A program made the translations under genes and the position numbers. Under the pieces are notes generated by a model that worked only from the letters and a program-made list of their open reading frames with translations, ran no database searches and was not told the DNA's origin. Source: an uncultured Gammaproteobacteria bacterium (GTDB lineage: Bacteria; Patescibacteriota; Microgenomatia; 2-02-FULL-39-11). From it: 64,000 bases of DNA. This document shows, piece by piece, positions 1-64,000 of this stretch. The DNA is taken from assembly GCA_964544585.1 (NCBI GenBank), contig CAZJBV010000002.1, positions 131,468-195,467 of the forward strand, read 5' to 3'. Numbering within the stretch: position 1 is the stretch's first letter; each line of letters begins with the position of its first letter.

Positions 1-2
1 CC

Positions 3-824
3 GGATCGACATTTAAATCACTCATCATGGCGGCAGCCCTAAATGAAGACAAAGTCAAACCAGAGCAAGAGTTTGCAGAAATCGGACCTGTGGAAGTGGG
101 AGGCTACACCATCCGCACCTGGAATAATGAATATATCGGCAAACTAACGGCTACAAATATATTGGAAAGATCATCGAATGTTGGCATGGTTCAAGTGGGA
201 AAACTTCTGGGAAAAGATAATCTTTACAAATATTTAGAAAGTTTTGGCTTTGGTCGACCTACTGGTATTGACCTTGAAGATGAACAATCACCAGATCTTC
301 GTCCAAAAGGTAGCATGTATGAAATAGACTTGGCGACCATATCATTTGGACAAGGAGTTGCCGTCACTCCAATCCAAATGATAAGAGCAGTGGCGAGTCT
401 GGCCAATAACGGAGATCTTATGGAGCCACACGTCGTCAAAACCATAATCGAGGCTACGGGTCAAAAAATAGATATTAAACCCAAAAAAATAATAAGTATC
501 GTTTCGCCAAAAACCGCAAGTGTAATCTCCGAAATGCTCGTTAAAGCCGCATCCCACGGAGAAGCAAAATTTGCTCTTCCCAAAGGTTACAGAATTGCAG
601 GTAAAACCGGTACGGCCCAGATTCCTATTGCCGGACACTACGATCCAGGGAAAACTATTGCCTCATTTATAGGGTTTGCCCCCGTCCCAAATCCCAAATT
701 TGTCATGCTCACCACCCTCAAAGAACCTGGCACATCGCCTTGGGGTTCAGAAACAGCCGCTCCACTTTTTTATGAAATAGCCCGAGATCTTTTCAATTAC
801 TACAAAATTCCCCCTAGCCAATGA
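3..824 (+). CDS. ftsI: Penicillin-binding protein transpeptidase domain (FtsI/PBP2-like), 3' part; the 5' end lies outside the window
   Basis: ORF runs to the window edge. KTGTA motif and the SxN region typical of the PBP transpeptidase C-terminus. It sits directly upstream of Mur ligase genes. Confidence 0.75.
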   Translation, partial: GSTFKSLIMAAALNEDKVKPEQEFAEIGPVEVGGYTIRTWNNEYIGKLTATNILERSSNVGMVQVGKLLGKDNLYKYLESFGFGRPTGIDLEDEQSPDLRPKGSMYEIDLATISFGQGVAVTPIQMIRAVASLANNGDLMEPHVVKTIIEATGQKIDIKPKKIISIVSPKTASVISEMLVKAASHGEAKFALPKGYRIAGKTGTAQIPIAGHYDPGKTIASFIGFAPVPNPKFVMLTTLKEPGTSPWGSETAAPLFYEIARDLFNYYKIPPSQ

Positions 825-852
825 TGAACATGATATAATTAATGTCTCTACT

Positions 853-2067
853 GTGCTCCAAATCATTAAGAATCAGATCCATGGCATAGAGGCAATTTTG
901 GCCAATGTTTGGTTTGGCTTTCCCTCCAGTAGTATGAAAGTCATTGGCGTGACTGGCACAGACGGCAAAACTACCACCACCGAACTTATCTACCATATTT
1001 TAAATACAGCCGGAAAAAAAGTAAGTGAGATCTCTACTGTCAAGGCAGTCATAAACGGAGAAGTATTCGATACTGGCTTCCACGTCACCACTCCCTCGGC
1101 CTTTTCCCTGCAAAGATTTTTTTCCCTAGCCAAAAAAGGTGGTACAGAATTCATGGTTCTAGAAACAACTTCCCATGCCCTCGATCAAGCAAGAACCGCA
1201 GGGATTAAATTTGATATCGCAGTTATTACCAATGTTTCTCACGAACATCTTGATTATCATAGAACATTTGATAATTACCTAAAAACTAAGGCCAAAATAA
1301 TCAAAAAAGTCCGCTTTGCCGTCCTCAATGCCGATGACAAGAATTTTACTAAACTAGCCTCACAAACCTCAGGAATAATTACCTTCGGCTTAAAAAAAGC
1401 TGATGTTAATCCAACCAATATTTCATATGAAACTTCACTAATAGGAGAATTTAATACTTACAATATTCTCGCCGCAGTAGCGGTAGCCAGACTCTATAAT
1501 ATCGATGATTCCACCATAAAAGAGGCCATAAAATCTTTTAAGGGGATAAAAGGAAGGATGGAAGAAGTAAAAACAAGTAGAAACTTTCGCATTTTTATCG
1601 ATTTTGCTCACAAAATCAATGCCCTCGAAAACGCCCTAAAAACTATAAAATCCATTGCCAAAAATAGAATAATTATCGTCTTTGGTTCGGCTGGCCTGCG
1701 CGATCAAGTAAAACGACCTATCATGGGAAAAATTGCCGGAAAACTTGCTGATATTTCTATTTTAACTGCCGAGGATCCCCGCACCGAAGACGTCAGAGAT
1801 ATAATTTCATCAATTGCCCAAGGTGCAAAGGTATATGCCAAAGAAACAAATAAAAGGAAGCATGGCCGAGACATTGTCGATGGACTGCATTATTTTTATC
1901 GCATCCCGGATAGACAGGAAGCAATCAACTTTGCCATAAGAGTCTTGGCAAAAAAAGATGACATTGTCCTTATTACAGGTAAAGGGCACGAAAAATCAAT
2001 GTGTTACGGAAAAAAAGAATATCCCTGGGATGAGTTTAAGGCGGTTGAAAAGTCGCTTCGAGGATAA
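853..2067 (+). CDS. murE: Mur ligase family protein, probably UDP-MurNAc-tripeptide synthetase MurE
   Basis: P-loop GVTGTDGKTTTT very near the N-terminus (the canonical N-terminal domain is missing). GRME motif. Apparent GTG start at 853. dcw context follows ftsI. Confidence 0.6.
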   Translation: MLQIIKNQIHGIEAILANVWFGFPSSSMKVIGVTGTDGKTTTTELIYHILNTAGKKVSEISTVKAVINGEVFDTGFHVTTPSAFSLQRFFSLAKKGGTEFMVLETTSHALDQARTAGIKFDIAVITNVSHEHLDYHRTFDNYLKTKAKIIKKVRFAVLNADDKNFTKLASQTSGIITFGLKKADVNPTNISYETSLIGEFNTYNILAAVAVARLYNIDDSTIKEAIKSFKGIKGRMEEVKTSRNFRIFIDFAHKINALENALKTIKSIAKNRIIIVFGSAGLRDQVKRPIMGKIAGKLADISILTAEDPRTEDVRDIISSIAQGAKVYAKETNKRKHGRDIVDGLHYFYRIPDRQEAINFAIRVLAKKDDIVLITGKGHEKSMCYGKKEYPWDEFKAVEKSLRG

Positions 2068-2070
2068 TTC

Positions 2071-2706
2071 ATGATCAGATCAATAAAATTATCAAAATTC
2101 ACCAACCTAAGTCACGGATTTACAACCAGAAGTGATAAAGTCAATTCCCAAATCAAAAACTCGATTAGGGGAGAGCAAATACATGGCACTAATGTTTTTA
2201 TAGTCGATACTCTAAATAATAAAACAATTCCTAATATAGATGGTCTCATTGCAACAAAAAGAAACATTACTATCTCTATAAAAACCGCAGATTGTGTTCC
2301 TCTTCTTCTTTTCGACCCTCTCGAAAAAATTATAGCCGCAGCCCATGCCGGTTGGAAAGGAACGCAAAAAGGTATACTAAAAGAAGTGGTTCAAAAAATG
2401 AAAAAATCGGGATCCCTCCCAAAAAACATCATTCTCTCTATAGGTCCTTCAATCGGACCATGCTGTTATGACATATCTGAAGAAAGGGGAAAACTATTTC
2501 GTCACCAAAGTATATTAAGAAAAGGAAAGATTTACTATTTAGACTTAAAAAAAGAAATCCTTTCTCAAGCCAAAGAAATTGGTTTGTCGGCAAAACATAT
2601 TGATGTATTAGACTTTTGTACATACCATCAAAGTGATCTTTTTTATTCATATCGTCGAGACAAGACCACCAAAAATAGAATGTACGCATTCATAGCTATG
2701 ATATGA
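2071..2706 (+). CDS. pgeF: PgeF/YfiH-family (DUF152) peptidoglycan editing factor / purine nucleoside phosphorylase-like
   Basis: IHGTNV, TADCVPLLLFDP and AAHAGWKG motifs characteristic of the YfiH/PgeF family. Confidence 0.7.
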   Translation: MIRSIKLSKFTNLSHGFTTRSDKVNSQIKNSIRGEQIHGTNVFIVDTLNNKTIPNIDGLIATKRNITISIKTADCVPLLLFDPLEKIIAAAHAGWKGTQKGILKEVVQKMKKSGSLPKNIILSIGPSIGPCCYDISEERGKLFRHQSILRKGKIYYLDLKKEILSQAKEIGLSAKHIDVLDFCTYHQSDLFYSYRRDKTTKNRMYAFIAMI

Positions 2707-4112
2707 GATCTAGTCTCAAAAAAATTCATTTTGTCGGCATAAAAGGAGTGGGACAGACTGCCTTGGCTGTCTATATGAAACAAAAGGGTATCGACGTCTC
2801 GGGGTCTGATACTAACGAAATTTATCATACCGATGAAATACTTAAAAAATATACAATAAATGTAAAGGCTGGGTTTTCTCCGCATAATATCCCCCAAAAT
2901 ACAGATCTTATCATCACCACCGGCGCCCATGATTCATTTAACAATCCCGAAAGTTTGGCAGGTATACGACGCGGTATAAGAACTATTACCCACGGCCAAG
3001 CGCTCGGAGAAGAAATGAAGGGGAAAGTTGGAATTTCAGTGGCCGGCACCCATGGTAAAACCACCACCACCAGCATGATAGCCACAATCGCAAAATTTGC
3101 TAACCTAGATCCCTCATATGTCATAGGCACAGCAAGTATCCCCTCATTAGGTGCGGCAGGCCATTATGGTAGAGGAAATTTGTTTATAGCCGAGGCCGAT
3201 GAATACATTACCGCTCCCAATATCGACAAAACTCCCCGATTTTTATGGCAAAGTCCTCGCGTTGCCATCATTACCTCGATTGAATACGATCATCCTGATG
3301 CTTATCAAAATATAGAAGAAATTGAAGGAGCTTTTTTTAAATTTGCCACAAAAGTTTCTCGGAAAGGTCTTTTAATTCTAGGTATAGATGACTCAAATGT
3401 CTTAAATCTCAAAAAGCATCTCCCCAAAACTATTCCCACCACATCATATGGCTTTTCCGACAAAGCTGATTATAAAATCGTAGACTACAAAGTAAGCAAA
3501 AAGGGAATAAGCTTTGTTGTTATTAATAAAAATCTCAATCTAGGGGAGTTTAACCTCCAAGTCCCAGGCACCCACAATGCCCAAAATGCCACAGCCGCGG
3601 CAGTCTCGGCTTTGTTTTTTGGCCTCAAACTTGAAACTATAAAAAATGCTCTTGTTAAATTCTCCGGTTCCAAGCGTCGCTTTGAAAAAGTAGGGAATTT
3701 GGGCAATATTCTTTTATATGATGACTACGCCCATCACCCGTCTGAAATAGAGGCCACATTAAAAGCTTTTAAGGATATCTATCCTAATAAACGTATTATG
3801 ACTATTTTTCAGCCACATACTTATTCTCGCACCTACGCCCTATTTCCAGATTTTGTGGATTCTTTTTTAGAAATTCAAGGCAAGATCGTAGTCACAGATA
3901 TTTTTGCATCCAAAAGAGAAAAGAAAGACGACAAAATAAACGCCCAGAAGCTTGTAGACGAAACCCGCAAGAAGGGGAAAAGTAACATCTTCTATTTTAA
4001 AACGAGAGAAGAAATTTTGTTATTTTTAGAAAAAAATAAAGACAAAATTGACATAATTTTAACCATGGGTGCAGGAGATATTTATAAACTTCATGAATAT
4101 CTTAAAAAATAA
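2703..4112 (+). CDS. murC: UDP-N-acetylmuramate--L-alanine ligase
   Basis: N-terminal IHFVGIKGVGQTALAVYMKQKGIDVSGSD Rossmann region typical of MurC. P-loop GTHGKTTTTSM. Overlaps the neighbours by 4 nt. Confidence 0.8.
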   Translation: MRSSLKKIHFVGIKGVGQTALAVYMKQKGIDVSGSDTNEIYHTDEILKKYTINVKAGFSPHNIPQNTDLIITTGAHDSFNNPESLAGIRRGIRTITHGQALGEEMKGKVGISVAGTHGKTTTTSMIATIAKFANLDPSYVIGTASIPSLGAAGHYGRGNLFIAEADEYITAPNIDKTPRFLWQSPRVAIITSIEYDHPDAYQNIEEIEGAFFKFATKVSRKGLLILGIDDSNVLNLKKHLPKTIPTTSYGFSDKADYKIVDYKVSKKGISFVVINKNLNLGEFNLQVPGTHNAQNATAAAVSALFFGLKLETIKNALVKFSGSKRRFEKVGNLGNILLYDDYAHHPSEIEATLKAFKDIYPNKRIMTIFQPHTYSRTYALFPDFVDSFLEIQGKIVVTDIFASKREKKDDKINAQKLVDETRKKGKSNIFYFKTREEILLFLEKNKDKIDIILTMGAGDIYKLHEYLKK

Positions 4113-5055
4113 CTTCGGCCCAAAACTTAAAGAAAATATCTCCCTTTCCTCATATACAACTATACAGTTGGGAGGACGCGCTAAATACTTCATTGAGGTC
4201 GAGGGAGTTGCAGAACTTAAAGACACGCTTCTCAAATCTATTCGTTCTCAAATTCCTTATTTCATTCTTGGTGGTGGTACAAATACTCTTATAAAAGATG
4301 AAAGGTTTGCCGGTCTAGTCATCCGCAACAAAAGCGGCAATATAAAAATAGTTGGCTTTAGAGGATCATTTAGAGACAACAAGTCAAATATCAAAGATAT
4401 CTATCTTGAAGTAGATTCTGGCGTTTTAGTAAATAGGCTGGTTCGCTTTTGCCTGGAAGAGTCTTTTGCCGGGTTGGAAAATTTTTTCCACCAGCCAGGC
4501 ACCGTCGGAGGTGCCGTCTATATAAATGCCCATAATATTGGTCAAAATGACTATTTTGGTAGTCATATCTTTGAAGCGAAGTTGATTACCAAAGAAGGGA
4601 AAGAAAAAAAAGTAGATAGGTCATATTTTAAATTCGGCTATGATTCTTCAACCATTCAAAAAACAAAAGATATAGTCCTCAGCGTATCTTTAAAATTGCA
4701 AAAAGGAGAAAAAAATTCATTATGGCAAAAAGCTTCTTTAGTTGCGGAATATAGAAAAAGTTCCCAACCTCAAGGAGTCAGAAGTCTAGGCTGCACCTTT
4801 AGAAACATTACCAAAGAAGAGGCATTCCGCTTGCATACCCCATCTTATACTCAATCGAGTGGGTATCTAATCGAAAGTGCAGGCCTCAAAGGCTACCAAA
4901 TTGGAAAATCTCGTTTTTCAACTAAACATGCAAACTTTATCGAGCATCTAGGTGGAGGCCACGCTTCTGATGTGCTACAATTAATAGCTCTAGCAAAGGA
5001 AAAGATAAAATCAAAATTCGGTGTAGATTTAAAAGAAGAGATAGTTATCATCTAG
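4093..5055 (+). CDS. murB: UDP-N-acetylenolpyruvoylglucosamine reductase
   Basis: SYTTIQLGGRAKYF, the FAD-binding region and the MurB C-terminal domain are present. The ORF-track start is 4069, but the in-frame ATG at 4093 avoids overlap with murC. Confidence 0.75.
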   Translation: MNILKNNFGPKLKENISLSSYTTIQLGGRAKYFIEVEGVAELKDTLLKSIRSQIPYFILGGGTNTLIKDERFAGLVIRNKSGNIKIVGFRGSFRDNKSNIKDIYLEVDSGVLVNRLVRFCLEESFAGLENFFHQPGTVGGAVYINAHNIGQNDYFGSHIFEAKLITKEGKEKKVDRSYFKFGYDSSTIQKTKDIVLSVSLKLQKGEKNSLWQKASLVAEYRKSSQPQGVRSLGCTFRNITKEEAFRLHTPSYTQSSGYLIESAGLKGYQIGKSRFSTKHANFIEHLGGGHASDVLQLIALAKEKIKSKFGVDLKEEIVII

Positions 5056-5079
5056 AACTAACTTCATAACTAAATTAAG

Positions 5080-6408
5080 ATGTATAAATTCGTAATTGCT
5101 GGCGGCAAACCACTGCGAGGGAGAATCAAAGTAGGAGGGGCCAAAAATGTGGCCATGAAAATTCCCGTCGCGGCCCTACTCACAGACGACAAACTAAAAA
5201 TTTCGGGCATGCCGCAAATATCCTCCGTTACCGGCACCCTCGATATTGTCCACTTACTTGGTGTAAAAAGTAAATTTACCAATCACACCCTCGAAATAGA
5301 AAGCCAAGGCATAAATAAATATAAAGTCCCCCTCGATACAGGTAGTCACCATAGGACCTCCACCATGGTTGTCGGCCCACTTCTTGCTCGTTTTGGCCGC
5401 GCCATAGTCCCAAATCCCGGAGGCTGCCGCATTGGCCTTCGTCCCATCAATCTCCATGTTTCGGCCCTGACTAAAATGGGAGCAAAAGTAAAATATAACT
5501 CCAAAGACGGATATTATTATTTAGAGGCAAGAAAAAGCCTCGAAGGCATTTCCTATACTTTTCCTAAAAATTCTCATACCGGTACCGAAACCATTATTTT
5601 GGCAGCAGTATTGGCAAATGGTACTACAATTATAGACAATGCCGCCGAAGAACCAGAAGTCGACGATCTTATCAAACTACTGACTTTAATGGGGGCCAAT
5701 ATCCAAAGGGTAAAACGAAAAATTATAATAAAAGGAGTCAAAAAACTCCATGGGACCGATTTTACCATCATGCCCGATCGAAACGAAACCGTGACTTTTG
5801 CCATAGCTGCTCTGGCAACAAATGGAGACGTAATTGTGGAAGGCACCGATCGTCACTATATCAAGTCATTTTTAAATAAATTAAATGACATTAATGCCGG
5901 TTGGGAACCTATAGGAAACTTAGAAACCAGATTTTATGGAACCGATAAAATATTAAACGCAACCACCGTAGAAACCGCTCCCTATCCTGGTTTTATGACT
6001 GATTGGCAAGCTCCCTGGACCGTCCTTATGACTCAATGTTCAGGAGGCTCCTCCGTCCATGAAACAGTTTTTGAGGATAGATTTTCCTACGTTTCCGAAT
6101 TAATAAAAACGGGTGCTAAAATTGATTTTTTCAATCCTAAATTAGAAAATCCTGATAAAATTTACAACTTCGATCTCAAGGGTAAAAAACCACACAACCA
6201 GGCTATAAGCATAACTGGTCCGACTCCCCTCCACGATGCTATACTAGAAACTGCCGATCTCCGCGCCGGGGCAACCCTAGTAATTGCCGGACTCGTAGCT
6301 ACAGGTACGACCCACGTTCATGGAGTAGAGCATATTGATCGTGGCTATGAAAGACTAGACGAAAGGCTAAAAACCCTTGGGGGGAGGATTAAAAGGATAA
6401 AAGAATAA
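5080..6408 (+). CDS. murA: UDP-N-acetylglucosamine 1-carboxyvinyltransferase
   Basis: N-terminus KFVIAGGKPLRGRIKVGGAKNVA and overall EPSP-synthase-like fold motifs of MurA. Confidence 0.85.
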   Translation: MYKFVIAGGKPLRGRIKVGGAKNVAMKIPVAALLTDDKLKISGMPQISSVTGTLDIVHLLGVKSKFTNHTLEIESQGINKYKVPLDTGSHHRTSTMVVGPLLARFGRAIVPNPGGCRIGLRPINLHVSALTKMGAKVKYNSKDGYYYLEARKSLEGISYTFPKNSHTGTETIILAAVLANGTTIIDNAAEEPEVDDLIKLLTLMGANIQRVKRKIIIKGVKKLHGTDFTIMPDRNETVTFAIAALATNGDVIVEGTDRHYIKSFLNKLNDINAGWEPIGNLETRFYGTDKILNATTVETAPYPGFMTDWQAPWTVLMTQCSGGSSVHETVFEDRFSYVSELIKTGAKIDFFNPKLENPDKIYNFDLKGKKPHNQAISITGPTPLHDAILETADLRAGATLVIAGLVATGTTHVHGVEHIDRGYERLDERLKTLGGRIKRIKE

Positions 6409-6411
6409 AAT

Positions 6412-7737
6412 ATGACCGATGCAGTTGTTCTCATTCTTGCTGGCGGTGATTCCACCCGCTTCTGGCCATTATCTCAAAAAGTTTTTACAGAATTTACCGG
6501 AAAACCGCTTTTATATTTTCGCTTAAAACAATTATATAAATATAACCTCAAAAAAATAGTCATCGTTGGCAATAAAGAAAATCAATCATTATTCTCAAAA
6601 TTTACTCTTCAGTATCCCGAATTTTCTTTTGAATTTATTCTCCAGACAGATCCCCGAGGCATGGCTGGCGCAGTCCTCTCGGCAAAGGAATATATAAAAG
6701 GAAATAAATTACTCGTCATAAAGCCGGTTGATATAGTCGAAGATACCCTCTTTGAATCATATTTACAGCAAATAAATAAAGATAAATCCATAGATGGCTT
6801 ATTGACCGGCGTCCACGTAGAATCTTATTTTCCGGGTGGCTATCTTACAGTCAAAGACGGCCTGCTTACCCAAATCATCGAAAAGCCGGGAGAAAAAAAT
6901 ATACCCAGCGACATAGTCAGGATAGTTTTTGATTATTTTCCTGATGCAAGTTTATTTTTGTCATACTTAGAGAAAGCAATCTCAAAACGCGATGATCACT
7001 ATGAAAAAGCTCTCGCACAAATGGTTAGAGATGGAAAAAAGATAAAGGTCTTAAATTACAAAGACTATTGGGGCTACCTGACATACCCTTGGCACGTATT
7101 GTCGGTCACAGATTTCTTTCTCAAAAAAATAAAGTCATATAAAGGCAAGGATGTAAAAATAGCCAAAAATGCTACCCTCATAGAACCGATAATATTAGAA
7201 GATGGAGTGAGACTCTTGGAAAATACCAAAATAGTTGGACCAGCCTATATTGGCAGAAATACTCTCGTCGGCAACAACTGTGTCGTTCGCGAATCAATGA
7301 TTGGGCCAAATTCTGTTTTAGGCTTCTCAACCGAGGTCACCAGATCGTATATAGCCGGAAACTGTTGGTTTCATTCCAATTATGTTGGAGATTCGGTCAT
7401 AGGGGATAATGTGGGTATGGGTAGCCGGGCCACAATTGCCAATTTTCGCCTTGATGAAAAAAGCATTTATTCCAAAGTAGAAGTAGATAAAATAAATACC
7501 GGCAAGACCAAATTTGGCTCCGTAATAGGCAACGACGTTCGTATAGGCATAGGCACACTTATCATGCCCGGCGTAAAAATAGGTCGCGGTAGTTTTGTCG
7601 GTTCTGGAGTCATTCTTTCCGAAGATCTTCCCGATGGCAAAGCCATTTTTGTCAATCAAACATATACCATAAAAGATAATAGAGAGAAGATAAATAAAAA
7701 CTCTCGCGAATCATTGCGTAAAGCATTAAAAATATAA
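6412..7737 (+). CDS. GlmU-like bifunctional sugar-1-phosphate nucleotidyltransferase / hexapeptide-repeat acyltransferase
   Basis: N-terminal NTP-transferase motif LILAGGDSTRFWPLS. C-terminal left-handed beta-helix hexapeptide repeats (IGxNxxIG...). Position immediately upstream of glmS. Confidence 0.55.
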   Translation: MTDAVVLILAGGDSTRFWPLSQKVFTEFTGKPLLYFRLKQLYKYNLKKIVIVGNKENQSLFSKFTLQYPEFSFEFILQTDPRGMAGAVLSAKEYIKGNKLLVIKPVDIVEDTLFESYLQQINKDKSIDGLLTGVHVESYFPGGYLTVKDGLLTQIIEKPGEKNIPSDIVRIVFDYFPDASLFLSYLEKAISKRDDHYEKALAQMVRDGKKIKVLNYKDYWGYLTYPWHVLSVTDFFLKKIKSYKGKDVKIAKNATLIEPIILEDGVRLLENTKIVGPAYIGRNTLVGNNCVVRESMIGPNSVLGFSTEVTRSYIAGNCWFHSNYVGDSVIGDNVGMGSRATIANFRLDEKSIYSKVEVDKINTGKTKFGSVIGNDVRIGIGTLIMPGVKIGRGSFVGSGVILSEDLPDGKAIFVNQTYTIKDNREKINKNSRESLRKALKI

Positions 7738-7777
7738 GTTTTGACTTTTGATTTTTGAGTTTTGAATTTTTATCAAT

Positions 7778-9544
7778 ATGTGCGGAATCTTTGGTTATGT
7801 AGGCAAAAATAAAAATGCCGGAGATCTCGTCCTTGAGGGCCTTCGCATCCTCGAATATCGAGGCTATGATTCCTGGGGTATAGCCACCTTAAATAATTCT
7901 TCTATAAAAATTACCAAAAAAGCCGGTAAAATTCCCCAATCAAAAATAAAATTTAACTCCTCGCCAATTGCGCTTGGTCATACCCGCTGGGCCACACACG
8001 GAGGAGTCACAGACATAAATGCTCATCCCCATCTTGACTGTACCGGAAATCTGGCCATCATCCACAACGGCATCATCGAAAACTATGACCAATTAAAAAA
8101 AACCCTTTCCCATTCCAATCATCGATTTTCTTCCGAAACCGATACCGAAATTGCCATTCACCTCATCGAATCATATAAAAGATCTGGCCTTTCCTTTCGC
8201 GAGGCAGTTCGCAAGGCTTTCAACCAATTTGAAGGCCTAAATGCCATCATCGTCATCGACGCCGAAACCAAAACCTTTATTGCCGCCAAAACCGGTTCTC
8301 CCCTTGTTGTTGGTCGTGGAAAGGGCGAAGGAAATTATATCGCTTCCGACGCTCCAGCCCTCATCAAACACACAAATATTCTTCATTTTGTGGAAGACGG
8401 CGAAATGATTGAAATGAACTCTATCGATATTAAATGCTTCGATCAAAAAACCGGCCGTCCAAAATCTCTTAAATGGCAAACGATTCACTGGAAATTCGAA
8501 TCAATAGACAAAGGTAAATATCCACATTTCATGCTCAAAGAAATTTATGAGCAGCCAAAAGTCATAAAATCAATTTTAAACCAGGGTGAGTCGACCATAA
8601 AAGACCTAGGCAAACTAATTAAACACTCATACGGCACTTACCTCGTAGCCTGTGGTACCGCAGCCTACGCTGCTCTTGCTGGCACATACCTTTTTTCTAA
8701 AATTGCCAAGCGTCACGTCAACTACACCGTCGGCAGCGAATTTGGATACCAGCTCGATTTTTTGAAAAAAGGAAGTTTGGTTATCGCCCTTTCCCAGTCT
8801 GGTGAAACCATCGACGTTATCGACGCGGTCAAAAAAGCAAAGGAACAGGAAGCCACAATTTATGCATTAGTAAATACCCTAGGTTCTACCCTTTATCGCA
8901 TGGCAGACTACAAAAGCCTTCTTCTTGCTGGCCCTGAAAAAGCTGTTGCTTCAACCAAGGCCTTCACCGCCAAACTCACTTATCTTATCCTTTTAGCATA
9001 CGCCCTTGCCGAAAGTCACAATAAAGGAAAAAAACTGGTTGAAAAGGCTATAATAGCGACCAATTTTATTTTCCAACACGAAATTGAAAATATCAAAAAT
9101 ATTGTCAAGGATATATTTAGGAGTCAGCACATTTATGCCATCGGTAGAGGACTAGCCTATCCAATAGCCCTCGAAGCTGCTCTCAAAATAAAAGAGATTT
9201 CCTACATTCACGCCGAAGGGATGGCCAGTGGTGAATTAAAGCATGGCCCAATTGCCCTAGTAGAGGAGGGAACACCTTGTATCGCCTTTCTACCCGACGA
9301 CGAGACTTATGGAGCCAATCTAGCTGGAGCCATGGAAATGGAGGCAAGAGGCGCCAAAATTATTGGCATTTCATTCAAAAACCACGAAGTCTTTGACTAT
9401 TTTATAGAGGTGAAAGATGCTGGTCCGGCTAGTATTATTCCCGAAACCATCGCAGTCCAACTTTTAGCATATTATCTATCCATCGCCCGCGGCCTCGACC
9501 CAGACAAACCAAGAAACCTCGCCAAATCCGTCACCGTCAAATAA
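7778..9544 (+). CDS. glmS: Glutamine--fructose-6-phosphate aminotransferase
   Basis: N-terminal MCGIFGY Ntn-amidotransferase start and two SIS domains. Only 40 nt of upstream spacer, so no room for a glmS ribozyme. Confidence 0.9.
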   Translation: MCGIFGYVGKNKNAGDLVLEGLRILEYRGYDSWGIATLNNSSIKITKKAGKIPQSKIKFNSSPIALGHTRWATHGGVTDINAHPHLDCTGNLAIIHNGIIENYDQLKKTLSHSNHRFSSETDTEIAIHLIESYKRSGLSFREAVRKAFNQFEGLNAIIVIDAETKTFIAAKTGSPLVVGRGKGEGNYIASDAPALIKHTNILHFVEDGEMIEMNSIDIKCFDQKTGRPKSLKWQTIHWKFESIDKGKYPHFMLKEIYEQPKVIKSILNQGESTIKDLGKLIKHSYGTYLVACGTAAYAALAGTYLFSKIAKRHVNYTVGSEFGYQLDFLKKGSLVIALSQSGETIDVIDAVKKAKEQEATIYALVNTLGSTLYRMADYKSLLLAGPEKAVASTKAFTAKLTYLILLAYALAESHNKGKKLVEKAIIATNFIFQHEIENIKNIVKDIFRSQHIYAIGRGLAYPIALEAALKIKEISYIHAEGMASGELKHGPIALVEEGTPCIAFLPDDETYGANLAGAMEMEARGAKIIGISFKNHEVFDYFIEVKDAGPASIIPETIAVQLLAYYLSIARGLDPDKPRNLAKSVTVK

Positions 9545-9548
9545 CATC

Positions 9549-10350
9549 CACCTTAGAGGTGTCCCAGATAGGACACCTTTGGTAAATATTACGATTCCAA
9601 AGTCAAATGTTTAATTGCAGCCAATCTTTTCTGGTAGTCTTTCTGATCTAAAGTAAATTCTTTGAAATCCTCAATGCTTTTAAAATACGATAAAATATCC
9701 TGCTTATGAACCAGGGGCTTACTTTCATTATTATCATTTAAAAACAGAGGCAGTGAAGAATACGGATAATTTAAGAGATCTTCTGTAGATTTAACAATAT
9801 ATGATGTATATGGATTTAGGTGAATGTATCGTGTAACGTGCATATATTGCTCATCGGATTCTATTAATACAGCCTTAAATTTTCCTTGAAATATTGGTCC
9901 ATACGTTTCATTTTTGACATTTAAGAAACGAGTATACCCATTTGAAATATTCCCGACAAATTTTGCTATACCATTATTCTTAATTTGTTGAAGAAGTAGA
10001 TGGAAATGACTAGGCATAAGACAGAAAGCATGGATTCTCACAATATAATCTTTTTTATTTAATAAATTTAAATATATACTTTCTCTTTGATCTCTACTTA
10101 ATTTTAGAAATCTAGAATAACGTAATGGGATGCTGGAAAACTGATAATAAAATAGTAGCTCAAGAAAACGACCATAACTTCTATTATTTATAAACACTTG
10201 CTGCCCATACGTACCCCGATTAAATACGTGATATATCTGATCCGTAATGAGAGGAATATTTCTTCCAGGCATAATATAAATATAGAGTTTATTTACCAAA
10301 GGTGTCAATAGAAATACACCTTAGAGGTGTATTAGCTAGGACACCTGGCT
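9549..10350 (-). mobile_element. IS200/IS605-like or REP-associated (RAYT-like) element: a Y1 HUH transposase gene between two subterminal hairpins
   Basis: Direct repeat caccttagaggtgt lies on both sides (9549-9562 and 10317-10330). Each repeat is followed by a hairpin: aggtgtcc-cagata-ggacacct at 9556-9577 and aggtgt-attagcta-ggacacct at 10325-10346. Transposase CDS 9589-10308 lies between. Confidence 0.6.
9589..10308 (-). CDS. Y1 (HUH) transposase, IS200-like / REP-associated tyrosine transposase-like
   Basis: YHVFNRGTYGQQ N-terminal motif and the HuH motif PSHFHLLL. Flanked by hairpins. Confidence 0.6.
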   Translation of the reverse strand: MTPLVNKLYIYIMPGRNIPLITDQIYHVFNRGTYGQQVFINNRSYGRFLELLFYYQFSSIPLRYSRFLKLSRDQRESIYLNLLNKKDYIVRIHAFCLMPSHFHLLLQQIKNNGIAKFVGNISNGYTRFLNVKNETYGPIFQGKFKAVLIESDEQYMHVTRYIHLNPYTSYIVKSTEDLLNYPYSSLPLFLNDNNESKPLVHKQDILSYFKSIEDFKEFTLDQKDYQKRLAAIKHLTLES

Positions 10351-10389
10351 CATATATCGTAAGTATGAGAAAATAATATAATTTGGTAA

Positions 10390-11118
10390 ATGGATTTTTC
10401 CTTTAATACAATACTTTTTGCAAGTCTAATTATCTTTTTTGCCTTTTATACAAGATCACTTTTCGGTTTTGGTGGGGCACTCATTTCCATACCCCTTCTA
10501 GCTTTTTTATTCGACCTTAAAATTGCCGTTCCGCTTGAAGCGATTTTTGAAGTGGCTCTAAGTCTTCTCCTAATTCGCGGAATCTGGAAAGATATAAACT
10601 GGAGAATTCTCTATTCTCTACTTATTGGTTCTGTCTTAGGAACAATACTAGGTACTTATTTTCTACAATCTTTTGCAAATATAATTTTACTCAAAATCCT
10701 TGGGTTTGTAATCATTATATTCTCATTAAATCTTCTGTTTAAACCGGATAAATATTTACACCTACCAAAAATATTTGGCGTTTTTGCTGGTATTATTGGC
10801 GGAACTCTCGGCGGGATGTTTGGCACAAGTGGCCCGCCTTACGTTTTGTACCTTGTCTATCAAATAAAGCCAAAAGAGATACTAAGAGCAACACTCATCG
10901 GTCTTTTTGCCTTCGATTTTATTTTCCGCCTAGGATATTTTGTCGTAAAGGGTCTTATAACCCAAGATATTCTTAGTATGACTTTTCTTCTGACCCCGGC
11001 TCTAATAGTAGGAACATTTCTAGGAAAAAGACATTTTACAGTATTTGATGAAAAGACATACAGAAAACTGGTAGTGATTCTTCTTATAGTAACAGGATTC
11101 TTGCTTATTCTGAAATAG
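10390..11118 (+). CDS. TauE/SafE-family (DUF81) membrane transporter
   Basis: Polytopic membrane protein with duplicated FGFGGALISIPLL / GGMFGTSGPPYV glycine-rich motifs. Confidence 0.6.
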   Translation: MDFSFNTILFASLIIFFAFYTRSLFGFGGALISIPLLAFLFDLKIAVPLEAIFEVALSLLLIRGIWKDINWRILYSLLIGSVLGTILGTYFLQSFANIILLKILGFVIIIFSLNLLFKPDKYLHLPKIFGVFAGIIGGTLGGMFGTSGPPYVLYLVYQIKPKEILRATLIGLFAFDFIFRLGYFVVKGLITQDILSMTFLLTPALIVGTFLGKRHFTVFDEKTYRKLVVILLIVTGFLLILK

Positions 11119-11123
11119 CACTA

Positions 11124-11966
11124 TTAAAGTTCTTTTATTATCACTGTAAAATCCTCATTTGCGTATTTTTTCGTGGCTTTCCTAAATTCTGCTTCAAGTC
11201 TCTTTAATACTGGAAATTTATCTCTTTTAACCTCGGCAAGAGCTAATGTCAGATCTTTACTCATATTTGCCATAGAAAAAAGTAGGGGATAGGTATTATT
11301 TACATAATTAGGTAGTTTTAAATTCATCATCGGTGACATTGCTGGAACAGTTTTGAGAACTGCCGCCACTTTTTCTCTTGATATTTTCATGCTATCGGCC
11401 AAAATCATCCCTTCAGCCAACCCTTCTATTGTTGTTGCCAAAACTTGATTGTTTATCATTTTCATCGCCTGGCCTGATCCATTTGGTCCCATATAATGAT
11501 GATTTTTCCCCATCGCCATTAAAACCGACTTAACTTTTTCATAAACATCACGATTTCCACCAATAAAAATTGTTAGTTCTCCAGTTATTGCCTTCGGAGT
11601 ACTACCTGTCACTGGTGCATCCAGAAATTTAATTGAATATTTTTCTAGTTTTTTGGCAATCCTTTTGGCGTAAGTCGGTCCGATTGTGCTCATATCGACG
11701 ACGATTAACCCCTTTTTTGCGTCTTTAACTACCCCGTTTTTTCCAAAAAGCACTTCTTCTACATCTTTGCCTGCCGTCACCATGGTGATGATAACATCTA
11801 CGATCTTTGCTAACTCTTGAGGAGATTTTGCAGTTTTGGCACTGTTCTGAAGTTGTTTAGATTTAGAGAGGGTGCGATTATAGACAGTTAAATCGAACCC
11901 AGCCTTAATTATGTTCTTGGACATGGGCATTCCCATCAATCCAAGACCAATAAATCCTACTTTCAT
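11124..11966 (-). CDS. NAD(P)-dependent 3-hydroxyisobutyrate dehydrogenase / beta-hydroxyacid dehydrogenase family
   Basis: MKVGFIGLGLMGMPMSKNI Rossmann N-terminus and the 6PGDH-like NAD-binding plus C-terminal domain. Confidence 0.75.
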   Translation of the reverse strand: MKVGFIGLGLMGMPMSKNIIKAGFDLTVYNRTLSKSKQLQNSAKTAKSPQELAKIVDVIITMVTAGKDVEEVLFGKNGVVKDAKKGLIVVDMSTIGPTYAKRIAKKLEKYSIKFLDAPVTGSTPKAITGELTIFIGGNRDVYEKVKSVLMAMGKNHHYMGPNGSGQAMKMINNQVLATTIEGLAEGMILADSMKISREKVAAVLKTVPAMSPMMNLKLPNYVNNTYPLLFSMANMSKDLTLALAEVKRDKFPVLKRLEAEFRKATKKYANEDFTVIIKEL

Positions 11967-12006
11967 AATTTGGGCCTATTATATCATTTTGTAGTAAAAT
12001 ATAGGC

Positions 12007-12732
12007 ATGATTCGCGATATTCCTATTCTCATCCTCCACGGGTGGAATTTAAGCGCGGAAAAATTCGCCCCATTGGTCAACGAACTGAGAATAAAAGGCT
12101 TTAATGCCCAGGCTTCCGACCTCCCCGGTTTTGGCACTTCCCCAAAGCCCAAAAATCCTCTCACTTTATCAGATTATGTGAGGTATGTCGACAAATACGT
12201 AAAAAGTAAAAATTGGTCAGAAATCGTCATCATAGGCCATTCCTTTGGTGGGAGATTGGCCATAAAGCTCGCCTCTCAAAACCCGAAATTTCTCAAGGCT
12301 CTCATTCTTTCAGGTGCGCCGGGTTACAACCCTGTTCCAAAGCTTAAAATCTTATTCTTTCTGTCACTCGCCAAATTAGGAAACGCCATATTCGCTCTAC
12401 CAATTTTAAAAAATTTTAGCACTCTTTCACGACATTTCCTCTATCGCGCCGCGCAAGCAACCGATTTTTACAATACAGATAAAAACATGAGAGACACATT
12501 CAAAAACATTGTCAAGGAAGAATTAGTTGACTATATGGCTCAAATAAAAGTTCCCACGCTATTAATCTGGGGTGAAAATGATCTTATTGTTCCTGTGTCC
12601 ATAGCAAAAAAAATGAGTAAAGTAATCCCCAATGCAAAATTGACAGTTATTCCCGATGCTCGCCACGGCGCCCCATGGACGCATCCAAAAGAATTTGTTG
12701 AGTCAGTAATCAAATTTTTAGATAAGATATGA
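12007..12732 (+). CDS. Alpha/beta-fold hydrolase
   Basis: Nucleophile elbow IIGHSFGG. Asp and His of the triad near the C-terminus (IPDARHG). Confidence 0.7.
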   Translation: MIRDIPILILHGWNLSAEKFAPLVNELRIKGFNAQASDLPGFGTSPKPKNPLTLSDYVRYVDKYVKSKNWSEIVIIGHSFGGRLAIKLASQNPKFLKALILSGAPGYNPVPKLKILFFLSLAKLGNAIFALPILKNFSTLSRHFLYRAAQATDFYNTDKNMRDTFKNIVKEELVDYMAQIKVPTLLIWGENDLIVPVSIAKKMSKVIPNAKLTVIPDARHGAPWTHPKEFVESVIKFLDKI

Positions 12733-14261
12733 ATATAATAGAAATTGGTTTATTCTTATATAGTGTATATATTCTTCGCAGAATTCTATTCGCTGTCTAC
12801 ATATGGCAGCTCAAAGAGTATAGAGCTGATCGGATGCTTTCTTTCCTTCGTACCCCGAACGGTAAGTCGCTTTTTCTAAATCCAATAGAATATTTCAAAT
12901 GGATTATTTGTACCGTTTCTTTTATCGCCATTATTTATCCAGCACGGGCAACAGATTTCATATTTCTAAGCATAATAGTATTTCTTGTTCTTATAACAAT
13001 TCCAATTTTATTCTACTCAATTACGGGATTTATAAGCCTAGTCAATTTATTTCGCCATAAATGGAAGACTCCCATTTTTACAGTCAAAGCTTTGACAATT
13101 TTAGCAATATTAATAGCTCTATTATCAATAAATTTAGGTATTTATTGGTTTGTTAATGGTTACTATCTTGGGTTTCTTTTACTCCTTTTATTCGACCTAT
13201 TCGTCCTTCCTATCACTGGAGTATTAGTCCTTTTACTAAATATTCCAACTACAATTTACAAAAATTATCTCGAAAGCGTAGCAAAAAGAAAAATCGAAAG
13301 CATGAAGAATCTGATAGTTTTAGGAATCACCGGTAGCGTAGGTAAAACCTCCACCAAAGAATTTTTAGCCAAAATTCTTGAGGCAAAATATAAGGTTGCC
13401 AAAACTCCAGAAAGCATCAATACAGAAATGGGTATTGCCAAATTTATTCTAAACGACTTAAAAGATGATACAGAAATTTTTATCGTCGAAATGGGAGCCT
13501 ACAAAAAGGGAGAAATAAAATCTATCTGCGATATGGTACATCCAAAAATTGGAATAATGACATATATAGGCACTCAGCATTTCGAATTGTTTGGAAACCT
13601 TCAAAACCTCATTGATGCAAAATATGAATTAATTGAATGTTTACCTCCCGATGGTTTGGCAGTATTAAATGAAGAAAACGAGATTTGTAGAAAACTTGCT
13701 CAAAAAGCAAAGGGAGAAGGAAGGGAAGTCCTATTATACGGTCGAAATAAAGCCAAATTAAAGTCCTATCCTGCTCCAAAACTTTTGGGAAAACAGATAA
13801 TTCCCAATCTACTTGCAGCTATCTCGGTTGCAGAATTCTTAAATATCCCATCAAATCAGATAAAAAAGCAAATTTCCCAGCTTACACCTCCAGTCCACAC
13901 CATGGAATCGGTAGGAAACTACAAAGGAGCAACGCTCATAGATGATACTTTCAATATAAGCCGAGAATCGAGCCTCGCTGCCATCGATTATATGAAGTCA
14001 TTTAAAGGTAAAAAAGTTTTAATTCTTTCACCCCTTATCGAATTAGGCACTCAAACAAGTAAGATAGGTCAGGAAGTGATAGGGAGAGCCCGAAAAATTT
14101 GCGATCTAGTTATTTTAGCAGATAAAAATTCGCCAGAAAAAACCAAACCCCAAATCGATAAATTAGTTGAAATTGATAGTATCATTTTATTTGAAGGCAA
14201 AGAAGCAAAAAAATATTTAGAATATTTAACTAAACGCTATACGCTAAACGCTATACGCTGA
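12729..14261 (+). CDS. murF: MurF-like Mur ligase (UDP-MurNAc-pentapeptide synthetase) fused to an N-terminal polytopic membrane domain
   Basis: About 190 aa of hydrophobic TM segments, then P-loop LGITGSVGKTSTKE and the MurF-type middle and C-terminal regions (IMTYIGTQHFELFG). Confidence 0.6.
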   Translation: MNIIEIGLFLYSVYILRRILFAVYIWQLKEYRADRMLSFLRTPNGKSLFLNPIEYFKWIICTVSFIAIIYPARATDFIFLSIIVFLVLITIPILFYSITGFISLVNLFRHKWKTPIFTVKALTILAILIALLSINLGIYWFVNGYYLGFLLLLLFDLFVLPITGVLVLLLNIPTTIYKNYLESVAKRKIESMKNLIVLGITGSVGKTSTKEFLAKILEAKYKVAKTPESINTEMGIAKFILNDLKDDTEIFIVEMGAYKKGEIKSICDMVHPKIGIMTYIGTQHFELFGNLQNLIDAKYELIECLPPDGLAVLNEENEICRKLAQKAKGEGREVLLYGRNKAKLKSYPAPKLLGKQIIPNLLAAISVAEFLNIPSNQIKKQISQLTPPVHTMESVGNYKGATLIDDTFNISRESSLAAIDYMKSFKGKKVLILSPLIELGTQTSKIGQEVIGRARKICDLVILADKNSPEKTKPQIDKLVEIDSIILFEGKEAKKYLEYLTKRYTLNAIR

Positions 14262-14266
14262 CAAAT

Positions 14267-15496
14267 ATGATTTCAATTGGCTTATCTCCTAATACCCAAA
14301 AAGATGACGTCTGGCAAGCGATAAAAACCATTTTCCAATTTTGGCAGTGGCAACATGGAAACTCTGTCTCCAAAGTAGAAGATTGGTTCAAAGACTATAT
14401 CTCAAATTTCGATATCTTTTCTACCAATAGCGGCCGGTCGGCTATGTGGTTCGTCCTAAAAACATTTGGTATTGGAAATGGAGACGAAGTTATCTTACAG
14501 GCATTTACCTGTCTTGCAGTTCCCGAAGTAATTATTTGGATAGGTGCAGTGCCCGTATTTGTAGATGTTGATGATTCAATAAATATTGATTATAGAAAGT
14601 TAGAAAGATCTATAACACCAAAAACGAAGGCAATAATTGTTCAACATACATTTGGTATACCAGCGAACATAAAAAAGATCAAAGAAATTGCTCAAAAGTA
14701 TAATCTTATCCTGATAGAAGACTGTGCACATTCTTTAGGAGCTACCGTTGAAGAGAAGAGAGTTGGTACTTTTGGCGATGCAGCCTTTTTTAGCTTCGGC
14801 AGAGACAAAGTCATATCCTCTGTCTTTGGCGGACTCGCAGCCATCAAAAAAACTCATCAAAACAAAAAATTAATCGAGAGAGCTCATAGTATTGATAAAG
14901 AGCTATCATATCCAAGTAATTTCTGGATTTTTCAACAACTACTTCATCCAATAATTTCTTGGTTGGCTCTTAGCCTCTATGATCTAGGCATCGGAAAACT
15001 ACTCTTGGTCATCTCTCAAAAATTAAACTTATTATCTTTTCCCATTTTCAAAGAAGAAAAGATGGGAAAAATGCCTGAAGTATTTCCCAAAAAAAACCCA
15101 AACGCTCTGGCAACTTTACTTCTTAATCAACTCCAAAAATTATATATATATAACCAGCATCGAATTAAAATAGCGAAAGCCTATCAAGAAGAATTGGGTA
15201 GAATTAAAAATATTACAATTCCCAAGGCAACTGAAGGATCAATTTTTCTTCGCTATAACATTTTAGTAGAAAATCCTGATAATATAAGAAAAAAGGCAAA
15301 ACAAGAAGGCTTTTTATTGGGTAATTGGTACCATGACACAATTGATCCAAAAGGTACAAGAAACTTGGTTGGTTACAAAAAAGGCAGCTGTCCACATGCC
15401 GAATCCATAGCCGAAAAATCTCTCAACTTACCCACGCATATCAAAATGCCACTCTCTTGGGTTGAAAGATTGATTTCAATAATTAAAAATTCCTAA
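14267..15496 (+). CDS. DegT/DnrJ/EryC1/StrS-family PLP-dependent sugar aminotransferase
   Basis: GDEVI, PVFVDVD, KAIIVQHTFG, IEDCAHSLGA, and FSFGRDKVIS with the putative PLP-binding lysine. Confidence 0.65.
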   Translation: MISIGLSPNTQKDDVWQAIKTIFQFWQWQHGNSVSKVEDWFKDYISNFDIFSTNSGRSAMWFVLKTFGIGNGDEVILQAFTCLAVPEVIIWIGAVPVFVDVDDSINIDYRKLERSITPKTKAIIVQHTFGIPANIKKIKEIAQKYNLILIEDCAHSLGATVEEKRVGTFGDAAFFSFGRDKVISSVFGGLAAIKKTHQNKKLIERAHSIDKELSYPSNFWIFQQLLHPIISWLALSLYDLGIGKLLLVISQKLNLLSFPIFKEEKMGKMPEVFPKKNPNALATLLLNQLQKLYIYNQHRIKIAKAYQEELGRIKNITIPKATEGSIFLRYNILVENPDNIRKKAKQEGFLLGNWYHDTIDPKGTRNLVGYKKGSCPHAESIAEKSLNLPTHIKMPLSWVERLISIIKNS

Positions 15497-15497
15497 T

Positions 15498-16499
15498 ATG
15501 TATTCTATTTCCGAAATAAACAATAAAGAAAAATGGGAAAATTTCATTAAGGACTACTCCCCCCAAAGCTACTTTCAATCTTGGAATTGGGGTGATGTAA
15601 TTAAAACCACGGGTTCAAATATCAAACGGATTGGGCTTTTCCATAAAAAAGAACTTATCGGGCTTTCTCAGATTACAACGCTAAAGGCTAAAAGGGGAAC
15701 ATTTCTCCATATAAGAAATGGACCAATATTAAAAGCATGGAATCCAAAATCGTTTAAGATACTATTAGATTATTTGCATCAATATGCCAAAGAGGAAGAA
15801 GCTTCTTTCATCCGCATTAGCCCCCTCATTCCCAACACCCAGCAAAACATTGAATTTGTGACAAAGTTTGGATTTAGACCGGCCCCCATCCACGCCATGG
15901 ACGGCGAATATGTTTGGGTTTTGGATTTAAACAAACCAGAGGAAGAAATATTGAGGGTTATGCGCAAAACCACTCGCTATTTAATAAAAAGGGCCCAAAA
16001 AATGGGAGTCGAGGTTAAAATTTCAAATAACATTAATGATTTTTACTCGCTCTATAGAGAAACAGCAAAAAGACACGGATTTATAGAGCATAAGGAAATA
16101 GAAGAAGAATTTAATATATTTTCAAAAGAAGGAAATGCAATTTTATTTGTAGGAAAGTATCACGGCAAACTAATTTCCGCGGCCATCATAGTTTTTTACC
16201 AAAATCAGGCAATTTATCGCCATGGAGCCTCTATCCCTTCTGATATCCCAGTTAGTTACCTAATCCAATGGCAGGGAATTTTAGAAGCCAAAAAAAGACG
16301 CATATCTATATATAATTTTTTTGGCATAGCTCCACCTAATAAGACCAATCATCCCTGGAATGGAATCACTCTTTTTAAAACTGGATTTGGCGGTAGAGTC
16401 ATTTCCTATTTACATGCCCAAGACAAAGCCCTCTCACCTAAATATTGGTTAAATTATCTGGTTGAATGGACAAGAAAAGTAAAAAAAGGATATACTTAA
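15498..16499 (+). CDS. FemAB-family peptidyltransferase (peptidoglycan interpeptide-bridge formation)-like
   Basis: N-terminal QSWNWGDV start typical of FemX/FemAB proteins. Length and acyltransferase-like C-terminal half. Confidence 0.5.
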   Translation: MYSISEINNKEKWENFIKDYSPQSYFQSWNWGDVIKTTGSNIKRIGLFHKKELIGLSQITTLKAKRGTFLHIRNGPILKAWNPKSFKILLDYLHQYAKEEEASFIRISPLIPNTQQNIEFVTKFGFRPAPIHAMDGEYVWVLDLNKPEEEILRVMRKTTRYLIKRAQKMGVEVKISNNINDFYSLYRETAKRHGFIEHKEIEEEFNIFSKEGNAILFVGKYHGKLISAAIIVFYQNQAIYRHGASIPSDIPVSYLIQWQGILEAKKRRISIYNFFGIAPPNKTNHPWNGITLFKTGFGGRVISYLHAQDKALSPKYWLNYLVEWTRKVKKGYT

Positions 16500-16511
16500 A
16501 GAACTTATACA

Positions 16512-16880
16512 ATGGAAGCGCTCCGAAGACATCATATTTCTTTCAAAAATGCTTTTGCCGGACTGTGGTGGTCCTTTAAAACTCAACCAAATTTTCGCGT
16601 CCACTTTTCTTTGGCTCTAATTTCGCTTCTGGCAGGATGGTATTTCCAAATTTCTTACCTAGAGATGGCGATTATCATTTTTGCCATATTTTTTGGCCTA
16701 GCTATGGAAATGGTGAATACTTCAATCGAAGAGATGACCGATCTTATTACGACCGAATGGAGAAAAGAAGCAAAAATAGCCAAAGACGTATCGGCAGGAA
16801 TGATGCTTTTATCTGCCTTGGCAACAGTGATCATCGCTGCCTTAATTTTACTACCGAGAATTGCTGAAAAATTCTTCTAG
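16512..16880 (+). CDS. dgkA: Diacylglycerol/undecaprenol kinase, DgkA family
   Basis: 122-aa, three-TM protein with NFRVHF and NTSIEEMTDL motifs. Confidence 0.7.
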   Translation: MEALRRHHISFKNAFAGLWWSFKTQPNFRVHFSLALISLLAGWYFQISYLEMAIIIFAIFFGLAMEMVNTSIEEMTDLITTEWRKEAKIAKDVSAGMMLLSALATVIIAALILLPRIAEKFF

Positions 16881-16892
16881 AATTAAATACTT

Positions 16893-17930
16893 ATGGGTTT
16901 TCGCTTAAGTTTGCTACTCTTATCATTTTTTTTGACCATATTTACTTTTATTCCCTTTATAAATCTCCTTTATAAATGGAAACTACAAAGGAAAAAGCAG
17001 GAGACAAAAGACGTCTTTCAAAAACCTACACCCATATTTGATAAACTCCATAGATTAAAAGCAGGCACACCCGTCGGCGGAGGACTATTGGTTATATTCG
17101 CGACCGTCATCCTTTTTCTTTTCTCATTCATTGCCCAATACTATTTTTGGATACCGATTACTTCCGTCTATCAAAATAGAGGTAGTGAAATAAAAATTCT
17201 CCTTTTTACATTTATCGCTTTTGGTATCTTGGGTTTATATGATGACGTTAGAAAAACTTTTTTTACAGAAGGTGAAAACTTTTTTGGCCTCCGTTTGAGA
17301 CACAAATTAATCTTGGAAATATTCCTTTCGCTAGTTGTAGGCTTCTGGCTTTTTACGGAACTTAAGATTAGTATCATTCACATTCCTCTTTTAGGCGTTT
17401 TTGAAATAGGTATACTCTTTATCCCATTTGCAGCCTTTGTCATTATTGCTTTCTCCAACGCCTTCAATATAACAGATGGATTGGATGGTTTGGCTTCTGG
17501 CCTTCTTATGATTGCAATTTCAGCATTTTGGGTAGTAGCCGCATCTATTCTGGATACTCCAATCTCAAATTTTATTGCCATCTGGATTGGAGCTCTTATT
17601 GCTTTTTTATACTTTAATATTTATCCGGCCAGAATTTTCTTGGGAGATGTTGGCTCGCTTTCTTTCGGAGCTACACTCGCTGTTATTGGTCTTATGACCG
17701 GCAAAGTGTTTTCACTTGTTATTATAGGAGGCCTATTTGTAGCCGAGGTCGGATCGTCACTTTTACAGATCCTAACCAAAAAATTTGTCGGAAAAAAACT
17801 TTTCAAAGTCGCACCTCTACACCTTCTTCTTCAGGAAGCCGGTTGGCCGGAAAGCAAAGTTGTCATGCGTGGTTGGATCACCGGAATCATTTTAGCTATC
17901 CTAGGACTCTGGTTGGCGCTCGTCAGATAG
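16893..17930 (+). CDS. mraY: Phospho-N-acetylmuramoyl-pentapeptide transferase
   Basis: NAFNITDGLDGLASG and the FLGDVGSLSFGA motif. Polytopic membrane protein. Confidence 0.85.
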   Translation: MGFRLSLLLLSFFLTIFTFIPFINLLYKWKLQRKKQETKDVFQKPTPIFDKLHRLKAGTPVGGGLLVIFATVILFLFSFIAQYYFWIPITSVYQNRGSEIKILLFTFIAFGILGLYDDVRKTFFTEGENFFGLRLRHKLILEIFLSLVVGFWLFTELKISIIHIPLLGVFEIGILFIPFAAFVIIAFSNAFNITDGLDGLASGLLMIAISAFWVVAASILDTPISNFIAIWIGALIAFLYFNIYPARIFLGDVGSLSFGATLAVIGLMTGKVFSLVIIGGLFVAEVGSSLLQILTKKFVGKKLFKVAPLHLLLQEAGWPESKVVMRGWITGIILAILGLWLALVR

Positions 17931-17946
17931 AATTCATTCATAACTT

Positions 17947-19065
17947 ATGAAGCGAAAGTATAGTAATATTCTCGTTCTTAAAAAGCAACAGGCCCACCGC
18001 GATTTTATCATTTTTCTTGTGACGGGATGTCTCTGTCTTTTTGGTCTAGTGATGGTTTTTGAATCATCCAATGTCAATGCCTTCAGAGATTTTGGTGATC
18101 AATATTACTTTGTAAAGGACCAGCTTGCATGGATTGTCCTAGGAACAGTCGGACTGGTATTTACCTCTTTTTATGACTACCATAAATATTATAAATTAGC
18201 TCTACCTCTTCTTATAGGTACGATTGTTCTTCTTGTTTTAGTTTTTATTCCTGGGTTAGGCATTCAGGCCCTGGGAGCTAGACGCTGGCTAGGAATAGGA
18301 AATTATAGCTTGCAGCCGGCAGAATTTGCCAAATTAACCATGGCCATATATTTAGCCGCCTGGTTTGCGCACAAGGAGAAAGGAAGACTTTTAGCTTTTC
18401 TCTTACTCGTAGGTCTAGTCGCAGGACTCGTAATTCTCGAACCAGACCTTGGCACTTCGTTGGTACTTCTATCTAGTGCCTTGGTAATGTACTTTATTTC
18501 TGGTGCTCCACTTTGGCATTTCGTCGCCATATTGCCTCTTGGATTATCAGGTATTCTCTTATTATCTATTACAGCTCCATATAGACTAAAGCGATTGACC
18601 ACTTTCTTAAATCCCAACGAAGATCCTCTCGGAGCATCATATCACATCAGGCAAATTTTAATTGCCTTGGGTTCAGGAGGATTATTTGGTTTAGGTTTCG
18701 GAGCATCCCGACAAAAATATGAATATCTTCCCGAGGCAACCACAGATTCCATTTTTGCCATAATTGGTGAGGAATTTGGTTTCTTGGGTGCTGCCATAAT
18801 TATTCTTCTTTATCTACTTTTACTCACAAGACTAATTAAAATTGTCATCAATGCTCCCGACAGATTTGGCATGTTTCTTGCCAGTGGTTTATTTTCGGTC
18901 ATCGCTACCCAAATTGTCTTAAACTTAGGCAGCATGACTACGGTTTTTCCCTTAACAGGCGTACCCCTTCCCCTGATTTCCTACGGTGGTTCCAACATGA
19001 TTGTAACTCTTACTTCAATTGGCATTCTCCTCAACATCAAAAAACAGGGCGTAACCAAAAAATAA
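17947..19065 (+). CDS. ftsW: SEDS-family peptidoglycan glycosyltransferase FtsW
   Basis: GARRWLGIG...QPAEFAK SEDS motifs. Position between mraY and murG. Confidence 0.8.
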   Translation: MKRKYSNILVLKKQQAHRDFIIFLVTGCLCLFGLVMVFESSNVNAFRDFGDQYYFVKDQLAWIVLGTVGLVFTSFYDYHKYYKLALPLLIGTIVLLVLVFIPGLGIQALGARRWLGIGNYSLQPAEFAKLTMAIYLAAWFAHKEKGRLLAFLLLVGLVAGLVILEPDLGTSLVLLSSALVMYFISGAPLWHFVAILPLGLSGILLLSITAPYRLKRLTTFLNPNEDPLGASYHIRQILIALGSGGLFGLGFGASRQKYEYLPEATTDSIFAIIGEEFGFLGAAIIILLYLLLLTRLIKIVINAPDRFGMFLASGLFSVIATQIVLNLGSMTTVFPLTGVPLPLISYGGSNMIVTLTSIGILLNIKKQGVTKK

Positions 19066-19066
19066 A

Positions 19067-19103
19067 ACACCTCGAAGGTGGCCGAATGGACTCCTTCGAG
19101 GTG
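19067..19103. repeat. Short-form GC-rich palindromic element between ftsW and murG
   Basis: acacctcgaagg-tggccgaatggact-ccttcgaggtg: an 11-bp perfect stem around the same tggccgaatggact loop that appears at 58541-58579. Confidence 0.7.
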
Positions 19104-19115
19104 AAAGAACCAATT

Positions 19116-20249
19116 ATGAATACACAAAAAATAATTATTACAGGCGGACATATTACTCCCGCCATATCTCTCATCGACATAATTGAAAAAATGAATAAAT
19201 TTGCCATCGTCTTTGTCGGTCGAAAGTATGCCCTGGAAAATGATGAAGAGACATCATTCGAATACAAAGAAGTTCATCAAAGAAACATACCTTTCTATAA
19301 TCTAAATGCCCCCAAACTCAAGAGAGAAAATCTTTTAACCTCCTTTCTTATTCCCATAAAACTTTTTACCGCAACCTTAAAAAGTATTGAAATTCTACTA
19401 AAAGAAAAACCAAGGGTAATTGTTTCCTTTGGCGGATACATAGCTCTACCTATTTGTCTCGCCGGGAAATTGTTGGGAATTCCAATCATAACCCATGAAC
19501 AAACAATGAGCATGGGCCTTGCCAATAAAATAATTGCTCGCACAGCTAATACAGTATGTATCTCATGGCCTGAAATGGATACATCCGGAATTCATACTAA
19601 GATAATCTACACTGGAAATCCCGTTCGCAAAGAATTCTTTGCCAAAACCCTGAGGATTCCAGAATTTTGGCCTGAAAAAGAAACTATACCCAAAATATTA
19701 ATAATGGGCGGAAGTCTAGGTTCTCATGCCATAAATGAAATCGTAGAAAAAAATCTAGAAACATTTCTTTCCTCTTACATTTTAATTCATATCTCCGGAA
19801 ACACGGCTCAATACCGAGATTTTGAAAGACTAACCATGGAAAAATCAAATCTCCCTCCAAGTCTTCACAATCGTTACCTCCTCTTCCCACATCTCTCGGC
19901 AGAAGAAGTCGCTTTTATCATGAAAAAAGCAGACATTCTTATCGGCAGGGCTGGGGCCAATACACTTTCAGAAATATTGATTTCAAAAATTACCGCTATT
20001 CTGATCCCTTTACCGAAGGGAGGAGGACAGGAACAAGAAATGCACGCCGATTATTTAACTTCCCTTGGAGTGGGTAAAAAGATTATCCAAAAGGGTTTAT
20101 CGGGGAATATTTTAACTGAATCAATCAAAAATGCTTTACAGGAAAAAGAAAAAATAAAGGCAGCGTTCTCAAAATTGGATCACACAAATAAATCAAAAGT
20201 CGCGGCTCTCAATCTTGTCAATGAAATAGAAAGTCTGGTGGTACAATAG
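19116..20249 (+). CDS. murG: Undecaprenyldiphospho-muramoylpentapeptide beta-N-acetylglucosaminyltransferase
   Basis: IIITGGHITPAIS N-terminus and GRAGANTLSEI C-terminal motif. The ORF-track start at 19086 lies inside the palindromic element, so the ATG at 19116 is preferred. Confidence 0.8.
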   Translation: MNTQKIIITGGHITPAISLIDIIEKMNKFAIVFVGRKYALENDEETSFEYKEVHQRNIPFYNLNAPKLKRENLLTSFLIPIKLFTATLKSIEILLKEKPRVIVSFGGYIALPICLAGKLLGIPIITHEQTMSMGLANKIIARTANTVCISWPEMDTSGIHTKIIYTGNPVRKEFFAKTLRIPEFWPEKETIPKILIMGGSLGSHAINEIVEKNLETFLSSYILIHISGNTAQYRDFERLTMEKSNLPPSLHNRYLLFPHLSAEEVAFIMKKADILIGRAGANTLSEILISKITAILIPLPKGGGQEQEMHADYLTSLGVGKKIIQKGLSGNILTESIKNALQEKEKIKAAFSKLDHTNKSKVAALNLVNEIESLVVQ

Positions 20250-20253
20250 GAGA

Positions 20254-20934
20254 GTGAAATCTCGTTCTAAACTGACTATTCTCGCGATTTCAATTATTTT
20301 CCTCACAGGAATTCTTTTCGTTATCTCCTCATTACGCCTCAAGCAAGTTTTTGTCATCACATCCGATAAAAACATTGCCGGCCTAAAAATACTAAAAAGC
20401 GAAAATCTCCTTTTTGTTAACGAGGAAAATATCAAGAAAAACCTATTAGACAAGAATCCCTGGATAGAGGAAGTTAACATTACAAAGAAATTGCCAGACA
20501 AACTTTTTATTTCCTTAAAACAAAGAAAACCAAAAATATATATCAAAAGCCTATCAGAAATATATCAGGTAGCAGAAGATGGCACCATTCTTGATATTAA
20601 AAAAGACGGTGAAAGTTTCGATTTACCCCTAATCAACATTGATGGATTAATCGTCAAAAAAGGAGACAAGCTTCCCAGTCCCATTAAAAATCTCGTTTCT
20701 TTTGTTATTTCTGATATTAGAAGCATAAAAATTTCTTCTTCAAACCTTGATTTAAAAACCCAGATCGCCACTATTGTTCTTAACGACGAAACAAAAATAA
20801 CCGTTCCCTTACATAATTTAGATCCAAACTTTCCCACCTCTTTACAAACAATCGTTGAGAGATTTAGAATAGAGGGTAAGTCATTAGCGGGCATAGATTT
20901 TCGTTTCGAAAAACCCGTTATCACATTTAAATAA
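20254..20934 (+). CDS. ftsQ: FtsQ/DivIB-like cell division protein (POTRA domain)
   Basis: GTG start, N-terminal TM segment, POTRA-like region. Position between murG and ftsA. Confidence 0.55.
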   Translation: MKSRSKLTILAISIIFLTGILFVISSLRLKQVFVITSDKNIAGLKILKSENLLFVNEENIKKNLLDKNPWIEEVNITKKLPDKLFISLKQRKPKIYIKSLSEIYQVAEDGTILDIKKDGESFDLPLINIDGLIVKKGDKLPSPIKNLVSFVISDIRSIKISSSNLDLKTQIATIVLNDETKITVPLHNLDPNFPTSLQTIVERFRIEGKSLAGIDFRFEKPVITFK

Positions 20935-20938
20935 ATAA

Positions 20939-22246
20939 ATGATGAAGCAAAAAGTCTTGGCGGGAATTGACATCGGAACATCAAAAGTAACCACAATTAT
21001 TGCCACATCGCCTCCAGACGGCCTAGTCAACGTCATGGGTGTAGCCACAGTCGAAAGTAAAGGCCTTCGTAAAGGTCAAGTAGTGGATATCGAAGATGCA
21101 ACCAGTTCTATCGTAGAAAGCCTGGAGGCAGCAGAAAGGATGGCGGGGTATTCAATTTCCGGCGCCTATCTCACCGTGGGAGGCGCCCACATTACTTCTC
21201 AGAATTCTCATGGAGTCGTGGCCGTTGCCGAACCACAAAAAGAGATAAATAGAGTCGATATAAGACGAGCAATAGACGCGGCCAAGGCAGTCCAGCTTCC
21301 CTCAACTCGAGAAATTCTCCACGTTTTACCTCGTGAATTTATTGTCGACTCTCAAGAAGGCATAAAAGATCCAGTCGGTATGACCGGAGTTCGACTCGAA
21401 GTAAATACTCATCTTATTACAGCCGGGATGACCGCCTTGCGAAATTTGGAAAAATGCGCCTCTCTCGTCGGCGTCGACGTCGAAGGATTTGTCTTTGGAG
21501 GACTAGCAAGTAGCATTTCAGTTCTTACCGAAACAGAAAAAGAACTCGGAGTAATACTCGTGGACATCGGTGGCGGAACAATTGATATATCGATCTATGT
21601 CGAAGGAGCACTGTCCTATTCATCAGTATTACCGATAGGCGCCAAAAATATTACCAATGATCTAGCCATCGGCCTCAGAGTATCACTCGAAAGCGCCGAA
21701 AAAATAAAGCTTGCCTTAAGTCGTGAACCTAAAGTTCTCACCTTGCCAGAGGAGCAACCTCACGAAAAAGATAAAAGGGGTAAAAGTGTCCCCGATGATA
21801 TTGATTTTTCTGAATTATCATTACCGGAGGGTGTCAAAAAGGTTTCCCGGAAGACCCTTATAGACGGAATAATTAAACCGAGGTTAAATGAAATATTTAC
21901 TATGGTCGGACTGGAATTAAAAAAAAGTGGTTTTGCCGGTATGACTCCGGCAGGTCTTGTAATCTGTGGCGGTGGAGCACTCACCACAGGTATCATCGAA
22001 ACCGCCAAAAGAAATCTTGCCATGCCAGTTCGGATCGGTGTACCAGGTAATATTTCCGGTCTTATTGACGAAATCCAGTCTCCATTGTATGCTTCTGCTG
22101 TGGGACTTCTTTTATACGGAGCCCAAGACCAGAAAGATCAAAATACCAGTCCTGCCCTCAAAAATTTCTCCGAGCTCACCCAAAAACTCCCCATAAAAGG
22201 GGTAGCGGGTAAAATCGTAGATATGGTAAAATCCTTCCTGCCTTAA
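20939..22246 (+). CDS. ftsA: Cell division protein FtsA
   Basis: Actin-fold signatures LAGIDIGTSKV and VDIGGGTIDISI. Confidence 0.85.
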   Translation: MMKQKVLAGIDIGTSKVTTIIATSPPDGLVNVMGVATVESKGLRKGQVVDIEDATSSIVESLEAAERMAGYSISGAYLTVGGAHITSQNSHGVVAVAEPQKEINRVDIRRAIDAAKAVQLPSTREILHVLPREFIVDSQEGIKDPVGMTGVRLEVNTHLITAGMTALRNLEKCASLVGVDVEGFVFGGLASSISVLTETEKELGVILVDIGGGTIDISIYVEGALSYSSVLPIGAKNITNDLAIGLRVSLESAEKIKLALSREPKVLTLPEEQPHEKDKRGKSVPDDIDFSELSLPEGVKKVSRKTLIDGIIKPRLNEIFTMVGLELKKSGFAGMTPAGLVICGGGALTTGIIETAKRNLAMPVRIGVPGNISGLIDEIQSPLYASAVGLLLYGAQDQKDQNTSPALKNFSELTQKLPIKGVAGKIVDMVKSFLP

Positions 22247-22257
22247 ATTGTTAAATT

Positions 22258-23367
22258 ATGCTCATCAAACCTGACATAGCCCGTTTTGCCAAAATTAAAG
22301 TCATCGGTATTGGTGGGGGAGGTTGTAACGCCGTAAATTCCATGATCACCACTTCCCAAATAAACGGTGTTGACTTCGTAGGAGTAAATACAGATGCTCA
22401 GGCTCTTCTTACCTCCCAAGCAAACACCAAAATCCAAATTGGAGAAAATCTCACCAAGGGCTTGGGTGCCGGAGGAAATCCCGAGATAGGCAGACAAGCA
22501 GGCGAGGAATCACGCGATAAAATAAAAGAAAATCTTATCGATGCAGACATGGTGTTTATTACCTGCGGGCAAGGTGGTGGTACAGGAACAGGTGCCGCCC
22601 CCATCATTGCTGAAATTGCCAAAGAGGTCGGTGCCCTCACCGTTGCCGTCGTCACTAAGCCATTTGCCTTTGAGGGATCTCGCCGCATGATGGCCGCAGA
22701 AGAAGGAGTTTTAAACCTCAGAGAAAAAGTCGATACCCTAATTGTTATCCCCAACCAGAGAATTCTCGACGTCGTCGACAAAAAAATGACTCTAATTGAA
22801 GCATTCCGTATTGTCGACTCCGTTCTTGGTCAAGGTGTCCAGGGTATATCAGATCTAATCACCATGCCCGGACTTATAAATGTCGATTTTGCTGATGTCC
22901 GGGCTATCATGAATAATGCCGGATCCGCCCTCATGGGAATAGGTACCGGAGTAGGCGAGAATAGGGCAACAGCCGCGGCCAGAATGGCAATTTCCTCACC
23001 CCTTCTTGAACTTTCCATCGATGGTGCCAAAGGAGTCTTATTTAATATAACCGGAGGCAGTGACCTGACCATGTCCGAAGTCGACGAAGCCTCAAAACTA
23101 ATTGCCTCAAGTGTCGACCCCGATGCCAACATCATCTTTGGCGCTACCATCGACGAGCAGATGGTCGACCAAATAAAAATAACCGTTGTCGCTACCGGAT
23201 TTGATGAGGCCAAGAAAAGGCTCGCCGATCTTTCCAGTAAAGTAGAATATAAGGAACAAACCCAAAGCCAGCTCCCCACAACAGTCATTCCTAATGGTTC
23301 CGACGAGCTTCCTCCCGAAGAAGACAAATGGGACATCCCCGCATTTTTAAGGCAAGGTAAAAATTAA
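22258..23367 (+). CDS. ftsZ: Cell division GTPase FtsZ
   Basis: [15 protein letters not shown] and the tubulin signature [10 protein letters not shown]. Confidence 0.95.
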
Positions 23368-23380
23368 CTAAGGACAAGTT

Positions 23381-23752
23381 TTAACTTCTGTTTAATACTT
23401 CTTCTAATTGATTTATCAATTTTTCCAAATGATTAATATTTTTTTCCCATCCAGAACTTCTACCTTCCGCTAGTCTTCTACAAGAAAGCAAAGCTAATTT
23501 ATAAGCTTGAGAAGCTATTGGATAACTGCCAATTGCTTCAAATGCTCCGCCTGCTGCATTAAAAGCACCATATGCTTTTAGATCCCATTCTACTTGCCCA
23601 GTGCGTTCGTATAATATATTAGCTATATTTCCTTTTTTAAATAATGCATCAGCCATTATGGGAAATAAATCCTGCCCGCCACGAAAAGCTTCTTTAGCAA
23701 TGCCTTCATTTTTTCTATATTCCGCTTCCAAGATCACTCTTTCGTTTTCCAT
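23381..23752 (-). CDS. Hypothetical protein
   Basis: 123-aa ORF with no recognisable motif. Fills the gap between ftsZ and ileS. Confidence 0.35.
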   Translation of the reverse strand: MENERVILEAEYRKNEGIAKEAFRGGQDLFPIMADALFKKGNIANILYERTGQVEWDLKAYGAFNAAGGAFEAIGSYPIASQAYKLALLSCRRLAEGRSSGWEKNINHLEKLINQLEEVLNRS

Positions 23753-23884
23753 ACAATATTTATATCATTACAATATTTAATTCGTCTGCAATCAATCACC
23801 TACTCTTTCTTTCTACCCCCTTTGCTATTTCTATCATTTGAATTGTAGCATAATTTACTCATTTTCTGTAAAATAAAGCCTATT

Positions 23885-26719
23885 ATGAGTTTTAAGCCAG
23901 TTTCGCCGCAGGTAAATTTTCCCGCACTTGAGGAAGAAATCCTCAAATATTGGAAAGAAAATAAAATATTTGAAAAATCTGTAGAAAGTCGTCCTGAAGA
24001 TAAAATTTGGACATTTCTGGATGGTCCTCCTTTTATTACAGGCACACCCCATTACGGCTCACTTTTATCAAGTATCCCCAAGGACGTTTTCCCCAGATTC
24101 TGGACCATGAAAGGCTACAGAGTCCGCCGCGTCTGGGGCTGGGACTGTCACGGTCTTCCGGCCGAAAACAAAGTCGAGACATCATTGGGGCTAAAATCAA
24201 AAAGAGAAATAGAAGAGAAAGTCGGCGTCAAAAAGTTCATCGAAGAATGTAAACGCTATGTCTCGACCACATCATCGGAATGGGATTGGTATATAGATCA
24301 CATTGGCCGTTGGGTCGATTTTAAAAATGCCTATAAAACCATGGATCTGCCTTATATGGAAACAGTCATGTGGGTTTTTAAGCAAATATATGACAAGGGA
24401 TATATCTATAAAGGTCTGCGGGTCTCTCTTTACTGTCCCCACTGCGCCACACCGATCTCCAATTTTGAAGTAGCAATGGACGCTGACAACTATAAAGAAA
24501 TAACAGAACCGGCAAACGTTTATAAATATAAATTAAAAAATGAGCAAAATACGTTTATTCTTGCTTGGTCAACAACACCATGGAATAAAATTGTGACCCC
24601 AGCTCTCGCTGTCAACCCCAAGCTAACCTATGTAAAAGTGAAACAGGGGAAAGAATATTATATTTTAGCTAAAGATACACAACGCATGTTGAAAGACGAA
24701 CCGTATAAAATTCTTCAAGAATTTCCCGGTGCATCATTAGTTGGGAAAAAATTCGAGCGGCATTTTGACTTTTATGAAATTGAGAAAGGAAAAAAGGGCG
24801 AAGTAATTATTCCTGGTGACTTTGTAACAGCAGAGGAAGGAACAGGAGTAGTGACAATTGCCGCATATGGAGAAGAAGATTTAGCAGTATCGCTGAAAGA
24901 AAATATACAAATTGTTCTTCAATTGGATGAAGAAGGATATTTGAAAGATTTTGTTCCGAAATGGGGAGGGATGTATTATCTAAAAGCCGATAAATACGTG
25001 AACGAAGATTTAGCAGGAAGAGGACTAATGTATCGTGAAGATCCTTACACACATACTGTACCCACATGTTGGCGTTGTCATACAAGACTTATCTATGCAC
25101 CTCAAGACGCCTGGTACGTCGACATTCAAAAACTTAAGCCCCTCCTTTTTAAAACAAATAAAAAAATAAATTGGTTTCCCAAACACTTTAAATACGGCCG
25201 ATTTCAAAAAAGCATGGAATTTGCTCCCGACTGGAACATATCAAGAAGTAGGTATTGGGGTTCTCCCGTTCCCGTCTGGGAATGTAGTCCGCCATCTGGT
25301 GGATGTGGTGAACGCTTTGTTCCCGGCTCAATTAAAGAGTTAGAAGAAGCCGCAGGCCAAAAAATAAACGACCTCCATAAGCCAGAAATAGACGATATCA
25401 AAATCACCTGCCAAAAATGTGGCAAAAAGGTTAGTAGAGTCCCGGAGGTTTTGGATAGTTGGATTGAGGCAGGGTCCGCCTCGTTTGCCGAGCGTCATTT
25501 TCCCTTTGAAAAAAAAATCAAACTCGAAGACTTTTTTCCTCCGGATTTTATCGCCGAATATACAGGCCAAATCCGCGCCTGGTTTTATGTCCTCCATGTA
25601 ATCGGCGCAGCCCTTTATAGATCTCCTGCATTCAAAAATGTCCTCGTCGAAGGAGTGATCCTTGGTACCGATGGCAGAAAAATGAGTAAAAATTATGGAA
25701 ATTACCCAGATCCTAGGCAACTTCTGCAAGAATACGGCGGCGACGCCTTAAGGCTTTATCTTCTTGGTTCACCCGTCATGAAAGGAGAAGACATCAGGAT
25801 TTCCGAAGAAGACTATCGCAATCAACTCCGCGGCCTGATGCTCATCCTCTGGAATGTCTATAACTTTTTTATAACCTATGCCAACGTCGATAAATGGAAA
25901 CCTCCTGCTCACTACAAACTACAAACTACAAACTACAAACTAGCCATACTCGATCGCTGGATTCTATCGCGACTACAAAAACTGATAGAAAATTTGACTC
26001 AAAAGTATGAAAATTTCAATACTATAGATGCTGTTACCAACTTGGATTTATTCATTCAGGAGCTCTCTACTTGGTATATCAGACGAAGTCGAGATAGAGT
26101 CGGTCCAACTGTTGGAAACCAAAGCGATAAAAATGCATTTTATTCAACATCATATTATATTCTGACGACGCTTTGTCAGCTCGCCGCACCCCTCATTCCT
26201 TTCCTTACCGATTCAATGTATAGAAACCTGACAGACAGTGAATCAGTCCACCTCAGCTCTTTTCCGGCTATCGATAAAAAATATATTTATCAAAAACTTG
26301 AAGAAGAAATGACTCTTGCCCTAAAAATTGTCGAAAAAGCGCACGCTCAAAGAAAAGAAGCAAAAATAAAAGTCCGCCAACCATTATTATCTTTATTTAC
26401 TGTCACAGCAGAACCTTTATCAAATGAGGTTTTACAAATTATTTCCAAAGAAATAAATGTCAAAGAGATAAAAAATAAAAAGGGAGAAACACTATCAGTT
26501 AGACTGGATAAAACAATTACCCCAGAGTTAAAAAAAGAGGGTGAAGCCAGAGAACTAGTAAGACAAATTCAATTAAGACGAAAAGAAATAGGATGCAAAA
26601 TCGACCAAAAGGTAATAGTCACCCTTCCTTCATGGCCAAAGGAGTTTGAAGAATATATTAAAAATGAAGTTCTGGCACAAAAACTAGAAAAAGGTAATCA
26701 ACTTGAGGTTAAATTTTGA
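23885..26719 (+). CDS. ileS: Isoleucine--tRNA ligase
   Basis: Class I HIGH-type motif region PPFITGTPHYGS, GWDCHGLP and KMSKN. Editing domain present. Contains a tandem heptanucleotide repeat at 25911-25938. Confidence 0.8.
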   Translation: MSFKPVSPQVNFPALEEEILKYWKENKIFEKSVESRPEDKIWTFLDGPPFITGTPHYGSLLSSIPKDVFPRFWTMKGYRVRRVWGWDCHGLPAENKVETSLGLKSKREIEEKVGVKKFIEECKRYVSTTSSEWDWYIDHIGRWVDFKNAYKTMDLPYMETVMWVFKQIYDKGYIYKGLRVSLYCPHCATPISNFEVAMDADNYKEITEPANVYKYKLKNEQNTFILAWSTTPWNKIVTPALAVNPKLTYVKVKQGKEYYILAKDTQRMLKDEPYKILQEFPGASLVGKKFERHFDFYEIEKGKKGEVIIPGDFVTAEEGTGVVTIAAYGEEDLAVSLKENIQIVLQLDEEGYLKDFVPKWGGMYYLKADKYVNEDLAGRGLMYREDPYTHTVPTCWRCHTRLIYAPQDAWYVDIQKLKPLLFKTNKKINWFPKHFKYGRFQKSMEFAPDWNISRSRYWGSPVPVWECSPPSGGCGERFVPGSIKELEEAAGQKINDLHKPEIDDIKITCQKCGKKVSRVPEVLDSWIEAGSASFAERHFPFEKKIKLEDFFPPDFIAEYTGQIRAWFYVLHVIGAALYRSPAFKNVLVEGVILGTDGRKMSKNYGNYPDPRQLLQEYGGDALRLYLLGSPVMKGEDIRISEEDYRNQLRGLMLILWNVYNFFITYANVDKWKPPAHYKLQTTNYKLAILDRWILSRLQKLIENLTQKYENFNTIDAVTNLDLFIQELSTWYIRRSRDRVGPTVGNQSDKNAFYSTSYYILTTLCQLAAPLIPFLTDSMYRNLTDSESVHLSSFPAIDKKYIYQKLEEEMTLALKIVEKAHAQRKEAKIKVRQPLLSLFTVTAEPLSNEVLQIISKEINVKEIKNKKGETLSVRLDKTITPELKKEGEARELVRQIQLRRKEIGCKIDQKVIVTLPSWPKEFEEYIKNEVLAQKLEKGNQLEVKF

Positions 26720-27767
26720 TCCTATACTCGTCCTTTCACTTGCTGGACTGTCCGGCTTTTCTCTTGCGGTAATTGCCAGTACAAACCCTAAATTATTTCC
26801 CAGCCAATTAATTTTTTTCTTACTCAGTGCTGGACTCTATATTATTTTCGCTAGACTTGACTATCGCGTTTATAAACCTCTCCTTGGTTTTCTCTATTTA
26901 GTTTCAGTAATAAGCCTCATCATTCCATTTATCGGTCCGGAAATAAGGGGCGCTCAAAGATGGATCGATATTTTGGGTTTTCGACTCCAAACTTCAGAAG
27001 TGGTTAAACCCGCAATCTTTGTTATCCTTGCCCAAATTCTTTCCCAAACAAAATTCCTTCACCTACCGTCAAAATTAGCCGCAGGCCTAGCCATTAGTCT
27101 TCCCATTCTTATTATTTTCAAACAACCCGATCTTGGAAACGTCATTGTTTACTTGGGAGTATTCGTCCTTCTTTTAATCGCAAGAGGGATAAAGATTCGC
27201 AATATTCTTAGTTTGGCCATTGTATCTGTTCTCTTCTTTCCCTTAATTTGGAATAATTTAGCAGAATATCAGAAATTAAGAATCATCACATTTTTAGATC
27301 CAGGAGCTGATCCTGCCGGAGCAGGATACAACGCCTTGCAGTCAACGATTGCCATCGGGTCGGGTGGGATTTTCGGCTTGGGTTTAGGCAGAGGAACACA
27401 GAGTCATTTAAGATTTTTGCCGGAATTTCATACAGATTTTGCTTTTGCCTCGCAAATTGAAGAATTTGGTTTTATCTCAGGAATATTTATTCTCGCCTGT
27501 TATTTCATCCTTTTGTTTAGACTTCTTCTCATTGCTAGACAGACGGCAGATTCATTTGGAAGGCTTATAGTTATTGCACTCTTTTCTCAAATTATTATCC
27601 AGCTATTTATTAATATTGGCATGAATATTGGTATCCTTCCCGTGACCGGTATTACCCTGCCATTCCTATCTTATGGTGGAAGCTCAATAATTGGACTTTC
27701 CATCGCCTTGGGTCTTGTATACTCTGTAGACTCACAAAACGTTGGGAAACCACTTGTTGTAGCCTAA
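26703..27767 (+). CDS. rodA: SEDS-family protein RodA/FtsW paralogue
   Basis: GAQRWIDILGFRLQTSEVVKPA and the PFLSYGGSS C-terminal SEDS motif. Confidence 0.7.
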   Translation: MRLNFDPILVLSLAGLSGFSLAVIASTNPKLFPSQLIFFLLSAGLYIIFARLDYRVYKPLLGFLYLVSVISLIIPFIGPEIRGAQRWIDILGFRLQTSEVVKPAIFVILAQILSQTKFLHLPSKLAAGLAISLPILIIFKQPDLGNVIVYLGVFVLLLIARGIKIRNILSLAIVSVLFFPLIWNNLAEYQKLRIITFLDPGADPAGAGYNALQSTIAIGSGGIFGLGLGRGTQSHLRFLPEFHTDFAFASQIEEFGFISGIFILACYFILLFRLLLIARQTADSFGRLIVIALFSQIIIQLFINIGMNIGILPVTGITLPFLSYGGSSIIGLSIALGLVYSVDSQNVGKPLVVA

Positions 27768-27792
27768 AGATTTTTGCTATAATTACACGTCT

Positions 27793-28137
27793 ATGTATGC
27801 AGTAATCGATATTGCAGGGAAACAATACAAAGTTTCACCAGAAGACAAAATAACCACGGAAAAAATAGAGGGAGCATTGGGAGATAAATTACTCTTTGAT
27901 AAAATCCTGCTTGTCAAAGATGGAGAATCAATCCTTTTTGGCACACCCTATATAAATGGTTTTAGAGTAAATGGACAAATTGTTTCTCAGACAAAAAGCG
28001 AAAAGATAAAAGTATCAAAATTCAAAGCAAAAGTTCGTTACAGAAAAACAACAGGATATCGCCCAAAGCTGACAGAAATAAAAATATTGTCACTGGTAAG
28101 ACCTAGAAAGAGCCAGTTGACAACCGTGAAAAAATAA
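27793..28137 (+). CDS. rplU: 50S ribosomal protein L21
   Basis: MYAVIDIAGKQYKVSPEDKI N-terminus. Confidence 0.9.
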   Translation: MYAVIDIAGKQYKVSPEDKITTEKIEGALGDKLLFDKILLVKDGESILFGTPYINGFRVNGQIVSQTKSEKIKVSKFKAKVRYRKTTGYRPKLTEIKILSLVRPRKSQLTTVKK

Positions 28138-28206
28138 AGTACCCTTTTCACAGTAAATTGCACTTCTGGAATTTAAAATTTGAAATTTATAATTTAAAAT
28201 TATTTT

Positions 28207-28452
28207 ATGGCCCATGTTAAAGCAGGAGCTACGACCAAAGGCAATAGAGATGCAGTCGGAAAAAGGCTGGGAGTAAAAATCTTCGGCGGGGCAAGTGCCC
28301 TGCCTGGTAATATTATCATCCGCCAAAGAGGAACCAGATATTTCCCAGGCGATGGAGTAAAAATGGGTCGGGATTTTACCATCTTTGCCGTTAAAAAGGG
28401 AATTGTTGCCTTTAAAACAAAACACGAAAAGCAGTACGTTGCTGTGATTTAA
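28207..28452 (+). CDS. rpmA: 50S ribosomal protein L27
   Basis: MAHVKAGATTKGNRDAVGKRLGVKIFGG. Confidence 0.9.
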   Translation: MAHVKAGATTKGNRDAVGKRLGVKIFGGASALPGNIIIRQRGTRYFPGDGVKMGRDFTIFAVKKGIVAFKTKHEKQYVAVI

Positions 28453-28466
28453 AATGATATAATACT

Positions 28467-29288
28467 ATGCAAACAACACCTCACGGCATGGAAATATTGG
28501 AAATTGACATAAACGAACTCCAACCAAATCCTCTCCAAGTAAGAGCTGTTATAAAATCCGAAAGCCTAGTTGATCTAGTCGAATCAATCAAAGAACACGG
28601 CGTTTTAGAGCCATTGGTTGTTGCTAAAACTCCGGCCGGCTACCAAATAGTTGCCGGTGAGCGCCGCTGGAGGGCCGCAAAAATAGTCGGTCTCAAAAAA
28701 CTTCCGGTGATAGTCAAGGAAACTACAGCTCAGGGAATGCTCGAACTGGCGCTGGTCGAAAATGTGCAAAGAGAAGATCTCAACGCCATCGAAAGAGCTC
28801 AGGGATTCCAAAGACTGCTCGATGAATTTGGACTTGGTGTCACTGAAATTTCTAAAAGAATCGGCAAAAGCCCAGCCTATGTTTCCAATACATTAAGACT
28901 TCTTTCCCTCCCCGATGCCATAAAAGACGGAATCATTTCTGGTCAAATATCAGAAGGTCACGCTCGTGCTATAGCAGGCCTAGGCGATCCAAAACTCATG
29001 GTGGAGGCCTTCAAAACCATCCTCGCCGAAGGAGCATCAGTCAGAAAAGCAGAAGAGCTTTCCCGAAAAATTAAGACATCTCTCCTTCACGGACCGAGGT
29101 CGGCAGTAGAACACATTTTTTCTTCAGAAATGGAAGATTTTGCCGAAAAAATAGGAAAATTGTTAGGCGCAACAGCATCTATTGTCCAGACTAAAAGCCG
29201 TGCCGTTGTTAAAATGACATTTGAAGGAGGAGTTCCCGAGACGACCCAAAAGATACATGATTTTTTTCAAAAGATTAACGTCTCTTAA
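28467..29288 (+). CDS. parB: ParB/Spo0J chromosome partitioning protein
   Basis: ParB box VAGERRWRAAKIVGLKKLPVIV and an HTH region. Confidence 0.8.
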   Translation: MQTTPHGMEILEIDINELQPNPLQVRAVIKSESLVDLVESIKEHGVLEPLVVAKTPAGYQIVAGERRWRAAKIVGLKKLPVIVKETTAQGMLELALVENVQREDLNAIERAQGFQRLLDEFGLGVTEISKRIGKSPAYVSNTLRLLSLPDAIKDGIISGQISEGHARAIAGLGDPKLMVEAFKTILAEGASVRKAEELSRKIKTSLLHGPRSAVEHIFSSEMEDFAEKIGKLLGATASIVQTKSRAVVKMTFEGGVPETTQKIHDFFQKINVS

Positions 29289-29290
29289 AA

Positions 29291-29854
29291 CTAATTCTCC
29301 GAAGAATAACTAATCGTAGCCAGTTTACCTAAACGCTGTGGAGGCCAATAGCGGAAAAATGCCCTCCCTACAATTTTCGCCTCGTCTACAGGTCCAAATT
29401 CTCTAGAATCAGAAGAATGAAAGCGATTGTCACCGAGGACAAAATAGTGACCCTCGGCAACCGTAATATCCAATCCTTCACTCATAAAGCCATTTCCTAA
29501 GATTGTCGTTTTATCAGGTTCATAAGCCTCTGCTAATTTTTGTCCATTGACGTATACTACACCAGCTTCTATTCTCACCGTTTCGCCAGGCAAAGCTATA
29601 ACTCTTTTAATGTAGTCAATATCTGGATTTTCCGGTGACTCAAACACTATTACATCTCCACGATTAGGTGTATTAAATTTATATGATATTTTATCTGTCA
29701 ATATATACTCGCCACTATGAAAATTTGGCAGCATCGAATCTCCCTTGACTTCATGTGGCTGCATCAGGAAAAGATAAATAACCACAAATATCGATGCACC
29801 GACGACAATCGTCTCTAAAAAATCCAAAAAAAATGTCCCTATCTTTTTCAGCAT
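29291..29854 (-). CDS. lepB: Signal peptidase I
   Basis: GDSMLPNF (catalytic-Ser box), a catalytic-Lys box and the GDNRFHSSDSR box. The ORF-track start at 29899 lies inside a palindromic element, so the internal ATG at 29854 is preferred. Confidence 0.8.
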   Translation of the reverse strand: MLKKIGTFFLDFLETIVVGASIFVVIYLFLMQPHEVKGDSMLPNFHSGEYILTDKISYKFNTPNRGDVIVFESPENPDIDYIKRVIALPGETVRIEAGVVYVNGQKLAEAYEPDKTTILGNGFMSEGLDITVAEGHYFVLGDNRFHSSDSREFGPVDEAKIVGRAFFRYWPPQRLGKLATISYSSEN

Positions 29855-29862
29855 ACTTAAAC

Positions 29863-29914
29863 CACCTCGGATGGTGGCAGTCCGCCATCTAGCGGACATG
29901 ACTCCTCCGAGGTG
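29863..29914. repeat. GC-rich palindromic element at the lepB 5' end
   Basis: cacctcggatggtgg ... ctcctccgaggtg arms (9-bp stem) with a nested ccgcc..gcgg palindrome in the loop. Confidence 0.65.
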
Positions 29915-29986
29915 AAGGAATCAGAACTATGGTAGATCTATAATTTAAGTGTAGTGGTATAATAAAAAACTGTCAAGGAAAAAATA

Positions 29987-30063
29987 GGACGCATAGCTCA
30001 GATGGCTAGAGCGTTGCATTCACATTGCAAAGGTCCCAGGTTCAAGTCCTGGTGCGTCCACCA
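29987..30063 (+). tRNA. tRNA-Val (anticodon CAC), with encoded CCA
   Basis: Hand-folded cloverleaf: acceptor ggacgca/tgcgtcc, D arm gctc..gagc, anticodon loop ttCACat, T arm ccagg-ttcaagt-cctgg, 3' CCA present. Confidence 0.85.
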
Positions 30064-30149
30064 AAAAAGAAAAGCTTGTTAAAAAATTTAAAAAAAAGAA
30101 AAAAAAAGGGGAAATAGGGCTATAATAAAAGCCTCTATAAAAAAAGGAA

Positions 30150-30344
30150 TTACGTTATTCTATTAAACGCTCTCCAGAAAGCTTCCTTTACATCTTCTAC
30201 AAAGTCTTCTCCTCGTTCGGTTAGAGCCTCCATATGCGAATTATAAAGCCCAGAAGACGCCAGATGTTGAGATTTTCCCATCTCATCAGCGGCTTCATAT
30301 CCGCATATCGGACATGTCCAATTCTCCATAAGTACCTTCCTCAC
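30150..30344 (-). CDS. Hypothetical small protein
   Basis: 64-aa ORF with a single CPIC motif and no other signal. Confidence 0.3.
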   Translation of the reverse strand: MRKVLMENWTCPICGYEAADEMGKSQHLASSGLYNSHMEALTERGEDFVEDVKEAFWRAFNRIT

Positions 30345-30435
30345 CCCCTTCCAAAAAATTTATAAATTAAACTATATTACCCGAAACTAATCAAGTAATC
30401 AATAAGAGAATTGTAAGAGGTTTGTAAGTGACATA

Positions 30436-30477
30436 GACACCTCCGAGGTGTGCGAATGCACTCCTCGGATGGTGGAG
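30436..30477. repeat. GC-rich palindromic element just past the stop of the convergent secreted-protein gene
   Basis: gacacctccgaggtg-tgcgaatgca-ctcctcggatggtgg. Same arms as the large elements, with a short loop. Confidence 0.7.
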
Positions 30478-30480
30478 GCT

Positions 30481-32724
30481 TTATATTCTTACCAAGGGAT
30501 TAACCGATGCTTTCTTTGGATTATAATTTACTATTAATTTTAATACTTTATTAACCTGCAGAGTAAATTTATATTCTTTCCAAGCTTCGCTTTTTCCTAA
30601 TTGATTATAACTAATTATATAATCTCCATCCTCACTAGGTGTAAATTCTAGACTGAATTTTCCAGATTTATCAGAATAATAGGTAATAATTCCTGAAGAA
30701 TCGGTCTCCAGCACCTCTCTTTTCAATGTTTTCAGAATAAATTTTCCAGGTTTGTTGCTAGTAATGCTAAATAGAGACTGAGTAGTTAGCTCGGGAAGTC
30801 TTTTTTCGTCAGCAACGGAAACTCCCTCAAGTCCCAAAAAATTTAAAATTTCTTGTATACTTTGAGTATTTTGTACCAACTGAATGTGATTGAGATTAAA
30901 AGTAAAACTGTTTGCGTCCTCTAGTTGGCTGCTCGATGTCAATACTGTTCCATCTCCTAAATCCGAATTTATTTTCTTTGTAGGTTTACCATCAACCCAA
31001 TTTCCCAACAGATTATCCATCGCGCTTGGCTTTTTTACCTCCAAATACTCTAAAGTTTTTTTCTCTATTCCAGAAATTGTCAAAACCGAAATATCATAAA
31101 AAGGCAATGAGAATTGATTATCTCGCAGCCAGGGATTTTCTCCTTCAATAAGATCGTCTTCCATTAATTGTCCATTCCACTTTATAAAATTAAATGTCGG
31201 CAGAATATCACGTATAGACGGTGATAGTGACTGTATCACCTGCCGCTTAGTTTCAAATGGATTTCCTAATCTAGTCCGGCAAAAATTAATTAGAGTATTT
31301 ACTGCTATCTTGTCGACTAAATTACTAGACCATATCTCACCATTTTCCCACAGAGGGTAGGCAAGTACCGTCCCCTGATGTGGAGTGCCCATCGTCACCA
31401 ACTTATCCACATTGTGATCTTCACCATTTTGCAGGATATAACTTCTGGCTACCAAACCACCCAAACTATGAGATACAATATCCACTTTTCCATTTGGTTG
31501 GATATTATCAATGAACTCCTTCAATTTTTGCCCGGCCGTCTCCATCGTCTGCCGCCAGTCGTATGCATAAACATAGAATTCCTCATTGAGTACCAATCCA
31601 GCATTTTGGCTCAAAGTTTGAATAATTCTATCGTAAATATCCGTATATGGAGCCATTATCCATGTATTACTTTGTGAAAGATTACAAGAAAGCAAGTCAT
31701 TTCTATTCCAACTCGCCCCCAGCCCGGGTATGAAAATGACTTTATTAGGTTTCGGCGTAGGTGTTGGCGGCAGTGGCGTAATCGGCACCCCCTCCGTCTC
31801 CTTCTCCGCATATCCGATTTGAAACTTTCCGGAAACACTGTTAAGCATACCAGTATACCAAGTTTTATCCATTCCACTCTCTCGCATTACAGTGTTACTA
31901 GCAACTCTATGATTATCAAAATCCTGATTTTGACCCTTATCAAGTACCGGATTCTCTGGATCACGGAACCAATTAATTCCATCATTAGACCAAGCGTGTC
32001 CAATTCCAGCTTCTCCCGTATACCACAATTCATAAATCCCACCATCGTAAATTGCCATAGGGCTTGTAGCTCCATTTTCCCATGAATAATTAGGATCATA
32101 AGCTAATACAGGATCTGCATTTTTATCCCAATTTATTCCATCAGTAGATGTTGCAAATCCAGTTTGCCAAATACTTCCCGAACCTCCTACAAACCACATA
32201 TAATAAGTATTCCCAAGCTTGATTACAGAGGGCGCACCAACTCCTTTATTATTCCAGTTAGCGTAAGGAACAATTACAGAGCTCGGATAAATATTCCAGC
32301 TAGTCCCATCCGACGATGTTGCATATTTTATTTCAAAACTCTGCCCATTATTAATTCGAATGTTATACCACATCTTGTACACCGAACCATCTTTTATCAC
32401 AGTTGGTTGTTCTGCATTGTTACCAAAAGAGAGTGGGTTATTAATATATTTTGTCCAAGTAATTCCATTAGATGATTCTGCATATCCTATGTACGAATTT
32501 GTCCAAGCAGAGGAATCTGTTCCTGTATACCATATTTTGTAAGTATCTCCATCTTTTATCACTGTTGGATCAGCGGCATGGTAGCTATCCCAACCAGAAG
32601 GAGAATTTGAAATTACTGGATTACTGCTCGATTTTGTCCAAGTTGCTAGGGTGTTTGAGGGAGTAAGTAAGGAAAAAGTCGAGATTAGTGCCAAGAAAAC
32701 TAAGGGCAAGATTAGTTTTCGCAT
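30481..32724 (-). CDS. Secreted two-part protein: N-terminal beta-propeller repeats (GH43/GH32/GH130-like) plus a C-terminal lipase-like alpha/beta hydrolase
   Basis: Signal peptide MRKLILPLVFLALISTFSLL. About six repeats of the form P(T/S)VIKDG-TYKMWYTG. Lipase nucleophile elbow VSHSLGGLVARSY. Confidence 0.5.
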   Translation of the reverse strand: MRKLILPLVFLALISTFSLLTPSNTLATWTKSSSNPVISNSPSGWDSYHAADPTVIKDGDTYKIWYTGTDSSAWTNSYIGYAESSNGITWTKYINNPLSFGNNAEQPTVIKDGSVYKMWYNIRINNGQSFEIKYATSSDGTSWNIYPSSVIVPYANWNNKGVGAPSVIKLGNTYYMWFVGGSGSIWQTGFATSTDGINWDKNADPVLAYDPNYSWENGATSPMAIYDGGIYELWYTGEAGIGHAWSNDGINWFRDPENPVLDKGQNQDFDNHRVASNTVMRESGMDKTWYTGMLNSVSGKFQIGYAEKETEGVPITPLPPTPTPKPNKVIFIPGLGASWNRNDLLSCNLSQSNTWIMAPYTDIYDRIIQTLSQNAGLVLNEEFYVYAYDWRQTMETAGQKLKEFIDNIQPNGKVDIVSHSLGGLVARSYILQNGEDHNVDKLVTMGTPHQGTVLAYPLWENGEIWSSNLVDKIAVNTLINFCRTRLGNPFETKRQVIQSLSPSIRDILPTFNFIKWNGQLMEDDLIEGENPWLRDNQFSLPFYDISVLTISGIEKKTLEYLEVKKPSAMDNLLGNWVDGKPTKKINSDLGDGTVLTSSSQLEDANSFTFNLNHIQLVQNTQSIQEILNFLGLEGVSVADEKRLPELTTQSLFSITSNKPGKFILKTLKREVLETDSSGIITYYSDKSGKFSLEFTPSEDGDYIISYNQLGKSEAWKEYKFTLQVNKVLKLIVNYNPKKASVNPLVRI

Positions 32725-32801
32725 AAAGAGATTAATATATTAAAAAATAAAGCAAGCAATTAGAATTGTCAATAATCTATTTGAGATGATAGAATTCATT
32801 C

Positions 32802-33674
32802 ATGCCCGAATGCAATGTATGTAAATCTACAAATATCATTGAATGGAAGAAAATCGATAAATACAAACTCCTCAAATGTAACCAATGTTTAATAATACAA
32901 ACTTTTCCTCAACTATCAGAGTCTGAACTTGAATATATTAATAATAGGTTTTACGGCAGACAACCCTTTACAAGTGTTGCTTATAACACGTCTGCAGAAT
33001 TTTTTTTTAAAAGAGGAATAAAATTTTATGAAGAAATAAAACTATTAAAAATTAAAGGTAAAAAACTATTAGATATTGGTTCTGGCTACGGATATAATCA
33101 ACTAGTCGCAAGAAATAACGGTTTAATTACCATCGGAATAGATCTCTCAAAAAATGCCGTTGAATTTGCAAGAAATATTTTTAATTTGAATGTAATCCAG
33201 GAGTCTTTCTATGCGTACAATTTTAAGAATTCGAAATTTAGTATCATCACAATGTATGATTCATTGGAGCATGTACGAAATCCAAAAGAAACAATTAAGA
33301 AGGTTAATAAACTTTTATCTGACGATGGTTATCTTATACTTCAGACGCCTAATATTGACAGTATAATGTATCTTCTAACTAAATCGAAATGGGTATGGTT
33401 ACTACTACCTTTTCATTTTTATCATTTCACGTCTGCTTCTATATCAAAAATACTTTCTGAATCAGGGTTTAGGATTGTAAAAATATATACATCGGATGAT
33501 AGGCAGGAATTTATCAAAAATATCTTATGGATAATTAAAATTAGAGAAGATGGAAAACTTAGATTTTTTTATAAACCTCTCTATATTTTTTTACATTTAC
33601 CATATTTTCTAAATTGGATTTGGAATCTATTTAATAAAGGAGGGCTACTTCATATTTATGCCCAGAAGATCTAA
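32802..33674 (+). CDS. Class I SAM-dependent methyltransferase with an N-terminal zinc-ribbon
   Basis: CNVCKS...CNQC at the N-terminus and SAM motif I LLDIGSGYGYN. Confidence 0.65.
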   Translation: MPECNVCKSTNIIEWKKIDKYKLLKCNQCLIIQTFPQLSESELEYINNRFYGRQPFTSVAYNTSAEFFFKRGIKFYEEIKLLKIKGKKLLDIGSGYGYNQLVARNNGLITIGIDLSKNAVEFARNIFNLNVIQESFYAYNFKNSKFSIITMYDSLEHVRNPKETIKKVNKLLSDDGYLILQTPNIDSIMYLLTKSKWVWLLLPFHFYHFTSASISKILSESGFRIVKIYTSDDRQEFIKNILWIIKIREDGKLRFFYKPLYIFLHLPYFLNWIWNLFNKGGLLHIYAQKI

Positions 33675-34500
33675 GATTACCGCCATTATTCTTACCCTCA
33701 ACGAAGAAAAAAATATTGCAGACTGTTTGAAGTCGGTGAAGTGGGTTGATGAGATTGTGGTAGTAGACTCGGGCAGTACAGACAAAACCATCGAGATAGC
33801 AAAAGAATATACAGATAAAATTTATTATCACAAATTTGAAAGCGATTTTTCAAAACAGAGAAATTTTGCCATCACCAAAGCAAAAGGGGAGTGGATACTA
33901 TTCTTAGACGCCGACGAGACTTTGCCAAAAGGCTCGGAAGAGAAAATAAAAGAACTCATTGCCAATACACCTTCCAGGAGTCCCTGCCTGCCGGCAGGCA
34001 GGCATTCCGGCCATCTGGAAGGTGAAACGATCGAAGGCTTTTGGTTTCCTCGTCGAAACTACATCAATAAAGCTAGGTACTTAAAACATGGATTATTTTA
34101 TCCTGATTGGCAATTAAGATTGTTAAGATACACAAAAGGCTTGCAATTTATTGGTAGCATCCACGAGCAGCCGGATATTTCTCATGATAAAACACAAAAA
34201 GTGAAAGATGTAGAAATATTCCACAACTCCTCTCGGACAAAATATGATTCCTTTTTTTCATTTTACCGCCTTTTTCCATTTATTAAAGCCGACGGGCAAA
34301 AATTAGCATCTTCATCTACTTCAACTACCCAGATTTTCTTATCTTCTTTTTCTACTTTTTTTCTGGAACTCTGGTGGAATCTGGTAAGAAGACAAGGACA
34401 TAAAGATGGATGGCCTGGAATTAGAGGTACTTTAATTTGGGCCTTGTACAAGGAACTTTCCGTGATTTACGCCCTCGTATCTCGTATAATAAAGAGGTGA
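33658..34500 (+). CDS. Family 2 glycosyltransferase carrying a palindromic-element insertion
   Basis: ITAIILTLNEEKNI...VVVDSGSTDKT GT2 N-terminus and the DADE motif. Element at 33968-34024 encodes PSRSPCLPAGRHSGHLEGE in frame. Confidence 0.75.
   Translation: MPRRSKITAIILTLNEEKNIADCLKSVKWVDEIVVVDSGSTDKTIEIAKEYTDKIYYHKFESDFSKQRNFAITKAKGEWILFLDADETLPKGSEEKIKELIANTPSRSPCLPAGRHSGHLEGETIEGFWFPRRNYINKARYLKHGLFYPDWQLRLLRYTKGLQFIGSIHEQPDISHDKTQKVKDVEIFHNSSRTKYDSFFSFYRLFPFIKADGQKLASSSTSTTQIFLSSFSTFFLELWWNLVRRQGHKDGWPGIRGTLIWALYKELSVIYALVSRIIKR
33968..34024. repeat. GC-rich palindromic element (variant arms) inside the GT2 gene
   Basis: acaccttccagg-agtc-cctgcctgccggcaggcagg-cattccggccat-ctggaaggtg. 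10-bp outer stem plus the cctgccggcagg core. Confidence 0.7.
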
Positions 34501-35630
34501 AAATCGCAGTCTTTTTTAATCTTCCCTCCGGAGGCGCCAAACGCGTTTTGTATGGACAAATAAAGCGACTATCAAAAAAGCATTTCGTAGATATATATAC
34601 TCTTTCAGGAGCCAATCACGAATTCTGCGATTTACGCAAGCTTGTGAAGAATTATTATATTGAGAAAATCTCCGCTGAATCTTTCATTGATTATATCCAT
34701 TATGTATATATAAAACTCCCTAAATTAGAAGAGAAAATTGCTCAAAAAATTGATAAGAAAAAATACGATGCTGTATTAGTCCATCCAGATTTCTACACGC
34801 AAGCGCCATACATTTTAAGATATTTAAAAACTCCATCGCTATATTACTGTCATGAAGTCCGTAGAGAGTTCTATGAAAATATCCCCCGGATTTCCAAATT
34901 CTTCACCTATTATGCCACTCTTCCTTTACGTTACCCCATAAAATTCATCGATCGATACAACATAAAAAAGGCAAATAAAATACTCGTAAATTCTCAATTT
35001 AGCCAAAAATTAGTGAAAAAATATTATGGTCTCGAATCAGAAGTAAATTATCCCGCAATTGACAACCAGAAATTCAAAAAAATATTAATTAAAAAAGAAA
35101 ATTTTATTCTTTCGGTAGGAGGATTTAATCTTCTCAAGGGTCATGATTTTATCATAAAAAGTCTTGCCCTTATTCCCGAAAAAATTCGCCCAAAGTACGT
35201 CATTGTCGGAAACGGGGGAGAGGATAAGAAATATTTACTAGAACTTGCCCAAAATAAAAAAGTAAAGCTCGAATTACACGAAAATGTCTCCGATTCAGAA
35301 TTGGTGAGTTGGTACAACAGGACAAAACTTTTTGTCTACGCCGCCCGAAATGAACCATTTGGCCTTGCTCCCCTCGAAGCATTATCTTACCACTTACCAA
35401 TTATTGCTGTTGAAGAGGGAGGAGTAACAGAAATACTCAAAGGTATAAAATTAGCCCAGCTTGTCGGTAGAAACGAAATAGAAATGAGTAATAAAATTAT
35501 CCAAATGTTGAAAACCAATTTCACACCCGAAGATTTTGAAAAAACAAACCAAATATTACACAAACGCCTTAATTGGGAAAAATCAGTTCATGAATTAGAT
35601 AATCATTTACAAAGTTTATGCCAAAAATAG
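34497..35630 (+). CDS. Family 1 (GT4-type) glycosyltransferase
   Basis: EPFGLAPLEALS motif. Probable GTG start at 34497 preceded by aagagg. The ORF-track start at 34437 would overlap the upstream gene by 64 nt. Confidence 0.7.
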   Translation: MKIAVFFNLPSGGAKRVLYGQIKRLSKKHFVDIYTLSGANHEFCDLRKLVKNYYIEKISAESFIDYIHYVYIKLPKLEEKIAQKIDKKKYDAVLVHPDFYTQAPYILRYLKTPSLYYCHEVRREFYENIPRISKFFTYYATLPLRYPIKFIDRYNIKKANKILVNSQFSQKLVKKYYGLESEVNYPAIDNQKFKKILIKKENFILSVGGFNLLKGHDFIIKSLALIPEKIRPKYVIVGNGGEDKKYLLELAQNKKVKLELHENVSDSELVSWYNRTKLFVYAARNEPFGLAPLEALSYHLPIIAVEEGGVTEILKGIKLAQLVGRNEIEMSNKIIQMLKTNFTPEDFEKTNQILHKRLNWEKSVHELDNHLQSLCQK

Positions 35631-36763
35631 CCCTGATTCGCGGACGCTACTTGAATGCATATGAAATGCAAACCTACGAAGAACTTGTGGCATTATATCA
35701 AATCACAGCATTTGGATCACTTACTGCTTTCCATAAAAACTTCATCTTCCCAGTAAAATTACTCCCAAGTCCCATCGATATCATCTCCCTGACTCACAAA
35801 ATAGGCATACCAGACAAATACATCCACGGAATTTTAAATAGATTATTGGTCGATGATCATTATCTTTTTGGCCTCATCGACCAACTCAAAGGATTTGATA
35901 TCGCTCATACTGCCGAAACATATTTTCACTTTACTCACCAATGCCTGAGTGCCAAGAAAAAAGGATATGTAAAAAAGGTAGTAGCCACAGTCTGGGAAAA
36001 TATTCCTTTTAATAACGAAGGCGTAAAAGGCAGAAAAGAGTTCAAATCTCAGGCACAAAAAGAAATAGACCACTTTATAGCCGTTTCCCTCAAAGCAAAG
36101 AAAGCTCTAGTCCAAGAAGGATGTGATGAGAAAAAAATTTCAGTAATACCAGTTGGAATTGACACACACCGCTTCCATCCCAGAAACAAAAATTCAAATA
36201 AAAAATTATGCATTTTATTCTCCGGCAGACTTGAAAGTGAAAAAGGGGTATTTGATGTAATTGATGCTATCGACCACCTTGCCAATCGATATCATTGGAT
36301 CCCAGATAGACTCGAGGCAATATTAGCTGGAAAAGGATCAGAGGAAAAACGTCTAAAAGACATGATTTTAAAAAGAAACATTTCCGACTTTTTTAACATT
36401 AGCCATTATCCTTATAGCCAAATGCCTTCTATATATCAGATAGCGGATATCTTTATCGCGCCAAGCCACAAAACTAAATATTGGCAGGAACAATTTGGGA
36501 TGGTATTTCTAGAGGCAATGGCATCGGGTCTACCTATAATTACTACAGATACAGGAAGTATCAAAGAGGTGACGGGAGATGCCGCAATTTATGTACCAGT
36601 TGGGAGGATAGAAGTGCTTTCTGATATACTTCAATCATTGCTCATAAATAGTCAAAAACGACTCGATTTAGGAAAAAAAGCAAGGGTAAGAGCATTGAAA
36701 TATTTTAATAGAAACTTAATCGCCGGTAAAATAGATAAACTTTATCAACAAGTAAATAAATGA
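35618..36763 (+). CDS. Family 1 (GT4-type) glycosyltransferase
   Basis: EQFGMVFLEAMASGLPIITTDTGS. Confidence 0.75.
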   Translation: MPKIALIRGRYLNAYEMQTYEELVALYQITAFGSLTAFHKNFIFPVKLLPSPIDIISLTHKIGIPDKYIHGILNRLLVDDHYLFGLIDQLKGFDIAHTAETYFHFTHQCLSAKKKGYVKKVVATVWENIPFNNEGVKGRKEFKSQAQKEIDHFIAVSLKAKKALVQEGCDEKKISVIPVGIDTHRFHPRNKNSNKKLCILFSGRLESEKGVFDVIDAIDHLANRYHWIPDRLEAILAGKGSEEKRLKDMILKRNISDFFNISHYPYSQMPSIYQIADIFIAPSHKTKYWQEQFGMVFLEAMASGLPIITTDTGSIKEVTGDAAIYVPVGRIEVLSDILQSLLINSQKRLDLGKKARVRALKYFNRNLIAGKIDKLYQQVNK

Positions 36764-37695
36764 ATAAAATATTTATTATCATACCCACTTATAACGGCTT
36801 GAAAGACACATTTGAATGTCTCAAAACAATTTCTAAACTAAATTATAATAACCAAGAAATAAAAACAGTTATTGTCGATAACGCCTCAACTGACAAAACT
36901 CCTGAATTCCTGGAGAAAGAAAAATCAAAATATAATCTCCGCAAAATCTTCAAAAACAATAAAAATCTCGGCTTTGCCAAAGCCTGCAATATAGGCATAA
37001 AGTATGCCTTAGAAAATAATGCAGACTACATCCTCCTCTTAAATAGCGACGTGGTAATAGATCAAAACTTCCTTCCATCTCTGATAGATTCTGATTTAGA
37101 CATCATCAGCCCCGTAGTACAATTTCCCCTCGATCCTGATGGAAAAGATTATCGCTACGATTATGGTGGATACGTCAATTGGTGGACAGGCCGCACATAT
37201 CACGACGACAGAAAAGTTTTTTCCAAAAGACATCGAGGCACCTCGGACGTAAAGACACCTCCGAGGTGGCCCGCCCGCCTGCCGGCAGGCAGGGAAGGGA
37301 CTCCTCGGACGGTGGAGGGAGCAGGAAAACCGGAATATATTCCCGTTGACTATATGTCCGGCTGCAGTTTACTCATCAAAGCAGAAGTTTTTAGAAAAAT
37401 CGGCCTTTTTGATGAAAAATTTTTTATGTATTTCGAAGACGTCGACTTCTGCGTCAGGGCCAAAAAGGCCGGTTTTAGAGTCGCGGTGGATCCGCAATCC
37501 CTCATATTCCACAAGCTCGGCGGATCGATCAAACGCTGGTCAACAAAGGCAATTTACTATAATATCTCCAGTAATGCCATTTTTATCCTCAAATACTGCG
37601 GCATAAAAACCCCAATTGCTCTGGGATATCTTTCACTTCTCACCGCCAAAATTATAATGGATAAGATTTTATATAAACTAGACGCTAGACGCTGA
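36760..37695 (+). CDS. Family 2 glycosyltransferase carrying a large palindromic-element insertion
   Basis: IIIPTYNGLKDTFECL...VIVDNASTD and the DxD motif. Element at 37238-37318 encodes [27 protein letters not shown] in frame. Confidence 0.75.
   Translation: MNKIFIIIPTYNGLKDTFECLKTISKLNYNNQEIKTVIVDNASTDKTPEFLEKEKSKYNLRKIFKNNKNLGFAKACNIGIKYALENNADYILLLNSDVVIDQNFLPSLIDSDLDIISPVVQFPLDPDGKDYRYDYGGYVNWWTGRTYHDDRKVFSKRHRGTSDVKTPPRWPARLPAGREGTPRTVEGAGKPEYIPVDYMSGCSLLIKAEVFRKIGLFDEKFFMYFEDVDFCVRAKKAGFRVAVDPQSLIFHKLGGSIKRWSTKAIYYNISSNAIFILKYCGIKTPIALGYLSLLTAKIIMDKILYKLDARR
37238..37318. repeat. GC-rich palindromic element, long form
   Basis: cacctcggacg-taaa-gacacctccgaggtgg-cccgcccg-cctgccggcagg-cagggaaggga-ctcctcggacggtgg. 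Confidence 0.85.
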
Positions 37696-37712
37696 TAAAC
37701 TAGACGCTAATT

Positions 37713-38462
37713 ATGATTTCCGCTGTAATCCTGACCAATAATTCTGCCAAATATCTTGAGAAATGTTTATCTTCGCTTTCTTTTTGTAGTGAAAAAATAG
37801 TTATTGACGATGAATCTACAGACGACACACTAAAAATCGCCAAAGATTTAGGAGCTATAGTATTTAATAGAAAACTAAATGGTAATTTTGCCGACCAAAG
37901 AAACTTTGGTTTGACAAATGCTACCCCCCCATGGGTACTTTTTATAGACAGCGATGAACTGGTATCAAAGGAATTATCAGAAGAAATCAAGGAGGCCATT
38001 AAATCCAACCAATACAATGGCTATTTCATCCCCCGTCTCGATATTTTTGACGGAAAGATTTTAAAATTCGGAGAAACCGGCAATATAAAACTTCTAAGAC
38101 TAGCAAAAAAGGATGTGGGAAGATGGGAGCGAAAAATCCACGAAACTTGGCACATCAAAGGCCCAATTGGTGAATTAAAAAGCCCAATATTACATTACCC
38201 ACATCCCACAGTCAGAGAATTTCTTTCTGAAATAAATGACTATTCCACCCTCCACGCCCAAGAATTAAGAAAAGAAGGAAAAATGGCAAATGTATTTACC
38301 ATCATTTTCTATCCAACTTTGAAATTTATTCAAAATTATTTTCTCAAATTTGGGTTTCTCGATGGTGTCCCAGGGTTTATATATGCCGCCATGATGAGTT
38401 TTCATTCCTTTCTTTCCCAGACAAAACTATGGCAAATACAAAACCCACAGCCCAAAATATAA
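37713..38462 (+). CDS. Family 2 glycosyltransferase
   Basis: ISAVILTNNSAKYL...VIDDESTDDT and DSDE. Confidence 0.75.
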   Translation: MISAVILTNNSAKYLEKCLSSLSFCSEKIVIDDESTDDTLKIAKDLGAIVFNRKLNGNFADQRNFGLTNATPPWVLFIDSDELVSKELSEEIKEAIKSNQYNGYFIPRLDIFDGKILKFGETGNIKLLRLAKKDVGRWERKIHETWHIKGPIGELKSPILHYPHPTVREFLSEINDYSTLHAQELRKEGKMANVFTIIFYPTLKFIQNYFLKFGFLDGVPGFIYAAMMSFHSFLSQTKLWQIQNPQPKI

Positions 38463-39661
38463 TAATTCTTTATTATTTATTATTAGCTATCCTCATTCTA
38501 TTTCCATTTGGCCAATTGACTCAAATCCCCTTTTTCCCCGGTCCGCGTGTCTATTTACACGACATTCTAGTAGGTTTAGTCTGGGTTTTTTTACTCTTTC
38601 ACTATCAGCAAATCAAAAATATAAGTAAAAATATACTTTTTTTCCCTTCAATATTATTTATATTTATTGCACTTTTATCCCTTATCATTTCTCTTTTATC
38701 AATTCCCGGGCGCGAGGTATTTGTAGGAAGCCTCTATCTTCTTCGCTGGATAGGATATTTGACAGTTGCGCTCGCAACGATTTTAGTTGTCAAAAGAAAA
38801 CCCGAATTCAAACAAAAAATCATTAAAACATTAATTTTTACTGGATCTGCAGCCTCCATTTTTGGCTTGGCCCAATATATCTTTTATCCAGACCTTAGAA
38901 ACCTCTATTATCTCGGATGGGATCCCCATTATCTGCGCGTCTTCGGCACTTTTTTTGACCCAAATTTCTTAGGATTAGTCATAGTCTTAACCATTATCAT
39001 GACGATTACTTCTCTAAATAATTCATGGCTCAAATATTCTCTTTTTTTCCTCAACACCCTCACCCTGGCCCTCACCTATTCCAGAAGTAGTTTTATTGCT
39101 CTTGCAGGATCTCTAATTTCACTTTTTTTCTACCGCAAATTTAATAAAACCATAGTTTTTATATTTATCATAGGACTCGTTACTCTTCTTTTTCTTCCCA
39201 AAGGACCCCAAAGCGAAGGAATCCAATTGGAAAGAATGGCTTCAGTTGAGGGCAGAGTGGAAAGCATCAATAAAGGAATAAGTTTATTTTTCAAGTCTCC
39301 TCTTTTTGGTGTAGGTTTTAATAATTTGAGGTCCTATCAAAAAATTCACCCTCAAGACTTTCGCGGAGATACAATTCCCGAAAATGCGGCCGGAGGTATA
39401 GAAAATAGTTTTATTTTTCTCTTGGCTACCACCGGCATCGCCGGATTTACCGCCTACATGATTTTATTGGTTGGTATGTTTATGGTGGGGGATCGTATCC
39501 TCAAAATCTCTCTTATCGCCATCCTCGTCCACAGTCTCTTTAATAATTCTCTTTTCTATCCCTGGGTAATGCTTTGGATTTGGATTCTAGTTGGAGTAAG
39601 TTCAAAACAAGACGCTAGACCTGCCCGCAATGCTACGCATAGCGTTGCAGGCGGGCGCTAA
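38429..39661 (+). CDS. O-antigen ligase/polymerase-like (Wzy/WaaL-type) polytopic membrane protein
   Basis: About 10 TM helices with a large loop. Placement at the end of the glycosyltransferase cluster. Confidence 0.45.
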   Translation: MANTKPTAQNIIILYYLLLAILILFPFGQLTQIPFFPGPRVYLHDILVGLVWVFLLFHYQQIKNISKNILFFPSILFIFIALLSLIISLLSIPGREVFVGSLYLLRWIGYLTVALATILVVKRKPEFKQKIIKTLIFTGSAASIFGLAQYIFYPDLRNLYYLGWDPHYLRVFGTFFDPNFLGLVIVLTIIMTITSLNNSWLKYSLFFLNTLTLALTYSRSSFIALAGSLISLFFYRKFNKTIVFIFIIGLVTLLFLPKGPQSEGIQLERMASVEGRVESINKGISLFFKSPLFGVGFNNLRSYQKIHPQDFRGDTIPENAAGGIENSFIFLLATTGIAGFTAYMILLVGMFMVGDRILKISLIAILVHSLFNNSLFYPWVMLWIWILVGVSSKQDARPARNATHSVAGGR

Positions 39662-39676
39662 CCAACTGGACGCCTA

Positions 39677-40387
39677 TTACGGTCGGTATTTCACTTTCCT
39701 CTCGATCTTAGACTGATTTCCGGCTACATCTGTTGCGATTATATTAAGAGTTGTCTCGCCTTCAGATAATTGCATTGAAAACTCAAAGCTTCCATCATCG
39801 TTTACGCGTACAAATCGATCATTTATATTGACCTCTACATCTGGATCAGTGGTTCCTTTTATCAATACCTCACGCTCATCTCCGACAAATTCTTTACTAT
39901 CTGATGGCTCACTAATTTCCAGTTTTGGCGGAGTTTTCTTGTAAATAATCCTCAAGACCGAAGAGGACGGACTCTCTTTTTTATCGCGAATAGCTTTAGC
40001 ACTTATCCTATTTTCTCCCTCCGAGAGTTTCACATCAGAAAAAATAAACTTACCATCTTTCCCCACCAAAACTTCTAAAACATCAGTCTCAGTTGCGATC
40101 TCCACAGTTTCTCCCTCATTAGCGTACCCTGATACTGAAATAGCGGCTGAATTTGTAGCTTCGGCAATAGCATCAAGTCTTGGAGCTACTAAAACCAATC
40201 TCTTGCTTTCCTCCTCTTTATTCGTTCCACTTGACGGCGCTAGCATAAGACTAAGACGGGTAAAAAGTTGGATACCAAAAATGGCAAAAAATCCCACCAA
40301 TAGAATCAAAATTCCTAAGTATAAATAAAAATTTCGTTTCTCTCGTTTTCGGCTCACTCGATCCAAATGAGAATACCGCCTCCCCAT
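39677..40387 (-). CDS. Membrane-anchored protein with two Ig-like beta-sandwich repeats
   Basis: N-terminal TM segment and two repeats of about 80 aa (…GETVEIATETD… / …GETTLNIIATDVAGN…). Confidence 0.35.
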   Translation of the reverse strand: MGRRYSHLDRVSRKREKRNFYLYLGILILLVGFFAIFGIQLFTRLSLMLAPSSGTNKEEESKRLVLVAPRLDAIAEATNSAAISVSGYANEGETVEIATETDVLEVLVGKDGKFIFSDVKLSEGENRISAKAIRDKKESPSSSVLRIIYKKTPPKLEISEPSDSKEFVGDEREVLIKGTTDPDVEVNINDRFVRVNDDGSFEFSMQLSEGETTLNIIATDVAGNQSKIERKVKYRP

Positions 40388-40454
40388 AATATATTAAGTA
40401 TATCAAAGAACTAATTTCTTGACATATATAGGAAAAGTCTAGTAGTGTATATAT

Positions 40455-41153
40455 GTGAAGCAGTTTTTAATCACGCTTACTATAGTATCATTGTATGTTT
40501 TAGCTTCTTCTGTTGCGGCTCAGGACTCAGTTGACCCCAGCCCCAAAATAGTTATGGAAAAACGACAAGAAGTTCGTGAAAATATAAAAGCGAAGCGAAT
40601 GGAGGTCAGGGATGAAATTAAAAAAAAGCGCGAAGAGTTACGACTGACAATAAAAGAAAAAAGAGAAGAGTTTAAAAAGAAAATCCAGACATTAAAAGAT
40701 GAAAGAAAGAAACAAATTGTTGAAAGACTTGATGAAAAGATGTCAATGATAAATACAAATATGACAGACCGCATGCTGGCACATCTGGAAAAGATGGAGG
40801 ATATCCTCTCAAGACTCCAGGAAAAAGTGGACACGGCCAAAAATGAAGGAAAAGATACAACAGCCGCCCAGAATGCCATCACAAACGCCCAAAGCTTAAT
40901 AGATACTGCCAAAGCCGCCGTCACAGAGCAAGCAGGCAAAGATTACACTCCCGCAATTCCAGATGAGACAACCTTAAGGGCCGTAGTTGGTACCTCAATG
41001 TCTGGTCTTCGTGCCGATCTATCTGCATTACACAAACAGGTTGTAGACGCAAAACAAGCCGTCATGAAAGCAGTCATGGAAGTCGCCAAACTTCGCGGGC
41101 AGACCAAAGAACCAACAACCGTCAAAACAGTAGAACCAACAATTACACCATAA
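40455..41153 (+). CDS. Secreted K/E/R-rich coiled-coil protein
   Basis: Signal peptide, then highly charged heptad-like repeats (KRQEVRENIKAKRMEVRDEIKKKREELR...). Confidence 0.4.
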   Translation: MKQFLITLTIVSLYVLASSVAAQDSVDPSPKIVMEKRQEVRENIKAKRMEVRDEIKKKREELRLTIKEKREEFKKKIQTLKDERKKQIVERLDEKMSMINTNMTDRMLAHLEKMEDILSRLQEKVDTAKNEGKDTTAAQNAITNAQSLIDTAKAAVTEQAGKDYTPAIPDETTLRAVVGTSMSGLRADLSALHKQVVDAKQAVMKAVMEVAKLRGQTKEPTTVKTVEPTITP

Positions 41154-41158
41154 AAAAT

Positions 41159-41512
41159 ATGGATACAACACAGAATACAACAACAAGCCCACCACCAACA
41201 GCTCCAAATACAAATGTAACTCCACCTCCCGTAATCCCTACAGAGAACAAAGAGGGGAATAATAAATTCATCATATTTTTGATAGGAATAACTCTTTTCG
41301 TACTTCTAGGCTTGGGTGGGTTTATTATTATGACTGTCGTAAATAAATCACAAGAATCATCTGATCAAAATAGAGTTAACACCATATCTGCTCCAACTAT
41401 TCCTCCATCAACACCGACACCTGCATCCGAAGAAGAGGAGATATCAAACCTCAACATCGAAGACCCCAATGCCGAAATCGACGCCCTCAACCAAGACCTC
41501 AATTCACTATAA
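41159..41512 (+). CDS. Pro/Thr-rich single-pass membrane protein
   Basis: PT-rich N-terminus, one TM helix, and a P/T/S-rich acidic tail. Confidence 0.35.
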   Translation: MDTTQNTTTSPPPTAPNTNVTPPPVIPTENKEGNNKFIIFLIGITLFVLLGLGGFIIMTVVNKSQESSDQNRVNTISAPTIPPSTPTPASEEEEISNLNIEDPNAEIDALNQDLNSL

Positions 41513-41523
41513 ATTACTTTTTG

Positions 41524-41596
41524 AGCCGACAGTCGGTCTCGAACCGACGACCTACGCTTTACGAAAGCGCCGCTCTGCCAACTGAGCTATGTCGGC
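41524..41596 (-). tRNA. tRNA-Thr (anticodon CGT), no encoded CCA
   Basis: Reverse-complement cloverleaf: acceptor gccgaca/tgtcggc, D arm gctc-agttggca-gagc, anticodon loop ttCGTaa, T arm gtcgg-ttcgaga-ccgac. Confidence 0.85.
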
Positions 41597-41646
41597 AATC
41601 TTCTCTTATATATTCTACCAAAAAAAGATATAATGTTTAAAATCTA

Positions 41647-42510
41647 ATGAACAAAAGGAAATTCATCTTCTTGGTTTATCTCTTTGTCGTCACTCTAATA
41701 ATCCTCGTTGGCTCGGCTTTCATTATTAATAAACCAAAACTAAATAATGTCGCCGGCCTCCAGATTAGTTTACAAGTTTCTCCTACCCAAAACCCAACAT
41801 CACCTCCCACCCCAACACTAATTCCATTCTCCGTAACTATCAAAAATGCTCCCAAAGAAATTACAGAAGGTGGGTTGGCCACATTTACCTGGAGTATAAA
41901 TGGAGCTTCTGGTGTAATCCATACAACCACAATCTATTATGGCGAAAAAAGTAACCCCCAAGTTTTTACAACGAGCATGACTCCCGAAAATTCACAATAT
42001 ACTTTTGCCCTAAAAGATTTTTTACAAGGAAACTATGTTATACCCCTAGAGTTTATCGCAAATGCAGAAAATGTTCCCTCCGGTACATATTATTTTCGCG
42101 GCTATGCTTTCATAAATGGCCAGCATTACTGGACCAATGAGCAAATTTTTTTAGTTAAGGAAAAACCCCTCCCATCAATTACCATAATAGACCCACCCAC
42201 CAAAGTCCGAGCTAATGAAAATTTCTCCTTCACCTGGGACATATCAGGACCTACGGCAAGTACAGATTATACAACCATAGTTGCATCCAGAGAGTCAAAA
42301 CCGGGATTGATTGAAAATACTATCGACAGAAGTCAGACTCCATATAATAATGTTTTAGTAGACGAATTTACTCAAGGAAAATACGATGTGCCTCTTAGAT
42401 TTGTAGGTAACACCTCAATTTCAGAATCCGGCACCTACTACATCCGCGCCACAGCCAAAATAAATGACAAATATCTCTGGTCAGACGAATATACTCTGAA
42501 AATCGAATAA
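41647..42510 (+). CDS. Secreted protein with an internal tandem duplication of a domain of about 100 aa
   Basis: Signal/TM anchor. The two halves share TWSINGASG…GNYVIPLEFIANAENVPSGTYYFRGYAFINGQHYWTNE and FTWDISGPTAS…GKYDVPLRFVGNTSISESGTYYIRATAKINDKYLWSDE. Confidence 0.4.
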   Translation: MNKRKFIFLVYLFVVTLIILVGSAFIINKPKLNNVAGLQISLQVSPTQNPTSPPTPTLIPFSVTIKNAPKEITEGGLATFTWSINGASGVIHTTTIYYGEKSNPQVFTTSMTPENSQYTFALKDFLQGNYVIPLEFIANAENVPSGTYYFRGYAFINGQHYWTNEQIFLVKEKPLPSITIIDPPTKVRANENFSFTWDISGPTASTDYTTIVASRESKPGLIENTIDRSQTPYNNVLVDEFTQGKYDVPLRFVGNTSISESGTYYIRATAKINDKYLWSDEYTLKIE

Positions 42511-42620
42511 TCTCTTTTCAAACACCCCCTTTGTCAAAAGGAATTTGAATTATATTTTTCCACAATATCATTACAGCCTCTATAAAAGCATATATTATCG
42601 GTATCTGCTACTATGTAAAT

Positions 42621-43133
42621 GTGAATAAGAAAAACAAAATGAGAAAAAGGAAAAATAAACCAATAGTATATGCCTTTATAGATAGCCAAAACCTAAATCT
42701 TGGAGTTAGATCGCAAGGGTGGGAATTGGACTTTCGACGTTTTCGAATTTATTTGCACGAAAAATACAATGTAAAAAATGCATATCTATGTATAGGATAT
42801 ATTCCTAACAATAAAAAGTTATATGATTTTCTAAAGGAAGCAAAATACATTTTGATTTATAAACCAGTCTTGGAGCCAAAACATGCCAAAGTGAAAGTAA
42901 AAGGGAATGTTGACGCCGAGTTAGTATTGCATGCAATGATTGAATTCCCAAAGTACAACAAAGCAATTATTGTTAGTGGAGACGGAGACTTTCATTGTCT
43001 TATTGAATATCTCCATGGAAAAAACAAATTAGCAAAGATAATTGTGCCAAATAAGAAATACTCCTCTCTTTTAAGGAAATTTAGCAATTATATAGTCAAT
43101 ATCGATTTGATGAAGAGCAAATTAAAACAATAA
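42621..43133 (+). CDS. NYN-domain (LabA/PIN-like) putative ribonuclease
   Basis: IVYAFIDSQNLNLG…and the IVSGDGDF motif. Confidence 0.6.
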   Translation: MNKKNKMRKRKNKPIVYAFIDSQNLNLGVRSQGWELDFRRFRIYLHEKYNVKNAYLCIGYIPNNKKLYDFLKEAKYILIYKPVLEPKHAKVKVKGNVDAELVLHAMIEFPKYNKAIIVSGDGDFHCLIEYLHGKNKLAKIIVPNKKYSSLLRKFSNYIVNIDLMKSKLKQ

Positions 43134-43322
43134 AAAATGAGAGGCATTCCCTCGGGACGAAACCCTTTGGTAGTCCTCTCATCGTGATTGAATTTATAAT
43201 ATCAAATCGGATATAGAAAGTCAACCCAAATACTATATTCCATACAAAAAATTTCTATAGAACTAATTCCTTGAGTCGTCGAACAAACGTGTCAATTTCT
43301 TCTTTGGTAGTATCAAAAGAGG

Positions 43323-44156
43323 TTACAAGTCTTCCTTAATCTGCTGATATAAATACGCACACATATCATTTGCCCATTTTGCATTCTTCTTCCAGATTTC
43401 CTTCTCAAAGAAAGGAATAAACTGCCCAGAAAGATAGCGCATCTTTGAATAAAGCTGCATACCCTGTTTTTGTAAAATTTCAAAATCCTGCTGATAATTT
43501 TTATTGAAAATTACCACCGCCTCAGCAAACATCAATCCATTTTTCGTTCCTCCCAATGAGACAATATCGGGCTTGGAAGCTCTTACCATGTCCTCAAGTG
43601 ATACATTTAATGATACGGCTGCATTATAAATGCGGCAAAAATCGATATGAAATAAAAGATTATGTTTTTTGCAGAATTTAGACATTTTTTGTAGCTCGGA
43701 AAGGCTATATACCGTACCATATTCAGTAGATTGAGCAATTGAAAGCATGCGAGGCCTTGGTCCATGAGGTATATTATCCAATTGCCGTAACACAAGTTCT
43801 TCTGCAACCTCAAGATCGATTTTTCCGTGAGTAACAGGAATCGGAACAAGTTTATTTTGAGCTATTGCTTCGGGCGCTCCAGCCTCATTTGTATTTAAGT
43901 GGCTTGTCTCAGCAACAAGGACTGACTCCGTCGATTTCAAACACTGTTTGATGCTTAATACATTTGCAGCCGTTCCGGTCAAGACCAAATAAACGTGAGC
44001 CCCTTCATCTCCAAGTGTCTTTTGGATTATTTTCTTTGCGGCAGCTGTATAGTCGTCATTGCCATAGGCCCGGGCGTGTCCAGTATTTATTTCCCCTAGG
44101 TATTCCAATATTTCGGGTGAAACAGAGCTATAATTATCACTAGCTAAACTTTTCAT
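43323..44156 (-). CDS. Low-specificity threonine aldolase-family PLP enzyme, apparently disrupted near the 3' end
   Basis: LTGTAAN, HIDFCRIYNAAV and SLGGTKNG motifs align with LtaE. The last ~25 codons of the family (GRLVTSFDTTKEEIDTFVRRLKELVL*) are in another frame at 43255-43335. Confidence 0.6.
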   Translation of the reverse strand: MKSLASDNYSSVSPEILEYLGEINTGHARAYGNDDYTAAAKKIIQKTLGDEGAHVYLVLTGTAANVLSIKQCLKSTESVLVAETSHLNTNEAGAPEAIAQNKLVPIPVTHGKIDLEVAEELVLRQLDNIPHGPRPRMLSIAQSTEYGTVYSLSELQKMSKFCKKHNLLFHIDFCRIYNAAVSLNVSLEDMVRASKPDIVSLGGTKNGLMFAEAVVIFNKNYQQDFEILQKQGMQLYSKMRYLSGQFIPFFEKEIWKKNAKWANDMCAYLYQQIKEDL

Positions 44157-44184
44157 AGCAATTGCTATTTTAACATCTTATACT

Positions 44185-44934
44185 TTAATTTATTATTTGA
44201 AATAGTCTTTTAGCGCCTAAAACCAATCTCGGCCCTGGTGTATTTAAAAGAGCATCATCTATAAAATATATTTTTCCCTCAGAAACGGCTCGTAAATCAC
44301 CCCACCCTTTTCGATTTTTAATCTCTTCCGGCTTGTAAATGTCGCCAGCTCCACACCAATGACAGACTATTATATCAGGATCAAAATGCCGAATTTCATC
44401 CAATGTCACTTCGCGACTCCTTTCCCCAGGCTTTACCAAATCTTCTCTTCCCCCCGAAACCTCCAAAATATCCGGCACCCAATTTCCCGATACAAATGGC
44501 GGCGTATGCCATTCTTCCATATATACTTTCGGCCTCCTTCTACTTTTCTTGCCATCGCCAATTTTTCTAAATTCCTCTTTCATTTTCTCTACAATCGATC
44601 TCCCTTTTGCTTCTTTCCCCACCGTCCTTGCCATAGTCATTATTGCTCCGAATACTCCATCAAGCGTTCTGGGGTCTACAAAAACTATTTTTTCTTTTCC
44701 CTCCCATTTTTCCAACTCCCTCGGCAAATATGAAGATGTAAAAATAAGATCAGCATCATATAAAGAAAGTTTTTCCACTTCTGTCCTAATCCACGTCCCA
44801 ATCTTTGGCTTTTTCTTGATACTAGGAGGATAATCACAAAGATGAGTCACCGCAACCAACTCATCTTCACACCCCAAAGCGCAAAGTATTTCCGTCGTAG
44901 CAGGGGAGAGGGAAATATACTTCATACTAACCAA
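44185..44934 (-). CDS. BtuF/FepB-like periplasmic-binding-protein-fold protein (Peripla_BP_2); no signal peptide
   Basis: ISLSPATTEILCALGCEDELVAVTHLCDYPP…KPKIG…LYDADLIFTS pattern characteristic of cobalamin/siderophore-binding proteins. Confidence 0.55.
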   Translation of the reverse strand: MVSMKYISLSPATTEILCALGCEDELVAVTHLCDYPPSIKKKPKIGTWIRTEVEKLSLYDADLIFTSSYLPRELEKWEGKEKIVFVDPRTLDGVFGAIMTMARTVGKEAKGRSIVEKMKEEFRKIGDGKKSRRRPKVYMEEWHTPPFVSGNWVPDILEVSGGREDLVKPGERSREVTLDEIRHFDPDIIVCHWCGAGDIYKPEEIKNRKGWGDLRAVSEGKIYFIDDALLNTPGPRLVLGAKRLFQIIN

Positions 44935-45424
44935 AAGGAATTTCCATTGTATATTTCCACCTATCTGGCTCTTGGGTTACGGGCGTGACAATAAATTTGT
45001 CAACTGTAAATGAGGATTGCGTCATCTTTATTTCATTAGCAACTTTTTCTCTGGTTTGCATATCATGATCTCCATATAAAAGGCTGATATGTGGCATAAA
45101 AACAGTATTTTCCATCCTAAACTGCCTTTTTAATTCCAGATTTATTTGCAGCAATTCTGCTGTAGAATCTACCCTGACAAAAACTGATTGAAAATATGTC
45201 GTACTGAATGAAACCTGGCCCAAAGTTAGTTTCAGCTTATTTAATTTTGAAGCAACAAGCGAAGTTTTTTCCTTAATTTCATCTAAATTTTTTTCTATAT
45301 TTCCCAAAATTGTCATGTGCGGCTCAAAAGTCGGCCCACGATATTTTCCCGCCAAATTCTTAATGATGGACTTAAGCCTCCCATATACCGGCTCCGGCGG
45401 CACAACCCATATACTATATTCCAT
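44927..45424 (-). CDS. 2H phosphoesterase (LigT / 2'-5' RNA ligase-like cyclic phosphodiesterase)
   Basis: Two H-x-T/S-x motifs (HMTIL and HISLLY) at the correct spacing. Confidence 0.6.
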   Translation of the reverse strand: MEYSIWVVPPEPVYGRLKSIIKNLAGKYRGPTFEPHMTILGNIEKNLDEIKEKTSLVASKLNKLKLTLGQVSFSTTYFQSVFVRVDSTAELLQINLELKRQFRMENTVFMPHISLLYGDHDMQTREKVANEIKMTQSSFTVDKFIVTPVTQEPDRWKYTMEIPFG

Positions 45425-45433
45425 ATTTTATTG

Positions 45434-45505
45434 AGCGGGCGATGGGCTTTGCACCCACGACCTTCTCCTTGGGAAGGAGACATTCTACTCCTGAACTACG
45501 CCCGC
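45434..45505 (-). tRNA. tRNA-Gly (anticodon CCC) with an atypical T-loop
   Basis: Reverse complement folds: acceptor gcgggcg/cgcccgc, anticodon loop ttCCCaa, T arm gtggg-tgcaaag-cccat (G at position 55 in place of the conserved U). Confidence 0.55.
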
Positions 45506-45544
45506 ATTATATCCATTATATCAAATCGGGCGCGCAGAACTGTT

Positions 45545-46189
45545 TTATCTTTGGATCTTTAACACATTACCTGTATGAATCGTATCAGGATGAACGAGTT
45601 TATTTGCTTGTGCAATTTTTACCCAACTGTAACCGTCCCCGTATGCTCTAACCGCAATATCCCAAAGGTAGTCACCTTCTTTAACTGTATAAGAATCTGA
45701 CGTAATTCGGGAAGTAGAAGTTGCGGAAATCTCCCCTCCCACAGTAATAGTCTGAGAAGATGGAATATTAAGTTCCTGCCCTACTTCAATAGTATCAGGA
45801 TCGGCAAGCTTATTTTCATTTGCAATTGTCACCCAATTGTATCCGCTGCGATAATATTTTTCAGCTATCGACCAGAGATTTTCCCCGACTGCAACTTTAT
45901 GAACCGTTGGTATAGGAAAAGCCGGCGCAACTTCCGGACCTGGCTGCGACGTTTCAATCTCTCCTCTTTGAGGAGCTTGCGTCATCTTTCCTCGATTTAC
46001 AAAATTAAAGATCAATAATCCGGCAACAACTACCACCAGAAACCCAAGACCCATCGAAATGTACGATTCGGGAAATTTCAACGACTTAGTATATTCTTTC
46101 CACATTAAAACTAATCCTCCTTTCCGGGGCAGAAATTTTGGGGCAGTCCGCCAGCTGGCGGATGGAAGCAAAACGTAATAAATTTGCAA
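45545..46189 (-). CDS. LysM-domain peptidoglycan-binding protein (two LysM repeats) with an N-terminal TM anchor
   Basis: YTVKEGDYLWDIAVRAYGDGYSWVKIAQANKL and a second copy VAVGENLWSIAEKYYRSGYNWVTIANENKL. Confidence 0.75.
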   Translation of the reverse strand: MQIYYVLLPSASWRTAPKFLPRKGGLVLMWKEYTKSLKFPESYISMGLGFLVVVVAGLLIFNFVNRGKMTQAPQRGEIETSQPGPEVAPAFPIPTVHKVAVGENLWSIAEKYYRSGYNWVTIANENKLADPDTIEVGQELNIPSSQTITVGGEISATSTSRITSDSYTVKEGDYLWDIAVRAYGDGYSWVKIAQANKLVHPDTIHTGNVLKIQR

Positions 46190-46243
46190 AGCAAGTTTAA
46201 ACGTTTCAGCAACGTTGATCCGCCAGAGGCGGATCTCTCGTTG

Positions 46244-46318
46244 CGGGGCCGGCGGGACTCGAACCCGTAACCTTCGCCGTGACAGGGCGATGCTCTAACC
46301 AAATTGAGCTACGACCCC
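46244..46318 (-). tRNA. tRNA-Asp (anticodon GTC)
   Basis: Reverse complement folds: acceptor ggggtcg/cggcccc, anticodon loop ctGTCac, T-loop ttcgagt. Confidence 0.8.
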
Positions 46319-46382
46319 AAGGACAGGCTTAAAAGGCATAATAACAAATGATTGAGACAGGGTCAATACGTATGATACACTT

Positions 46383-48170
46383 TTGACAATGACAAATCAC
46401 GAAATAGCCAAACTTCTCCAAAACATTGCCGCCGCCTACACAATTTTAGGCGCCATGCCTGCCGGCAGGCAGGAAAATCGTTTTAAAATCCTAGCCTACG
46501 AAAATGCAGCCAAAGGTGTAGAGTCATCAAATAGAGAAATAGAAGATCTCTGGAAAGAGAAAAAATTATCCGAAGTCGAAGGCATTGGCAGTTCAATTGC
46601 CTCCCATCTAGATGAGCTATTTCGCAAGGGAAAAGTAGCCCATTTTGAGTCCATTATCAAAAGAGTTCCTGAAGCTGTATTTCCACTTCTTGAAATTCCC
46701 GGTTTTGGAGCCAAAAAATCGTATAAATTGGCCAAAGTGCTAAATTTAAAATCGGCAAAAACAGTAATTTCTGATCTCGAAAAAGCTGCCCGTCAGGGAA
46801 AAATAGCCAAAATTGAAGGTTTTGGAGAGAAATCTCAACATGACATTCTAGAATCAATTGCGTTATATAAATCCCTCGGCGGTAGAGAGCGCCGTATGCC
46901 CCTTCCCACAGCCGGAGAACTGGCTAAAAAAATAGTTTCTTATTTAAAAAGATATTCAGAAACACTCGATATTGCTCCGATGGGAAGCCTGCGCCGCATG
47001 AAAGAAACTGTTGGTGATATTGACCTCGCTGTTGCTACCACCAAACCTGACAAAGTAATTCAGGCTTTTTTATCTTTTCCTGGCATTTCCAAAATAGTCG
47101 AAGAGGGAAAAGAGGGAGCTACCATCCTTTTACAAAACGATGAGCATATTGATCTGCGGATTATAGACCCTCAAAGGTGGGGGTCTATGCTCCAATATTT
47201 TACCGGCAGTAAAAACCACAATATTAACCTGCGTGAGTTTGCCCTCAAAAAAAATCTTTCCCTGAACGAATACGGCATAAAAAATCTAAAAACGGGAAAA
47301 ATGAATACATTTAAAACTGAGAAGGATTTTTATAAATTCTTAGGCCTTCCCTGGATTCCGCCTGAAATCCGGGAAGACAGAGGAGAAATAGAGGTAGCCA
47401 TCAACAGTAAATTACCTCACCTGGTAGAACTTGCCGACGTCAGGGGTGATCTTCAGGTACACTCAAATTACCCCATCAAACCTAGCCACGATTTAGGCCG
47501 AGATTCAATGGAGGATATCCTCCATAAAGCAAAAAGCTTAGGTTACGAATATATTGCTTTCACCGAGCACAACCCCAATGTATCAAATTTAAAAGAAAAA
47601 GAAATAATAGAAATTATGAAGCGACGAAAATCAAAAATTGAGCAACTAAAATCGAAAACAAAAAGTGTTCGAATACTCAATCTACTCGAAATAGACATTT
47701 TAGCAAATGGTAAATTGGCTTTACCTGAAAATGCCTTTGCTTATATCGACGCCGGCCTAGCCTCGATCCATTCTAGCTTCAATCAGGACAAAGATGCAAT
47801 GACAAATAGAATCCTCAAAGGATTAAGCCACCCTAAAATAAAAATATATGCCCATCCAACGGCCAGACTCATCAATAAACGCGAGGGTATAAAAGCCGAC
47901 TTCAATGTGATTTTTAACTTTTGCGCCAAACAAAAAAAAGCACTCGAAATAAATTCATATCCTCTCCGTCTTGATCTTCCGGACGATTTGATAATCGATG
48001 CCAAGAAAAAAGGTTGTAAGTTTTCCCTGGGAACGGACGCCCATGATAGTGCCGGGATGTTTCTTATGCCTTATGGCGTGGCCATGGCCAAACGAGGCTG
48101 GCTAACCAAAAATGACATAATAAACACAATGGAGTATAATGAACTTTATTCTTGGCTGACGAGGAGGTGA
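46383..48170 (+). CDS. polX: Family X DNA polymerase with a C-terminal PHP phosphoesterase domain (PolX)
   Basis: HhH / Pol-beta-like N-terminal half ([27 protein letters not shown]) and a PHP domain with His/Asp motifs. The 16-nt core of the palindromic element (cctgccggcaggcagg) at 46458-46473 encodes MPAGRQE. Confidence 0.75.
46458..46473. repeat. Remnant core of a palindromic element inside polX
   Basis: Exact 16-mer cctgccggcaggcagg shared with the long-form elements. Confidence 0.5.
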
Positions 48171-48180
48171 CCACAAATTT

Positions 48181-48738
48181 ATGAATATAACGCTATGGAT
48201 AATCATCGCAATTGTAGGCTTGATAGTACTCTTTTTCTGGAGTCTCTACAACGGCTTGGTCACCCTCAAACTGCGTGTCAAAGAGGCATGGAGTCAGATA
48301 GACGTCCAGCTCAAAAGAAGAGCCGATCTTATCCCAAATCTTGTTAACACCGTCAAAGGCTACGCCAAACACGAAAAAAGTGTCTTTGAAAATGTGACTA
48401 AGGCTAGAAGCGCGCTTATGAAGGCGGATACGCCGGCGGGAAAAGCACAGGCCAATAATATGTTGACCGATGCTCTAAAGTCGCTTTTTGCCGTAGCCGA
48501 AAACTACCCTCAGCTCCGGGCAAGTGAAAACTTCAATGCTTTGCAAAAAGAACTATCAGACACAGAAGATAAGGTAGCTTATTCAAGACAATTCTATAAT
48601 TCTACTGTTCTTGAATATAACAGAACAATTAAAGTCTTCCCTAATGTCCTTTTTGCCGGAATGTTCGGTTTTACCGAGGAGCAGTTTTTTGAAACAAAGG
48701 GACAAGAGAGGGAAAAAGTTGAGGTGAAATTTGATTAA
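48181..48738 (+). CDS. lemA: LemA-family membrane protein
   Basis: N-terminal TM helix and the LemA signature region [19 protein letters not shown]. Confidence 0.8.
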
Positions 48739-49632
48739 ATGGCTAATATCTATAGTCAGGTCGAATCCAACAAGACAAAAACCATAATTATCATGGTTTT
48801 ATTTGTTGCATTTATTTCTCTTGTAGCATTTATTTTTGGTAAGGCAACAGGTTACGGTCTTTCGTTTGTTGGTATTGCCCTCATAATTTCCGGACTTTTG
48901 AGTTTGGGCAGCTACTACTGGGGAGACAAAATGATTTTGGCCATGTCCGGCGCCAAGCCTGCAGATAGAAACAGAGACTTTGATTTTTTTACCGTGGCCG
49001 AAAATTTGTCAATCGCCGCCGGCATCCCTAAACCAAAACTCTATATAATAGACGACACGGCCCCAAATGCTTTTGCCACCGGACGGGATCCGCAACACGC
49101 AGTCGTTGTAGCAACCTCTGGGATACTCCAAAAACTCGAAAGGACAGAACTCGAAGGAGTCATTGCCCACGAACTTTCGCATGTCAAAAACTACGACATT
49201 AGACTCCTGGCAGTCGTCTCCATTTTGGTTGGGACGGTAGCTTTTCTTTCCGATTTATTTCTGCGTAACCTCTGGTGGGGAGGAGGAAGAAGAAGTAGTC
49301 GGGACTCGGGTGGGATCTTTATCATAATCGGCATTGTTTTAGCAATTCTCTCGCCTTTTATAGCCAGTCTCATTCATCTTGCAGTTTCCCGAAGAAGAGA
49401 ATTTCTAGCCGATGCATCTGGTGCCCTTCTTACTCGATATCCTGAAGGTCTTGCCCGGGCACTCGAAAAGATATCCAAAGACAAAGAAGTCTTGGAAGTT
49501 GCCAACAACGCCACAGCTTCACTCTACATAATCAATCCTTTTAAAGGAAAAGACTTCGGAAGCATGTTTGCCAATCTTTTCAATACCCATCCTCCAATTG
49601 AGGAAAGGATAAAAATATTAAGATCAATGTAA
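48739..49632 (+). CDS. htpX: M48-family zinc metalloprotease HtpX-like
   Basis: HEXXH as AHELSHV. TM segments. A LemA-HtpX pair is a common arrangement. Confidence 0.8.
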   Translation: MANIYSQVESNKTKTIIIMVLFVAFISLVAFIFGKATGYGLSFVGIALIISGLLSLGSYYWGDKMILAMSGAKPADRNRDFDFFTVAENLSIAAGIPKPKLYIIDDTAPNAFATGRDPQHAVVVATSGILQKLERTELEGVIAHELSHVKNYDIRLLAVVSILVGTVAFLSDLFLRNLWWGGGRRSSRDSGGIFIIIGIVLAILSPFIASLIHLAVSRRREFLADASGALLTRYPEGLARALEKISKDKEVLEVANNATASLYIINPFKGKDFGSMFANLFNTHPPIEERIKILRSM

Positions 49633-49644
49633 ATATGCAATACT

Positions 49645-51009
49645 ATGAATCAAATCCTCATTCTTCTCGGCAAAATCATTTCTGCCCTCAGTAAAATTAC
49701 CAACCTTGGTAGTGGTAGCACCTGGCCGGGTGAAATAGCGTTAATAACAAATCCAAATATTTTGGCTCATTTTTTTAACAAAGTAAAAAAAGGAATCATT
49801 ATAATCGCCGGCACAAATGGTAAAACCACTACCGCAAAAATGGTTCAAGAAATGATAAGCTCACAGTATCCCATAGACACTATAGTTCACAACGATTCAG
49901 GTGCCAACCTCTTAAACGGCATAACTTCAGCCTTTATAAAAAAGGCCAAAATTATTACGAACAGTTATTTTGACTGGGCAGTCTTGGAAGTCGACGAAAA
50001 TACTCTTCCCATTTTACTTAAATATCACCTCAGCCATAAAGACACCTCGGATGGTGTGCGCATAAAGACACCTCCGAGGTGGCCCGCCCGCCTGCCGGCA
50101 GGCAGGGAAGGGACTCCTCGGATGGTGGAGAAACCAGCAAAGCCCAAAATTGTCATTGCCCTTTTAAATCTTTTTCGCGACCAGCTCGATAGATATGGAG
50201 AGGTAGATACCATTGTCTCAAAATGGTTGTCTGCCCTCAAAAATTATTTGGGAAAAGTCAATCTCATTACCAATGCCGATGATCCCACCATTGCCTACAT
50301 GGGTCTTTCTTGTCAAAAGAATGTCACTTTTTTTGGTATAGACAAGGCAAAAGGCATAAAAGAAATAGAGCATGCTACAGACTCCATCTTTTGCCCGCTA
50401 TGTGGACATAAATTAAGTTATGAGGCCGTCTATTATTCTCATATAGGTAGATGGGCTTGTCCATCATGCAACCTTAATCGTCCTAAAATCCAAACCGCAA
50501 GTATAAAAACCAAATTACCAGGTCTATACAATTTTTATAATACACAATGCGCCGTATTAATTGCTCAAACAATCGGAATAAAAGAATCTAATATAAAGTC
50601 AGCTCTCCAAAATTTTACCCCCGCCTTTGGCCGCCAAGAGGAATTCAGCATCAATGGTAAAAAAATTAAAATCTTCCTCTCCAAAAACCCAGTCGGCTTC
50701 AATGAATCTCTAAAAACTGTCATCGATCTCGGCGCCAGGCAAGTGCTTCTCGTTTTAAACGATAGGATACCCGACGGCCGCGACGTCTCCTGGATTTGGG
50801 ACGTAGACTTTGAAATAATTCCTGAAAACACCCAAATCATAGCTTCAGGAGAAAGATGCTATGACCTTGCCCTCCGCCTCAAATACGCAGGCAAAAAATT
50901 TGAAATAGAAAAAGACTTGAGAAAATCCATCCAGTCAGATTATATTTTGCCTACCTATTCGGCCATGCTCGAAGTTCGAAAAATTTTGACGGGCAAAAAA
51001 ATTCTTTAA
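49645..51009 (+). CDS. murT: Mur-ligase-like lipid II isoglutaminyl synthase subunit MurT, carrying a palindromic-element insertion
   Basis: Mur ligase P-loop IIAGTNGKTTTA, Cys4 ribbon CPLCGH…CPSCN, and a DUF1727-like C-terminus. Element at 50041-50129 encodes [31 protein letters not shown] in frame. Confidence 0.65.
   Translation: MNQILILLGKIISALSKITNLGSGSTWPGEIALITNPNILAHFFNKVKKGIIIIAGTNGKTTTAKMVQEMISSQYPIDTIVHNDSGANLLNGITSAFIKKAKIITNSYFDWAVLEVDENTLPILLKYHLSHKDTSDGVRIKTPPRWPARLPAGREGTPRMVEKPAKPKIVIALLNLFRDQLDRYGEVDTIVSKWLSALKNYLGKVNLITNADDPTIAYMGLSCQKNVTFFGIDKAKGIKEIEHATDSIFCPLCGHKLSYEAVYYSHIGRWACPSCNLNRPKIQTASIKTKLPGLYNFYNTQCAVLIAQTIGIKESNIKSALQNFTPAFGRQEEFSINGKKIKIFLSKNPVGFNESLKTVIDLGARQVLLVLNDRIPDGRDVSWIWDVDFEIIPENTQIIASGERCYDLALRLKYAGKKFEIEKDLRKSIQSDYILPTYSAMLEVRKILTGKKIL
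50041..50129. repeat. GC-rich palindromic element, long form
   Basis: gacacctcggatggtg-tgcgcataaa-gacacctccgaggtgg-cccgcccg-cctgccggcagg-cagggaaggga-ctcctcggatggtgg. Confidence 0.85.
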
Positions 51010-51026
51010 CTACCAAACTACAAACT

Positions 51027-51854
51027 ATGAACTACAAACTAACTATCGGCTGGCTCTATCCTGATTACATGTCGACCTATGGAGATCGTGGTAATATTAT
51101 TTGTCTGACCAAACGATGCCAATGGAGAAAAATTAATGTCGAAATTAAGAAAATAGAATTTGAAACACTCCCACAAGAAATCGATTCTTGCGATTTGATT
51201 ATCGGCGGCGGAGCCCAAGATAGGCAACAGGAATTGGTGGCAAAAGATCTTTTAAAGAAAAAAAATATTTTTAGAATATTATTTAATAGGGGAGTGCCAG
51301 GTCTTTTTGTCTGCGGCTCTCCCCAACTTCTTGGTCACTATTACATGACAGGGGATGGGAAAAAATTGGCAGGCCTAGGAATTTTCGACTATGTTACCAA
51401 GCATTTCGGACATGACAAACCCCGCTGCATCGGCAACACAGTCGCAAAAGTCATCGGCATAAACACCTCGGATGGAAAGACACCTCCGAGGTGGCCCGCC
51501 CGCCTGCCGGCGAGGCAGGAAGGGACTCCTCGGATGGTGGAAGGATCACAAACCATCGTCGGTTTTGAAAATCATGGTGGTAGAACATATTTAGGCTCCA
51601 GCGCAAATCCCTTTGCCAAAGTTTTAGCTGGCTATGGCAATAATGGGGAAGATGGATACGAAGGCGCAATCTACAAAAATGTCATCGCCTGCTACTACCA
51701 CGGCCCCTTTCTTCCCAAAAATCCCCATATTGCAGATTGGCTTCTTACCCGCGCACTTGAAGTCAAATACAAAAAAGTTATACAATTGGGACCTCTCGAT
51801 GATGGACTTGAATGGCAAGCGCATGATTTTATATTAAATAGGGTCAGACCTTAA
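51027..51854 (+). CDS. gatD: CobB/CobQ-type glutamine amidotransferase GatD (lipid II isoglutaminyl synthase glutaminase subunit), carrying a palindromic-element insertion
   Basis: LYPDYMSTYGDRGNI N-terminus characteristic of GatD. Catalytic Cys in FVCGSPQLLGHY. Sits directly downstream of murT. Element at 51463-51542 encodes [27 protein letters not shown]. Confidence 0.65.
   Translation: MNYKLTIGWLYPDYMSTYGDRGNIICLTKRCQWRKINVEIKKIEFETLPQEIDSCDLIIGGGAQDRQQELVAKDLLKKKNIFRILFNRGVPGLFVCGSPQLLGHYYMTGDGKKLAGLGIFDYVTKHFGHDKPRCIGNTVAKVIGINTSDGKTPPRWPARLPARQEGTPRMVEGSQTIVGFENHGGRTYLGSSANPFAKVLAGYGNNGEDGYEGAIYKNVIACYYHGPFLPKNPHIADWLLTRALEVKYKKVIQLGPLDDGLEWQAHDFILNRVRP
51463..51542. repeat. GC-rich palindromic element, long form (core variant cctgccggcgaggcagg)
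   Basis: aacacctcggatgg-aaa-gacacctccgaggtgg-cccgcccg-cctgccggcgaggcagg-aagggactcctcggatggtgg. Confidence 0.85.
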
Positions 51855-51876
51855 ACGCATTCAAGGTTGACCCTGA

Positions 51877-52617
51877 ATGCAGTCCAAAGTGAAAAATTAT
51901 TCTAACGAACTAAAAGATCTCAAAAAAGAGCTTTCTTTTCTTTACAAAGTGGCTCAATCTGTCCATAGTCTGGAGCTCGAGGAATTATTAAAAGAAATTG
52001 TTAAAATAGCTAAGGATGTGAGTAGGGCAGATTCAGTCCTGGTGTATATACTGGATAAAGTAAAGCAATCGCTAATTCTTCGTTCTTCTCTCAATCCCCA
52101 TCGCGACCTTTTAAAAGCAATCAAAATGAAAATGGGGGAGGGGATAACCGGCTGGGTAGCCAAAGAAAAAAAACCCGTCGCCATTCTCGAAGGAGCAAGT
52201 CTCGATCCGCGCTTTAAATATTTCCGAAGCCTTCCCGAAGATAAATTTGAAGCCTTTCTTTCCGTTCCTATTATTAACAAAGTTGGCGTAGTCGGAGTTA
52301 TAAACGTCCAACACAAAAAAAGACACCCGCATTCCCAAATGGAAATAAATCTTCTGTCTGCAATTGGAAAGCTAGTGGGGGGCGCAGTCGAAAATGCCCT
52401 TTTAGTCGAAGAATCCATGGCCCTACGAGAAGCACTCGAGATGAGAAAACTCATAGAAAAAGCCAAAGGTATTTTAATGAAAAGAAAAAATATTAGTGAG
52501 CAGGAAGCATATAGAGAAATACAAAAAGAGAGCATGGATAGCAGAAAATCTCTCAAAGAGGTTGCTGAAGCAGTGATTCTAGCCGATAAATTAAATTTAG
52601 GGGTTGACAGAAGATAA
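51877..52617 (+). CDS. GAF-ANTAR RNA-binding antitermination regulator
   Basis: GAF domain (GITGWVAKEKKPV…) followed by the ANTAR helix region AKGILMKRKNISEQEAYREIQKESMDSRKSL. Confidence 0.65.
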   Translation: MQSKVKNYSNELKDLKKELSFLYKVAQSVHSLELEELLKEIVKIAKDVSRADSVLVYILDKVKQSLILRSSLNPHRDLLKAIKMKMGEGITGWVAKEKKPVAILEGASLDPRFKYFRSLPEDKFEAFLSVPIINKVGVVGVINVQHKKRHPHSQMEINLLSAIGKLVGGAVENALLVEESMALREALEMRKLIEKAKGILMKRKNISEQEAYREIQKESMDSRKSLKEVAEAVILADKLNLGVDRR

Positions 52618-52741
52618 AATTTGCATTAGGATGTACTATATTCTTGCAAAGAAGCGAGAGTTGACAAGGAAGTCTTCCAGATTTCGCAACGAGCGAATGA
52701 GGAAGATTTTTTATTGGAATTATTAAATAAAGGAGAGCTTT

Positions 52742-54175
52742 ATGACTTTTCGAGAAATAAAAACAACCATCAAATCCAAAGGCATTAAAATTATTGATCT
52801 CAAGTTTGTCGATATTAGAGGAGTTTGGCAGCATGCTTCTATTCCGGTCAGTGAATTTGACGAATCATCAATCACTCGCGGGATTGGCTTTGACGGTTCT
52901 TCAATCAAAGGATTCCAACAGATCCACGAGTCTGATATGATACTGTTGCCAGATATCACTACCGCCCATCTCGATCCCTTTACCGAAATACCTACTCTTA
53001 CAGTTATCTGTGACGTCTTTGATCCTCTAAAAAAGGAATATTTCTCCCGTGATCCGCGAAACTTAGCCAAAAAAGCGGAAAACTATCTCAAAAAATCGGG
53101 AATCGCCGATAAAAGTTATTGGGGGCCGGAAGCAGAATTTTTCCTATTTAGTAGTCTGTCTTATAATATAGAACCTTATCACAATAGTTATCAATTAGAC
53201 AGTCGTGAGGCTCACTGGAATGCAGGTAAAAATGGCGAGCCCAATACTCATATTACAATTAGACCCAAAGAAGGCTATTATCCCGTCCCACCCCAAGATA
53301 CACTCCAGGATATAAGAAGCGAGATGGTACTAACCCTTGAATCTTGGGATATACCAGTCGAAATGCAGCACCATGAAGTCGCCGCGCCAGGACAGGCCGA
53401 GATTGATATGCGCTTTGATACCCTCACCAAAATGGCCGATAATGTCATGTCTTATAAATATATTGTCAAAAATACGGCTAAAAAACATGAAATGGTGGCC
53501 ATCTTTATGCCCAAACCAGTTTTTGGCGACAATGGCAGTGGCATGCACGTCCATCAAAGCTTGTGGAAAGGTTCTAACAATCTATTTTATGACGAGAAAG
53601 GCTACGCCGAGCTTTCCAAAACCGCTCTTTACTATATTGGCGGCCTCCTGACTCACATTGATGCGCTTCTTGCCTTCTGTGCTCCGACGACAAATTCATA
53701 CAGACGGCTCGTGCCGCATTATGAAGCTCCCGTCAATGTGGCATTTTCCAAAAGGAATAGAAGTGCCGCAGTCAGAATCCCAATGTACTTCTCTGGCCCT
53801 AAAAATGCCAAGAGTAAAAGAATTGAATTTAGGCCGCCAGATGTGGCCGCCAATCCTTATCTTGCCTTTGCCGCCATGCTCATGGCTGGAATTGACGGTA
53901 TTAAAAATAAAATTGATCCAATAAAAGCAGGCTTCGGACCTTTAGACAAAAACATTTATGAACTCGCGCCCGAAGAGGCCAAAAAAGTAAGAAGTGTACC
54001 TGGATCACTTTTTGAAGTAATTAGAGCGCTCGAAAAAGATCATAAATTCTTACTCGAGGCAGGTGTATTTACCGAGGATATATTAGATACGTGGATCAAT
54101 CTCAAAAGGGGCGAAGCTCAAGAGGTTTCCATCCGTCCTACACCCTACGAATTCTATCTTTACGCAGACATGTAA
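52742..54175 (+). CDS. glnA: Glutamine synthetase type I
   Basis: Beta-grasp N-terminus (IKIIDLKFVDIRGVWQH) and catalytic-domain motifs (MPKPVFGDNGSGMHVHQS, SYRRLVPHYEAP). No adenylylation-loop tyrosine was examined. Confidence 0.85.
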   Translation: MTFREIKTTIKSKGIKIIDLKFVDIRGVWQHASIPVSEFDESSITRGIGFDGSSIKGFQQIHESDMILLPDITTAHLDPFTEIPTLTVICDVFDPLKKEYFSRDPRNLAKKAENYLKKSGIADKSYWGPEAEFFLFSSLSYNIEPYHNSYQLDSREAHWNAGKNGEPNTHITIRPKEGYYPVPPQDTLQDIRSEMVLTLESWDIPVEMQHHEVAAPGQAEIDMRFDTLTKMADNVMSYKYIVKNTAKKHEMVAIFMPKPVFGDNGSGMHVHQSLWKGSNNLFYDEKGYAELSKTALYYIGGLLTHIDALLAFCAPTTNSYRRLVPHYEAPVNVAFSKRNRSAAVRIPMYFSGPKNAKSKRIEFRPPDVAANPYLAFAAMLMAGIDGIKNKIDPIKAGFGPLDKNIYELAPEEAKKVRSVPGSLFEVIRALEKDHKFLLEAGVFTEDILDTWINLKRGEAQEVSIRPTPYEFYLYADM

Positions 54176-55590
54176 AGGTTTCTTTTCACCCTCTGCACAT
54201 CATCAGCGAATGGTTCTCGCATGATTTCATCCTTATAATTATTTAACATGAAATCAATTAACTCAGAACATGCTATTCTGTTTTCAGTTGGTAAGGCGTC
54301 ATCAGAATAAAATCCCGCCCAAAGTTTTACAATTGCCGGTTTGATATGCATGGGAAGTAAAACTACATAATCTTTCAAAATAGTTGCGGAAGGATATATT
54401 CCTTCTACTGGATTCCATGTCCTCGGCTCACCATTTTCAGTTACAGCAAAAGCAGCCAAAGATCTACCCTCCGCCACTCTTTCACCACAAATAACCCGAA
54501 TCGCCTCGGCAATATCTTTTCTCGTCGTTGCTGAATGATTAAGTATAAATAATACTGCCTCTGCATTTTGAAATTCTTCATATGTAGGAACGTCTGATAG
54601 CAAATTGACAGGCTTTATAACAATGCGTCCTGAGGAATCTCTGGGATGGTCTACAGGATCTAATGTCAGATGATGCAATAACCACCCTCGTTTTGAATCA
54701 CTACTAGTATCTCCCAAATATTTAAATAACCACTTTTTTCCATGCTGTTGCTGTATAAGCCATAAATTACGCTTTGGATGCTTAAATCTATATTCATCCA
54801 TCGCCTCAATCAATGATTCAAATGATTTTTGGAAAAAAAGATATGAGAGTAAATCAGTCCGGTCCCTATAAAGCTTTCTTCTAGCAAGTTCTAGATTAAC
54901 CGCCTCTTTATCTTTAAAATCAAAAAATTTCATTGGTTCGCCATGCCAAGTTTCTTTCATAGCTCGGTGAGCTGAAATAATATTTTCGTTAGAAACTAGA
55001 AAAACGCCACCTCTTCCATTTTTTCTGTCTCTATTTGAGGGGTCGGAATCTTCAAGTGCCACTCTTACATGCATTAAAGTTTCAGAATCAGTATGAGTAA
55101 CCGGCTTATTTGCCCATACAAGGTAAAAGCTTATACCTCTTTCTTCCAATTCTTCTCCAATACCAGAATGCAGTTTTTCACCGATTACTTCTGCCATATC
55201 AGATCCAATAATCATCAAATAAGTATCGCTTTCAGGAGTTCCATTTATAGCTTTCACCGTAAGTTTCTCTAACTCATTCAAAGTTTCTAGTGTATGATCT
55301 TCGCTCAGTCCATGAAAAACTATTCTTTCTTCTGGATCAATACGATCTGCAAATTGTAGTAGAGCTTTCGATAAAAAATCACTCGGATGAGGATTATTTA
55401 TTCCTCCCACTCTTACACCAGCAATCTCATCACTAAAAGGCGTTCCACCTCCAAGAAGAATAGTTGTTCTTCCATGATAAGAAGTACGCTCTTTTATTGA
55501 TGGTCGTATTCTTACTTCAGGCCAAAAGATTATCCCAATCTTGTCTCGCAAACTTACTAATTCTTTCTTCATAAGCCTATAATTATACAC
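54160..55590 (-). CDS. Conserved hypothetical protein (476 aa), function unknown
   Basis: Long ORF with motifs GGGTPFSDEIAGVRVGG and HGLSEDH and no family I can assign. Lies between glnA and gatCAB. Confidence 0.4.
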   Translation of the reverse strand: MYNYRLMKKELVSLRDKIGIIFWPEVRIRPSIKERTSYHGRTTILLGGGTPFSDEIAGVRVGGINNPHPSDFLSKALLQFADRIDPEERIVFHGLSEDHTLETLNELEKLTVKAINGTPESDTYLMIIGSDMAEVIGEKLHSGIGEELEERGISFYLVWANKPVTHTDSETLMHVRVALEDSDPSNRDRKNGRGGVFLVSNENIISAHRAMKETWHGEPMKFFDFKDKEAVNLELARRKLYRDRTDLLSYLFFQKSFESLIEAMDEYRFKHPKRNLWLIQQQHGKKWLFKYLGDTSSDSKRGWLLHHLTLDPVDHPRDSSGRIVIKPVNLLSDVPTYEEFQNAEAVLFILNHSATTRKDIAEAIRVICGERVAEGRSLAAFAVTENGEPRTWNPVEGIYPSATILKDYVVLLPMHIKPAIVKLWAGFYSDDALPTENRIACSELIDFMLNNYKDEIMREPFADDVQRVKRNLYMSA

Positions 55591-55640
55591 ATTCTTTCTT
55601 CCCCTTTAAAATAGATACTATCCGCCATATAATACGTCCA

Positions 55641-55946
55641 ATGAAAAAAACCCAAAACAAATTAACCCTAGATACCGTCAAACACGTTGCCGATCTAGCT
55701 AAACTACAATTAAATAAAGAAGATATAAATAAATTTCAGGAACAATTATCCGATATTTTAGATTTTGTTGCTAAATTAGGCGAAGTTGATACCAAAAACA
55801 TTCCTCCCACGAGCCAAGTCACCGGTGTTGAAAATGTATTTAGAGAAGATAAAGTAAGAAAATCACTTTCCCAAGACGAAGCACTAGCAAACGCCAAAAG
55901 AAAACACAATGGTTATTTTGTCGTCAGAGCCATTTTCGAAGAATAA
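55641..55946 (+). CDS. gatC: Asp/Glu-tRNA(Asn/Gln) amidotransferase subunit C
   Basis: Length 101 aa. LTLDTVKHVADLAKLQL…FVAKLGEVDT pattern. Position upstream of gatA. Confidence 0.75.
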   Translation: MKKTQNKLTLDTVKHVADLAKLQLNKEDINKFQEQLSDILDFVAKLGEVDTKNIPPTSQVTGVENVFREDKVRKSLSQDEALANAKRKHNGYFVVRAIFEE

Positions 55947-55950
55947 GAAT

Positions 55951-57357
55951 ATGTTAGTTGATTTATCCATAGAAGAACTCTCAAAAGGGTTGAAAGAAAA
56001 GAAATTTTCCTCGGTAGACATTCTCAAAGAATGTATTGCCAATATAGGCCGTTTGAATCCATCACTAAATGCATTTATTACTCTACGTGATGAAAAAGAC
56101 CTTTTAGCCGAAGCTCGTCAAAAAAATAAGGAACGTACAACGGAAAGTTCTATCCTCCACGGTCTGCCATACGTCATCAAAGATGCATATAACACCTCGG
56201 GTCTTAGAACAACCGCTGCCTCAAATGTCTTAAAAGATTATATTCCTCCCTATAGCGCTACTGTCTACCAAAAACTTCAGGATGCCGGAGCAATTCTTTT
56301 AGGCAAAACCAATATGGACGCCTGGGGACACGGCGCATCATCTGAAAATACTGACTTTGGGCCAGTTAAAAATCCGTGGGATTTATCGCGAGTCGCAGGT
56401 GGCTCAAGTGGAGGAAATGCGGCGGCAATCGCAACTGGCATGGCAGTCTTTGGCATCGGTGAAGATACTGGAGGTTCAATTCGAAATCCATCTGGCTGGT
56501 GTAATATAACGGGTTTGAAAGTAACCTATGGTAGAGTTTCGAGATACGGCTGTATCGCCTACGTCTCATCGTTTGACACCATGGGTCCTATGGCAAAAAC
56601 ATCAGAAGATTGTGCTCATATTTTAAAAGCCATTGCCGGATTCGATCCCTACGATGCCACCAGTTCCAATAAAGGCGTGCCAGACTATGGAAAAATTATC
56701 AGACAAAATTTGAAAAAAATAACCATCGGCATGCCCAAAGAATTTTTTGGCAGGGGAGTGGATCATGAAATTATAGATCTTATTAAAAGTGCAACCATAG
56801 AATTTCATAAAATGGGACACGAAATAAAAGAAATTTCTATGCCCATGCTTGCTTTTGGCGTACCCGTCTATTATCTCATAGGAACAAGCGAGACAAGTAC
56901 GAATTTAGCAAGATACGACGGAATAAGATATGGAAACGGTAGAGACCAATTTACCAAAGAAACCATGCGCCGCATCATGCTCGGAACTTACGCCCTTTCG
57001 GCTGGATATTACGATGCTTATTATAAAAAAGCCCAACAAGGCAGAACTCTTTTTATCAAAGAATATCAACAGGCTCTATCAGAATGCGATGTTATTCTCA
57101 TGCCAGTCGAGCCAATGGCCGCGACAAAAATAGGAGAATTAATCAACAATCCCATTCAAAATATGCTAGCAGATATTTTCACCTGTCAAACGCCTGTTGG
57201 AGTTCCCTCGATTGCTCTCCCTTGCGGTTTTACCAAAGAAAAATTACCAGTCGGCATGCAACTTATAGGCAATATGTTTACAGAAGACTTGCTACTCCAG
57301 CTAGGCTACTCATATCAGGAGCGTACCGATTGGCATAAGATAAAACCAAATCTATGA
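55951..57357 (+). CDS. gatA: Asp/Glu-tRNA(Asn/Gln) amidotransferase subunit A
   Basis: Amidase signature [15 protein letters not shown] with the Ser-cisSer-Lys triad region. The start is moved to the ATG at 55951 just after the gatC stop. Confidence 0.85.
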
Positions 57358-58883
57358 ACAATTACGAACCAATAATTGGTCTTGAAATTCACGTCGAACT
57401 AAAGACCAAATCAAAAATGTTCTGTGGTTGCAGGGCCGATTGGTTTGGTTTGCCCCCAAATTCCAATACTTGCCCTGTTTGTCTAGGTCTACCTGGTGCA
57501 CTTCCGGTTCCCAACAAAAAAGCAGTCGAATGGTGTATCATGCTCGGCCTTGCCCTAAATTGCCAAATCCCCGAAACATCTAAATTTAATCGAAAAAATT
57601 ATTTTTACCCCGATCTTCCCAAAGGTTATCAGATATCACAATACGATCAACCCCTTGCGATAAATGGATGGTTGGAAATAAATAAGCCACAAGACACCTC
57701 GGATGGTGGCGAAGCAACGACTTCGACTCCTCCGAAGGTGCGAAGGGACCGGAAAAGAATAGGCATCACCCGCGTCCACATGGAGGAAGATACAGGCAAA
57801 CTTCTCCATGCCAAAGTCGAGGGTTCAAACGTTTCCTTAGTCGATTTTAATAGAAGCGGCGTCCCTCTCGTCGAAATAGTTACAGAACCTGACATAAGAA
57901 GTAGTGAGGAAGCTCGAACTTTTCTTAAAAAACTCCACCAAATAATTCGCTACTTGGGTATTTCCGACGCCGATATGGAAAAAGGCTCCATGCGCCTCGA
58001 GCCAAATATCTCTCTCCGAAAAAGAACAGGCGACAAAGACACCTCGGACGGTGTCCGCCAGCCGGCGGACTCCTCCGAGGTAAAGACACCTCCGAGGTGG
58101 CCCGCCCGCCTGCCGGCAGGCAGGGAAGGGACTCCTCGGATGGTGGAGGAAGCATTACCAAACTATAAAGTCGAAGTCAAAAATATCAACTCATTTAATT
58201 TTGTTAAAAAAGCAATCGATTTTGAATTAGAGCGCCATACGGATATTTTAGAAAGGGGTGAGTTGCCTATACAAGAAACTCGCGGCTGGGACGAAAAAAA
58301 AGGCATAACATATTCTCAAAGATCAAAAGAAGAAGCCCACGACTACCGCTATTTTCCCGAACCAGATATTCCTCCAATGAGATGGGGAAAAGAGCAAATA
58401 TCAAAAATCAAAGATCAAAAACCCGAACTTCCCGATGCTAAAATAAAAAGATTTATCAAAGATTATAAGTTGTCAGAATACGACGCAACAATTTTGACAG
58501 ACGAAAAATCAACCGCTGACTATTTCGAAAAAGCCTTAAAGACACCTCGGGGGTGGCCGAATGGACTCCCCCGAGGTGGAGAGACCGGAATAAACCCCAA
58601 AACCATCGCCAATTGGATTATAAACAAACGGATTGATACATCAAGGATTTCGCCAGAAGAACTCATCAAATTGATAACAAGTAAAACACAAACTATTCAA
58701 ATAGATGAAAAAGAATTGGAATCAATCATCAAAAGAGTCCTCTCTCAAAACCCCAAAGCCGTCTCCGACTACAAAGCCGGAAAACAACAAGCTATAATGT
58801 TTCTAGTCGGCCAAGTAATGCGAGAAACCAAAGGAAAAACTGATGCGAAAAAGATAAAAACAAAGCTAAAAAATATGATATAA
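57354..58883 (+). CDS. gatB: Asp/Glu-tRNA(Asn/Gln) amidotransferase subunit B, interrupted in frame by three palindromic elements
   Basis: N-terminus [23 protein letters not shown] and the C-terminal YqeY/GatB tail. Insertions at 57693-57740, 58038-58148 and 58541-58579 are all in frame. Confidence 0.85.
57693..57740. repeat. GC-rich palindromic element (short arm-only form with a nested cgaag..cttcg hairpin)
   Basis: gacacctcggatggtgg-cgaagcaacgacttcg-actcctccgaaggtg. Confidence 0.7.
58038..58148. repeat. Composite GC-rich palindromic element: an arm-only unit followed by a full long-form unit
   Basis: gacacctcggacggtg-tccgccagccggcgga-ctcctccgaggt-aaa-gacacctccgaggtgg-cccgcccg-cctgccggcagg-cagggaaggga-ctcctcggatggtgg. 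Confidence 0.85.
58541..58579. repeat. Short-form GC-rich palindromic element; same loop as the 19067 copy but with a co-varied stem
   Basis: gacacctcggggg-tggccgaatggact-cccccgaggtgg. The stem cgaagg/ccttcg in the 19067 copy is cggggg/cccccg here. Confidence 0.75.
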
Positions 58884-58893
58884 TCAGCTTAGT

Positions 58894-59118
58894 ATGAAAA
58901 AACTTCAGAAATTACCAGCAAATTATGATTTTTTCATTAAAACAGACACATCATCTTATAAAGGTGAATGGATTGCAATTACCGGTAAGAAAATTATATA
59001 TCACGGTAAAGATGCTCAAGAAGTCTACAGAAAAGCAAAGCAAAAATATCCAACTGCCAATGTTTCACTCGCCAAAGTTCCCGACGAGCAAATTCTGATA
59101 TTAAGATTCTCCCAATGA
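58894..59118 (+). CDS. Small hypothetical protein (74 aa), probably co-transcribed with the downstream aspartic protease
   Basis: 4-nt overlap with the next ORF. No assignable motif. Confidence 0.4.
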   Translation: MKKLQKLPANYDFFIKTDTSSYKGEWIAITGKKIIYHGKDAQEVYRKAKQKYPTANVSLAKVPDEQILILRFSQ

Positions 59119-59522
59119 TTATTTTCCGCTATAAAGAAGAACCATCTGGCAAGAAAAACGAACTAATCAAAAGACCAATTGCTGATATATATATTAGAAG
59201 CAAATCCGGGCCCTGGATAGAATTTCATCCCTATATAGATTCAGGTGCGGATGTCACTCTTATCCCTCTGACTCTCGGAAACCTTATTGGACTAAAAGTT
59301 GATGAAAAGAAAATTGAACAAATAGGAGGCATTAGAGGTAGTGTTCCTGCCATTTATTCTCAAGAAAAAATACGAATTGGAGACAATATACTCTCAGCTC
59401 GCATCGCTTGGGCCTTAATTGAAGAAGTTCCACCTCTCCTCGGACGCACTGATATCTTTGATAGTTTCCATGTCACTTTCAAACAAAACCAAGGAATAAT
59501 TATTTTCGATGAACGAAAATAA
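59115..59522 (+). CDS. Retropepsin-like (clan AA) single-domain aspartic protease
   Basis: Catalytic motif YIDSGADVTLIP (D-S-G-A) and the flap-like LLGRTDIFDSFHVTF. Confidence 0.6.
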   Translation: MIIFRYKEEPSGKKNELIKRPIADIYIRSKSGPWIEFHPYIDSGADVTLIPLTLGNLIGLKVDEKKIEQIGGIRGSVPAIYSQEKIRIGDNILSARIAWALIEEVPPLLGRTDIFDSFHVTFKQNQGIIIFDERK

Positions 59523-59669
59523 TTACCCAAAGCCATCTCCGACTACAAAGCCGGCAAAGTTAAAGTTATAATGTTTCTAGTCGGTCAGGTAATGAAAGAA
59601 CTCAAAGGGAAAGGAAACGCAGGAGCGATTAAAGAGAAATTATTAAATTACTTATCAAAATATGGATAG
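59523..59669 (+). pseudogene. Orphan duplicate of the gatB 3' end (no start codon)
   Basis: Encodes [32 protein letters not shown]…* . About 85% nt identity with gatB 58752-58836 ([29 protein letters not shown]). Confidence 0.7.
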
Positions 59670-60360
59670 ATTTGGCGGCGAGCGCAGATATCGCCCAATT
59701 CCTCCAAATAAAGAAGCACTTATAAAAACTAGAATTCAGGCCTTAACTCCTAGAGTAGCCTCCTTAAGACAACGATTGCAGAATGGAGAATTGTTACCAG
59801 AAAGATTCGATGAAAATATAGTTAGGATGATTGTGGCGAGAGAGCTTTTAACAGAAAGAGCTAAATTAAGAGACTTAATTGACGATAAAACTCAACTTCC
59901 CAATTCAAAATGGTTTGGACGAGAACTTCAAGAAAGAATAGAGAGAGTAAAAAAAGAAGGAGGATCAATAGGAATAATTATGCTTGATATTGACAATTTT
60001 GGAGAAATAAATAAAAGGATTGGGCAGCAAGCTGGAGATGAAGTTTTACGTCAAGTAGCCTTGCAAATTGAACTTAATACTAGACTTGAAGATTTCCCCG
60101 CAAGGTGGGGCGGAGAAGAATTTATAGTCATTACAGAAGTAGAAGATCCACAAATACTTAAAGATATTAGTGAGAGAATAAGAAAAGGTGTTGCTGAAGG
60201 GAGTTATGGAAATGCTGGTTCACAATCAGTTAGTATGGGCGGTACCATTTACACAGATGGAGAGAGAGCAGAAGATTTTATTCAAAGAGCCAATAATGCA
60301 ATGATATTATCGAAAAATACAGGCAAAAACAAAGTTTCTATACCTGAACTGGGTAAATAA
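59662..60360 (+). CDS. GGDEF-domain diguanylate cyclase (no sensor domain)
   Basis: IMLDIDNFGEIN… and the active-site motif RWGGEEF. Confidence 0.7.
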   Translation: MDRFGGERRYRPIPPNKEALIKTRIQALTPRVASLRQRLQNGELLPERFDENIVRMIVARELLTERAKLRDLIDDKTQLPNSKWFGRELQERIERVKKEGGSIGIIMLDIDNFGEINKRIGQQAGDEVLRQVALQIELNTRLEDFPARWGGEEFIVITEVEDPQILKDISERIRKGVAEGSYGNAGSQSVSMGGTIYTDGERAEDFIQRANNAMILSKNTGKNKVSIPELGK

Positions 60361-60388
60361 ATATGAACAAAGCATCGTAATTCATTTT

Positions 60389-60442
60389 ATGTCTGATTTT
60401 GTTCACCTTCACTGCCATCCAGAATATTCAATGTACAGTTAA
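60389..60442 (+). pseudogene. Orphan duplicate of the dnaE 5' end (17 codons then stop)
   Basis: atgtctgattttgttcaccttcactgccatccagaatattca… matches the dnaE start at 61121 (atgtctgattttgttcatcttcactgtcattcggaatattca…) with 4 substitutions. Encodes MSDFVHLHCHPEYSMYS*. Confidence 0.7.
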
Positions 60443-60535
60443 ACAAACTATAGGATATTGACAAATCCTACCATTATGGTAATATGTGATGACTAAACTC
60501 TCCTGCAACACCGCAAGGTCTTTGCAGGATTTTTT

Positions 60536-61117
60536 TTGGCCAACTCATGTATAATAAGTCTGATGAAGCAGGAAAGATGTATAATTCTTGTTGATGGCAG
60601 TAACTTCTATTTTAAACTCAAGGACCTAAATCTCCATCGATTAATTAATTTTGATTTCTCCAGTTTCTCAAAAACATTGGCAGGAGATAGACAACTTACC
60701 TACGCCACATATTATATTGGCGCAGTACGGAGTGATAATACTAAAAAGACACAAAAATTATTCAATCAACAGCGTAAATTACTCAACCATCTAAGAAAAC
60801 ATAATTTTAAATACTCTTTAGGATATCTTTTGAAATCCAACGGTCGGTTTCGTGAGAAGGGTGTAGATGTGAATATAGCCGTCGATATACTAGTTTCTGT
60901 ATATGAAAATCTTTGTGATTATATAATCCTGGTTTCTTCAGATACCGATCTTCTTCCTGCAATCAAAAAAGCAAAAGAGAAAGGGAAAACCGTAGAATAT
61001 ATAGGGTTTTCCCATAGACCGAGTATTGCTATGGTAGCAAATTGTTCAAAGTCAAGGTTGTGGACAAAAGAAGATCTTTTACCTTTTATAAGAAAGGCAA
61101 ATAAACAGAAAAAATAA
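60536..61117 (+). CDS. NYN-domain (LabA/PIN-like) putative ribonuclease, paralogue of 42621-43133
   Basis: CIILVDGSNFYFKLKDL… and ILVSSDTDLLPAIKKAKEKGKTVEYIGF. Confidence 0.6.
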   Translation: MANSCIISLMKQERCIILVDGSNFYFKLKDLNLHRLINFDFSSFSKTLAGDRQLTYATYYIGAVRSDNTKKTQKLFNQQRKLLNHLRKHNFKYSLGYLLKSNGRFREKGVDVNIAVDILVSVYENLCDYIILVSSDTDLLPAIKKAKEKGKTVEYIGFSHRPSIAMVANCSKSRLWTKEDLLPFIRKANKQKK

Positions 61118-61120
61118 GCT

Positions 61121-64000
61121 ATGTCTGATTTTGTTCATCTTCACTGTCATTCGGAATATTCACTTTTGGACGGACTTTCCAAGATTCCAGACTTACTCGT
61201 CCGCACCAAAGAACTGGGTATGGATTCCCTCGCCCTTACAGATCATGGCGCCATGTATGGCGCCATCGAATTTTATACCAAAGCAGAGGATGCAGGCATA
61301 AAGCCAATTATTGGCATGGAGGCATACCAAGCGGCTCGATCCAGATTTGATAAAGAAGCTGGCCAAGACCGCGATCAGTACCACCTCGTCCTTCTCGCCA
61401 AAAACAAAACCGGCTATCACAATCTTATTAAACTGACAACCCTCTCCCACTTGGAAGGTTTTTATTATAAACCCCGCATCGACATGGATTTATTACGGGA
61501 GTATAAAGACGGACTCATTGCCCTTTCAGGCTGCATGAATGGGTTGATCCCGAGTCTTCTTCGCGATAATCAAATTGATTCCGCCGAAAAAAAAGCCTTA
61601 GAATTCTTGGAAATTTTTGGCAAAGACCATTATTATTTTGAAATCCAAAAGCACTCCAAAATACCAGAACTCGATAAAATCAATGATCAATTAATTACCC
61701 TTTCGCGAAAACTTGGTATTCCCCTCGTTGCTACAAATGATGCTCATTATCTCACCCCGGAAGATGTCGAGGCCCAGGAAATTTTACTTTGTATAGGCAC
61801 ACAAAGAACAATCCTCGAAAAAAATCGACCCCTGTCTATGATCTCATCTCCCGATTTTTATCTTCGTTCGGCAGAAGAGATGAAAGGCCTTTTTTTAAAG
61901 CATCCCGAGGCAATAGAGAATACTAAAAAAATTGCCGAGCTTTGTAATTTGGAAATAGATCTTGGCAACTGGATTCTGCCTCATTTTACCGTTCCGCCTG
62001 ATTTTACCGCCAATACATACCTCAAAAAACTTGCCTTTGATGGGGGTAAGATGCGCTTTGGAAAAATCACCGATGAAATAAAGCAAAGGTTGGATTATGA
62101 ATTGGAAATTATCGCCCATAAAGGCTACTCGACATATTTTTTGGTCGTTGCCGATTTCGTTAACTGGGCCAAGGAAAAAGGCATCGCCGTTGGTCCAGGC
62201 AGAGGTTCAGCAGCCGGAAGCCTGGTTGCTTACTGCATGCGCATTACCGATCTCGATCCTCTATTTCATGAACTTCCCTTTGAAAGATTTTTAAATCCCA
62301 ATCGCCCCTCCCCTCCGGATATTGATTTGGATTTTGCCGACAATCGTCGCGACGAAGTCATTGAGTACGTTACCCATAAATATGGCCAAGACAAAGTAGC
62401 CCAAATAATAACCTTTGGTACCATGGAGGCTCGCCAGGCCGTCCGCGATGTAGGTAGAGCCCTCGGCATGCCCTACGCCCAACCCGACAGAATAGCTAAA
62501 TTGATCCCCATAGGGGCCCAAGGATTCCCCATGACCATAGAAAAGGCTCTCGAGCTATCTCCCGAATTATCTTATGCCTATCAACACGAGGCAGACACAA
62601 AGCGCCTGATTGATCTGGCACGCAAACTCGAGGGGGTCGCTCGCCACGCCTCCGTCCACGCCGCCGGCGTGGTCATCGCCGATAAGCCTCTTACTCAATA
62701 TGTACCCCTGCAAAAAGAAACCAAAGGAGACAGAGTCATTACTCAATACGATATGTATTGTCTCGATCTCAATGCTGCGGGAGGAGGAAAAGCAGTCGGC
62801 CTTCTTAAAATGGATCTATTGGGGCTAAGAAACCTCTCCATTTTGGAAAAGGCTGTCAAATTTGTTAAAGATAGCCGTGGGGTAGAGGTCGATTTTCACA
62901 GCATCCCGCTCGATGAAAAAAAAGCCTACGAAATCATTGCCTCCGGAGAAACGACGGGTATTTTTCAACTAGAATCACCTGGCATGCGTCGACTAGCCAA
63001 AGACCTCAAGCCCACCAAATTTACAGATATCTCGGCCATGGTTGCCCTTTTTCGTCCCGGGCCCATGGATTGGATACCCATTTTTATCGAAGCCAAGCAA
63101 AATCTAAAAAAAATAAAATACCCTCACGAAGCCCTAAAACCGATTCTCTCAGAAACCTATGGTATAGCAGTCTATCAGGAGCAATGTATGCAGATAGCCC
63201 ACGTTATGGCAGGTTATTCCCTCGTTGAAGCAGATAAATTGAGAATGGCCATAGGCAAAAAAAAGCCGGAGGTAATGAAAAAGGAGAAGGAGAAGTTTAT
63301 CTCAGGATGTATCAAGCAAGGATACTCAAAAAGTGTAGCCGAAAACGTCTTTTCACTTATAGAAAAATTTGCCGGCTACGGCTTCAACAAAGCCCACAGT
63401 GCCTCTTACGGCATGATTGCTTATCAGACCGCATATATGAAGGCCAAATATCCCATAGAATTTATGTGCGCAGTTTTGGCAGCCGAATCTCATGGATCGG
63501 GTCCAGCCCGAGATGAGAAAGTCGCCCAAGCCGTCATGGAGTGCAAAAGAAATAATATCCCTCTCCTTCCGCCCGACATAAACAATTCGGATAGCGATTT
63601 TACTATCGAAAACCTGCCTGCCCGTCCGGCAGGCGGGCCTGCCGGCAGGCAAGGAGAAAAAATTCGCTTCGGCCTCTCAGCCGTCAAAAACGTAGGCACA
63701 GCCGCAATCGACTCTATTCTTTCCGCCCGCATAAAAGGAGGACTTTTTGTTTCTTTAACCGATTTTATCTCCCGCGTCGATCTCCAAAAGGTAAATAAAA
63801 AAACTCTTGAAAGCCTCATCAAAGCAGGGTGTCTTGATAGATTTGGCAAAAGGGCAAGTTTACTTGCCGCCATACCCCAGTTTGTTGAAATTGCCCACAA
63901 AAGACAAAAAGAATACGAATCAGGCCAGGCAAGCCTCTTTTCCGATGAAGAAACTTCGACCGTTATCGATGTATTGCCCGAACTGGACGAATTTTCCCAA
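61121..64000 (+). CDS. dnaE: DNA polymerase III alpha subunit, 5' part; runs off the window end. Carries a palindromic-element-derived insertion
   Basis: PHP domain start MSDFVHLHCHSEYSLLDG and polymerase core motifs (GPGRGSAAGSLVAYC, PDIDLDF). Hand translation found no stop through position 64000. Element at 63603-63650 encodes NLPARPAGGPAGRQGE. Confidence 0.85.
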   Translation, partial: MSDFVHLHCHSEYSLLDGLSKIPDLLVRTKELGMDSLALTDHGAMYGAIEFYTKAEDAGIKPIIGMEAYQAARSRFDKEAGQDRDQYHLVLLAKNKTGYHNLIKLTTLSHLEGFYYKPRIDMDLLREYKDGLIALSGCMNGLIPSLLRDNQIDSAEKKALEFLEIFGKDHYYFEIQKHSKIPELDKINDQLITLSRKLGIPLVATNDAHYLTPEDVEAQEILLCIGTQRTILEKNRPLSMISSPDFYLRSAEEMKGLFLKHPEAIENTKKIAELCNLEIDLGNWILPHFTVPPDFTANTYLKKLAFDGGKMRFGKITDEIKQRLDYELEIIAHKGYSTYFLVVADFVNWAKEKGIAVGPGRGSAAGSLVAYCMRITDLDPLFHELPFERFLNPNRPSPPDIDLDFADNRRDEVIEYVTHKYGQDKVAQIITFGTMEARQAVRDVGRALGMPYAQPDRIAKLIPIGAQGFPMTIEKALELSPELSYAYQHEADTKRLIDLARKLEGVARHASVHAAGVVIADKPLTQYVPLQKETKGDRVITQYDMYCLDLNAAGGGKAVGLLKMDLLGLRNLSILEKAVKFVKDSRGVEVDFHSIPLDEKKAYEIIASGETTGIFQLESPGMRRLAKDLKPTKFTDISAMVALFRPGPMDWIPIFIEAKQNLKKIKYPHEALKPILSETYGIAVYQEQCMQIAHVMAGYSLVEADKLRMAIGKKKPEVMKKEKEKFISGCIKQGYSKSVAENVFSLIEKFAGYGFNKAHSASYGMIAYQTAYMKAKYPIEFMCAVLAAESHGSGPARDEKVAQAVMECKRNNIPLLPPDINNSDSDFTIENLPARPAGGPAGRQGEKIRFGLSAVKNVGTAAIDSILSARIKGGLFVSLTDFISRVDLQKVNKKTLESLIKAGCLDRFGKRASLLAAIPQFVEIAHKRQKEYESGQASLFSDEETSTVIDVLPELDEFSQ
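63603..63650. repeat. Degenerate GC-rich palindromic element (two adjacent core palindromes) inside dnaE
   Basis: cctgcctgcccgtccggcaggcgggcctgccggcagg. Contains the exact cctgccggcagg core. Confidence 0.6.

Follow-up and report, generated by a model that had tools for sequence, protein, structure and literature searches.

Palindromes built from one heptamer stand on both sides of a small minus-strand HUH/Y1 gene in the 64-kb stretch of DNA analysed here (the window), and related palindromes recur inside other genes of the same window. The locus raises the question of what kind of unit the gene and its hairpins form, an insertion sequence, a RAYT or a fixed gene of the host, and whether the encoded enzyme acts on the dispersed elements.

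The gene and its product

The preliminary description had read a 239-aa minus-strand protein with Y1 hallmarks at this locus. Its strand and motifs stand: the minus-strand open reading frame is confirmed as a HUH/Y1 gene of TnpAY1 class 2, subclass 2.1-like, at 9589–10272 (stop codon TAA at 9589–9591), and its translation contains YHVFNRG, PSHFHLLL and RYIHLNP. The length has to be revised. All 25 aligned homologues have an MPGR N-terminus that coincides with ATG 10272, and the TTG from which the 239-aa version starts (10308) falls within a −35 box; the likely start is therefore ATG 10272, giving a product of 227 aa. The promoter scan placed a sigma-70-like promoter at 10279–10308 on the minus strand, with TTGACA (10308–10303) and TATATT (10284–10279) separated by an 18-nt spacer (11/12 matches). 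TTGACA is nearly invariant across 28 aligned upstream regions. Since the ATG comes just 7 nt after the −10 box, the transcript of the HUH gene is probably leaderless.

The protein scores 29.5 bits against Pfam Y1_Tnp (PF01797), above the cut-off of 23, and 50.4 bits (E 2e-13) against NCBIfam REP_Tyr_transpos (NF047646), below the equivalog cut-off of 80, which places it inside the HUH Y1 family as had been supposed. Its best solved relatives by sequence, both weak, are E. coli TnpAREP and ISDra2 TnpA. An AlphaFold model built from 26 sequences (pLDDT 87) has a predicted fold much nearer to TnpAREP than to the TnpA of IS608 or ISDra2. Residues Y14, H15, N18, H89, H91 and Y149 are invariant in the homologue alignment, and in the model the HUH and catalytic tyrosine residues are intact within a TnpAREP-like fold. 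The evidence supports an enzyme of the IS200/RAYT superfamily with the HUH motif, one catalytic tyrosine and a predicted TnpA-like fold.

Members of the family are 224–227 aa long and have in common the motifs PNHFH (PSHFH in the window), FQGKF, RYIHLNP and YSSLP; in the window protein, strand β1 is YHVFNRG, and the sequence after the catalytic tyrosine is NPYTSY. In a profile search, the clusters at 50% identity numbered 1,040 for E ≤ 1e-30 and 13,014 for E ≤ 1e-10. Named members come from Gottesman-, Woese-, Shapiro-, Davies- and Levybacteria and from other Patescibacteria. The neighbours of the gene in the window are glmS, which is convergent with it, and a gene of the TauE family; no tnpB partner lies beside it, and no second copy of the gene was found in the 64 kb.

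Palindromic modules flanking the gene

Two exact copies of CACCTTAGAGGTGT lie on the plus strand at 9549 and 10317. The first is followed by the stem-loop AGGTGTCC/GGACACCT at 9557–9578 and the second by AGGTGT/ACACCT at 10325–10346, exactly the arrangement reported in the preliminary description. The whole window holds 18 copies of CACCTTAGAGGTGT with three or fewer mismatches, against 2.8 expected from shuffles. The three differences noted earlier between this 14-mer and the arm of the dispersed elements, CACCTCCGAGGTGG, are likewise confirmed, and a comparison on the opposite strand (9548–9561) leaves just two. The repeat extends beyond 14 nt, so that 9536–9578 and 10304–10346 form 43-nt direct repeats of 79% identity. 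The inner arms of the module, which is a palindrome in its own right, thereby also form a perfect 17-bp inverted repeat, GACACCTTTGGTAAATA, which hugs the open reading frame at 9572–9588 and 10290–10306.

The upstream module (10290–10346, minus strand) was delimited from its sequence, from its predicted single-stranded DNA fold and from pair covariation, both for the palindrome P and for the half-site h′ with a third half-site h. Read on the gene strand, it begins with AGGTGTC (h′), followed after 10 nt by P, AATACACCTCTAAGGTGTATT (10313–10333), and after another 10 nt by GACACCTTTGGTAAATA (10290–10306), which combines the third half-site h with the arm of the inverted repeat. Written out as far as the start codon, the order is AGGTGTC, 10 nt, AATACACCT-CTA-AGGTGTATT, 10 nt ending in TTGA, CACCTTTGGTAAATA, TATATT, 6 nt and ATG. 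The predicted promoter of the HUH gene lies inside this module, and its −35 box overlaps a half-site. As single-stranded DNA, the 68-nt upstream stretch is predicted to form one nested hairpin (−14.1 kcal/mol, z −5.5).

The downstream module (9530–9588, minus strand) includes the 43-nt direct repeat in common with 10304–10346. After the stop codon it presents TATTTACCAAAGGTGTC (9572–9588), 10 nt, CACCT-CTA-AGGTG as P, CACCTCTAAGGTG (9549–9561), and a T-rich tail that is terminator-like on the minus strand (scan match 9561–9549). Further out, where the module is degenerate, it extends over the final codons and the stop (9542–9544) of the convergent glmS. The palindrome CACCTCTAAGGTG stands on the gene strand on both sides, so that both end hairpins are found on one strand, with their CTA loops in the same polarity. 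No other copy of the exact flank palindrome with its CTA loop occurs in the 64-kb window. At the level of sequence, the module is an array of GACACCT half-sites at 3-nt and ~10-nt spacings that could fold into nested or alternative hairpins. An Rfam search of the window returned four tRNAs only and nothing at the gene flanks or at the dispersed elements.

Conservation of the cognate hairpins

Flank architecture was compared at 80 homologous loci taken from species-representative genomes, with 81 genes for which both flanks were available. An exact stretch of at least 12 nt is common to the gene's own upstream and downstream 100 nt in 66 of the 81, as against 7 of 599 non-cognate pairs per orientation (Fisher test ~1e-62, using an assumed combined 14/599 for the non-cognate pairs). 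Inside this stretch 52 of the 81 genes have a perfect hairpin, the sequence of which varies by lineage (CACCTCTAAGGTG, CACCCTTGGGGTG, CGATCCGGGATCG, AAGGTCCGACCTT and TTAACACTTAGTGTTAA are examples) and is identical in the two flanks of any one gene. Proximal inverted matches of 9 nt or more were found at 38 of 81 genes and 16 of 800 controls, and some homologues (L016, L017, L019 and L033) have an inverted flank arrangement.

The 28 aligned upstream regions show covariation in the P hairpin, which is 87.8% paired with both-side changes in 7 of 8 pairs (slid controls 37–52%), and between h′ (the 3′ arm) and the third half-site, which are 96.4% paired with double changes in 4 of 5 pairs, in an alignment that omits homologues of different flank layout and is scored on a structure taken from the window sequence, both choices favouring the structure. 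One homologue (L034) has CGATC in place of CACCT at all three positions. The covariation fits single-stranded hairpins and half-sites bound in duplex DNA equally well. Taken together, the comparison supports cognate hairpin bracketing that is conserved and co-varies with the gene across the whole family, in agreement with the hairpin-bounded architecture first claimed for the window.

In most close homologues the palindrome starts 55–58 nt before the ATG and is followed by the nearly invariant TTGACA. This fixed distance from a conserved −35 box, and a terminator-like downstream copy between convergent genes, would suit a domesticated gene whose flank palindromes are cis-regulatory only, as a promoter operator on one side and a bidirectional terminator on the other. 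Separate operator and terminator roles, however, do not require the same palindrome on both sides, changing in step from locus to locus. The surroundings of the genes bear on this account from both directions. Further exact copies of the cognate palindrome occur at 9 of the 52 loci, and none was found within 10–20 kb at the other 43, so that most family members are without a visible repeat population, as a purely regulatory palindrome would be. Yet palindromes with the locus's own stem number 20 elsewhere in the same loci, against 2.2 expected from the stems of other loci (~9-fold, Poisson 3e-13), and solo modules are present at five loci (L005, L006, L009, L023 and L025). Two further loci (L059 and L062) have inverted doublets of their own lineage's palindrome, placed back to back, in the flanks of the gene itself. 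The idea that solo modules are portable promoters was dropped; most have no consistent downstream open reading frame.

Dispersed hairpin elements

About a dozen elements are dispersed through the window, roughly one per 5 kb, each made of two CACCT-N3-AGGTG palindromes in inverted orientation. In the short form the two palindromes are 10 nt apart, as at 19066, 30436 and 58541. The long form is distinguished by an inner GCCTGCCGGCAGGC palindrome (37254, 50067, 51479 and 58085), and these four copies are 87–100% identical. The elements are predicted to fold as long hairpins (z −3.8 to −7.5), and the long form is free of stop codons in all six frames.

The short element at 19066–19104 lies on the plus strand (−15.8 kcal/mol, z −7.5). 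Two plus-strand copies adjoin minus-strand genes, one (29858–29915) at the 5′ end of the ORF at 29291–29899 and the other, of the short form (30436–30478), just 3′ of the ORF at 30481–32724. The sole inverted copy (33963–34030, minus strand; GGAGTCC at 33977) lies in frame in a plus-strand ORF at 33658–34500. The remaining copies, all on the plus strand, are also in frame: a long form with the inner GCCTGCCGGCAGGC at 37230–37318 (−23 kcal/mol) in the ORF at 36760–37695, a short and a long unit at 50038–50131 in the ORF at 49645–51009, and a long form at 51455–51542 in the ORF at 51027–51854. The gatB gene (57354–58883) has three insertion hot spots, with one element at 57691–57740, two adjacent elements at 58035–58149 and a short form (z −6.2) at 58538–58582.

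The orientation of the elements is biased 11:1 (P 0.006), and AGACACCTC occurs nine times on the plus strand and not at all on the minus strand of the window. Replication polarity accounts for this strand bias no less well than transcription does, because two of the plus-strand copies adjoin minus-strand genes. Reading of the sequence at the four long copies revealed no target duplication. A metagenome scan for the 5′ arm of the element found 54 loci with variable loop inserts, and a 140-nt composite copy was recovered from 10 or more metagenome contigs, at different loci, which argues that the dispersed elements are mobile. The features that define the REPIN type are found here, namely two inverted palindromic units, a long hairpin and several near-identical copies in one genome.

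Relation of the dispersed elements to the gene

Gene modules and dispersed elements have in common a 5-bp stem, the heptamer GACACCT and the 3-nt and 10-nt spacings. As far as the letters go, GACACCT is the unit that they share: it occurs 15 times in the window against ~8 expected, with four copies in the gene flanks, nine in dispersed elements and two elsewhere. The likeness of the flank palindrome to the dispersed element is supported as exceeding chance, and to this extent the REPIN-RAYT-type relationship proposed in the preliminary description survives, though its partner is neither an IS200-type insertion sequence nor a classical GTAG-REP RAYT. The first of those identities for the HUH unit was rejected on motif, protein length and copy identity, and the second on motifs and on the missing GT[AG]G head of the flank repeats.

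If the flank palindromes were cis-regulatory only, the in-frame elements would have to be moved by another paralogue or by an unrelated mechanism, and the likeness would reflect common ancestry or convergence on stable CACCT hairpins. Several details lean that way. The loops of the dispersed arms (CCG, CGA or CGG) are unlike that of the flank palindrome, and the conserved tails of these arms (AAAGA and GGGACTCC) occur in neither gene flank. Four related loci (L003, L005, L006 and L008, ~59 kb in all) carry an orthologue with the same palindrome, and no dispersed doublets were found in them by a doublet count that was used as a lower bound only, the regular expression being too strict and missing the long form. 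At another locus (L014) the window's long element adjoins a homologue whose palindrome has a CACCC stem. Against the purely regulatory account stand the 7-nt half-site and the two spacings common to the dispersed elements, the ~9-fold excess of cognate-stem palindromes with its solo modules, and the recognition of ssDNA hairpins by the HUH/Y1 enzymes characterised to date (PMC3479197, PMC6006769). Indirect signs that the elements may be mobilised by the cognate enzyme are the common half-site, the strand bias and a homologue in 2 of the 54 element-bearing metagenome loci, both with CACCT-stem palindromes, a number too small for a test of co-occurrence. We consider the purely regulatory account unlikely.

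Fixation of the gene unit

Within-genome or within-locus paralogues are 36–67% identical (10 pairs), and each has its own palindrome. A homologue from the Woesebacteria, P0105, keeps one position, between a sortase gene and PNPOx/trmD, in 24 of 24 contigs, which come from several samples and assemblies. All contigs from the window's own population that extend to the site have the HUH gene. No empty site was found among the contigs that encode the window's exact TauE and GlmS, each of which has the HUH gene or breaks off within the repeat; one apparent empty site (L087) was rejected, its contig simply beginning at window position 10293. Distant matches to the protein numbered 11 among 72,556 plasmids and one among phages. 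Over long times the unit has probably moved, since gene neighbours differ among distant genomes. A tblastn search with ten window proteins found neither glmS nor tauE beside any of the 80 homologues, a result that is uninformative at 30–56% protein identity. In the contigs compared, the HUH gene behaves as a fixed, low-copy gene, like class-2 TnpAY1 rather than IS200.

That the 0.8-kb unit is an autonomous insertion sequence of the IS200/IS605 family, made of tnpA alone with end hairpins on the same strand and still transposing whole, is very improbable: its Y1 HUH protein, its same-polarity hairpins at both ends as in IS200/IS608, the differing neighbours in different genomes and the breaking of assemblies at the flanking repeat would all suit such an element, but its tyrosine motif is the Y---NP of class 2 and not the Y---Q of class 1, its 227 aa with a conserved tail exceed the ~150 aa of those enzymes, its predicted fold is much closer to TnpAREP, near-identical copies were not seen (paralogues at 36–67% versus ~99% for IS200; PMC6006769), P0105 keeps one locus in 24 contigs, no empty site was found among contigs with the window's TauE and GlmS, and glmS and the TauE-family gene stand where a tnpB might be.

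Proposed mechanism and its implications

The reading that we prefer, at a probability of roughly 0.7, is a unit of the REPtron/TIRtron type, in which the gene of a low-copy, essentially immobile class-2 TnpAY1 enzyme (subclass 2.1/TIRYT-like), a putative HUH ssDNA nuclease-ligase, lies between two direct cognate modules of 55–60 nt and the dispersed doublets are likely substrates. The TnpA enzymes of IS608 and ISDra2 and TnpAREP recognise hairpins in ssDNA and form a 5′-phosphotyrosine intermediate. By analogy with TnpAREP and the TnpA of IS608, the enzyme would bind GACACCT hairpins on ssDNA and would cut and rejoin the strand beside them. Binding may take place on the lagging-strand template, in which case cleavage and rejoining would maintain hairpin-bounded segments and occasionally copy them. 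The non-autonomous GACACCT hairpin doublets, to judge from their half-sites, are the likely substrates, and may be copied via ssDNA at the replication fork by this enzyme or by a paralogue of the same specificity. Binding at the half-site that overlaps the −35 box in the upstream module would probably repress the enzyme's own, probably leaderless, transcript, and the downstream module may terminate the convergent glmS and HUH transcripts.

A more far-reaching version is conceivable, and we put it forward tentatively, as doubtful on present evidence. The Patescibacteria (Microgenomates) might carry an active RAYT/REPIN-like system, in which this family of subclass-2.1 HUH enzymes copies GACACCT doublets via ssDNA and the enzyme controls its own promoter through the same half-sites. 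In such a system the elements, because no reading frame of the six is closed in them, would settle mainly inside genes, where they would time and again reshape surface loops of GatB and other essential proteins in very small genomes.

Taken alone, the gene is an ordinary example of the domesticated IS200-like tyrosine nucleases, a class already described, and the bracketing arrangement is likewise known. What departs from the literature is that the subclass-2.1-like family of the Patescibacteria is almost always accompanied by flank hairpins, with a private palindrome that co-varies with the gene. A family of ~1,040 clusters with lineage-specific palindromes offers many natural enzyme-substrate pairs for the study of DNA recognition, and half-site hairpin elements sit in frame inside essential genes of a reduced genome. 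If the enzyme does move these elements, the locus would give tractable access to a nuclease that is retained by its host and shapes protein sequences, and the function of RAYT-like proteins, a long-standing question, could be tested in a new lineage. In the incomplete portion of the literature that was searched, we found no account of RAYTs or of intragenic palindromic elements in Patescibacteria; one matching preprint mentions only a K07491 hit in an archaeon.

Comparison with known systems

The closest known relatives are the TIRYT/TIRtron units (Di Nocera et al. 2013, PMC3733652), which correspond to TnpAY1 subclass 2.1 (Quentin et al. 2018, PMC6006769) and to RAYT group 1 of Bertels. Subclass 2.1 is the second largest TnpAY1 branch; its signature comprises NH[YF]H, FQ (or W[EQ]), Y[IV]HLNP and an SS tail, with a median length of 238 aa (PMC6006769, Table 1), and it averages 1.9 copies per genome at 49% identity, as against 4.8 copies at 99% identity for IS200 (subclass 1.1; PMC6006769). 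The HUH protein of the window fits TnpAY1 subclass 2.1/TIRYT, as judged from a comparison of motifs. It has NH[YF]H in the family, FQ in place of W[EQ], Y[IV]HLNP and the SS motif in a conserved C-terminal tail, and its 227 aa are near the subclass median of 238. It is likewise low-copy, with divergent paralogues (36–67% here, compared with the reported mean of 49%), and some genomes have moderate repeat families and others none. Inverted repeats, some of them self-complementary (here a perfect 17 bp), stand around the gene and may correspond to the bracket of the TIRtrons. In contrast, GGGGWSAS, the reported TIR consensus and a motif of many TIRs, is absent here, the repeat being built of GACACCT half-sites, and the promoter lies within the module. 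A perfect hairpin common to both flanks in 52 of 81 Patescibacteria family genes also differs from the subclass as described by Quentin et al. (PMC6006769), who reported it without REP-like flanking hairpins.

E. coli TnpAREP (the RAYT YafM; PDB 4ER8; subclass 2.2) resembles the window protein in its Y---NP motif and in being single-copy, and its REPtron in the cognate BIME-like palindromes that flank the gene and in the co-evolution of gene and palindrome. The sequence identity is, however, only 15–16%, and the NCBIfam equivalog score of 50.4 is below 80. Classical RAYTs are marked by an N-terminal Thr and by NP(L/V)(R/K)xG after the catalytic tyrosine (Nunvar 2010, PMC2817692), both of which are absent here. 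Their GT[AG]G head is also missing, the CTA loops of the two flanks share one polarity in the window's clade instead of being inverted, and no high-copy extragenic REP population was seen in the partial genomes available.

With IS200, IS608 and ISDra2 (subclass 1.1) the unit has in common the HUH/Y1 core, same-polarity hairpins near both ends of a unit of ~0.8 kb, and the lack of evident target duplication for related small elements. It differs in having RYIHLNP (Y---NP) and not Y---Q, and in a 227-aa protein with a C-terminal tail in place of the core-only ~150 aa. Unlike those elements it shows neither several near-identical (~99%) copies nor tnpB, the partial genomes giving one copy in the 64-kb window and paralogues at 36–67%.

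The dispersed elements, for their part, resemble REPINs, intragenic REPs (reported in PMC3733652 and PMC6006769) and the Rickettsia palindromic elements, with their inverted-unit doublets, long hairpins, several near-identical copies per genome and insertions that keep frames open in conserved proteins. In contrast, most copies in the window are intragenic and not extragenic, the units have no GTAG or CGTC tags, the long form is stop-free in six frames, and the elements are hosted by a Patescibacteria genome.

Dispersed palindromic elements within conserved genes

The reading frame of gatB (57354-58883) is intact in the window sequence despite the presence of internal dispersed elements, which are hairpins of paired CACCT-N3-AGGTG palindromes (57691..57740, 58035..58149 and 58538..58582). 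In-frame elements are also found in the ORFs at 33658-34500, 36760-37695, 49645-51009 and 51027-51854, and in the conserved genes of the window the elements encode peptides, one of them 22 residues long. Alignment to a solved GatB (3al0_B) places the element-encoded insertions in three loops. Among Gottesmanbacteria relatives, the length of GatB varies from 438 to 558 aa, with inserts that differ between them but fall at those same three sites, the insertion hot spots; two of these relatives have no inserts. In the protein P0122 the long form of the element is read in a different frame. The consensus of this long form (window 37251-37317) is free of stop codons in all six frames, which would permit it to survive inside genes in either orientation.

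The long form carries an inner palindrome in its loop. This GC-rich sequence, GCCTGCCGGCAGGC, is a separate palindrome, with copies at 33977-34004, 37268-37295, 46448-46475, 50081-50108, 51493-51520, 58099-58126 and 63628-63655. The ORF at 46383-48170 holds a solitary in-frame copy, and another belongs to a cluster at 63613-63673. Its occurrence both nested in long elements and alone suggests that a second small element was inserted into the first.

Several other repeats were noted in the window. An 87-nt stretch (58752-58838) that codes for the C-terminal (YqeY-like) segment of GatB is repeated with 84% identity ~770 nt downstream (59526-59612), suggesting that this domain is present as a second, stand-alone copy. 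A 43-nt direct repeat starting with TATGTCTGATTTTGTTCA (60388-60430 and 61120-61162, 91% identity) may mark two neighbouring paralogous genes. Short tandem runs of CAAACTA occur at two far-apart sites (25901-25947 and 51014-51046), and a TTTTGA-type AT-rich repeat has inverted copies at 7739-7771 and 58388-58420. The insert KIQNSKFKIQNDNVKFK of the related GatB P0148 could derive from this TTTTGA-type repeat, so that other repeat types may also enter the same GatB loops. The GC skew is negative over the full 64 kb, while the + strand carries most genes; the AT skew is positive for most of the window.

The HUH gene module and a composite element

The HUH gene (9589..10272, minus strand) is enclosed by an inverted repeat with perfect 17-bp arms (9572-9588 and 10290-10306), which is the exact break point in independent assemblies of the window's population: position 1 of contig L087 corresponds to window 10293 and the end of L089 to window 9544. 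The module is therefore evidently handled as a repeat by short-read assemblers. In several genomes, two divergent HUH-gene paralogues lie 1-9 kb apart, each with its own palindrome (L028 10924-11652, L037 3479-4117, L026 16339-16968, L046 3137-3781 and L052 9969-10577).

In lake metagenome contigs, the CACCT doublet forms the core of a composite element of ~140 nt, between AAATTGGACT and AGTCCAATTT flanks. Its copies are 96-100% identical across many different loci and are frequently positioned at contig ends (L100, L104, L107, L119, L120, L122, L123, L128, L131, L132, L140, L149 and others carry the element). This composite element is a multi-copy MITE-like derivative.

Follow-up and report, generated by a model that had tools for sequence, protein, structure and literature searches.

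Two matched hairpins in the ftsW–murG gap and in gatB

The gap between ftsW and murG in the window (the whole stretch of DNA that was analysed, 64 kb in length) is occupied by a 36-nt hairpin, CACCTCGAAGG-TGGCCGAATGGACT-CCTTCGAGGTG, which begins 2 nt past the ftsW stop codon and ends 12 nt ahead of the murG ATG (19116). A 3′ tail, AAAGAACCAATT, extends from it to position 19115. A second 36-nt hairpin, CACCTCGGGGG-TGGCCGAATGGACT-CCCCCGAGGTG, lies within gatB at the position that we term GatB hot spot 3 (Table 1). The 18-mer GGTGGCCGAATGGACTCC is present in exactly two copies in the window, against 0.01 chance matches when up to three mismatches are allowed.

A preliminary description of this DNA had proposed that the two copies carry matched changes in their stems, and this is borne out: the sole differences between them are AA/TT in one and GG/CC in the other. 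Each copy is one pair-step away from the common family stem CGGA/TCCG, one through a G-C to A-T change and the other through A-T to G-C. The span given there for the first hairpin (19067–19103) holds the element but takes in one extra A, the true start being 19068. The central 14 nt, described as a loop, are identical in the two copies as claimed but are mostly stem rather than open loop: the helix continues through a T·T mismatch, a G-C pair, a G·A mismatch and two C-G pairs and is closed by a GAAT tetraloop. Folding energies, which had been suggested as a check, place both hairpins far above shuffled sequences in stability, as RNA (−23.1 kcal/mol at 19068 and −28.1 kcal/mol at 58543; z −5.5 and −4.0) and as single-stranded DNA (−15.8 and −17.6 kcal/mol; z −7.1 and −5.7).

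Table 1 Coordinates of the hairpin elements, the candidate transposase gene and its flanks in the window
Feature	Coordinates	Strand	Context or basis
Gene flank: CACCTTAGAGGTG unit, hairpin AGGTGTCC/GGACACCT, inverted-repeat arm GACACCTTTGGTAAATA	9549..9588	.	sequence inspection, ssDNA folding
RAYT-like Y1 (HUH) tyrosine transposase gene, 227 aa	9589..10272	-	motifs CLMPSHFHLLL, RYIHLNPY
Other gene flank: arm TATTTACCAAAGGTGTC, nested hairpin round CACCTTAGAGGTG unit	10290..10346	.	sequence inspection, ssDNA folding
Short-form hairpin, stem box CGAA/TTCG	19068..19103	+	ftsW–murG gap; covariance model 68.5 bits
Mid-form, distal module GTCCGCC..GGCGGAC	29863..29914	+	5′ end of signal-peptidase gene (-)
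Short-form variant, loop TGTGCGAATGCACT	30438..30474	+	just past the stop of minus-strand gene 30481-32724
Long-form, inverted orientation, box TCCA/TGGA, one G·T pair	33968..34024	-	in-frame, glycosyltransferase ORF 33658-34500
Half-unit (37239-37249) upstream and 59-nt long form (37256-37314)	37239..37314	+	in-frame, glycosyltransferase ORF 36760-37695
Half-unit (50043-50056) upstream and 59-nt long form (50069-50127)	50043..50127	+	in-frame in murT
Upstream half-unit and 59-nt long form (51481-51539)	51464..51539	+	in-frame in gatD
Mid-form, translated as 15 residues	57695..57740	+	gatB hot spot 1; same insert in four other species
Mid-form (58040-58081), then long form (58087-58145)	58040..58145	+	gatB hot spot 2
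Short-form hairpin, stem box CGGG/CCCG	58543..58578	+	in-frame in gatB, translated as 12 residues; covariance model 66.2 bits

Elements across the window

With a covariance model based on the short form, 12 elements were recovered in the window. They include three short forms (19068, 30438 and 58543), four mid-length or inverted forms with other distal modules (29863, 33968, 57695 and 58040) and four 59-nt long forms (37256, 50069, 51481 and 58087). In the short-form variant at 30438, the distal stem is compensated (GTGC/GCAC) and the 3′ arm carries a T bulge. The variant at 33968 differs on both arms, as the preliminary description had stated; its pairing is not perfect, since the innermost pair is G·T and not G-C, and the arm quoted there as 'cctggaa' is one base off, the actual arms being CACCTTCCAGG and TCTGGAAGGTG.

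In the long form, the loop of the short architecture contains a nested GC palindrome of 21 nt. Three of the four plus-strand long forms, each in a different gene, have the same sequence (37256, 50069 and 58087). A gatB gene from another genome (P0001/L097) holds the long form without the inner palindrome, which identifies the palindrome as a nested insertion. Several elements possess a third, upstream segment in an A-A′-A arrangement, the middle segment of which can pair either way. Eight of the 12 elements are in frame within genes, namely gatB (four elements at three insertion sites), murT, gatD and two genes for family-2 glycosyltransferases.

Curated Rfam covariance models reported only four tRNAs at gathering score in the window, and a scan of 57600–58700 with E-values up to 10 returned nothing relevant; with no match at either threshold, a known RNA family was ruled out. 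A tRNA-derived core was also considered, as Omnitrophota copies show GGTGGCCGA..GG and a T-loop-like string downstream, but ARAGORN predicted no tRNA there. Phage carriage as a vector was rejected on the absence of the exact 18-mer from IMG/VR, in which this one pattern was searched.

Stem covariation in two collections of copies

The two hairpins belong to a large repeat family of ultra-small groundwater bacteria. A core-fixed scan, in which the stems were left free, located the exact 18-mer in 96 stretches of GTDB genomes. Twelve of these are without hairpin flanks, seemingly chance or conserved-gene matches (for example, in Nocardia), and were set aside. The resulting alignment holds 84 copies with a foot and alignable flanks (82 from the loci and the two of the window), two of which, both in locus L054, are truncated. 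A perfect 11-bp stem is formed by 51 of the 84, and at least 13 distinct perfect stems are linked to one another by single pair-steps. Variation is restricted to a 4-bp box, while the foot CACCT/AGGTG and the adjoining GG/CC are nearly invariant. All boxes are joined by single pair-steps around CGGA/CCGA, and both focal copies lie one step from this centre.

The covariation analysis that the preliminary description had called for gives paired bases in 92.9% of stem cells, compared with 83.7% after column shuffling, a level reached by none of 500 shuffles. Double-sided changes number 111, as opposed to 35 in the shuffled columns, and sliding the partner by one column lowers the pairing to 53–57%. 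Arm substitutions without a match on the partner arm, named there as the outcome that would speak against selection on the fold, do exist; they are confined to a minority (12 of 84 copies, one mismatch each) and show no excess of G·T.

A second collection was obtained from metagenomes with a loop-free pattern, CACCTCGRRGG-N(4-34)-CCYYCGAGGTG, which admits any purine or pyrimidine at the two flagged positions and returned at least 120 loci. Among the matches listed, 61 of 63 family-like copies have Watson–Crick pairs at both flagged positions (Fisher p 4e-16 and 7e-15), and these 63 copies carry 45 different loops. The identical loop of the window pair is thus not an invariant of the family, whereas the hairpin architecture is. 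Box mismatches are evenly divided between G·T and A·C, both in the 84 copies (5 versus 5) and among the metagenome matches listed (1 versus 1). An RNA-type wobble bias is therefore absent from both collections, which argues against a constraint acting on RNA only. Copying of the stem box from the flanking target sequence was considered separately and rejected, as the flanks bear no relation to the box. The covariation, said at the outset to be expected if the hairpin is the unit that is recognised or propagated, is supported by the two collections alike.

Retained irregularities of the hairpin

Not all positions of the helix are paired canonically. When the loop was left unconstrained in the search, the T·T mismatch at the loop edge appeared in 87 of 155 distinct loops. 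The next-but-one position holds a purine·purine mismatch, which swaps between G·A and A·G in the distal stem, and the inner pairs vary from C-G to T-A or G-C with compensation. A 1-nt T bulge recurs on either arm. Since the canonical pairs covary while the T·T and purine·purine mismatches are kept, it is a specific hairpin shape that is conserved. We are highly confident that what is conserved and propagated as a unit is the hairpin. The E. coli RAYT requires a conserved mismatch bulge of its REP (PMC8266576), to which the mismatches kept here are parallel.

Insertion sites and coding context

Comparison with close relatives reveals both filled and empty sites. A relative that is syntenic with the window at positions ~45–60 kb (L101), and which encodes the closest GatB over the aligned positions, contains no elements in 21 kb; its sites in murT, gatD and all three gatB positions are empty. 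In another (L230, GlmS 77% identical), ftsW and murG overlap by ATGA and the hairpin is absent. By comparison, the window carries ~52 extra bases between these genes, which correspond to the hairpin and its tail. The gatD site that is empty in L101 is filled in L098 by a short-form copy in another frame. At this site and at gatB site 2, different species hold different forms of the hairpin family in different frames, which points to repeated insertion at tolerant loops. The length of GatB in Microgenomates varies between 429 and 558 aa, with many unrelated repeat-derived peptides at the same three positions, and same-site copies also occur in orthologues of a PurL-like protein, a glycosyltransferase, CarA, a GT2 enzyme and TsaE. 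No direct target duplication was seen between filled and empty sites, the boundaries of which are blurred by divergence, and neither a cleavage site nor a target duplication was definable at the hairpin sites compared.

Roughly two thirds of the copies from the GTDB scan lie well within long ORFs (about 55–59 of the 84–88 scored). Every intragenic copy is stop-free and keeps the frame, even though a hairpin of 59 or 46 nt, for example, has by itself a length that is not divisible by three. Removal of the insert from the mRNA, or its bypass in translation, is disfavoured for the same reason. The intragenic copies are mostly in sense orientation (42:13 and 45:14 in two counts; binomial p about 1e-4), and frames 0, 1 and 2 are occupied in 24, 15 and 3 cases, respectively. 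In frame 2, a tail that starts with A yields a TGA stop (AGGTGA). In our reading, the intragenic sense bias reflects a filter for translatability. Between genes, copies are split evenly between the two orientations with respect to the local direction of the genes (12:11), which is only a proxy for replication direction in these orientation counts. Transposition of the IS200/IS605 type is strand-biased. A tie between orientation and replication was considered here but is not separable from transcription, host-gene and local majority directions being almost fully confounded; of the orientation counts, just the even split of the intergenic copies bears on this question.

The element at gatB site 1 was found through GatB homology alone and is common to five species. 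Its codons are identical at 14/14, 14/14, 12/14 and 9/9 positions, compared with 38–51% in the rest of the gene (codons of identical residues). The only two differences occur in one of the species (L100), where they turn an A-T pair of the distal stem into G-C and so compensate each other. This conservation could stem from purifying selection acting on the hairpin, from recurrent conversion by other copies or from repeated insertion. It is not predicted for a purely selfish, decaying element and may reflect a constraint at the host or RNA level or ongoing conversion.

A candidate transposase gene and its flanks

A Y1/HUH transposase gene, seen as one copy in the window, lies ~9 kb from the 19068 hairpin. 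Its product scores 29.6 bits against Pfam PF01797 (Y1_Tnp), which has a cut-off of 23. Among NCBIfam models, it fits REP_Tyr_transpos (REP-associated tyrosine transposase) best, with an E-value of 2.5e-13 and a score of 50 bits, below the equivalog cut-off of 80. The sole meaningful sequence match in the PDB is E. coli TnpA-REP (4er8), with which the HFH (HUH) and RYIHLNP (Tyr) motifs align, and a profile of 15 homologues also reaches ISDra2 TnpA. An AlphaFold (AF2) model of the 227-aa protein has a core pLDDT of 84–93, and Foldseek places 4er8_A, a complex of TnpA-REP with a REP hairpin, first and the ISDra2 and IS608 transposases next. The protein family is large: it has 4883 matches of ~225 aa, and Gottesmanbacteria and Shapirobacteria are named among the hosts.

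A 17-nt inverted repeat closely encloses the gene, and hairpin-forming CACCTTAGAGGTG units lie beyond it on either side. The sequence CACCTNNNAGGTG occurs eight times in the window against an expectation of 0.02: two copies are at the transposase flanks, six are in hairpins and none is elsewhere. The hairpin foot, as CACCT-N3-AGGTG, is present on both transposase flanks at fixed distances at seven loci from three protein lineages. In four further genomes, homologues at unrelated loci have CACCT-CTA-AGGTG on both flanks with conserved spacing. A paralogue (L080, MAG JACREK01) is flanked by CACCTGAAAGGTG and CACCTTTCAGGTG, and a flank of a distant homologue with 31% identity (L116), CACCTCGGGGGTG-TA-CACCCCCGAGGTG, equals the stem of the gatB copy. 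The CTAA box of the flank is also found in dispersed short-form copies (CACCTCTAAGG..CCTTAGAGGTG). The MAGs JACREK01 and PFLE01 hold both a transposase gene and exact-core hairpins, so that the co-occurrence of gene and hairpin is seen in three genomes.

The likeness between flanks and dispersed hairpins is limited to the foot and the architecture, and the flank 13-mer with its own box is confined to the flanks within the window. RAYTs have been associated with repeats through abundant 16-mers that flank the gene (PMC5581495); no abundant 16-mer is common to the transposase flanks and the dispersed hairpins within the window. We also considered whether the box at the flanks of a genome's RAYT equals its dispersed box. 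It does not, either in the window (CTA flanks versus mostly CCGA/CGGA among dispersed copies) or in JACREK01 (CTA and GAA/TTC flanks versus GGAA/TCCA). A scan of the 4–8 kb loci of RAYT homologues with the full-hairpin covariance model returned nothing besides the flank units, an outcome that carries no weight either way.

Discussion

The elements are probably the repeats of a REP/REPIN-RAYT-type system in Microgenomates (Patescibacteria), in which recognition would act on folded single-stranded DNA; the window itself derives from a Gottesmanbacteria-like genome. The conserved unit comprises the fixed foot CACCT/AGGTG, a 4-bp box that needs only to pair, the GG/CC step, the retained T·T and purine·purine mismatches and an exchangeable distal mini-hairpin. 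In its folded single-stranded form, this unit would be recognised and copied by a RAYT-like Y1/HUH tyrosine transposase, presumably the one encoded at 9589–10272(−). If only copies that still fold are propagated, a change in one arm would persist only where the partner arm matches, and covariation would follow. Copies would land anywhere; within genes, the survivors would be those that are in frame, stop-free, mostly in sense and situated in tolerant surface loops, and such a survival filter would yield the in-frame copies in gatB, murT, gatD and the glycosyltransferase genes. We infer that the enzyme moves these hairpins and that DNA is their relevant form: the window has a RAYT-like gene, a wobble bias is lacking and close relatives do without the elements, all of which speaks for DNA rather than RNA. 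Counted against a RAYT-type reading are the likeness of the flanks in foot and architecture only, the missing GTAG/CGTC tag, the subthreshold NCBIfam score, a co-occurrence of gene and hairpins that is seen in just three genomes, the failure to define a cleavage site or target duplication, the conservation at gatB site 1 and the even orientation of the intergenic copies.

The hairpins might instead act as RNA, in mRNA stability, processing or translation, for instance through an anti-Shine-Dalgarno-like CACCTCC that pairs with a Shine-Dalgarno-like GGAGGTG, in which case the host would select the fold. The RNA folds are indeed stable, and the intragenic copies are mostly in sense, although both this bias and the avoidance of frame 2 are explicable by translatability, and the intergenic copies have no preferred orientation. 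The nucleotide-level conservation of gatB site 1 and the in-situ compensatory change in L100 would also suit an RNA role, as would the resemblance of AGGTG(G/A)A at the foot, and of GAGGTG-GCCGA-ATG, to a ribosome-binding site with a start codon; on the murG side, an ATG at 19086 is in frame. Such a role is nevertheless quite unlikely given the even G·T and A·C counts, the syntenic stretches of close relatives that lack elements at the same sites, the spread over many unrelated genes, three frames and both orientations, and the failure to match Rfam. A related proposal grants the elements a longer history. Hairpins in essential genes may be under nucleotide-level purifying selection across species, to which the gatB site-1 copy points, and would then be long-lived, vertically inherited REPIN-like replicators of genome-reduced bacteria with a role at the host or RNA level, in which the 4-bp box and the distal module serve as a combinatorial code for co-resident RAYT paralogues; we put this forward tentatively, as a conceivable if improbable extension. 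That the peptides are what is selected (HLxGGRMDSxxV or TPxxWPNGL, for example), with the DNA palindrome incidental, is strongly disfavoured and scarcely credible. Many copies are in frame in conserved enzymes and two frames dominate, but about a third of all copies are intergenic (19068 and 30438 among them), a given DNA sequence is translated in more than one frame and from either strand, and at one gatD and one gatB site the frame differs between species. Codons are also identical where synonymous change would be free, and the covariation tracks base pairing, not codons.

Two further accounts concern how the copies arise. Matched arm changes could be a mutational by-product, either of template switching at quasi-palindromes or of conversion between arms or copies. 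Quasi-palindrome correction is an established mutational mechanism, and the 51 perfect stems among 84, the unbiased mismatch spectrum and a pair of PurL-like orthologues (L008 and L012) that share a core but differ at three stem pairs, which looks like replacement and not stepwise change, would agree with it. A process that makes the arms symmetrical should, however, also wipe out the T·T and purine·purine mismatches, yet these are kept across many loops and stems; the foot and GG/CC remain invariant with only the 4-bp box variable, and the T bulge recurs on either arm. We regard this account as very doubtful. An unlikely alternative of another kind is that the hairpins are mobile but moved otherwise, by another enzyme or by slippage with fold-back copying, the flank units being landed copies or the gene's own IS ends. 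In its favour, the flank units differ from the dispersed copies, the transposase gene changes its locus from genome to genome as an autonomous IS would, and A-A′-A arrangements with shared boxes could come from inverted duplication. Units on both flanks at fixed distances, across seven loci and three protein lineages, are nevertheless unlike chance landings, and the motif is otherwise exclusive to hairpins within the window.

Relation to known systems

The family looks like a functional counterpart of REP/REPIN-RAYT systems that fails two defining features of the families described so far, the tag and the extragenic location. As in these 'REPtrons', the repeats are short, GC-rich imperfect palindromes in many copies (of about 20–40 nt in REPs and 36–59 nt here, with 12 hairpins and two gene flanks in 64 kb), occur in alternating orientations that form larger hairpins and are patchy among relatives. 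The Y1/HUH gene is bracketed by units related to the hairpins in foot and architecture, and its best family model and best solved structure are both RAYT. Compensatory changes, common in REPIN hairpins (PMC3116915), and a conserved in-stem mismatch (PMC8266576) are further shared traits. A REP is defined by a GTAG (or CGTC) tetranucleotide at the end of the palindrome (PMC3733652, PMC8266576). By contrast, neither GTAG nor CGTC was found at either end of the copies read, the ends of which are (A)AAGA-CACCT ... AGGTG-GAGGAATCA, with the constant foot CACCT/AGGTG in place of a tag. Unlike extragenic REPs, about two thirds of the copies are intragenic and in frame. The protein, of ~225 aa, is set apart from described RAYTs by a score below the NCBI equivalog cut-off and by the varying loci of its gene, and the units beside the gene are not the abundant dispersed sequence itself, as they are in REP-RAYT systems.

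The coding insertions recall Rickettsia palindromic elements (RPEs), which are likewise in-frame palindromes in unrelated housekeeping genes, apparently translated, at tolerated positions and also found between genes (PMC10969869, PMC3733652). RPEs are about 100–150 bp long, are grouped in Rickettsia-specific families and bear a CGTC tag, and no transposase dedicated to them is known (PMC3733652). By description, the present elements differ from them in length (36–59 nt), foot, host phylum (a Microgenomates host) and the presence of a candidate transposase. The gene arrangement resembles the TIRtrons with their TIRYT genes, which are RAYT-like and have long terminal inverted repeats (Di Nocera 2013, PMC3733652): a 17-nt inverted repeat is present, and the flanks are related to a dispersed family. 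Foot units on both flanks of the transposase gene recall the REPtron/TIRtron pattern (PMC3733652). The dispersed family is, when compared by description, far more abundant than the TIR families, termed 'moderately abundant' (PMC3733652).

The Y1/HUH transposase and its fold matches to ISDra2 and IS608 TnpA also connect the system to IS200/IS605 elements. Known members of that family recognise subterminal imperfect hairpins on one DNA strand. The present elements differ from them, and from their hairpin-ended miniature derivatives, in being single 36–59-nt hairpins without two distinct ends, and no target tetranucleotide or guide sequence of the IS200/IS605 kind was identified for them. MITEs measure 70–300 bp, with terminal inverted repeats of 15–30 bp and a target-site duplication. 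This class was ruled out, as the elements are shorter than 70 bp and the comparisons of filled and empty sites, with their blurred boundaries, gave no direct duplication. Fungal mitochondrial GC clusters and double-hairpin elements are GC-rich hairpins in AT-rich genomes that also occur within coding sequence and retain their pairing with the protein still functional. The coding palindromes of Nematomorpha mitochondria are similar in being GC-rich hairpins within the coding sequence of an AT-rich genome, with pairing kept and a functional protein (PMC6649704). These mitochondrial cases are organellar and are not known to have an associated Y1 transposase. In Nematomorpha, the palindromes are long and perfect, encode conserved protein regions and are not insertions.

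In the papers searched, we found no literature on RAYTs or such repeats in Patescibacteria/CPR, and such systems do not appear to have been described in this phylum. The invasion of essential genes in the manner of RPEs, best known from Rickettsia, also takes place on a large scale in Patescibacteria. The inserts lengthen conserved enzymes, as the range of GatB lengths illustrates, and create insertion hot spots; they affect gene calling, protein-length statistics and alignments of CPR proteins, and probably break metagenome assemblies. With structure-preserving covariation, non-canonical pairs that are kept and a candidate hairpin-recognising transposase, the family offers a clear case for the debate on REP-type repeats. 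A 36-nt hairpin and a 227-aa protein are small enough for a direct test of whether a Y1 enzyme reads shape or sequence.

In-frame inserts in GatB proteins

The inserts of GatB do not follow a tree-like pattern. The closest relative of the GatB encoded in the window is P0013, the protein of the syntenic locus L101, which matches it at 77% over aligned positions and carries none of the three inserts, and more distant GatB proteins (71-75%; P0001 and P0002 were compared) have the site-1 insert in common with that of the window. Such a distribution implies that inserts have been lost precisely or gained repeatedly, or that recombination has occurred. In the alignment of Microgenomates GatB proteins, the three insertion hot spots fall at about columns 125-185, 300-350 and 485-530. 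Peptides that recur at these hot spots in other Microgenomates (SPSAPRND, FARDD/ARDD, SERSESRNL, SWTSQDD and LRDPSxSVGMT) look like translated copies of other hairpin-repeat families, and in-frame repeat invasion thus seems to be general in this group.

Nested palindromes and the murG start

The loop of the long-form hairpins is filled by the GC palindrome GCCTGCCGGCAGGC, which appears to represent a second, nested family of palindromic insertions that has no CACCT foot. Copies outside the hairpins lie in-frame in two ORFs, of which the dnaE-like one continues past the window end. Another palindromic module, GTCCGCCAGC(N)GGCGGA, occurs by itself, and two mid-form hairpins have it as their distal module.

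Within window 19077-19118, the hairpin upstream of murG contains GAAGGTGG-CCGA-ATG. Because its ATG, at 19086, is in frame with murG, the gene could start 10 codons earlier, within the hairpin element. The same ATG is an internal Met in frame-0 intragenic copies.

Palindromes, RAYT-like genes and an inverted repeat: positions and context
Feature	Position	Context	Detail
GCCTGCCGGCAGGC, stand-alone	window 46452-46472	in-frame in PolX-like ORF	translation MPAGRQ
GCCTGCCGGCAGGC, two tandem copies	window 63606-63659	dnaE-like ORF	translation LPARPAGGPAGRQG
GTCCGCCAGC(N)GGCGGA, alone	window 46139-46170	LysM-protein gene (-), 5' part	
GTCCGCCAGC(N)GGCGGA, distal module	window loops 29875-29902 and 58053-58070	mid-form hairpins	
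RAYT-like gene	3849-4526	locus L222/L223	
RAYT-like gene	4001-4714	locus L224	
RAYT-like gene	4001-4675	locus L227	
RAYT-like gene	4001-4684	locus L228	
AT-rich inverted repeat	window 42579-42682		24-nt arms, 88% complementary, 56 nt apart

RAYT-like genes and hairpins in other genomes

At other loci, the RAYT-like gene is a lone insertion whose housekeeping neighbours differ per genome (tmk/dcd, TPR/PIN, prs/ahcY and cinA/rpsG), and it faces the opposite way from the gene downstream of it and, at most loci, from the gene upstream as well. For many homologues the contig is very short, suggesting that assemblies break at the flanks of the gene.

The exact core, the 18-mer common to the two short hairpins of the window, is also present in TPA MAG contigs labelled 'uncultured Gammaproteobacteria' (L002, L004, L013, L029 and others). 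Host proteins there, such as TsaE, CarA and a glycosyltransferase, appear similar to those of Shapirobacteria and other Patescibacteria contigs, as judged by eye on flanking sequence, and GC is 29-45%; the taxonomic labels look wrong. Intergenic exact-core hairpins are also present in MAGs that are classified in further phyla of ultra-small groundwater bacteria, namely Omnitrophota and others (L067, L084, L054, L046, L090) and Elusimicrobiota (L009, L031), and these could reflect either cross-phylum transfer or binning error. The Omnitrophota hairpins are embedded in a larger conserved repeat, GTGTGTAAATT..TTTAAACACC, and L084 has an additional nested palindrome compared with L067.

Other features of the window

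The AT-rich inverted repeat is unrelated to the hairpin family and overlaps the start of an NYN-domain gene (42621-43133). Across the whole window, GC skew is negative in nearly all 2-kb bins despite genes lying mostly on the + strand, and AT skew is positive for the most part, a strand composition that is unusual for co-oriented genes.

Follow-up and report, generated by a model that had tools for sequence, protein, structure and literature searches.

The REP/REPIN-RAYT systems of E. coli and Pseudomonas combine many copies of a short, imperfect palindrome with a Y1/HUH transposase that carries HUH and YxxxNP motifs and is flanked by hairpins of the same family (PMC3116915, PMC5581495, 4ER8). 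In some genomes the palindromes form inverted doublets, and clusters arise from copies landing side by side. While REPs are by definition mostly extragenic, intragenic GTAG/CGTC REPs from Opitutus terrae, Rickettsia conorii and others lie in frame in known proteins, singly or as dimers; many are found in replication and repair genes, where they encode 20-30 residues, and one gene can receive repeated insertions (Di Nocera et al. 2013, PMC3733652). Rickettsia palindromic elements (RPEs), which are about 150 bp long, are likewise in-frame palindromes in unrelated housekeeping genes and are compatible with protein fold and function (PMC10969869). IS200/IS605 elements belong to the same transposase superfamily and have single-stranded hairpin ends, preceded on the 5' side by a short conserved sequence.

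Here we describe a hairpin repeat and a transposase gene that share several of these traits, from a stretch of 64,000 nt, hereafter the window; the transposase is of the kind by which repeats of this type are usually disseminated. The host is an uncultured groundwater-type bacterium. In contrast to REP/REPIN-RAYT systems, the host lineage is CPR/Microgenomates, the repeat lacks a GTAG or CGTC end tag and instead has T[AT]AAG and GAGGAA at its ends, and genic copies account for 8 of 11 in the window and for about half elsewhere. The transposase is also distinct, being about 225 aa long with a conserved MPGRxIPL N-terminus, scoring below the NCBIfam cut-off and lacking a conserved genomic context. 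Besides sequence family, end tags and phylum, differences from the intragenic GTAG/CGTC REPs include a second palindrome nested in the loop and orthologous intragenic copies that are nucleotide-identical across lineages. We know of no transposase partner for RPEs, whereas the units described here, with a core of 37-60 nt, have a candidate RAYT-like partner and exhibit turnover and homogenisation. Unlike IS200/IS605, the dispersed units are gene-free, and the NCBIfam IS200 model did not match the window transposase, reaching only E 0.03 for one homologue (P0225). A short conserved sequence also precedes the hairpin here, a hint that insertion takes place 3' of a target pentanucleotide and does not duplicate the target.

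Hairpin repeats within genes and spacers

Using a covariance model trained on 25 short copies, we identified one hairpin repeat family in the window, with 11 copies spanning 19-59 kb (Table 1). Ten plus-strand copies score 33-69 bits and the single minus-strand copy, at 33966-34024, scores 24 bits. Each unit runs from T[AT]AAG through ACACCT-NNNN-GG-TG, a small inner stem-loop and ACT-CC-N'N'N'N'-AGGTG to GAGGAA, and the four central positions of the arms covary with each other. The nucleotide alignment of the copies extends well past the GC core. Covariation supports the hairpin: 95.3% of cells are paired, compensatory changes are found in 7 of 16 pairs (CGGG/CCCG at gatB site 3 versus CGAA/TTCG in the 19059 copy, for example), and none of 500 shuffles was as good. 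The sequence CCTGCCGGCAGG occurs six times, where 0.04 occurrences are expected. Core lengths (37, 38, 44, 47, 53 and 60 nt) show no restriction to multiples of three, a pattern more consistent with a read-through nucleic-acid element than with a coding module. No Rfam family matched the repeat, nor did any Rfam intron family.

Short forms of the hairpin lie at 19064, 29858, 30434, 57691, 58035 and 58539. Four 83-nt long copies are located at 37241, 50054, 51466 and 58072; with the one at 37241 as reference, they show 87-95% identity. In the long form, a 20-nt palindrome that is separate from the hairpin, CCTGCCTGCCGGCAGGCAGG, is nested in the hairpin loop, and this palindrome is also found solo in other genomes. 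An earlier note on this DNA had reported at least 12 copies of one element; the repeat family is real, but two different elements had been merged, and the polX and dnaE items, which do not fit the hairpin model (no match at the polX palindrome), represent the 20-nt palindrome alone. Composite and tandem copies are present in the window, among them the pair at gatB site 2, which folds with z -6.4.

Seven copies lie in frame, four of them at three sites in gatB and the others in murT, which gains about 32 residues, gatD and one GT2 gene. The eighth genic copy is reversed within the second GT2 gene (33658-34500), whose reading frame is open across it. All genic copies keep the host frame and are stop-free. 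The Pfam identification of lepB, both GT2 genes, polX, murT, gatD, gatB, murG and dnaE agrees with the earlier assignments, and translation reproduced the reported peptides of murT, gatD, gatB and dnaE, that of the GT2 gene at 37238 being read off the sequence. The proposal that copies survive only where they are in frame proved too strong, as intergenic copies survive too. In the spacer copy at 19059, the TAA of the 5' tag doubles as the ftsW stop codon. A hairpin repeat is indeed found at the lepB 5' end, but it is probably part of the 5' UTR, because GAGGTGG is located 7 nt ahead of a second ATG on the minus strand.

Table 1. Repeats, palindromes and transposase locus in the 64,000-nt window.
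Feature	Coordinates	Strand	Evidence
Hairpin downstream of transposase gene, TACCAAAGGTGTCC-TATCTG-GGACACCTCTAAGGTGG	9536..9584	-	weak hairpin-model match, 15-16 bits
RAYT-like Y1/HUH tyrosine transposase gene, 227 aa from ATG at 10272	9589..10272	-	Pfam, NCBIfam, PDB search, motifs
Hairpin upstream of transposase gene, CCAGGTGTCC..ACACCTCTAAGGTGT..ATTGACACCTTTGG	10296..10348	-	direct-repeat family D14 copy; ssDNA fold z -6.4
Short hairpin repeat between ftsW and murG	19059..19113	+	68.5 bits; ssDNA fold z -7.9
Hairpin repeat upstream of lepB (lepB on minus strand)	29855..29924	+	42.4 bits
Short hairpin repeat, spacer after tRNA gene, beyond stop of 747-aa hydrolase gene	30429..30484	+	69.1 bits
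Hairpin repeat with nested 20-nt palindrome, reversed inside GT2 gene 33658-34500	33966..34024	-	24.1 bits
Partial hairpin arm and long-form repeat, in frame in GT2 gene 36760-37695	37238..37324	+	42.7 bits; fold z -3.3
Solo GC palindrome (CCTGCCGGCAGGCAGG) in polX	46456..46473	.	+7 residues; empty site in L032
Arm fragment and long-form repeat, in frame in murT	50034..50137	+	44 bits and 18.7 bits; empty site in L032
Truncated arm and long-form repeat, in frame in gatD	51463..51549	+	42.9 bits; empty site in L032
Hairpin repeat, gatB site 1	57686..57752	+	36.8 bits
Short hairpin repeat, first of tandem pair, gatB site 2	58031..58085	+	33.1 bits
Long-form repeat, second of tandem pair, gatB site 2	58086..58155	+	44.2 bits; empty site in L032
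Short hairpin repeat, gatB site 3	58534..58588	+	68.8 bits
Double GC palindrome in dnaE	63613..63654	.	+14 residues (LPARPAGGPAGRQG); ssDNA fold z -2.8

Among strong copies in other genomes, 31 of 63 lie mid-ORF, in genes including those for LeuRS, RtcB, a Mur ligase, FemAB and DHQ synthase, and inverted, REPIN-like doublets are also seen in these genomes.

Empty sites and location of the inserts in host proteins

The empty sites sought in related genomes were found in L032, a syntenic Gottesmanbacteria relative that lacks the elements in murT, gatD, gatB (three sites), polX and dnaE; the dnaE site is empty in L031 as well. The segments in GatB, MurT and GatD are extra with respect to solved orthologues. 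Their absence from both L032 and distant orthologues identifies the murT, gatD and gatB segments as insertions rather than ancestral sequence, as the earlier note had proposed. Its expectation that inserts fall in loops was borne out in an AlphaFold model of GatB, where they occupy low-confidence coil between secondary-structure elements, with pLDDT below 50 at residues 114-130 (site 1), 227-265 (site 2) and 400-411 (site 3).

The element is present at the same sites in L030 and L031, which are independent assemblies. At gatB site 1, where several Gottesmanbacteria have the same peptide, the element matches its orthologues in both of these assemblies at 42 of 42 nt, even though third codon positions across these three lineages are only 43-49% identical and near saturation. 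Such identity would be unexpected for a purely selfish element and is a counterpoint to that reading. Orthologues at gatB site 2 carry differing variants in differing frames.

The core of the earlier interpretation, that a selfish-looking palindromic repeat persists within essential genes by adding an in-frame peptide that is tolerated, in the manner of RPEs, is supported. The closest known kind is nevertheless REP/RAYT and not the orphan RPEs, because a RAYT-like transposase gene, previously overlooked, is located at 9.6-10.3 kb.

The transposase gene and its probable relationship to the repeats

The predicted transposase matches Pfam Y1_Tnp with 29.6 bits (cut-off 23), and its sole significant NCBIfam match is to the REP-associated tyrosine transposase, with an E-value of 2e-13 and a score of 50 bits against an equivalog cut-off of 80 bits. 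In a single-sequence PDB search, in which matches were weak (E 0.01-0.03), the top match was E. coli TnpA-REP (4ER8), with both the HUH and Tyr (YxxxNP) motifs aligned. H89, H91 and R148-Y149-x-H-x-N-P are invariant across 21 homologues. Transposases of this family are common in Microgenomates; their gene neighbourhood is not conserved, so the gene may itself act as an independent insertion sequence.

Hairpins flank the gene on both sides, the downstream one overlapping the glmS stop codon, and the same architecture was found in all 37 homologue loci inspected; in five of them the CACCTCCGAGGTG box found in the dispersed element recurs exactly. The flanking hairpins carry the motif of the repeat itself: ACACCT-N4-GGTG, present in the upstream hairpin, has 11 instances in the 64 kb versus 0.02 expected, every one of which lies in a dispersed copy or in one of the two transposase flanks. 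In L078, the dispersed-repeat model gives 33-37 bits for both transposase flanks. Transposase and repeats co-occur in two genomes; one, JACREK01, is the most repeat-rich genome found, being the source of 17 of the 29 repeat-bearing stretches in our genome scan, and also encodes a member of the transposase family. The flanks in the window score only 12-16 bits with the hairpin model, and their centre, CTAA, is present in no dispersed copy, the nearest being CGAA at 19067. Only 13 hairpin-model matches were identified in 338 kb around 80 transposase genes, and therefore many carriers may have other repeat variants or none. That the 9589-10272 transposase moves the repeats is our inference.

Proposed mechanism and alternative explanations

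We consider it probable that these are REP-type hairpin repeats of a RAYT-like (Y1/HUH) transposase family widespread in Microgenomates. The transposase, encoded between hairpins of the same design, would recognise the folded single-stranded hairpin and copy it to new sites, presumably with a preference for positions beside or within a resident hairpin, which would give rise to composite and tandem copies and to repeatedly colonised sites. In these gene-dense genomes, selection would retain only copies in short spacers and frame-preserving copies in permissive surface loops, and the surviving genic copies would be translated as 12-35 extra residues rich in Pro, Arg, Gly, Ser and Thr. The long form may have originated when an independent 20-nt palindrome landed in the hairpin loop, with this variant then spreading within the genome.

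Orphan RPE- or MITE-like palindromic elements, whose spread would rely on recombination, replication slippage or an unrelated transposase and whose proximity to a Y1 gene would be coincidental, would also behave like RPEs and leave in-frame copies in loops of housekeeping proteins. This explanation accommodates the divergent central tetranucleotide and weak model scores of the window flanks, as well as the lack of a nearby match at most transposase loci, but we find it unlikely given the restriction of all 11 ACACCT-N4-GGTG instances to repeats or flanks, the family-wide conservation of the flank architecture, which at some loci includes the exact dispersed box, the fit of the L078 flanks and the co-occurrence in JACREK01. 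We judge it quite unlikely that the host selects these structures as functional RNA or DNA hairpins, such as mRNA stabilisers, processing or pause sites, ribosome-binding-site providers or protein-binding sites, retained for their structure and not as selfish DNA. Stem covariation and the identity at gatB site 1 would suit such a role, as would the orientation shared with the gene by 26 of the 31 mid-ORF copies and the stop codon plus GGAGG that the spacer copies in L028 and at 19059 supply just ahead of the next start. However, a start codon stands at ribosome-binding distance from only 2-3 of 20 spacer copies, the syntenic relative L032 has no copy in the same genes, the repeats occupy unrelated positions in unrelated genes in both orientations, the differences at gatB site 2 indicate turnover rather than conservation, and Rfam contains no matching family.

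Intervening sequences are known in the rRNA genes of CPR genomes, and the elements are strongly structured, yet removal of the segments before the mature protein, as a small intron or protein-splicing element, is very improbable. Cores of 37, 44 and 47 nt are not multiples of three, and precise excision of the hairpin would thus cause a frameshift, whereas all genic copies are in frame and free of stops; moreover, 12-35 residues is far below intein size, no Rfam intron family matched, and spacer copies have an identical design. The peptide common to several Gottesmanbacteria at gatB site 1 could be taken for ancestral low-complexity loop sequence, or the segments for an assembly artefact. These possibilities are hardly credible in light of one 60-83 nt sequence shared by four unrelated genes, the empty sites in L032 and distant orthologues, and the presence of the element in L030 and L031.

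A literature search found no paper on in-frame palindromic repeats of this type in CPR bacteria, in line with the novelty first suggested, although intragenic REPs lying in frame are on record from other phyla (PMC3733652). As intragenic REPs and RPEs are already known, the novelty lies in a system of REP/RAYT type in bacteria of the candidate phyla radiation (CPR), and in the unusually high share of its copies that sit in frame within genes. Collectively, the repeats and the transposase appear to form a hitherto undescribed branch of an already known class of mobile DNA.

Structure of the hairpin repeat and its nested palindrome

The family of GC-rich palindromic repeats that the earlier note had described from the sequence is real. 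The 12-nt palindrome CCTGCCGGCAGG occurs 6 times in the window against 0.04 expected, and a repeat search of the window recovered 83-nt copies at 37241, 50054, 51466 and 58072 (87-95% identity to the reference copy, 37241), as well as a looser family of ten 32-nt members. Our inventory, made with a covariance model of the hairpin (R1) run with filters off, comprises 11 matches in 64 kb, 8 of which lie inside ORFs. The host genes previously named (lepB, two GT2, polX, murT, gatD, gatB, murG and dnaE) were all confirmed by Pfam, and translation bore out the quoted murT, gatD, gatB and dnaE insert peptides; that of the GT2 gene at 37238 was read directly off the sequence. All four long window copies are read in one frame, a regularity that carries no weight because it would arise by chance about 1 time in 8 given two open frames, and because the other open frame is used in L031, a lineage with orthologous gatB copies.

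Reading the copies from other genomes jointly with those of the window, we deduced a unit consisting of a 5' tag (T[AT]AAG), a 5' arm (ACACCT-NNNN-GG-TG), an inner stem-loop (for example TCC-GAA-GGA, TGC-GAA-GCA or CCC-GAA-GGG, or longer), a 3' arm (ACT-CC-N'N'N'N'-AGGTG) and a 3' tail (GAGGAA). Neither end carries a GTAG or CGTC tetranucleotide. The central four positions covary across the arms, as CCGA/TCGG, CGGA/TCCG, GGAA/TTCC, CGAA/TTCG and CGGG/CCCG. In an alignment of 25 copies (A2), pairing is found in 95.3% of cells, 7 of 16 pairs show changes on both sides, and the covariation score of 0.20 (0.06 in shuffles) was attained in none of 500 shuffles; the signal collapses once partner columns are slid. 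The stem is thus backed by covariation, and copies folded as single-stranded DNA mostly give z values of -3 to -8. With core lengths of 37, 38, 44, 47, 53 and 60 nt, the unit has to be defined as nucleic acid rather than as a coding module. A scan with Rfam gathering thresholds returned four tRNAs only, and no family matching the hairpins.

The long form is a hairpin with a second palindrome nested in its loop. This sequence, CCTGCCTGCCGGCAGGCAGG, is a perfect 20-nt palindrome that stands alone in AT-rich surroundings elsewhere (L013:1445, L031:2991 and L106-L108), and palindrome-only inserts account for the extra residues in polX (7) and dnaE (14). All of these had been counted as one repeat family; the hairpin copies do belong together, and the polX and dnaE items, which give no R1 match and are solo 20-nt palindromes, fall outside it. 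There are two elements, not one. The inner 35 nt are identical among the four long window copies and differ in the long copies of the JACQJU01 assembly, which argues for recent spread or homogenisation within the genome of the window. Directly 5' of every long window copy lies another hairpin arm, partial or complete. Of the two hallmarks of a MITE, terminal inverted repeats and a target-site duplication, the arms supply the first; the direct repeats of 9-10 nt around the long copies at 37238 and 51463 consist of hairpin-arm sequence and so may reflect insertion into an older copy, not target duplication. We infer that new copies land at, and prefer, resident hairpins.

Hairpin repeats, the arms that precede the long copies, and the transposase ORF in the window
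Feature	Position	Strand	Score (bits)	Location or remark
Hairpin repeat	19059-19113	+	68.5	ftsW-murG spacer
Hairpin repeat	29855-29924	+	42.4	upstream of lepB
Hairpin repeat	30429-30484	+	69.1	spacer following tRNA gene
Hairpin repeat	33966-34024	-	24.1	GT2 gene 33658-34500
Hairpin repeat	37255-37324	+	42.7	GT2 gene 36760-37695
Hairpin repeat	50068-50137	+	44.0	murT
Hairpin repeat	51480-51549	+	42.9	gatD
Hairpin repeat	57686-57752	+	36.8	gatB site 1
Hairpin repeat	58031-58085	+	33.1	gatB site 2
Hairpin repeat	58086-58155	+	44.2	gatB site 2
Hairpin repeat	58534-58588	+	68.8	gatB site 3
Arm before long copy	37238			CACCTCGGACG followed by TAAAG
Arm before long copy	51463			ACACCTCGGATGG followed by AAAG
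Arm before long copy	50042			full arm
Arm before long copy	58039			full unit
Transposase ORF	9589-10308	-		Pfam Y1_Tnp above cut-off

Ten of the 11 hairpin copies are plus-oriented, including two that adjoin minus-strand genes, and GC skew is negative throughout the window (1-64000), though most genes are on the plus strand. Together these features could reflect a replication-strand bias of insertion. Among other repeats, the heptanucleotide (CAAACTA)n occurs at 25901-25947 and 51014-51046 (family D9), the latter filling the murT-gatD spacer.

Copies in other genomes and insertion into permissive loops

When a single genome per species was scanned for exact arms, 29 stretches proved to carry the element, 17 of them from the assembly JACREK01 alone; the hosts are Gottesman-, Woese- and Woykebacteria, Microgenomates and Patescibacteria without finer classification, and a small number of MAGs with other labels. 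With the covariance model we identified 52 strong matches in 31 other loci. When these are taken with the window, 31 of 63 strong matches are mid-ORF, defined as being spanned by an ORF of 200 aa or longer that extends 40 aa or more to either side; among the hosts are LeuRS, RtcB, a Mur ligase, FemAB, 3-dehydroquinate synthase, DUF763, a TPR protein and an MFS transporter. The mid-ORF copies follow the orientation of the gene in 26 cases and are reversed in 5. Inverted doublets a few nt apart are found between genes in L002, L011, L012, L017, L020 and L021 and within genes in L006 and L009; none occurs in the window, where the sole pair is a tandem. The last of these loci (L009:2-1711) is an RtcB gene with both an intein splicing domain and an in-frame inverted hairpin doublet.

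Some element-bearing contigs (L004, L005, L007, L008, L014, L015 and L027) come from MAGs labelled Gammaproteobacteria or Nitrospinota. Their GC content of 37-45% is that of the CPR loci, and some have other end tags (GAAGTT...TGAC); the contigs could have been mis-binned, or the element could have a wider range of hosts. Viral contigs contained neither the hairpin pattern nor the transposase, and there is therefore no phage link. A stop-hairpin-ribosome-binding-site cassette was rejected as a general role, as a properly spaced start codon follows only in L028, at window position 19059 and perhaps in L026, out of 20 spacer copies.

The best GatB homologues, 73-76% identical, are named Gottesmanbacteria, and the source of the window is a Gottesmanbacteria-like member of Microgenomates. 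A syntenic contig from Gottesmanbacteria (L032/L033) shares the gene order of the window (polX, LemA, M48 peptidase, murT, gatD, a GAF-ANTAR gene, glnA, gatCAB, an unknown gene and dnaE), and the search for empty sites proposed earlier succeeded there: the sites in murT, gatD, polX and dnaE and all three in gatB are empty, with no repeat-model match in 21 kb. Comparison with orthologues of solved structure, which covers GatB, MurT and GatD, likewise revealed extra segments, at about residues 111-133 and 223-269 in GatB, at 127-168 in MurT and at 126-174 in GatD; the PDB alignments for both GT2 genes stop short of the inserts. The expectation that inserts fall in loops held for GatB, where an AlphaFold model (mean pLDDT 73) places residues 114-130, 227-265 and 400-411 in coil with pLDDT below 50, between secondary-structure elements. 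The same three sites are hypervariable across Microgenomates in a 29-sequence alignment, with some orthologues empty (438-445 aa) and others carrying the hairpin element. The inserts are predicted to be translated. The 45-residue gatB insert peptide gave 3 weak matches among 1.84 billion representative proteins, a result uninformative on prevalence.

In the GatB of other Microgenomates these three loops (columns ~125-190, 300-350 and 485-520 of the GatB alignment A1) hold palindrome-type peptides of unrelated sequence, examples being ATKQSSEIATLTPFARND, LRASATKS..IATSPSAPRND and RHSGDSDVTPEDSRIQAGSWTSQDD. The permissive sites are thus shared by several families of GC-rich hairpins.

Two duplications were seen in these genes. 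A second copy of the opening 14 codons of dnaE (MSDFVHLHCH..EYS), 91% identical, lies 732 nt upstream (60388-60430 and 61120-61162, family D13) and brackets an NYN-domain gene (60536-61117) that looks like a cassette inserted at the dnaE start, regenerating the dnaE 5' end. Similarly, the last ~43 codons of gatB are duplicated downstream with 84% identity (58752-58838 and 59526-59612, family D7). The duplicate comes after an ORF of 135 aa (59115-59522) with a DSGAD motif, retropepsin-like by eye and with no Pfam match, in the same frame past its TAA; this ORF looks like a second small gene inserted into a host-gene end, duplicating that end.

A RAYT-like transposase flanked by hairpins

The single transposase gene in the 64 kb probably starts at the ATG at 10272, giving a protein of 227 aa. 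Its only significant NCBIfam match is the REP-associated tyrosine transposase (NF047646; E 2e-13), at 50 bits and below the 80-bit equivalog cut-off. The NCBIfam IS200 model did not match it; the only homologue to do so was P0225 (E 0.03, 14.5 bits against a cut-off of 55). A single-sequence search of PDB ranked E. coli TnpA-REP (4ER8) first, its HUH and DYIYINP motifs aligning with HFH and RYIHLNP. A profile search of PDB with the transposase alignment matched 4ER8 over both motifs (E 0.027) and ISDra2 TnpA (E 0.009) in the HUH region alone, which places the protein at the level of the superfamily. At least 519 homologues of ~225 aa are found in Gottesman-, Woese- and Shapirobacteria and other Patescibacteria, and H89, H91 and R148-Y149-x-H-x-N-P are invariant among 21 that we aligned. 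The neighbours of the gene vary by lineage, with glmS/TauE in the window and tmk/dcd, secD/mazE or prs/ahcY elsewhere; a conserved chromosomal site was rejected, with glmS, TauE or dehydrogenase neighbours at 0 of 80 loci.

The transposase lies between two hairpin-bearing repeats (family D14 of the repeat search), which in gene orientation read CCAGGTGTCC..ACACCTCTAAGGTGT..ATTGACACCTTTGG upstream and TACCAAAGGTGTCC..GGACACCTCTAAGGTGG downstream. Against an expectation of 0.02, the window has 11 instances of the arm motif ACACCT-N4-GGTG, 8 of them in dispersed copies and 3 in the two transposase flanks, with none elsewhere. The same bracketing architecture was seen at 37 of 37 transposase-homologue loci inspected in metagenomes, and 5 homologue loci have the exact CACCTCCGAGGTG box of the dispersed element. 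At one locus (L078) both flanks are full, mutually inverted hairpins of the form ACACCTCTAAGGTG-loop-ACACCTTAGAGGTG, scoring 36.6 and 33.4 bits with the dispersed-repeat model, and JACREK01, the assembly richest in repeats in the genome scan, encodes a member of the transposase family (contig JACREK010000069) whose flanks are CTAA-centred as in the window. Counting against a link, the repeat model gives the window flanks no more than 12-16 bits, none of the dispersed copies has their CTAA centre (the nearest being CGAA at 19067), and the surroundings of 80 transposase genes yielded only 13 repeat-model matches in 338 kb. On these sequence comparisons we infer that the transposase probably moves the hairpins.

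The hairpin upstream of the gene contains TTGACA, with TATATT ~17 nt further on (10284-10300, minus strand), and may carry the transposase promoter.

Possible maintenance of the inserts and relation to known systems

The gatB genes of the window, L030 and L031 were compared pairwise over the gene core, where nucleotide identity is 69-73%, third codon positions are 43-49% identical and codons for identical residues are unchanged in just 46-51%. The site-1 element is identical at 42 of 42 nt in all three pairs, which share 14 of 14 codons. Variants and frames differ among orthologues at site 2: L030 has the short form in the frame of the window, L031 the long form in another frame, and the protein homologue P0003 the short form in another frame. 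Considered jointly, the two sites indicate that the sequence at fixed positions is maintained or turned over at the nucleotide level, a pattern that differs from the one expected of inserts simply decaying in place. We tentatively propose, as a possibility we think will more probably fail than hold, that the intragenic hairpins are actively maintained rather than passive, either through re-copying or conversion by the transposase, that is, concerted evolution in essential coding sequence, or through host selection for the hairpin. Active maintenance would explain the identity at site 1 despite third positions near saturation.

The mobilisation of REP hairpins by RAYTs is well documented (PMC3116915, PMC5581495); such systems are regarded as extragenic, with examples from proteobacterial genera (PMC5581495), and in-frame REPs inside genes, often those of replication and repair, have been reported (Di Nocera et al. 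2013, PMC3733652). For in-frame insertion the classic example is that of the Rickettsia palindromic elements (RPEs; PMC10969869). The repeats described here resemble REP/REPIN-RAYT systems as many-copy, short imperfect palindromes, with cores of 37-60 nt compared with a criterion of ~20-40 nt, in having as candidate partner a Y1 transposase with an HUH motif and a predicted catalytic Tyr in a YxxxNP context, and, like REPINs, in forming inverted doublets with a short spacer at 8 other loci. They depart from those mostly extragenic systems in lacking the GTAG/CGTC end and in their position, given the 8 of 11 window copies inside ORFs and the 31 of 63 that are mid-ORF overall. The transposase scores under the curated RAYT equivalog (50 against 80 bits), and it stands apart from IS200/IS605 in falling outside the IS200 family model.

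The RPE-like reading offered earlier gains support from the in-frame insertion into permissive loops of unrelated housekeeping genes, though lineage and unit length differ from those of RPE-1 to RPE-10. RPEs are not known to have a dedicated transposase, whereas a RAYT-like gene with matching flank motifs is present here, and REP/RAYT is the more precise relative. The logic is shared with REP/RAYT, intragenic REPs and RPEs; phylum, sequence family, end tags, the divergent transposase, the nested second palindrome and the intragenic proportion differ. Nothing relevant was found in the literature on palindromic, MITE or RPE repeats in CPR, Patescibacteria or Microgenomates.

These data point to a related REP/RAYT-type system across Microgenomates, whose small, gene-dense genomes have little spacer, with about half of the copies in conserved genes. 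The inserts are a natural experiment in how much extra loop sequence essential enzymes (such as GatCAB, MurT/GatD, LeuRS and DnaE) tolerate; they may account for some of the variation in length among CPR proteins, and the repeats could be one reason why CPR assemblies are fragmented and genes are mis-called. Orthologous copies of identical nucleotide sequence provide a testable handle on whether maintenance is due to the transposase, the host or both. Active maintenance, if true, would make these repeats a persistent population of REPIN-like replicators whose main habitat is the genes of ultra-small CPR genomes.
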